20,000 nt of DNA. Origin: an uncultured virus (IMG/VR IMGVR_UViG_3300049629_001705) (Duplodnaviria; Heunggongvirae; Uroviricota; Caudoviricetes). Under the pieces are notes generated by a model. It saw only the letters and a program-made list of their open reading frames with translations, was not told the origin of the DNA and searched no databases. Made by a program: the position numbers and the translations under genes. The DNA lies in the IMG/VR virus record IMGVR_UViG_3300049629_001705; one strand, given 5' to 3'. Positions 1 through 20,000 of the stretch are shown here, in pieces (position 1 is the first letter of the stretch; each line of letters begins with the position of its first letter).

Positions 1-190
1 CTCCTGCAGGACCCGAACAGATTGTAATCTGATTATTTGATAACTTCTCGTAATACTCTTTTTGACTTTCTGATAAAAATTTTTGTTTTGTTTTCTTTTT
101 TAAAATTGAAGTTATGTACTCTTTTTTTGTTTTGTAATTGGAACTTTCTAAAGTTGGGGTAGGAGCTGGATTTTTTTTAGTTCTACTCAT
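1..190 (-). CDS. phoH: PhoH-like ATPase, N-terminal part (runs off the left window edge; not in ORF track)
   Basis: Manual translation from ATG at 190: MSRTKKNPAPTPTLESSNYKTKKEYITSILKKKTKQKFLSESQKEYYEKLSNNQITICSGPAG. The Q-x2-Y...IT-x2-SGPAG segment matches the PhoH pre-Walker A and start of Walker A (GPAGxGK). The start overlaps the upstream gene's TGA as ATGA. Confidence 0.75.
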   Translation of the reverse strand, partial: MSRTKKNPAPTPTLESSNYKTKKEYITSILKKKTKQKFLSESQKEYYEKLSNNQITICSGPAG

Positions 191-1308
191 TTAACTTTGA
201 TTTTTTTTGTTTTTTGGGGTTCTCGTTTATAAACCGTTTTTCCACCATCGGGACTTTCATAAATCCACGGTGTTTCTTTTTCTAATGTATCTATTTGTGA
301 TTTAATCCAATTGAACGTTTTTTTCAATCCTATGGATAGAGGTTGACTGACTTCCCAACCAATTTTTTCTCTATATAGTTTATTGTCTGAGTTTCTACCT
401 TTAACACCTAATGGACATTTGAAACCATACTTCGAAAGGAATTCATCCCCTTCTATGTTTCTTATTTTAATATTTTTTCCTGAAAATTCAATAGCCATTC
501 GTGCTAATTGGTTGATTGTCACCATTTCTTCACTTCCTATATTGACGGGACCAGTGAATTTAGAATTCATCAATCTTAGAACAGCTTCAACACACTCATC
601 GACATATAGAAAAGACCTGGTTTGTTGACCATTCCCCCAAACTTCTAACTCTTCACCGTCGTTTAGTTCTGCGGCTTTTCTACACATCGCTGCGGGAGAT
701 TTTTCACGTCCGCCTGTCCATGTCCCCTGTGGTCCAAATATGTTATGGAATCTGGCTATTCTGACATCTAAACCATAATTTCTGTGATAAGCCAAATAAA
801 TTCTTTCTGAAAAAAGTTTTTCCCATCCGTATTCAGAATCAGGATTTGCGGGGTATGCAGAACTTTCTTCACAATTTGGATTATTGGGGTCTAGTTGGTT
901 GTGTTCTGGATACATACATGCCGATGAGGAATAGAAAACTTTTTTTACTTTTTTCTTAACACATTCATTGGCAACATTCAAATTTATCAAAGAGGAATTG
1001 TGCATTAAATTTGCATCATTTTCGCCTGTGAAAATATACAAAGCACCTCCCATATCGGCTGCTAGTTGATATAATTCATCGACATCCTGTTCGATGACCA
1101 AGTCAACAACTTTAGGGTCAGTTAAATCCCCCAAAATGAATTCGTGACAAATTTCATCTTGAAAAAAATATTCGTGTTTTTTTATATCACAAATTCTAAC
1201 GTGATTTCCTTCCTCTTTTAATCTTTTAGCTAAGTGTCCTCCTATGAAGCCACCGCCACCAAGAACAACTATTTTTTTACCTATTGATTGATTCTTCTGC
1301 AACTTCAT
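187..1308 (-). CDS. GDP-mannose 3',5'-epimerase-like NAD-dependent epimerase (extended SDR)
   Basis: GGGGFIG Rossmann motif, LAADMGG, YSSSACMYP (catalytic Cys position), YGWEK (YxxxK), RFHNIFGPQGTWTGGREKSPAAMCRK and GVKGRNSDN, all GME-family signatures. Confidence 0.88.
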   Translation of the reverse strand: MKLQKNQSIGKKIVVLGGGGFIGGHLAKRLKEEGNHVRICDIKKHEYFFQDEICHEFILGDLTDPKVVDLVIEQDVDELYQLAADMGGALYIFTGENDANLMHNSSLINLNVANECVKKKVKKVFYSSSACMYPEHNQLDPNNPNCEESSAYPANPDSEYGWEKLFSERIYLAYHRNYGLDVRIARFHNIFGPQGTWTGGREKSPAAMCRKAAELNDGEELEVWGNGQQTRSFLYVDECVEAVLRLMNSKFTGPVNIGSEEMVTINQLARMAIEFSGKNIKIRNIEGDEFLSKYGFKCPLGVKGRNSDNKLYREKIGWEVSQPLSIGLKKTFNWIKSQIDTLEKETPWIYESPDGGKTVYKREPQKTKKIKVK

Positions 1309-1912
1309 ATATAATATTCATTTTTTCAAAAATTTTATCGCAACTAATTTGATTACAGCTCCAAGAATTTATAACCGATTCCTCAAAATATTTGGGGGAT
1401 ATCCACCAATCTTCAAAATACATTTCTGGATGTCTTGAGTGAGAGATATCACCACAAATTAATTTGTAACCTTTGGACTCCAACAGTTGTCTTTGTGGTA
1501 ATCTTTCTGCCTCGTTAAAACGGTTTCCTAAATAAGCATCGTGTTCAATTGTTATGATTTTAAATTTGTAGTTGCTGTCAATTATTTTTTGGAGTAATTT
1601 AAATCTGTCTCCACAGCCTTCCATATCCAAGGTTAGATAATCAATAACTTCATTGTCATAATAATCCTTTAGTAATTGATTATAGTCTTGATTGAGACAA
1701 TCTGCTTGAATGAACTTACATCTGCGTTCTTTCCATTGGTTACTGAAATTGATAATATCCAAAGAAATACCGTCCCACCCATTTAATTCGAGTAAGTAAG
1801 TGTTGTTAATTTTTTTTGGTAGGGAGCACCCTAAATCGAGAAACTTACCTGGTTTACCTTGACTTATATTATAAACAAATAAATCTTGACCACATTGGGA
1901 ATATGATTTCAT
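1277..1912 (-). CDS. FkbM-like SAM-dependent methyltransferase (start revised to MKSYSQ at 1912)
   Basis: YSQCGQDLFV, FLDLGCS, NTYLLELNGWDGISLD, IDYLTLDMEG, IITIEHD, FEDWW pattern of FkbM/Methyltransf_21-like proteins. The ORF-track start at 1999 overlaps the upstream gene by 76 bp. Confidence 0.72.
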   Translation of the reverse strand: MKSYSQCGQDLFVYNISQGKPGKFLDLGCSLPKKINNTYLLELNGWDGISLDIINFSNQWKERRCKFIQADCLNQDYNQLLKDYYDNEVIDYLTLDMEGCGDRFKLLQKIIDSNYKFKIITIEHDAYLGNRFNEAERLPQRQLLESKGYKLICGDISHSRHPEMYFEDWWISPKYFEESVINSWSCNQISCDKIFEKMNIIYEVAEESINR

Positions 1913-1923
1913 TTTTTTGTATT

Positions 1924-2532
1924 TTATTTTGAGATTATTTTTCCTTTTTTTCTCAGAATAGTGAGACCATGGTTTATGGGTATTGTCATCCACTCCCATT
2001 TATTTTTATCTAACTCTTCAACCGCTCTATATGGTCCACCAAGACCCCATTCACTTTTTTCAGGATAATTGATAGGATAGAAAAAATTTGGATGGCAACT
2101 ATGACCCATCAAATCGTGTAGTAATATTATTGTGTTTTCATCACTAATCCTATCAATTTCTTCTAATTCTGTTTTTACGTGAGGGTAACTGTGCCAATCA
2201 TCAACATAGATAATATCGTATTTTTCGGTATTTTTTTTCAAAAATTCTATGGCGTCAGATTGTACAAAGGTTTGATATCTCGCCAAGTCCTCAGGAGCTT
2301 TCCAAACGTATTTTGAAATGTCTACTGACGTTAAATGACCACCCAATACTTTACAGGCAACTAAAAAAGGATAACTAGAACCACCATCTCTTACTCCAAG
2401 TTCCAAGATTTTTTTAGCATTCATTTGAAGAGCGATAGAGAAAAAAGTTAAGACGTGTTCAAAATATTGTTTTCCTCCGTCGTTTTTAGTTTTCAAAGTT
2501 CTATTCATCAATTCGACTAAATAATTTTCCAT
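1924..2532 (-). CDS. Class I SAM-dependent methyltransferase (Methyltransf_24-like)
   Basis: ILELGVRDGGSS motif I, LTSVDI, YDIIYVDDWHSYPHV and ILLHD. Confidence 0.8.
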   Translation of the reverse strand: MENYLVELMNRTLKTKNDGGKQYFEHVLTFFSIALQMNAKKILELGVRDGGSSYPFLVACKVLGGHLTSVDISKYVWKAPEDLARYQTFVQSDAIEFLKKNTEKYDIIYVDDWHSYPHVKTELEEIDRISDENTIILLHDLMGHSCHPNFFYPINYPEKSEWGLGGPYRAVEELDKNKWEWMTIPINHGLTILRKKGKIISK

Positions 2533-3341
2533 TAAATTTTTTTTAGAATTTTATTTATACCTTCTTTCAGAGATATTTTTGGTTTCCAATAATTTAAAAT
2601 GTATGGGTCGGGTTCATTTTTTTTATTTTTCTGTACATCATCAGTTTCTGTAGAAGCTAATATTTCACAAGGTATATATTCTCGAATTATTTCAGCAACT
2701 TCTAAGATTGAATTCCATTCAAAACTAGTAATGTGAAGGTTTTTATTTCTATCTATATCATTGTAATTTAAAGATAATATTTCTAAAGCATTAGAACAGT
2801 CTTCAGCATGTAAAAATTGTCTCAACTCGGAACCGTCAGTCAACATTTCTATTTTTCCTTGTTTAGCTTTGAGAATAAAATCGGTTATTACATGTGATTT
2901 TTCCAAATCATGTTCAGGTCCGTATACATTCCAAAATTTTACAGTAAGACCATTTAAAGCTGTGGCGCAAATTTCACCCATAGATTTCAAAAGTCCATAT
3001 GGCGAATAGGACATGTTTGCCATTTGTGAGGAGGCAAAAATAAAAGGTTTATTGAATTTTTTGATTGATTTGAATGTATGAAGAGTTAGTGCTAAATTGT
3101 TTTCAACAAATTCATATGTGTGTTGATACTTTTTTAAGTATCTTGAACCACCTACATCAAAGGCCAAAAACATCACGAAGTCGACATCTTTCATTATTGT
3201 ATCAAGAACATCAGGAATTCTGAGGTCTTGTTTAGGGTCTTTGATGATGTCAAACTCGACCACCTCATGACCTTTATTTTTAAGATATTGACATAATTCT
3301 AATCCTATTTGTCCTTCGGAACCTAAAACCAAATATTTCAT
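2532..3341 (-). CDS. NAD-dependent epimerase/dehydratase (SDR)
   Basis: LVLGSEGQIG Rossmann motif, FASS, YGLLK (YxxxK), WNVYGP and RQFLHAED. Confidence 0.82.
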   Translation of the reverse strand: MKYLVLGSEGQIGLELCQYLKNKGHEVVEFDIIKDPKQDLRIPDVLDTIMKDVDFVMFLAFDVGGSRYLKKYQHTYEFVENNLALTLHTFKSIKKFNKPFIFASSQMANMSYSPYGLLKSMGEICATALNGLTVKFWNVYGPEHDLEKSHVITDFILKAKQGKIEMLTDGSELRQFLHAEDCSNALEILSLNYNDIDRNKNLHITSFEWNSILEVAEIIREYIPCEILASTETDDVQKNKKNEPDPYILNYWKPKISLKEGINKILKKI

Positions 3342-3344
3342 AAT

Positions 3345-3962
3345 TTATCTTTGAACAAAAATTCCACCCATAGAACCTCCATGGGTAATTTCAAATTTAT
3401 AGTTGTATTTAATTATCCATTCAGTAAACGCTAATCTTTCATGTTCGTCAAAATCTTTGTTTCCTCCATGCCAATCATCAAATCTGATATATAATTTATT
3501 CCAATCACACTTTGTTACAAACTCTAAAGCTGACACCGTTGGTTCGTAAATGTCAACATCTATGTTGACTAAACTTATTTTCGAAATTTCGTAGTCTGAT
3601 GGTTTAGTCAGTTTATGAACATCACTGACAATCATTTTTACATTTTTGTATGGTGATAGTTTTTTTAAGGCCTCTTCCTTATTTTTTGGAATTCTATTGT
3701 TGTTAGCAAAAAGAGGATTTGATAAACTGAACATCCCTTCGGACCAATCTGCTGTTTCAGGTAAGGTTTTGTTAGATTTTTCTAAACCCTCAAAATGGTC
3801 TACTGTGAATATTGTCTTATTCGGAAACGATTGAGAAAGTAAAATTGCTGATTCACAACTGAAGGTACCGAACTCCAATACGTCCCCTTGTGTTTCAAAT
3901 TTTTTTACAAAACTAGATAAATCGCTTAAAGAGCAGGATTGTTTGTTTGGACTGGTGTTCAT
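3345..3962 (-). CDS. TylF/MycF/NovP-like sugar O-methyltransferase
   Basis: GDVLEFGTF, VDHFEGL, VNIDVDIYEPT and RFDDW match TylF-family motifs (EFG, DxFxG, DxDxY, DDY/W). Confidence 0.72.
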   Translation of the reverse strand: MNTSPNKQSCSLSDLSSFVKKFETQGDVLEFGTFSCESAILLSQSFPNKTIFTVDHFEGLEKSNKTLPETADWSEGMFSLSNPLFANNNRIPKNKEEALKKLSPYKNVKMIVSDVHKLTKPSDYEISKISLVNIDVDIYEPTVSALEFVTKCDWNKLYIRFDDWHGGNKDFDEHERLAFTEWIIKYNYKFEITHGGSMGGIFVQR

Positions 3963-4792
3963 AGATTTTTAAGATAATTTTCGTAAATATAATCCTCAGC
4001 AATTTGAAGAGACATAGCAGCTTCAAAATTTTTTTGAATGTGAGGCATCATCGAATCATACTTTTCTCTTGACAGAGAAGACAATGTTGGGTCATCCTCC
4101 AAAAATATAACTCCTCTTGGGTCAAAGTATTTTTCAACCACTTTTCTGGACCCCCAATAAACAGGAACTGTTCCCACAGCGAAACAATCGGTTAATTTTT
4201 CTGTGAAATAAGTGTCTGAGTTATCGTTTTCTATTGCCACTGAGAACATATAGTCAACTAAACCATCCTCTTTGTTATTCAACTGATGAGGTCTTCCTGT
4301 ACCAAATAGGTCAACTTTATCTTTTAATTTTTCAACCCAATTCAATCTGTTTTGGTGACCTCTTAACCATCCTTTTGTGGAGGATATCATTGAAACCAAT
4401 TTGGTTTTTTCATGAATTTTTCTATTACGTTCCCAAATCCAAGGTACTGCGTTTGAAATTGTATAAGTGAAAGGGGCTCCGAGCTCTATCAAACTATCCA
4501 CACAAGTGAAAATATACTTGTAATGTTCCTTCACCATGGGCAAATTCTCTAATAGAAATTTAATAGTTCCTTCATTCATTTGAGGTGATTCTAACAACCA
4601 TCCAATTTTCTCTCTTGATGGGTCATTAAATCCCCAATCTTTGATGTAGTTATCCACATATACTGAAATCTTATATGGGTCTTGGGTGTCTCTTGACAAC
4701 CATTTTAACGTTTTGGGATTATTTCTAGCTGAAGAACAATCGTAGTCCCCCCACCAATCTGATACTTTTCTAATTTTAGGTAATTCGCTCAT
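3959..4792 (-). CDS. GT10-like (alpha-1,3/4-fucosyltransferase-like) glycosyltransferase
   Basis: C-terminal YMFSVAIENDNSDTYFTEKLTDCFAVGTVPVYWG matches the GT10 signature (YxFxLAxEN...YxTEK...GxVPxYxG). Confidence 0.8.
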   Translation of the reverse strand: MSELPKIRKVSDWWGDYDCSSARNNPKTLKWLSRDTQDPYKISVYVDNYIKDWGFNDPSREKIGWLLESPQMNEGTIKFLLENLPMVKEHYKYIFTCVDSLIELGAPFTYTISNAVPWIWERNRKIHEKTKLVSMISSTKGWLRGHQNRLNWVEKLKDKVDLFGTGRPHQLNNKEDGLVDYMFSVAIENDNSDTYFTEKLTDCFAVGTVPVYWGSRKVVEKYFDPRGVIFLEDDPTLSSLSREKYDSMMPHIQKNFEAAMSLQIAEDYIYENYLKNL

Positions 4793-4795
4793 AAT

Positions 4796-5614
4796 TTAAT
4801 TTTTTGGTTTCAGTTCACCGTTTATATATTCTACTTCTATTTTATTCCAATCAGGTTGAAACATATCCATGTAGTTTTGTGGTCCACTTGGTCCAAACCA
4901 TACAGATGGAACAAAAACTTTTTTATTTGGATTTTGGTTTAGCAAAGCCGCCCACCAAGAAAATGTAGAATTGGAAATGATATTTGATTTACAAAGTGAC
5001 ATTATCCACATATCGATGTAATCTTCCTCATTTATAAGTGTCACATTATCACTCTTGAAATTTTCTAATAACCAGTTTTTATCATCTCCGAAAAGAAATA
5101 GATGGTCGTAATTTCCGATAATGGTAAGTGCTTTGTCAATATATTCTTTGGAAACACTGGGATGAATGTGGGGGTTTTGTTTATAATCACCAAATCTCAC
5201 GTGTATTGAAACTGTGTTTTCTTGATTAAGTTGAGGATACTTCTCCTTAATTTGTTTGATGAATTCTTCCGTTGGTCCAAAATATTCAATAATGTTTTTG
5301 TCGAATCCCAAAAAGTTTTTTCCGCTTTGGAAGTATCCTTCAAACACAGTGTTGCCTTCTACAGGATTCACATCAGAAAATTCCCATGGACCTTCGTGAA
5401 CTTTTGTAAATCCATCTAAACTATCTATAAATTTAAGTTTTCTGAATACGTTGTCTCGATAGTTCGAAGCGTCTCTACCTTGCATGGGTGTCCACGATTT
5501 GGGTAAAAAAACTGCCTCTCTATGATGTTTCCAAGCTTGACAAAGGGCGTGAGCGGCTTGGAACATTTGATTTCCAAGTCCACCCATCAGATTACAAGAA
5601 ATTAAATTATTCAT
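4796..5614 (-). CDS. GT11 alpha-1,2-fucosyltransferase-like glycosyltransferase (start revised to MNNLIS at 5614)
   Basis: MGGLGNQMFQ, EGYFQS, SIHVRFGDY, IISNSTFSWWAA and PSVWFG. The start at 5614 forms an ATGA overlap with the upstream stop. Confidence 0.9.
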   Translation of the reverse strand: MNNLISCNLMGGLGNQMFQAAHALCQAWKHHREAVFLPKSWTPMQGRDASNYRDNVFRKLKFIDSLDGFTKVHEGPWEFSDVNPVEGNTVFEGYFQSGKNFLGFDKNIIEYFGPTEEFIKQIKEKYPQLNQENTVSIHVRFGDYKQNPHIHPSVSKEYIDKALTIIGNYDHLFLFGDDKNWLLENFKSDNVTLINEEDYIDMWIMSLCKSNIISNSTFSWWAALLNQNPNKKVFVPSVWFGPSGPQNYMDMFQPDWNKIEVEYINGELKPKN

Positions 5615-6237
5615 TTTTGAAATGTTGTGTTTTCCCAAGATTCCCAAACAAATGGATATTCCCATTTAAGTTTGAAACCAATTTGAGTTAATCCCTCTTG
5701 AATTTTTTTATGTCTCTCTTCATAGTTTTCACCCATTCTGTGGTACTGAACTTGAATATAGTTGAACTTTTGTAAAATACCTGACTTAATCCATTCTTCC
5801 ATAAGAGGGTACTCCTCCCCCTCGATATTAACCTGCATCAAATCTACCTTATCAATATTGTGTTTATCCAAATAATATTCTAAGGTGTGACATTTAACGG
5901 TTTGAAGGTTATTAGAATTCAAATAAGCGGATGTCGCATCACCATCAACCGCAAAAGACAACTCTTTTTCTTCTGTGGAAATACCAGCATTTTCAGTTTT
6001 GATTTTGTCTCTATTGTTTTTGAGGTAATAATCAAATTCTACAATCATTTTGTCGTAAAATTCTTTTATTGGTTCAATGACCAAAACATTACAATTGAAT
6101 TTAGTTGAAACTCTTTTAGTCCAAAGACCGTGAAAACCACCAAGTTCAATGACTTGAGAATTTTCATTTAAGGGATAATCTAATACGAGAATATCGTCTC
6201 CTTTATCTGCTCTCCATTTTGCGTGTATTTCTGACAT
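5611..6237 (-). CDS. FkbM family methyltransferase
   Basis: VIELGGFHG, VIEP, VDLMQVNIEGEEY and IQVQYH. Confidence 0.8.
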   Translation of the reverse strand: MSEIHAKWRADKGDDILVLDYPLNENSQVIELGGFHGLWTKRVSTKFNCNVLVIEPIKEFYDKMIVEFDYYLKNNRDKIKTENAGISTEEKELSFAVDGDATSAYLNSNNLQTVKCHTLEYYLDKHNIDKVDLMQVNIEGEEYPLMEEWIKSGILQKFNYIQVQYHRMGENYEERHKKIQEGLTQIGFKLKWEYPFVWESWENTTFQK

Positions 6238-6240
6238 TAA

Positions 6241-6951
6241 TTATAATTTTTTATAAGGTGTTTTATTTCTGATTTTATTTGTTGTCTTCATGACATTTGC
6301 CATATTAACTTTATGGTCATTAATCGGATTAGATTCGTTGTAAATGTATAAAATATCTGTCAAAAATCTATAATGTTCCTCTCCTGACATTTCAAACATA
6401 GGAAACATAAATGCCAAGTCGCCGGCAACACTCCAAAAATTACCATCTTCATCTTTCAAATCAGAATCTTCAATTTTCTTCCACAGCCATGATTTCCATG
6501 TTCTCATATGTGAAAGAGTAAATGTTTGTTTTCTAACATCTGAAAATTGTTGTGGTGGTTTGGCAAATCCTGGCCTACCATCGTGATACCTGAAGGAACC
6601 ACTTGTCATCCAAATTTCGGAGTCTTTATAAGTTTCATTTATTGAATCAAAAACATTTGAGTTTGGTAGCCAATCGTCACCGTCAACTTCTATACAAATT
6701 TCATCATCAGGTATGTTTAATCCTCTTATAATTTGGTCGTAATTTCCAGGTTGAAACTTTTTTGTATTGTTTTCAACTAAAATAAATCTTTTGTCATTAT
6801 AGATTGTCTTCTTTATTACTTCTCGGGTAAAATCAGTTGATAAATCATCTGTTATATAACATGTAAAATTTTTGTGTGTTTGTCCCATAATACTGAACAA
6901 ACATCTTTCGATAAAAGTTTGACAATTGTATGTGGTTGTCAGTATAATCAT
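6241..6951 (-). CDS. GT2 (GT-A fold) glycosyltransferase
   Basis: IILTTTYNCQTFIERCLFSIMGQT, ITDDLSTD, VDGDDW (DxD) and a late GDLAF. Confidence 0.87.
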   Translation of the reverse strand: MIILTTTYNCQTFIERCLFSIMGQTHKNFTCYITDDLSTDFTREVIKKTIYNDKRFILVENNTKKFQPGNYDQIIRGLNIPDDEICIEVDGDDWLPNSNVFDSINETYKDSEIWMTSGSFRYHDGRPGFAKPPQQFSDVRKQTFTLSHMRTWKSWLWKKIEDSDLKDEDGNFWSVAGDLAFMFPMFEMSGEEHYRFLTDILYIYNESNPINDHKVNMANVMKTTNKIRNKTPYKKL

Positions 6952-8579
6952 GAAATAATTTTTATATATTCTTCTTTGATTTGTTTAGCCACGTTTGTAG
7001 TAAAATATTTTTCGATATCAGAAGGTGGGTCAAATTTTTCTTTTGAAGTTATCACACCCAAGGAATCTACCTTATAAATCCAACCTGGTTTACCCGACAA
7101 CCAACCTTCAATAGTTGTTCTTCCAAGTTGTATCCCTGCTGTTTCTGAACAACCTTTCAAATACTTTTCAATATTCCAAGTTGCTGGAAAATATTTAACA
7201 TTTGATTCTCTTTGTAATGCGTCTAAAAAGTTACCTTTGTTTTCTCCAACAATCCACAATTCTTTACCTATTTTTTGTGTGTATTCAATTAGGTCCATTA
7301 AAGTTTCTCTTCTGAGATAATCCAAAGTTCCAACAAATAGAACATAACCTGATTCATCTAACTCAGATTTTGTGAATTTTGACTCATCGATTGGATTATA
7401 AATTATTTCAATATCATTTTCTGAAATTTGAAATTTTGTAATAAGATAATCTTTTATCTCGGGTCTTATTGCAATATATTTTTTTATTGATGGATGTATC
7501 ATCGGATTTTCTAATTCGATTATTTCCGAATGGATTGAACAAATTTTATCAATTTCGGGATAAAAATTTAAAATTCTTTCAGCAACAGGTTTGTGTTGGA
7601 TGTGAATTATATCAAAGTTTACTTCCGAAACCCTATACATCATGTTCACTTGAGAAACTTTATATCCATTCCCGTCGTCGAACCCCCATTTACCATCTCC
7701 TAATTTGAAACCAGGGGCTTGTTCAAACGATAAACATTTGATTCCATTCTTCCTTGCTAAATCCGTAAGTGGTCCACCGATTTGTGACATTACAGTCACT
7801 TCACAATTCAATTTTTTAAGACCTCTGGCCAATTCATAAACATACAACTCAGAACCAGTGAAAGTTCTAAAATTTAAACAACTTAGAAGAACATTTATTT
7901 TATCTTTCTCTCTATCAAACAAAATTTTTTGAGGAAGATTTGAAGAATATTTTTGTATGAATAATTGCCGATTAGATTCCCATTTCTCATTTGTCATACC
8001 GATAGATTGATGAGTGATTCTAATGTTAGTGATTACCCCAACTTTAACTCCTTCTAAATAATTTTCAAAACAAAATGGAATATCGTAAAAATGAAACCCT
8101 TTGAAATCTTCATTAAAGTTTTTTCTTATTCTTTTTTTGTGAATTGCTATGAATAGTCCATCTACAACAACAACAGGTTTTATATCGTTACCAAATGGTT
8201 CTGAGTACTTAGATTCCCATTTTTTTGTTCCTTGTTGATGGTTTACTATTCCATACATTTTTCTTCTGTTTTGCCACCACTGTCCACTTTCAGGCATATG
8301 AGTTGTGCCCGCAACACCAAGAATACCGAAGTCTGAATTGTTAAAATGATTGATTAATTTAGGATACCATGCAGAAGTATCAAATGTTATATCGTCATGA
8401 CAAAGAACTACAATATCCGTAGTTGCCTCTCTCAAAATTTCATTGTAGATTTCTGAGAGAGATTTTTCTCCATTGTTTACTTTCTCTATAACGAGATTTT
8501 TTTTAAAACCAGAGCTTTTGATAAAATATTCTTTGAGCTTTGGATTAGATTCTCTAGTTGAATATCCTATTGTAATCAT
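6948..8579 (-). CDS. Two-domain glycosyltransferase: N-terminal GT2-like (Glyco_tranf_2_5-like) plus C-terminal GT-B/GT4-like domain
   Basis: N-terminal: SLSEIYNEILREATTDIVVLCHDDI, GILGVAG, VDGLFIA, GFHFYDI. C-terminal: TGSELYVYELARGLKKLNCEVTV, DIIHIQH, IIYNPID, VLFVGTL, GRTTIEGWLSGKP. Confidence 0.82.
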   Translation of the reverse strand: MITIGYSTRESNPKLKEYFIKSSGFKKNLVIEKVNNGEKSLSEIYNEILREATTDIVVLCHDDITFDTSAWYPKLINHFNNSDFGILGVAGTTHMPESGQWWQNRRKMYGIVNHQQGTKKWESKYSEPFGNDIKPVVVVDGLFIAIHKKRIRKNFNEDFKGFHFYDIPFCFENYLEGVKVGVITNIRITHQSIGMTNEKWESNRQLFIQKYSSNLPQKILFDREKDKINVLLSCLNFRTFTGSELYVYELARGLKKLNCEVTVMSQIGGPLTDLARKNGIKCLSFEQAPGFKLGDGKWGFDDGNGYKVSQVNMMYRVSEVNFDIIHIQHKPVAERILNFYPEIDKICSIHSEIIELENPMIHPSIKKYIAIRPEIKDYLITKFQISENDIEIIYNPIDESKFTKSELDESGYVLFVGTLDYLRRETLMDLIEYTQKIGKELWIVGENKGNFLDALQRESNVKYFPATWNIEKYLKGCSETAGIQLGRTTIEGWLSGKPGWIYKVDSLGVITSKEKFDPPSDIEKYFTTNVAKQIKEEYIKIIS

Positions 8580-8749
8580 TATTCTAATCTTTTTTTCTTA
8601 GATTCTTTAATTATTTCATGTATGGTCTTACTGGGTTCTTTTTTTGCTAATGATATACAATCTATAATAAATTCTGCAAGTACATTCTTTTTTTCTAATT
8701 TTTTTATTAGTCCGATAAGAGTGTCTAAGTTTTCATAGTATTTTCCCAT
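8579..8749 (-). CDS. Small hypothetical protein (~56 aa; start revised to MGKYYE)
   Basis: Fills the gap between dUTPase and the GT fusion with a TAATG overlap at 8579. The ORF-track start at 8827 lies inside dUTPase. Confidence 0.55.
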   Translation of the reverse strand: MGKYYENLDTLIGLIKKLEKKNVLAEFIIDCISLAKKEPSKTIHEIIKESKKKRLE

Positions 8750-8759
8750 ACAAAAAGTT

Positions 8760-9365
8760 TTAAATACCAGTACTTCCGAATCCGTTATCACCACGGTCAG
8801 TTTCTTCAAAAGTGTCAACTTCCTCAATTTTTACGAAAAGACCATTTACCACAGGACAAAGTACGGCTTGGGCAACTTTCATATTTTTTTTAATTGTGAA
8901 AGATGAAGGATTGGTGTTAAAAATAGGAACTTTTATTTCCCCCGAATATCCTTGGTCTACGGTACCTGGTGAATTCAGAACCATGATTCCTTGATTGATA
9001 GCCAATCCACTTTTTGTTCTGATTTGGATTTCATATCCCTCAGAAAATTGGAAACTTAAACCTGTGGGAATTAAAGCTCTTCCTAAGGCAGGAATTACTA
9101 TTTCCTCTGTGGAGTATAAGTCAAAACCAGAATCTGAAGGGTAATTGTATGATGGTAAAATTGCGTCAGAGTTTATCTTTTTAACCTTTAAAAGTTTTGT
9201 TTTTGATTCTTTTATAAATTCTTGACTCAGGTCATCAAATGACATCGAGACTAGAGAATCTAACTCGTCTTCGGATTGAGCGTCCATCGATTTAGAGTTT
9301 GCTTCTGATGTTAGTTTTTCTAATAACTGCAAAAGTTCAGAAAATTCTTTGTTATCCTCACTCAT
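8760..9365 (-). CDS. dut: Trimeric dUTPase with ~55-aa acidic N-terminal extension
   Basis: Motifs SGFDL, RTKSGLA, GTVDQGYSGEI, VAQAV and RGDNGFGSTG. Confidence 0.95.
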   Translation of the reverse strand: MSEDNKEFSELLQLLEKLTSEANSKSMDAQSEDELDSLVSMSFDDLSQEFIKESKTKLLKVKKINSDAILPSYNYPSDSGFDLYSTEEIVIPALGRALIPTGLSFQFSEGYEIQIRTKSGLAINQGIMVLNSPGTVDQGYSGEIKVPIFNTNPSSFTIKKNMKVAQAVLCPVVNGLFVKIEEVDTFEETDRGDNGFGSTGI

Positions 9366-10063
9366 TTTAATTGATTTAATTTTTTTATAACGTTTATCAA
9401 AGATAAAACATCCGCTTCACAATAATTTTTTATACCGTCGTAATCTTTCTTTATCCAAAAGGCTTCATGAACTTTATTACCTGTAACCTCCATAGTTTTA
9501 GGTGAGGGTACTCCTAAACAAACACACATCAATTCTAATGATGCAATTGAGCCATACCCTCCGTATTGCCAAACTTCTTTGGTGTCAAGAGCTTTAATTT
9601 CCCATGGCTTAGTGTCGTGACCTGGTAGAATTTTCGGAGGTAAAATTCCATTTATTATCATCCTTTTAGCTAATACAGGAATGTCAAACCCTTTGACATT
9701 GTGTCCACATAAATGAAAACCGAGCTCTCCTACTTTATATAAAATTTTTTGAACTTCTAGTAATAATTTTTTTTCGTCAACATCATTATGTGATTCAATT
9801 TTTACTTCACCTTTTTTGTTTATAAATGCAACACTTACACAAACAATTCTATTAAATTCAGGCACAAGAGCAGCCCTATTGATAAACATTTCAGATATGG
9901 GTTTGTTTGCATCCTCAGGAAACCTTTTTTGAAACCAATCAAAGTAGTTTTCAAACTGAAAAGAGAGAGGTTCGTTATTTTTCTGAAGGGATTCCCAATC
10001 TTTTTCAACACCAACGGTTTCGATGTCTAAAAATAGTAATTTGTCAATAGGGGTGTTTATCAT
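9362..10063 (-). CDS. Predicted 3'-5' exonuclease related to the PolB exonuclease domain (DEDDy; DNA_pol_B_exo2-like)
   Basis: Exo I FLDIETV, Exo II GHNVKGFDIP, LDT and SLE, Exo III YCEADV. Confidence 0.85.
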   Translation of the reverse strand: MINTPIDKLLFLDIETVGVEKDWESLQKNNEPLSFQFENYFDWFQKRFPEDANKPISEMFINRAALVPEFNRIVCVSVAFINKKGEVKIESHNDVDEKKLLLEVQKILYKVGELGFHLCGHNVKGFDIPVLAKRMIINGILPPKILPGHDTKPWEIKALDTKEVWQYGGYGSIASLELMCVCLGVPSPKTMEVTGNKVHEAFWIKKDYDGIKNYCEADVLSLINVIKKLNQLK

Positions 10064-11271
10064 ACAAGTGATTTATAAAATTCAGCTCTTTGTTTGGTAA
10101 CAACTCTCAAGTCGTATTTATCTTTTACAGTCTCATAAAGTCTTTCACCTAAGTCTTTTACCCAATTGGGATTTTTTTGAAGTTTTTCAATATACTTAGC
10201 CCAATCTGAGTGATTTCTGTTTTCATCTACGAGAAGTGCATTACCATCCACAAAATTACCATTTTGAAGTGAATGTACCAAATCTATTGTGTAAGGTCCT
10301 AAATTAGAGGCAATTATTGCTTTTTTATAAAAACCCGCCTCGATTACCTTTAATTGAGATTTCATCCTATTAAACATAGTATTTTTAATAGGGGCCAAGG
10401 ATACGTCAAACTTTGAGTAATTTTTTGCGTAAGACTGAACAGGTTTTGTCCAAACACGAACATATGATTCACTAGTCTCACTTGTATATTCTACTTGGGT
10501 GAAGTCTAATAAGTATTTTTTATATGTTTCTGAAACTATTGAATAATTCTGCGTGAAGATTTTTTCATAATTAGCCCAAACCGTTTCATGTGGTAAAATA
10601 TTTCTTTTCTTGTGTTCACCATTTTGAGGGTTGATTTCTGTGATAGTACCTCTTGTGTCAAATCCACAAAGTACAAATTGTAGGTTTTTGGATATAGAGG
10701 TTAGTTTACTAAACGAACCATCCAATAATTGAATATCGTGTAAATGTGATGAGCCTCCAAGCCAACCAATTCTCAGTCTGTCTGATTCTGAAGTTTTTTC
10801 TTTGAATTGAGATTCATCGGGATTTATTGCATTTGGAAAAACAATTACGTTCTTGTTTATTTTTTTAATTTCATCTGCAAATAGGGAAGTTGTTGTTGTT
10901 ACGTATTTTGCTTCTCTAAGATTTGCAACAATTTTTTCGTTTATCTTATTAAATCTGATTATGTCGTGTATTGGATGTTCTTTGCCTGGCATCCAATAAT
11001 CATCGATATCATCAATTGTGATAACATCAGTAGACTGTAATTTTTTTAACATGTCATTTGATTTCTCAAAATCAGGATTCAAACTTCTGTGAAATGCAAC
11101 AATTTGATATTTTTTGAAAAATTCAATGTCCTCAATAGGTACATCGTAGATTATATCTACATGAAAATCATCAGGATAAAGATTTTGTAAAAAAATGTGA
11201 GGGTCAACAGACCTAAATTTACCAACCCCTGTACGGTCGGAAGGAATAACAAGAACATTGATTTTTGACAT
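10060..11271 (-). CDS. GT-B fold (GT4-like) glycosyltransferase
   Basis: GVGKFRSVDP, DDIDDYW, VFPNAI, IGWLGGSSH and FDVSLAPIKNTMFNRMKSQLKVIEAGFYKKAIIASNLGPY (DxxLAP...KSxLKxxEA motif). Confidence 0.82.
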   Translation of the reverse strand: MSKINVLVIPSDRTGVGKFRSVDPHIFLQNLYPDDFHVDIIYDVPIEDIEFFKKYQIVAFHRSLNPDFEKSNDMLKKLQSTDVITIDDIDDYWMPGKEHPIHDIIRFNKINEKIVANLREAKYVTTTTSLFADEIKKINKNVIVFPNAINPDESQFKEKTSESDRLRIGWLGGSSHLHDIQLLDGSFSKLTSISKNLQFVLCGFDTRGTITEINPQNGEHKKRNILPHETVWANYEKIFTQNYSIVSETYKKYLLDFTQVEYTSETSESYVRVWTKPVQSYAKNYSKFDVSLAPIKNTMFNRMKSQLKVIEAGFYKKAIIASNLGPYTIDLVHSLQNGNFVDGNALLVDENRNHSDWAKYIEKLQKNPNWVKDLGERLYETVKDKYDLRVVTKQRAEFYKSLV

Positions 11272-11325
11272 AAAGTTTTAGTATATTCGAGAAATATAAT
11301 ACTTTAAGTCTAATAAGAAAAGTTG

Positions 11326-11916
11326 TTAAACTATTTTTTTAACTTTTGTAACTTTACCTTCAAAAACGTGTTTACCAACCTTAAAAGTAAATTGTTCGTT
11401 AGTTTTCTCTGTCGATTCAATCAATAAATTGTTTTTTCTCAAAGCCTTATTTACCGCTTCTTCAATCATTTCTTGAACCATACCGTAGTCTATTGAGGGT
11501 GATTGTGGCTTAGAAACCTTTTCTTTTGCACTTTCAGTAATATAGTTACTATCTTGTTTTCTCATCAATCTTGAAGCTTTCTCAACTAATTCATCAGAGA
11601 TAGTCATTTGAGATTGTTGTGGTTGGGCTATTGGGTGTTCAATCATCAATCTTTTTATTTCGTCGGGTAGTTTTGAATTTTTGATTGCTTCCACGGTTGG
11701 AACACCTACGGGCTTTGTATTTTCCCGAGCAACCACATTTTGAGGTGTTTGATTTTCATGTAAAAATTCCTCGGGTATATTGTATTTTGCTGCAGGAACA
11801 TCAAAATTTTGAACCATGTTCATAGGTAAATTATCAGAATGATTCCCTCTTTTCATATTATTAGTAGCATCCATTATAGCTTTGGATTTCATAAGTTTCT
11901 GCATCAATTGGTCCAT
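11326..11916 (-). CDS. Hypothetical protein, 196 aa
   Basis: Long ORF in operon context (2-bp gap to the upstream gene). No family recognised. Confidence 0.75.
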   Translation of the reverse strand: MDQLMQKLMKSKAIMDATNNMKRGNHSDNLPMNMVQNFDVPAAKYNIPEEFLHENQTPQNVVARENTKPVGVPTVEAIKNSKLPDEIKRLMIEHPIAQPQQSQMTISDELVEKASRLMRKQDSNYITESAKEKVSKPQSPSIDYGMVQEMIEEAVNKALRKNNLLIESTEKTNEQFTFKVGKHVFEGKVTKVKKIV

Positions 11917-11918
11917 AA

Positions 11919-12302
11919 TTAAAAATTTGCAATAAATTTTATATCTGAGGCTCTTTTGTCTCCATTCGGATTGAAACCTGGCCTCATTTCATCAAAGGTT
12001 TCTCCTGTAGGGTTCCAAGATAAAATTTTGTCCAATCTAAATAATCTCCAACCCGGCAAAACTCCATCTCCCACCGCCACTTTATGAGATGCCCCTTCTC
12101 TTTCCCAAGCACATAAGTTTAAGTTACCACTGTCTTTGTGTACAAATAAACAAACGGGTTCAACTGACCTTAGTCCTGGTCCTCCAGGTACATCTCCATC
12201 ATAATAGATAGAAATAACCTTTTTATCGTCAATAGCATTACCAATTTCTTCCATTGAAGCTATTTCCAATATTAAAGATTTAAAAATCTTACTAAGTTTC
12301 AT
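11919..12302 (-). CDS. Stand-alone WYL-domain protein
   Basis: AIDDKKVISIYY...RSVEPVCL...NLCAWE...WRLFRLDKI follows the WYL pattern (AI...+.Y...R.V.P..L...(W)YL.A...R.FRLDRI). No HTH domain is present. Confidence 0.75.
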   Translation of the reverse strand: MKLSKIFKSLILEIASMEEIGNAIDDKKVISIYYDGDVPGGPGLRSVEPVCLFVHKDSGNLNLCAWEREGASHKVAVGDGVLPGWRLFRLDKILSWNPTGETFDEMRPGFNPNGDKRASDIKFIANF

Positions 12303-12598
12303 ATCTGAAAGTTCGGATATTGATTACTTGAATTGTATCTGTTTGTTTTTATTCCGTTTCTACGTTCAGCTATATCATCTATAGTTCCCGCAGCAGGGTT
12401 ATAAACATCTAAAAATATACCTGTTCCCCTACCCAATCTGTCACCGTCTGCTAAGGCGTCTTGATTAGTCGCGGAATACGGATTACCAACACCGTTGTAA
12501 TCATTTTTAGGAATAAGTTTTGCTCTTTCTAACTCAGCGATTGCTGTTAGCTGATTAGGAACATCTTGAGATAAATCAATAGGAAGGTCAGTTGCCAT
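12299..12598 (-). CDS. Hypothetical protein, 99 aa
   Basis: ORF with an ATGA overlap to the WYL gene. No family recognised. Confidence 0.7.
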   Translation of the reverse strand: MATDLPIDLSQDVPNQLTAIAELERAKLIPKNDYNGVGNPYSATNQDALADGDRLGRGTGIFLDVYNPAAGTIDDIAERRNGIKTNRYNSSNQYPNFQI

Positions 12599-12602
12599 AA
12601 AA

Positions 12603-13070
12603 TTAAATTTTCGAAATTAAATCGTTTATTTTTTTTAGACTTTCCGTCACGGCCACATCATATTTTTCTCTTGTGGACAAGTGTTTTTGAGAAGGTCTAA
12701 CATTTGTGAAATCCTTTTTTTCATGAGGTTTTATAAATTGATTCTGCATTCCCGTTTCCATTTTGTTTTTCTTCACCGCTTCGGGATTTCTTCTCATAAA
12801 ATCCAACTCATAATTTACCCAATTTTTCATAGGGAAACCACCGTTCAATACAAATGAAGGTTCTTTGTCTGAACCCTTGAAATTGTCAAAAAAATTTTTG
12901 ATTCTTTTGAGTTGTTTGTAAGTGATATAATTTTTATTCTGAAGTTCTTTGTTTCTTTTATATCCTTCGTCATTTTCATTAAAATCCTTCACCTTGTAGA
13001 AACAAATTTTCAAATGTTTCCTCAGGTGTTCTGGAAATTCAATTTCTTTATCGTATAAATTTTTATTCAC
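12603..13070 (-). CDS. Hypothetical protein, 155 aa (GTG start)
   Basis: ORF in operon context with an 8-bp overlap with the upstream gene. Confidence 0.7.
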   Translation of the reverse strand: MNKNLYDKEIEFPEHLRKHLKICFYKVKDFNENDEGYKRNKELQNKNYITYKQLKRIKNFFDNFKGSDKEPSFVLNGGFPMKNWVNYELDFMRRNPEAVKKNKMETGMQNQFIKPHEKKDFTNVRPSQKHLSTREKYDVAVTESLKKINDLISKI

Positions 13071-13863
13071 TTTTTAAAAGTTTTACTAAAGAGGAAATTG
13101 ATATTCCTTCTCTCTCCGCTTGTCTTTTTAAAGATTTAAGATTTTTTTTCAAAATTTTTGAAACGGTAATTTCTTTTTTGTTTACATCAGAACTAACAGA
13201 ATCTTTTGATTTCATCAAAATGTCTTCCAACATTTTGAAAACCTTTTGTTTTCTCAATTCCTCGATTCTCTGTTTTTCGACTAACCTGATTCTCATTTTA
13301 CTACCAGGTTTTTTACCTTTATTTATTTTGACTGTTTTACCGAATTCATTTGCTCTCTCTTTTGCGTTATCAACACCCATGTCCTTCAAAATTTTAATTG
13401 TATCTTCTGGTGTTTTGCCTGAAGTTTCTTCATATCCAAAAGCTTTAGATAAATCTACTTCGTCTACTTCAACAGATTCCCCATAATAAGTTCTATAACC
13501 ACGAGCAATTGGGTCGTTTGTGATTCTTGAGGCGGCAACAGTTTGGTCCATAGTCTTTTTTGGATGTAATGCTGGGTCCAATATTGGAATTTTGGAAAGA
13601 GACATCACACCATCAGAATCTACCAATTCTTCAATTTCTTTTTTTACATCAGAGGTTTTTTTTGGAGATTTTTTTTTGGTCACTTTATTTATGTATCTTT
13701 TTACGGCTTCAACTTTGTCTTTAGGTACCTTGACCATAACATCATTATTTTTTGCTTCGGAAATAGTATTTTCTACCGCAATATATAATGAATAATCTTT
13801 TCCCTTGTTTTTCAAGAAAAAATAATAAGGGGATGAATAATATTCCAAACCTTCTGTAATCAT
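13063..13863 (-). CDS. Hypothetical Lys/Glu-rich protein, 266 aa; first gene of the leftward unit
   Basis: Long ORF directly downstream of the GTATTTAT motif in the divergent intergenic region. Confidence 0.75.
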   Translation of the reverse strand: MITEGLEYYSSPYYFFLKNKGKDYSLYIAVENTISEAKNNDVMVKVPKDKVEAVKRYINKVTKKKSPKKTSDVKKEIEELVDSDGVMSLSKIPILDPALHPKKTMDQTVAASRITNDPIARGYRTYYGESVEVDEVDLSKAFGYEETSGKTPEDTIKILKDMGVDNAKERANEFGKTVKINKGKKPGSKMRIRLVEKQRIEELRKQKVFKMLEDILMKSKDSVSSDVNKKEITVSKILKKNLKSLKRQAEREGISISSLVKLLKSE

Positions 13864-13916
13864 CTTTTGAGTTTTATTCTATAAATACTCGTTGGTAATG
13901 TATTTATCATTAGTTT
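13864..13916. promoter_or_regulatory. Divergent promoter region with inverted ATAAATAC (13881-13888) / GTATTTAT (13900-13907) motif pair
   Basis: This is the only strand switch in the window. The 8-bp inverted repeat has an 11-bp spacer. TATAAATA (T4 late-promoter consensus) lies at 13880-13887, and the same motif recurs at 16155-16167. Confidence 0.55.
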
Positions 13917-16130
13917 ATGTCTTATCAGAATATTAATCAATACAATTTCCAAAAATGGAGACTAATCCCCTTTAATGAGGTTACAGATTTATGTCTTGCT
14001 AGCGATGAAAAAGATTACGACCAAGAAGTGGTTTTTTCTCCATTACTGATAGGGGAGGATGATGGTAATAGAATGCCTTTCAAATTTGATTTTGATTCAA
14101 CAGGTACAACAATATGTCAAAATAATGATTGTCATTTTAGTAGTGATACAATTGTTTCACAAAATTATTGGAATCCATCTGATATTGACCCGAATTTATG
14201 TCCTTCAGCATCTACTCTTTGTGATGTTGGTCTTACGGGAATTGATAATGGGTTAGTAGAGAAAATGTCAGGAGAAACGATTGAAATTACAACTGGGTTA
14301 TACACAAATATTTCTGATAAGTTCAGTAGGTACAAGTATGATAGAAGGATGAAACTACATCCAATAACGGGTTTTACAACAACTCAGAATAGATTATGGA
14401 ACGATGACTCATATACATATCAGTTGGAATATGCCTATGAAAACGCATCTGTAGGTTATGTTGCAGATTTATTCGGTGGATTTTTTCAAGGGTTTTATAA
14501 AATACCCGGTTATGATTATCAGGTATTTCCTGAAAGGGTTAGTTTAGGATGGACTGCCGAATTTATGTTAAAACATAGATGGTGGGGGGACACCTACGTT
14601 GGATTGAATAAAAGATATCCTGAAAACAAGGGTACATTTTTTTATATGGGGGCAAGAGCCGAAAACAAATTTTATCACTATGCAGACGGCTCACCAAAAC
14701 AAGATACAGGTTACACAAGGGTTACTTCAGGATTGACATGTATGCATACTTGTGAGTGTTTGAACACTGGTATTACTGCCGAGCATTCGTGTATTCCTGT
14801 TTATCAACCATCGGGTGTAACATCTTATACCTGTTTGTGTGGTTGTGGTCAACCGACAGCAGAAGCATCTGTACCTGAATTGGACCCGTTATATGATGGA
14901 ATTTCTAATGCTCTATCAGTCAGACTATCTGGAGATAGCGGTAATCCAAGAATATGTGTGAAAACTTATACAATCACAGGTGCTTGCGAATTTACGGGCG
15001 TCTGTACCTCGGCACAAACTTATGTTACGGGAACCTCGGTAAACGAATGGTGTTCGACAAGGGGTATTTTTCATGATTGCGACAATACAAATTATATACT
15101 TCAGGAAAATTGGGTTCAAGTTGACGTTGTTTTTAGAAGACGAGAATATTTTGAGGGATGTGATTTGTTGGATTTGGGAGGATTGGGATTATTGGTTTCG
15201 GAACAATACACCGCAACAACTGCCAACAATAGCTTGAGTTTGATAGAACCACCTCTTACACATAGAGAAGTTTATGACCCAGCAACAACTGAAATTGTAA
15301 AATTCAAAGATTCTTGGATGGAAGAGAAAAATTTCAGAATCGGTGACTTGGAAATTTATATAAATGGTAGATTGTTTATGGTCATTTTGGATTTTGAAGA
15401 AATAATTCCGAGACTTTTAAATACACCAAGAGAGAAACAAATTGGTGTTGGTTATAATATTTCTATTGGGGGAGGAACTCAAGGGTTACATGACAATTTA
15501 ACTTTCTCGGGTGGGTGTCCGCCAACAATTGATGATATCGTTTATCAACAAGACCCTGAATGTTTGACCACTGAAGATTTGAATAATACAATTTATTCGG
15601 GACTTACAACAAACATTAGACTAGAGGAATTATTTGCTGGTAGTTTTATAGGTAATATAAGTGCCTTTAGAATGTATACTGAACCATTGAATGCTGCGCA
15701 GGTTGCACACAATTTCAGGGTTTTGAAAAATAGATATAATTTATTAGACCCAAATTGTCCGAATTGTATAGTTCCACCGCCGTCTCAAACGCCTACACCA
15801 CCTGTAACTCCTACAAATACACCTACTCCACCTGTAACTCCTACAAATACACCTACTCCATCAATTACACCACAAGTAGTTTATTCAGATAATTTATGGA
15901 CAGATTCTGTTTGGAATAATGCTTGTTCGATGGCGGGATATGGACCCGCTAATGTACAAATATATTCATTTGTACCATGGACAGAATTACAACCAGGGGA
16001 TTTTGTTTATGGTAACTTACTTTGTAGCATACCCCCAATAGGTTCAGAAAGTATTATAACTGATGGTGGTAAATTTATTCAAATAGACCCTGGTACTGGT
16101 TTGATTGTAAACATAGGATTATGTCCATAA
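13917..16130 (+). CDS. Putative virion structural protein, 737 aa: Cys-rich, ConA/LamG-like region, Pro/Thr linker, small C-terminal Cys-bounded domain
   Basis: WVQVDVVF...LEIYINGRL...ISIGGG...FIGNISAFRMYTEPLNAAQVAHNF resembles the LamG-like (Laminin_G_3) C-terminal motif. PPVTPTNTPT repeats follow. No signal peptide is visible. Confidence 0.6.
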   Translation: MSYQNINQYNFQKWRLIPFNEVTDLCLASDEKDYDQEVVFSPLLIGEDDGNRMPFKFDFDSTGTTICQNNDCHFSSDTIVSQNYWNPSDIDPNLCPSASTLCDVGLTGIDNGLVEKMSGETIEITTGLYTNISDKFSRYKYDRRMKLHPITGFTTTQNRLWNDDSYTYQLEYAYENASVGYVADLFGGFFQGFYKIPGYDYQVFPERVSLGWTAEFMLKHRWWGDTYVGLNKRYPENKGTFFYMGARAENKFYHYADGSPKQDTGYTRVTSGLTCMHTCECLNTGITAEHSCIPVYQPSGVTSYTCLCGCGQPTAEASVPELDPLYDGISNALSVRLSGDSGNPRICVKTYTITGACEFTGVCTSAQTYVTGTSVNEWCSTRGIFHDCDNTNYILQENWVQVDVVFRRREYFEGCDLLDLGGLGLLVSEQYTATTANNSLSLIEPPLTHREVYDPATTEIVKFKDSWMEEKNFRIGDLEIYINGRLFMVILDFEEIIPRLLNTPREKQIGVGYNISIGGGTQGLHDNLTFSGGCPPTIDDIVYQQDPECLTTEDLNNTIYSGLTTNIRLEELFAGSFIGNISAFRMYTEPLNAAQVAHNFRVLKNRYNLLDPNCPNCIVPPPSQTPTPPVTPTNTPTPPVTPTNTPTPSITPQVVYSDNLWTDSVWNNACSMAGYGPANVQIYSFVPWTELQPGDFVYGNLLCSIPPIGSESIITDGGKFIQIDPGTGLIVNIGLCP
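15798..15860 (+). repeat. Perfect 30-bp tandem duplication encoding PPVTPTNTPT
   Basis: ccacctgtaactcctacaaatacacctact occurs at 15798-15827 and 15828-15857, followed by cca. Confidence 0.92.
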
Positions 16131-16154
16131 TTCCAAATTTATTTTGGAAACAAA

Positions 16155-16167
16155 GTATTTATAAATA
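16155..16167 (+). promoter_or_regulatory. Putative late-type promoter motif GTATTTATAAATA (contains palindrome TATTTATAAATA)
   Basis: Lies in the 44-bp gap before ATG 16175 and contains both GTATTTAT and TATAAATA, as in the 13864-13916 region. Confidence 0.5.
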
Positions 16168-16174
16168 AAAAAAT

Positions 16175-16453
16175 ATGGCCTGTAGTAAACTATCTCTAAC
16201 TAACACCGGTAGTACAGTTGTTTCTTTCAACTATCAAGAATGCAGTAATTCAGAATGGGAATATCAAGTTCAGTTGAATCCCAACGAAACAAAAAATATT
16301 TGGTGTGTGACAAGTACATTTTCTTATGCTGCGGGTTTCAATATTATTATTTCCGAAACAACATTCCCTCCAACACCAACACCAAGTAATACACCCGAAC
16401 CCACTCCTACACCAACACCAACACCAACACCAACACCATCGTCAGCCCCTTAA
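16175..16453 (+). CDS. Small Cys-containing protein with C-terminal (PT)n tail; paralog of the N-terminal domain of the downstream giant protein
   Basis: MACSKLSLTNTGSTVVSFNYQECSNSEWEYQVQLNPNETKNIWC aligns without gaps to MNCVKYSIKNSGTTVVTFSYQRCDNSEFESQVKLAPNQNKTIWA. Confidence 0.8.
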   Translation: MACSKLSLTNTGSTVVSFNYQECSNSEWEYQVQLNPNETKNIWCVTSTFSYAAGFNIIISETTFPPTPTPSNTPEPTPTPTPTPTPTPSSAP

Positions 16454-16462
16454 ATAAAAAAA

Positions 16463-19400
16463 ATGAATTGTGTTAAATATAGTATAAAAAATAGTGGTAC
16501 TACCGTAGTCACTTTCAGTTATCAAAGATGTGATAATTCCGAATTCGAATCACAGGTCAAACTTGCTCCAAATCAAAATAAAACAATTTGGGCAATAAAA
16601 GATACTTTGAATATCCCAAATTTTTTTTCCAACACAACATCAGTTGAGGAGGTTTTAGAGACTATACCAGAGTGTGTTACCTTAGTCAATATTTTTGGTG
16701 TGGGAACTTTCTATTACAATCCCTCAACAAATATTAGGGGTCCTCAAATGGTTATACCAAATGATATTACACAATCGTTAGATGTTGCACATTCACAAGA
16801 AAAACTTTGGAAATTATATAACCCTGCACCTTTTACTTATGTTATTAGAGAATGGAGTCTGTTAGGTGACCCACCTTACCAAGTCTCTTCAACTTACAGG
16901 GATTTGACTTTTCCGAATAATATTGTTATCACTGCTCCTGCTAGCCCTGGTCTTTGTCAAGCACCGAATGGTGATTTGGTATTCATTGATTTTGAAAGGA
17001 ACGTTTGGGAGCTTACAATACCAACAGCACCGTCTACACTCATGACAGGAACGTTGAAATATCAACTACCCCCGGGTTATTTTGTGGGTGGTGATTTTTT
17101 GGTCACCGTAAATAGTAAATTATTGGTTGCTTCAGATAAAGAAATAGGAGGAGTTCCATATATTGTATTATATCAATTCGATTATAATACAGGTAATTTT
17201 GAATTTGAAAGTAAAACTGTTGCGATAGATAACCTTACTGGTACGGGAGGTATTGCAATATTCAACAACGAAATATACATTTATGGTGTTTATGTTTATA
17301 AAATGGATAAGACATCACCGTATGGTGGTGTGAGGATATCGAATTTAGGTGCGCAGGGAGCATCATCGACTATAAAATGTAATACCGCATTTATGATTGG
17401 TTCAGAGACTCCCACACCTACTCCAACACCGACAACAACACCAACTGTTACGCCAACAACTTTTACGGGAGTTACACCCACCGCAACTTCAACAGTGCCT
17501 GTAACTCCAACTCCAACACCTACTTCACAACTATGTTATTCATATGCTTCATTCGATATTGACTGTAATAATTCTGTAATTGAGTATATCGATTGTTGTG
17601 GAAACTGTGATTATTCAGGACCTTATACTATAGGAACAGGTTATACGTTGACAGGTGTTTGTATTCAAAATGAATCTATAACAGGACAACACGTTTCTAA
17701 TATTGTGTATAGTGGGTCATGTATTTGTGATATAACACCTACACCTACTCCTACAGTAACAAATACGGCTACACCTGGTGTAACACCTTCTTGTACTCCA
17801 ACAGAGTCTGAAACACCTACTCCTACTCCAACCGCTACAGAAACTCAAGCAGCTGAAACACCTACTCCTACTCCAACCGCTACAGAAACTCAAGCAGCTG
17901 AAACACCTACTCCTACTCCAACCGCTACAGAAACTCAAGCAGCTGAAACACCTACTCCTACTCCAACTAATACAGAAACTCAGGTTGCTGAGACACCTAC
18001 TCCTACTCCAACCGCTACAGAAACTCAAGCAGCTGAAACACCTACTCCTACACCAACCGCTACAGAAACTCAAGCAGCTGAAACACCTACTCCTACTCCA
18101 ACCGCTACAGAAACTCAAGCAGCTGAGACACCTACACCAACTCCTACTGTGACAAAAACTTGCACACCAACTTTAACTGAGACACCTACACCTACTCCAA
18201 CTAATACAGAAACTCAGGTTGCTGAGACACCTACACCAACTCCTACTGTGACAAAAACTTGCACACCAACTTTAACTGAGACACCAACTTGTACACCGAC
18301 ATTCACACCAACCTCTACAAAAACATGTTGTGAAATTAATATTCTAACAAACTCATCTCTTGACGTTAGCATAGAGGGCGTCACAATAAATGGAAGTTCG
18401 GCTACTTATGTTTCGGGTCAACCGTTACCTAACACACCAGGTAATGGAACATTCTTGTGTTCGACTACTGTTGGTACCGTAGACGTTAGAGTTTCTGTAT
18501 TCAACTCTGTTGCCGCACAAAAAATAACACTAACAGACAGTTTTGGTAACGTTTATTGTTCAAATATAACAGGTACAGGTCCTTCAAATTATGATTTCAA
18601 TGGTATAACATTCAATTGTGAAACGGCTCTGACTATCTTGGCGGAGGATGGTTCATGTACTCCACTACCTGAGACTTCCACTCCTACACCGACTGAAACA
18701 CCAACACCAACACCTACAGCAACAAGCAGTGAAACTCCCACAAATACACCAACTCCTACAGCAACGGAAACCCAAGCCGCTGAAACACCTACACCAACAC
18801 CAACTCCTACGGCTACAGATTTAAGTACTATAACTACATATACAATTTCAGGATGTACTAATCTAAATGTTTTAGTTGTCGATTTAGGACCAGGATTAAT
18901 AGTTCCTGGAGATGTAAACTATTACACATTCACAGGAGCAACACCAAGTGGATGTTATTCAGTCATTGGTAAGATAAATGCTCCGATAGACGACGCGTTT
19001 ACCGCATCATTTGGATATGGTGGATGTAATGATTGTGAGATTTCTAATATAACTCCAACCCCAACTAATACACCAAGTGAAACTCCAACTAATACACCTA
19101 CTGAAACAGCAACTAACACACCAACTGAAACTTTAACATCTACTCCTACACCAACAAATACCGAAACATCAACCTCTACACCTACACCAACAAACACATC
19201 AACACAAACTCCAACTCCATCACCAATTTTAAACTGTGAAACATTTACTTTCATAGGTAACAATGCTACAACAACAAGTAATAGTGCGATAAATGATGGA
19301 ACATCAGGATGGGATTCATCGGCATATTCTTTAGAGACATTTACTGGTCCTGTTTCCGTAACCTTCCAAACTTCTGCGAATGGTAATATTTTAATGGGTG

Positions 19401-20000
19401 GATTCTCTTACAACCCAACCGCTACCCCTGGCAGCACATATGAGGATACGTCATATGGTATTTACCTGTATAATAGTGACCAAATTGAAATATATGAAAA
19501 CGGTGGTCAAGTTGCCGTTTTAAATGTCGGTACTGTTGTTTCATCATCTGATGTGTGGAAAGTGGATTATGATGGAATAAGTGTAAAGTATTATTATAAT
19601 TCAACTTTAATTTACACATCAACCAACGCTGTAACACAACCATTACATGTATTCTTCCCTCTTTTCACTCCTAATGAAGGGGCTGTTGATATTTGTGTTA
19701 TAGGAACATTATCACCAACACCTACCCCTACACCAACTTTAACTCAAACACCAACTACAACAATAACTGAAACCCCAAGTGAAACACCTAGTGAAACACC
19801 AACGAACACACCAACACCAACTACAACTGACTTAAGTTCGGTTACTACATACACAATTTCGGGATGTACCACTTTGAACGTATTAGTTGCTGATTTAGGA
19901 CCATCGACATTAGCATCTGGTGACGTATTCAATTTCACATTCACAGGAGGAACACCAAGTGGATGTTATAGAATTGTTGAGAAGACCGTGGCAACTCCAA
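16463..20000 (+). CDS. Giant modular Thr/Pro-rich, Cys-rich protein (>1179 aa, open at window end; not in ORF track); putative tail-fibre/adhesin-like virion protein
   Basis: Manual translation from ATG 16463 shows no stop to 19999. Apparent order: shared N-domain, propeller-like region, PT linker, Cys-rich domain, ETPTPTPTATETQAA array, beta-rich domain, repeated DLS..TTYTISGC domain (two copies) flanking a ConA/SPRY-like domain. Confidence 0.88.
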   Translation, partial: MNCVKYSIKNSGTTVVTFSYQRCDNSEFESQVKLAPNQNKTIWAIKDTLNIPNFFSNTTSVEEVLETIPECVTLVNIFGVGTFYYNPSTNIRGPQMVIPNDITQSLDVAHSQEKLWKLYNPAPFTYVIREWSLLGDPPYQVSSTYRDLTFPNNIVITAPASPGLCQAPNGDLVFIDFERNVWELTIPTAPSTLMTGTLKYQLPPGYFVGGDFLVTVNSKLLVASDKEIGGVPYIVLYQFDYNTGNFEFESKTVAIDNLTGTGGIAIFNNEIYIYGVYVYKMDKTSPYGGVRISNLGAQGASSTIKCNTAFMIGSETPTPTPTPTTTPTVTPTTFTGVTPTATSTVPVTPTPTPTSQLCYSYASFDIDCNNSVIEYIDCCGNCDYSGPYTIGTGYTLTGVCIQNESITGQHVSNIVYSGSCICDITPTPTPTVTNTATPGVTPSCTPTESETPTPTPTATETQAAETPTPTPTATETQAAETPTPTPTATETQAAETPTPTPTNTETQVAETPTPTPTATETQAAETPTPTPTATETQAAETPTPTPTATETQAAETPTPTPTVTKTCTPTLTETPTPTPTNTETQVAETPTPTPTVTKTCTPTLTETPTCTPTFTPTSTKTCCEINILTNSSLDVSIEGVTINGSSATYVSGQPLPNTPGNGTFLCSTTVGTVDVRVSVFNSVAAQKITLTDSFGNVYCSNITGTGPSNYDFNGITFNCETALTILAEDGSCTPLPETSTPTPTETPTPTPTATSSETPTNTPTPTATETQAAETPTPTPTPTATDLSTITTYTISGCTNLNVLVVDLGPGLIVPGDVNYYTFTGATPSGCYSVIGKINAPIDDAFTASFGYGGCNDCEISNITPTPTNTPSETPTNTPTETATNTPTETLTSTPTPTNTETSTSTPTPTNTSTQTPTPSPILNCETFTFIGNNATTTSNSAINDGTSGWDSSAYSLETFTGPVSVTFQTSANGNILMGGFSYNPTATPGSTYEDTSYGIYLYNSDQIEIYENGGQVAVLNVGTVVSSSDVWKVDYDGISVKYYYNSTLIYTSTNAVTQPLHVFFPLFTPNEGAVDICVIGTLSPTPTPTPTLTQTPTTTITETPSETPSETPTNTPTPTTTDLSSVTTYTISGCTTLNVLVADLGPSTLASGDVFNFTFTGGTPSGCYRIVEKTVATP
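17810..18277 (+). repeat. Coding tandem repeat array of 45-bp and 54-bp units (order A A A B A A A C B C)
   Basis: A = ETPTPTPTATETQAA (45 bp; 17810, 17855, 17900, 17990, 18035, 18080). B = ETPTPTPTNTETQVA (45 bp; 17945, 18179). C = ETPTPTPTVTKTCTPTLT (54 bp; 18125, 18224). Confidence 0.93.
18818..19984 (+). repeat. Dispersed domain duplication within the giant ORF (18818-18973 and 19829-19984, 52 aa each)
   Basis: DLSTITTYTISGCTNLNVLVVDLGPGLIVPGDVNYYTFTGATPSGCYSVIGK versus DLSSVTTYTISGCTTLNVLVADLGPSTLASGDVFNFTFTGGTPSGCYRIVEK, with no gaps. Confidence 0.9.

Follow-up and report, generated by a model that had tools for sequence, protein, structure and literature searches.

A GT60 glycosyltransferase next to Thr/Pro-rich stalk genes suggests probable O-glycosylation of predicted virion proteins in a freshwater jumbo phage lineage

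Mucin-type O-glycosylation is known as a pathway of the eukaryotic Golgi, and the protist GT60 enzymes that serve it there carry a Golgi-type membrane anchor. In Dictyostelium and T. cruzi, mucin-type glycosylation is started by GT60 (PMC8724618, PMC7185993), the known acceptors being Ser/Thr-rich domains (PMC8724618), and in this family a DxH motif replaces DxD as the metal-binding motif (PMC7185993). Amongst phages, virions of Xanthomonas phage XacN1 contain at least two Schiff-positive proteins; the text of PMC5852040 available to us leaves the stained bands unnamed, and reports that XacN1 also encodes a GT9 and that no tail fibres were observed by electron microscopy. XacN1 is one of three cultured jumbo phages in which we identified a GT60 (its match being ORF334). 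Spectra of XacN1 virions have been deposited as PXD008065.

Here we describe a 20,000-nucleotide stretch of DNA (the window) that forms the end part of a 77-kb contig, with position 20000 at the contig end. The contig, whose genes include those for terminase, portal, protease and capsid, is a piece of a T4-like freshwater (lake-water) jumbo phage with relatives of 309-326 kb. Since sugar genes lie near Thr/Pro stalk genes, with a GT60 next to the latter in near-identical relatives, the phage likely sugar-coats its own predicted particle proteins. An earlier note had allowed that the contig might prove to be a cellular O-antigen locus with wzx/wzy nearby. This was rejected, as the contig has the phage genes named above and five complete relatives lack membrane-pathway genes: flippase (PF01943), Wzy_C ligase/polymerase (PF04932) and initiating phosphotransferase (PF02397) were each found in 0/5, with controls matched in 13/14, 9/14 and 9/14, respectively.

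Table 1. Features of the window and of the DNA beyond it in two near-identical contigs
Position	Strand	Feature	Basis or details
187..1308	-	GDP-mannose 3,5-epimerase-like enzyme, 373 aa	Pfam Epimerase 1e-43
1277..1912	-	Possible FkbM-like methyltransferase, 211 aa from second ATG, weakly supported	Atlas lead
1924..2532	-	Methyltransferase, Methyltransf_24	Pfam E 4e-12, over cut-off
2532..3341	-	Second NAD-dependent NDP-sugar epimerase/dehydratase	Pfam E 1e-23
3345..3962	-	TylF-like O-methyltransferase	Pfam TylF 2e-4, just under cut-off; PHROG 6608 9e-13
3959..4792	-	GT10 (fucosyltransferase-family) glycosyltransferase	Pfam E 2e-12
4796..5614	-	GT11 (fucosyltransferase-family) glycosyltransferase	Pfam E 3e-17
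5611..6237	-	FkbM-family methyltransferase	Pfam; NCBIfam TIGR01444 over cut-off
6241..6951	-	GT2 glycosyltransferase	Pfam E 1e-13
6948..8579	-	Two-domain GT2-like + GT4 glycosyltransferase	Pfam
8760..10063	-	dUTPase and 3'-5' exonuclease, DNA-metabolism genes interrupting the glycan run	Pfam, PHROG
10060..11271	-	GT4-like glycosyltransferase, 403 aa, lineage core	Weak in Pfam; PHROG 7162 E 2e-42
11326..13863	-	Five conserved non-glycan ORFs (196, 127 WYL-like, 99, 155, 266 aa)	Between GT4 and Thr/Pro genes, ~2.6 kb
13864..13916	.	Divergent intergenic region, 53 bp, TATTTAT on both strands	Sequence and motif counts
13917..16130	+	Cys-rich protein, 737 aa	Conserved ~620-aa head, 39-residue Thr/Pro tract, variable C-terminal part
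16175..16453	+	92-aa protein	~55-aa N-terminal module and 34-residue Thr/Pro tail
16463..20000	+	Large Thr/Pro protein, cut at contig end	1371-1386 aa in near-identical contigs
after 20000 (L004/L007)	+	410-aa Thr/Pro protein, terminator-like hairpin, GT60 (421 aa), GT25, 295-aa protein, HtrL/YibB-domain protein	Gene order

Thr/Pro stalk genes and the neighbouring GT60 operon

The three proteins with long Thr/Pro tracts that the earlier note saw diverging from the sugar genes were confirmed, with tracts of 39, 34 and 424 residues that were reached in 0/200 shuffles. The head of the 737-aa protein gave a LamG-like lead, while the N-terminal module of the 92-aa protein is also found in the next two genes. 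The large protein has six tracts, with a total of three Lys/Arg, alternating with small Cys-containing domains, and its gene contains a 45-bp tandem repeat (17808-18144) of which contig L007 has one copy fewer. In the near-identical contigs L004 and L007 (99.8-99.99% identity) the large gene is followed by a fourth encoding a Thr/Pro protein. In locus L060 a collagen and S74 fibre gene takes up the interval of the stalk genes. We infer that the stalk proteins are virion proteins. Thr/Pro genes and structural genes have in common the upstream motif TATTTAT, which on sequence grounds is a candidate late-promoter motif: in genome G001 it lies ahead of 8/13 structural and 5/9 Thr/Pro genes, 2/15 replication or housekeeping genes and 0/13 GT genes. 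A hydropathy scan of the window proteins found no 19-residue stretch above 1.43, in line with the previously noted lack of obvious transmembrane helices.

The earlier note also saw no initiating transferase, which holds within the window; an enzyme of initiating type, the GT60, is encoded just outside it, 1,989 bp past the contig end in L004 and L007. This protein matches PF11397 at 230.7 bits against a curated cut-off of 21 (E 4.6e-68), and its DxH motif is D93-S94-H95, in which D93 and H95 do not vary across 34 close and 39 distant sequences. A Foldseek search with its GT-A model returned polypeptide GalNAc-transferases at ranks 4-12, with the teichoic-acid GTs TarS and RmlT at ranks 1-3 and similar E-values. 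The Golgi-type membrane anchor is absent (maximum 19-residue hydropathy 0.76), and the enzyme is predicted to be soluble. Of 80 related loci, 57 have GT60 and a further 21 stop short of its position; in 52 of the 57 the gene immediately before it is a Thr/Pro gene. The median identity of GT60 across loci, 84%, is higher than that of the other GTs. A terminator-like hairpin divides the stalk genes from GT60 in 34/38 distinct upstream regions.

The leftward sugar cassette

The leftward run was said to hold five GT genes with six GT domains, two NDP-sugar epimerases and four methyltransferases. Pfam bore out the GT genes, with PHROG 7162 for the last of them, and both epimerases. The first epimerase is close to GDP-mannose 3,5-epimerase: it resembles solved GME structures along its full length (E 2e-92), far more than it does other SDR epimerases (next family, 2e-28), and it is the predicted source of GDP-L-galactose. 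Three methyltransferases stood (Methyltransf_24, for which a weak rhamnosyl O-methyltransferase/CmcI match was also seen, and FkbM over the cut-off, TylF just under it); the fourth, at 1277-1912, had no match in Pfam, PHROG or NCBIfam, its lead being one Atlas cluster in which 15% of members have Methyltransf_21. A further two GT genes are found to the left of the window, and cassette content varies between relatives. The two-domain GT is a lineage-core gene, with a homologue in 71/80 related loci and 0 matches among 50,697 phage records.

The cassette was also said to lie back-to-back with the stalk genes. This was overstated, as an 82-aa ORF, the dUTPase and the exonuclease separate the variable cassette from the 403-aa GT4, and five ORFs follow the latter. 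The dUTPase and exonuclease are outside the proposed glycan system. Their position adjoining GT4, together with GT4 homologues that neighbour helicase and polymerase genes in an E. coli phage, could point to GTs that hypermodify phage DNA, a reading we consider highly improbable. Each of five genomes has a single thymidylate synthase (PF00303) and no second homologue (dCMP hydroxymethylase), and in G001, where the motif was read, the enzyme retains the Asn of GLPFN, which we take to mark dUMP specificity. Tet_JBP (TET/JBP) matches numbered 0/5 genomes in a search where no positive control matched. Four restriction enzymes digested XacN1 DNA, according to the supplement of PMC5852040.

Because seven other ORFs intervene between its variable part and the stalk genes, and similar islands occur without GT60, the cassette is tied to the stalk proteins less firmly than the GT60 side is. 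The link is indirect, and GT4 has homologues in phages (138 records, mostly Escherichia phages), including at least one with neither GT60 nor Thr-Pro motifs. The cassette might be a system of its own, altering glycans of the host surface (LPS, capsule or a host glycoprotein) in the manner of cyanophage 'LPS' islands, which we regard as rather unlikely, and which would be compatible with GT60 glycosylating the stalks by itself. Its variability among relatives and its distance from the stalk genes fit such a role, as does cyanophage P-SSM2, which carries a sugar island and has one Thr-Pro motif and no GT60. Such clusters have been taken as O-antigen diversifiers (PMC7824862), and XacN1 virion proteins stain despite only two annotated GTs (PMC5852040). 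Against it, membrane-pathway genes are missing from the five complete genomes, although host genes could serve. The same families also enter the GT60 operon in relatives (GT10 homologues in 18/101 loci, GT11 in 3 and FkbM in 2), and in G001 a second GT9/FkbM/GT4 gene pair adjoins another Thr/Pro gene cluster.

Recurrence of the pairing and a proposed mechanism

The three cultured GT60 jumbo phages have 37, 42 and 31 Thr-Pro motifs, compared with 0-2 in 14 GT60-negative large phages, and in XacN1 the Thr/Pro genes adjoin baseplate-wedge, sheath and head-completion genes. The GT60s of the cultured phages cluster with Burkholderiales-type sequences (SH-aLRT 99), separate from the freshwater enzymes. 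The pairing therefore occurs in two distant groups of phages with different GT60 subclades. The 80 loci are closely related to one another and the cultured phages form a single clade, which leaves about two independent pairings; we found no description of the pairing in the literature.

Thr/Pro tracts do not need GT60, since the enzyme is present in 10/37 Thr-Pro-bearing viral contigs and in 1/8 of those at least 90% complete. The tracts could be plain flexible linkers, unmodified or non-virion, with GT60 acting on another phage or host protein and adjacency reflecting shared lineage history. The seven near-complete records without GT60 favour this, as do GT60 loci with no tract nearby (59/78 bacterial and 15/39 divergent viral) and two exceptions, G045 (CheckV 100%, linear), with GT60 and 0 Thr-Pro motifs, and L008, with a stalk gene and no GT60 within 10 kb. 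We nevertheless judge it unlikely, given the pairing in two distant groups, the absence of both partners from the Rak2-like jumbo phages CBB, XbC2, GAP32 and EJP2, and the Ser/Thr-rich nature of known mucin-type acceptors (PMC8724618).

In another alternative, a phage prolyl hydroxylase would convert prolines of the tracts or of collagen-like fibres to hydroxyproline, which GT60 would then glycosylate, as for Skp1. Like the cytosolic Skp1 transferase (PMC8724618), the phage GT60 is soluble, and G001 has three 2OG-Fe(II) oxygenases (PF13640) and collagen fibres; G043 has one weak PF13640 match. PF13640 was, however, found in 0/3 cultured GT60 phages, and the G001 oxygenases lie at least 40 kb from GT60, leaving this decidedly improbable.

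The reading we favour, and hold to be probable, is that GT60 primes Thr/Ser of the predicted virion stalks, after which phage-encoded GTs lengthen the chain. The GT60 operon (GT60, GT25, the 295-aa protein and HtrL/YibB) would be transcribed separately from the stalk genes, behind the terminator, and the stalk proteins would be produced together with structural genes. In the host cytoplasm, and independently of any lipid carrier, GT60 would place an alpha-HexNAc, probably GlcNAc, on Thr/Ser. The chain would then be lengthened and capped by enzymes of the operon and probably by the swappable cassette, through GT10, GT11, GT2, methyltransferases and epimerase-derived GDP-L-galactose, so that glycans would differ from strain to strain. 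The cassette's part is the weakest step, for which, if GT60 priming holds, we see a little less than an even chance. Dense glycans might then stiffen and protect stalks bearing variable, lectin-like binding domains; the earlier note had put forward stiffening, shielding from proteases and mimicry as possible roles. The earlier proposal that phage enzymes glycosylate the stalks is thus supported by GT60 adjacency, by co-occurrence with negative controls and by the Schiff-positive proteins of XacN1 (PMC5852040); the best-linked enzymes are right of the window, rather than in the leftward cassette to which the note had assigned the task.

More tentatively, several jumbo-phage lineages may possess full cytoplasmic mucin-type O-glycosylation. 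GT60 would prime the Thr/Pro stalks of a dozen virion appendage proteins, and swappable cassettes of fucosyltransferase-family, methyl and L-galactose enzymes would provide a glycocalyx specific to each strain. The outcome would be a 'serotype' system of phages, convergent with the mucins of animals and protists. If true, this would place mucin-type O-glycosylation in the bacterial cytoplasm, give prokaryotic GT60s a function, account for XacN1's unexplained glycoprotein bands and hint at what the many GTs encoded by abundant freshwater jumbo phages act on. Glyco-engineering would also gain a useful tool in a soluble enzyme that primes Thr/Pro peptides.

Comparison with known systems

By gene list and description, the lineage resembles the moraphages (PMC12619734), freshwater jumbo phages of up to 307 kb (complete relatives here reach 326 kb) with predicted Bacteroidota hosts, many core genes in common and four core GT orthogroups. 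From their core set (Table 2 of that paper), genomes G000/G001 have terminase, portal, protease, capsid, sheath, gp25, gp6, PolB, dUTPase, PhoH, ClpA-like ATPase, peptidase, sigma factor and SSB; other entries, lysine-tRNA ligase, glutaredoxin and UvsW among them, were not seen in the ORFs scanned. The nearest capsid matches share 42-46% identity across roughly half of the protein, in collections that hold no moraphage sequences. The main text on moraphages mentions neither mucin, threonine, epimerase nor methyltransferase.

T4-like cyanophage 'LPS' islands (PMC7824862) are likewise variable clusters of GTs and NDP-sugar enzymes; P-SSM2 differs in its lack of GT60 and its single Thr-Pro motif. 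Mycobacteriophages also glycosylate virion proteins with phage-encoded GTs (Freeman et al. 2023, cited in PMC12619734), the glycans reportedly lying on capsid and tail-tube C-termini, unlike the proposed mucin-like stalks; their records gave no GT60 match. XacN1 (PMC5852040) shares the block of GT60, 295-aa protein and HtrL and has many Thr/Pro proteins in structural regions, but encodes a carbamoyltransferase downstream of GT60 and has just two annotated GTs. The text on its glycoproteins available to us names no enzyme family or linkage, and the Schiff-positive bands are XacN1's, the present phage being known from its genes alone. Compared with the protist polypeptide alpha-GlcNAc transferases of GT60/PF11397 and the cytosolic Skp1 transferase (PMC8724618), the phage enzyme is phage-encoded and predicted to be soluble, would act in a bacterial cytoplasm with no Golgi, and bears a C-terminal beta domain of ~90 aa; it shares with them a Pfam family over cut-off, the DxH motif, Ser/Thr-rich candidate acceptors and possibly a GT-A fold near GT27, given the mixed ranking of its model's matches.

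GT60 past the window end and its source phage

The window belongs to a single contig of 76,575 bp, of which it forms the right end; the contig encodes a terminase, portal, head protease and T4-like major capsid protein. An IMG/VR search with its 737-aa Thr/Pro protein returned 223 relatives out of 224 candidate stretches, of which the best 80, including contigs of 309-326 kb, were analysed; one, G001, is 321,283 bp long with direct terminal repeats. The stretch is present in lake-water metagenomes, 23 DNA runs containing at least 84% of its words. The phage resembles the moraphages, whose four core GT groups are left unexplained by the authors in the parts of that paper available (PMC12619734). 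Phage-borne outer-membrane receptor genes, together with a type IX secretion sorting domain in one G001 protein, are in line with a Bacteroidota host; G001 also carries dozens of short ORFs whose N-termini have motifs in common, for example LTESDL and NLNENISRVKELM.

Because two contigs are near-identical to the window (L004, 99.993% over 6631-20000; L007, 99.8-100%), they continue it. In a profile search, a 421-aa protein encoded 1,989 bp beyond the end of the window matched PF11397/GT60 (E 4.6e-68), and is followed by a GT25, a 295-aa protein of no known family and an HtrL/YibB-domain protein. The earlier note's statement that the window lacks an initiating phosphoglycosyltransferase holds for the window itself, but an enzyme of an initiating-type family is encoded close beyond it. 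The enzyme keeps the DxH motif, and no hydrophobic anchor was found in it. Its structural model (pLDDT 78) matched GT-A enzymes, with TarS and RmlT taking ranks 1-3 and polypeptide GalNAc-transferases ranks 4-12; since the two groups score similar E-values, the acceptor cannot be told from the fold alone. As far as the portions consulted go, protist GT60 enzymes initiate mucin-type O-GlcNAc chains, with Ser/Thr-rich domains as acceptors, whereas a relative in the cytosol primes the hydroxyproline of Skp1 (PMC8724618, PMC7185993).

Features by coordinate
Feature	Location	Remarks
403-aa GT4 gene	window 10060-11271 (-)
45-bp (15-aa) tandem repeat	window 17808-18144
342-aa Thr/Pro protein	L002:10008-11036	upstream of terminase block; 88% identical in G001
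Gly-Ser/Thr triplet protein	L163:3-5417 (-); L179:15766-17283 (-)	GTSGSS repeats; ~2,000 aa or more
GT9 gene and 1229-aa FkbM-GT4-GT9 fusion	L179:10422-15717	adjoin three further Thr/Pro genes in G001
TonB-dependent/outer-membrane beta-barrel receptors	L001:15452-18831; L169:12060-15335	G000; G001
Type IX sorting-domain protein	L171:15239-17146	G001
Short-ORF region	G001 ~190-226 kb	L173-L174
Two tandem Nol-like carbamoyltransferases	L001:1-2436	G000
Distant GT60 (33%)	L481:10304-11323	G018 (108 kb, complete); beside structural-looking genes

Pairing of GT60 with Thr/Pro stalk genes

The long Thr/Pro tracts noted earlier in the diverging proteins proved far above chance. In L004 and L007 the large protein cut by the window end stops at 1371-1386 aa and is followed by a fourth Thr/Pro protein of 410 aa. 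The tandem repeat differs by one copy between near-identical contigs, so stalks of different lengths may coexist in the population, unless the difference is an assembly effect. A domain of ~70 aa repeated in the large protein is common to the 342-aa protein. The triplet protein, which spans the ends of G001 amid Thr/Pro genes of the baseplate region, is possibly a second O-glycan acceptor or a collagen-like fibre.

GT60 was found in 57 of the 80 related loci; 21 of the other 23 reach the contig end first, and in L060 the gene lies further along the same contig. L008 is the only relative with a complete 10-kb right flank in which the 737-aa homolog is followed by unrelated genes, through either rearrangement or misassembly, and it has no GT60 within 10 kb of the stalk gene. 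The gene upstream of GT60 was Thr/Pro-rich in 52 of the 57 loci, where the upstream side holds 207-950 tract residues, and in 69 of the 97 having an upstream gene among 101 distinct GT60 loci, although these 80 or 101 loci, being close kin, amount to roughly one observation. GT10, GT11 and FkbM homologs occur inside the GT60 operon in 18, 3 and 2 of the 101.

Only four of 50,697 annotated phage records have a GT60 match: Xoo-sp13, XacN1, CM1 and RAS14. The three cultured GT60 phages examined all share the block of GT60, 295-aa and HtrL genes. Each also encodes a protein longer than 3,000 aa whose tracts are C-terminal and whose gene adjoins a baseplate-wedge gene or its positional counterpart. 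Genome-wide, the pattern (S/T)P-TP-(S/T)P matched 37, 42 and 31 times in these phages, against 0-2 times each in 14 hand-picked large phages lacking GT60, including CBB, XbC2, GAP32 and EJP2. In a quick, unrooted tree of 123 sequences, built with no clade test and perhaps including phage contigs among its MAGs, the cultured-phage enzymes group with Burkholderiales-type proteins (SH-aLRT 99), and those of the window lineage fall among sequences from freshwater viruses or labelled as Bacteroidota. Glycosylation by way of hydroxyproline may operate in the freshwater lineage, but in the cultured GT60 phages a profile search gave no PF13640 match.

A tract lies within 10 kb of GT60 at 24 of 39 divergent viral loci and within 8 kb at 19 of 78 bacterial ones; one GT60 genome, G043, has its tracts elsewhere, and another, G045, has none by this pattern. 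From the tract side (42 of 131 pattern loci sampled, one per contig of at least 40 kb; 37 contigs examined), GT60 was present on 10 of 37 viral contigs and one of eight near-complete ones. A phage with GT60 thus usually has tracts as well, but the presence of tracts does not mean that GT60 is there too. Six bacterial GT60 genes (L448, L457, L461, L475, L444 and L422; Sphingomonadaceae, Ralstonia, Chthoniobacter) adjoin large Thr/Pro-tract proteins, possibly cellular versions of the pairing. The unrelated, smaller phage G018 also has a Thr-Pro motif.

Possible virion location, and transcription

Several lines of indirect support suggest that the stalk proteins may be virion proteins. The stalk-gene interval is filled in L060 and L046 by collagen-repeat genes, one of which includes an S74 fibre chaperone, and the longer versions found in L032 and L038 bear LamG domains. 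Tracts occur in 9 of 321 G001 ORFs, several in the baseplate region, and XacN1 tract genes flank sheath, baseplate-wedge and head-completion genes. TATTTAT, a putative late promoter judging from its distribution, precedes 8/13 structural and 5/9 tract genes in G001, 2/15 replication or housekeeping genes and 0/13 GT genes (all ORFs, 100/321); in relatives it precedes 30/35 distinct 737-aa homologs, 68/84 other tract genes and 0/35 GT60 genes, and only 1/40 of the 187-aa tract genes that closely follow the previous gene. Ahead of GT60 there is a terminator-like hairpin in 34 of 38 cases, which makes separate transcription of the enzyme and its presumed substrates probable.

XacN1 offers an experimental anchor. 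In the portions of its description available (PMC5852040), virions contain at least two Schiff-stained proteins, not named in the text, and two GTs are reported, ORF328 (GT9) and ORF334, which we find to be the GT60 match; raw spectra are deposited. No tail fibres were observed there, and the word 'appendage' may therefore stand for short surface domains. The best explanation, and one we think reasonably probable, is that phage GT60 O-glycosylates the Thr/Pro stalks of the phage's own predicted virion proteins.

The leftward cassette and known systems

Profile matches upheld five GT genes with six GT domains and two NDP-sugar epimerases in the leftward cassette, together with three of four claimed methyltransferases, the fourth being a lead only. 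The first epimerase closely resembles GDP-mannose 3,5-epimerase and would yield GDP-L-galactose, which the GT10 and GT11 enzymes could plausibly use as a donor. The cassette and Thr/Pro genes, described as back-to-back, are indeed divergent but do not strictly adjoin: genes for a dUTPase and an exonuclease are interspersed, as are six further non-glycan ORFs, in an order kept in relatives, whereas the part of the cassette to the left of the GT2-GT4 gene is often swapped. In cultured phages a carbamoyltransferase directly follows GT60 and so may decorate the glycan.

That the cassette remodels the host surface is a less probable alternative, albeit compatible with stalk glycosylation by GT60: flippase, ligase/polymerase and initiating phosphotransferase were absent from five complete related genomes in searches whose positive controls matched, although host enzymes could serve instead. 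DNA modification by the phage GTs is a weak alternative, each of the five genomes having one thymidylate synthase; TET/JBP profiles matched none of them, in a search that gave no control match either. The likeliest exception is the 403-aa GT4, since it has homologs in 138 records, one of which, when checked, lacked GT60 and tracts.

No description of a phage GT60 alongside mucin-like stalks turned up in the literature searched, none of it behind a subscription. Mycobacteriophages are known to have virions glycosylated by phage GTs (Freeman 2023, as cited in the part of PMC12619734 consulted), and the same was suggested for XacN1, and the GT60 family is known from prokaryotes and protists; what would be new is the pairing of GT60 with mucin-like stalks in phages.
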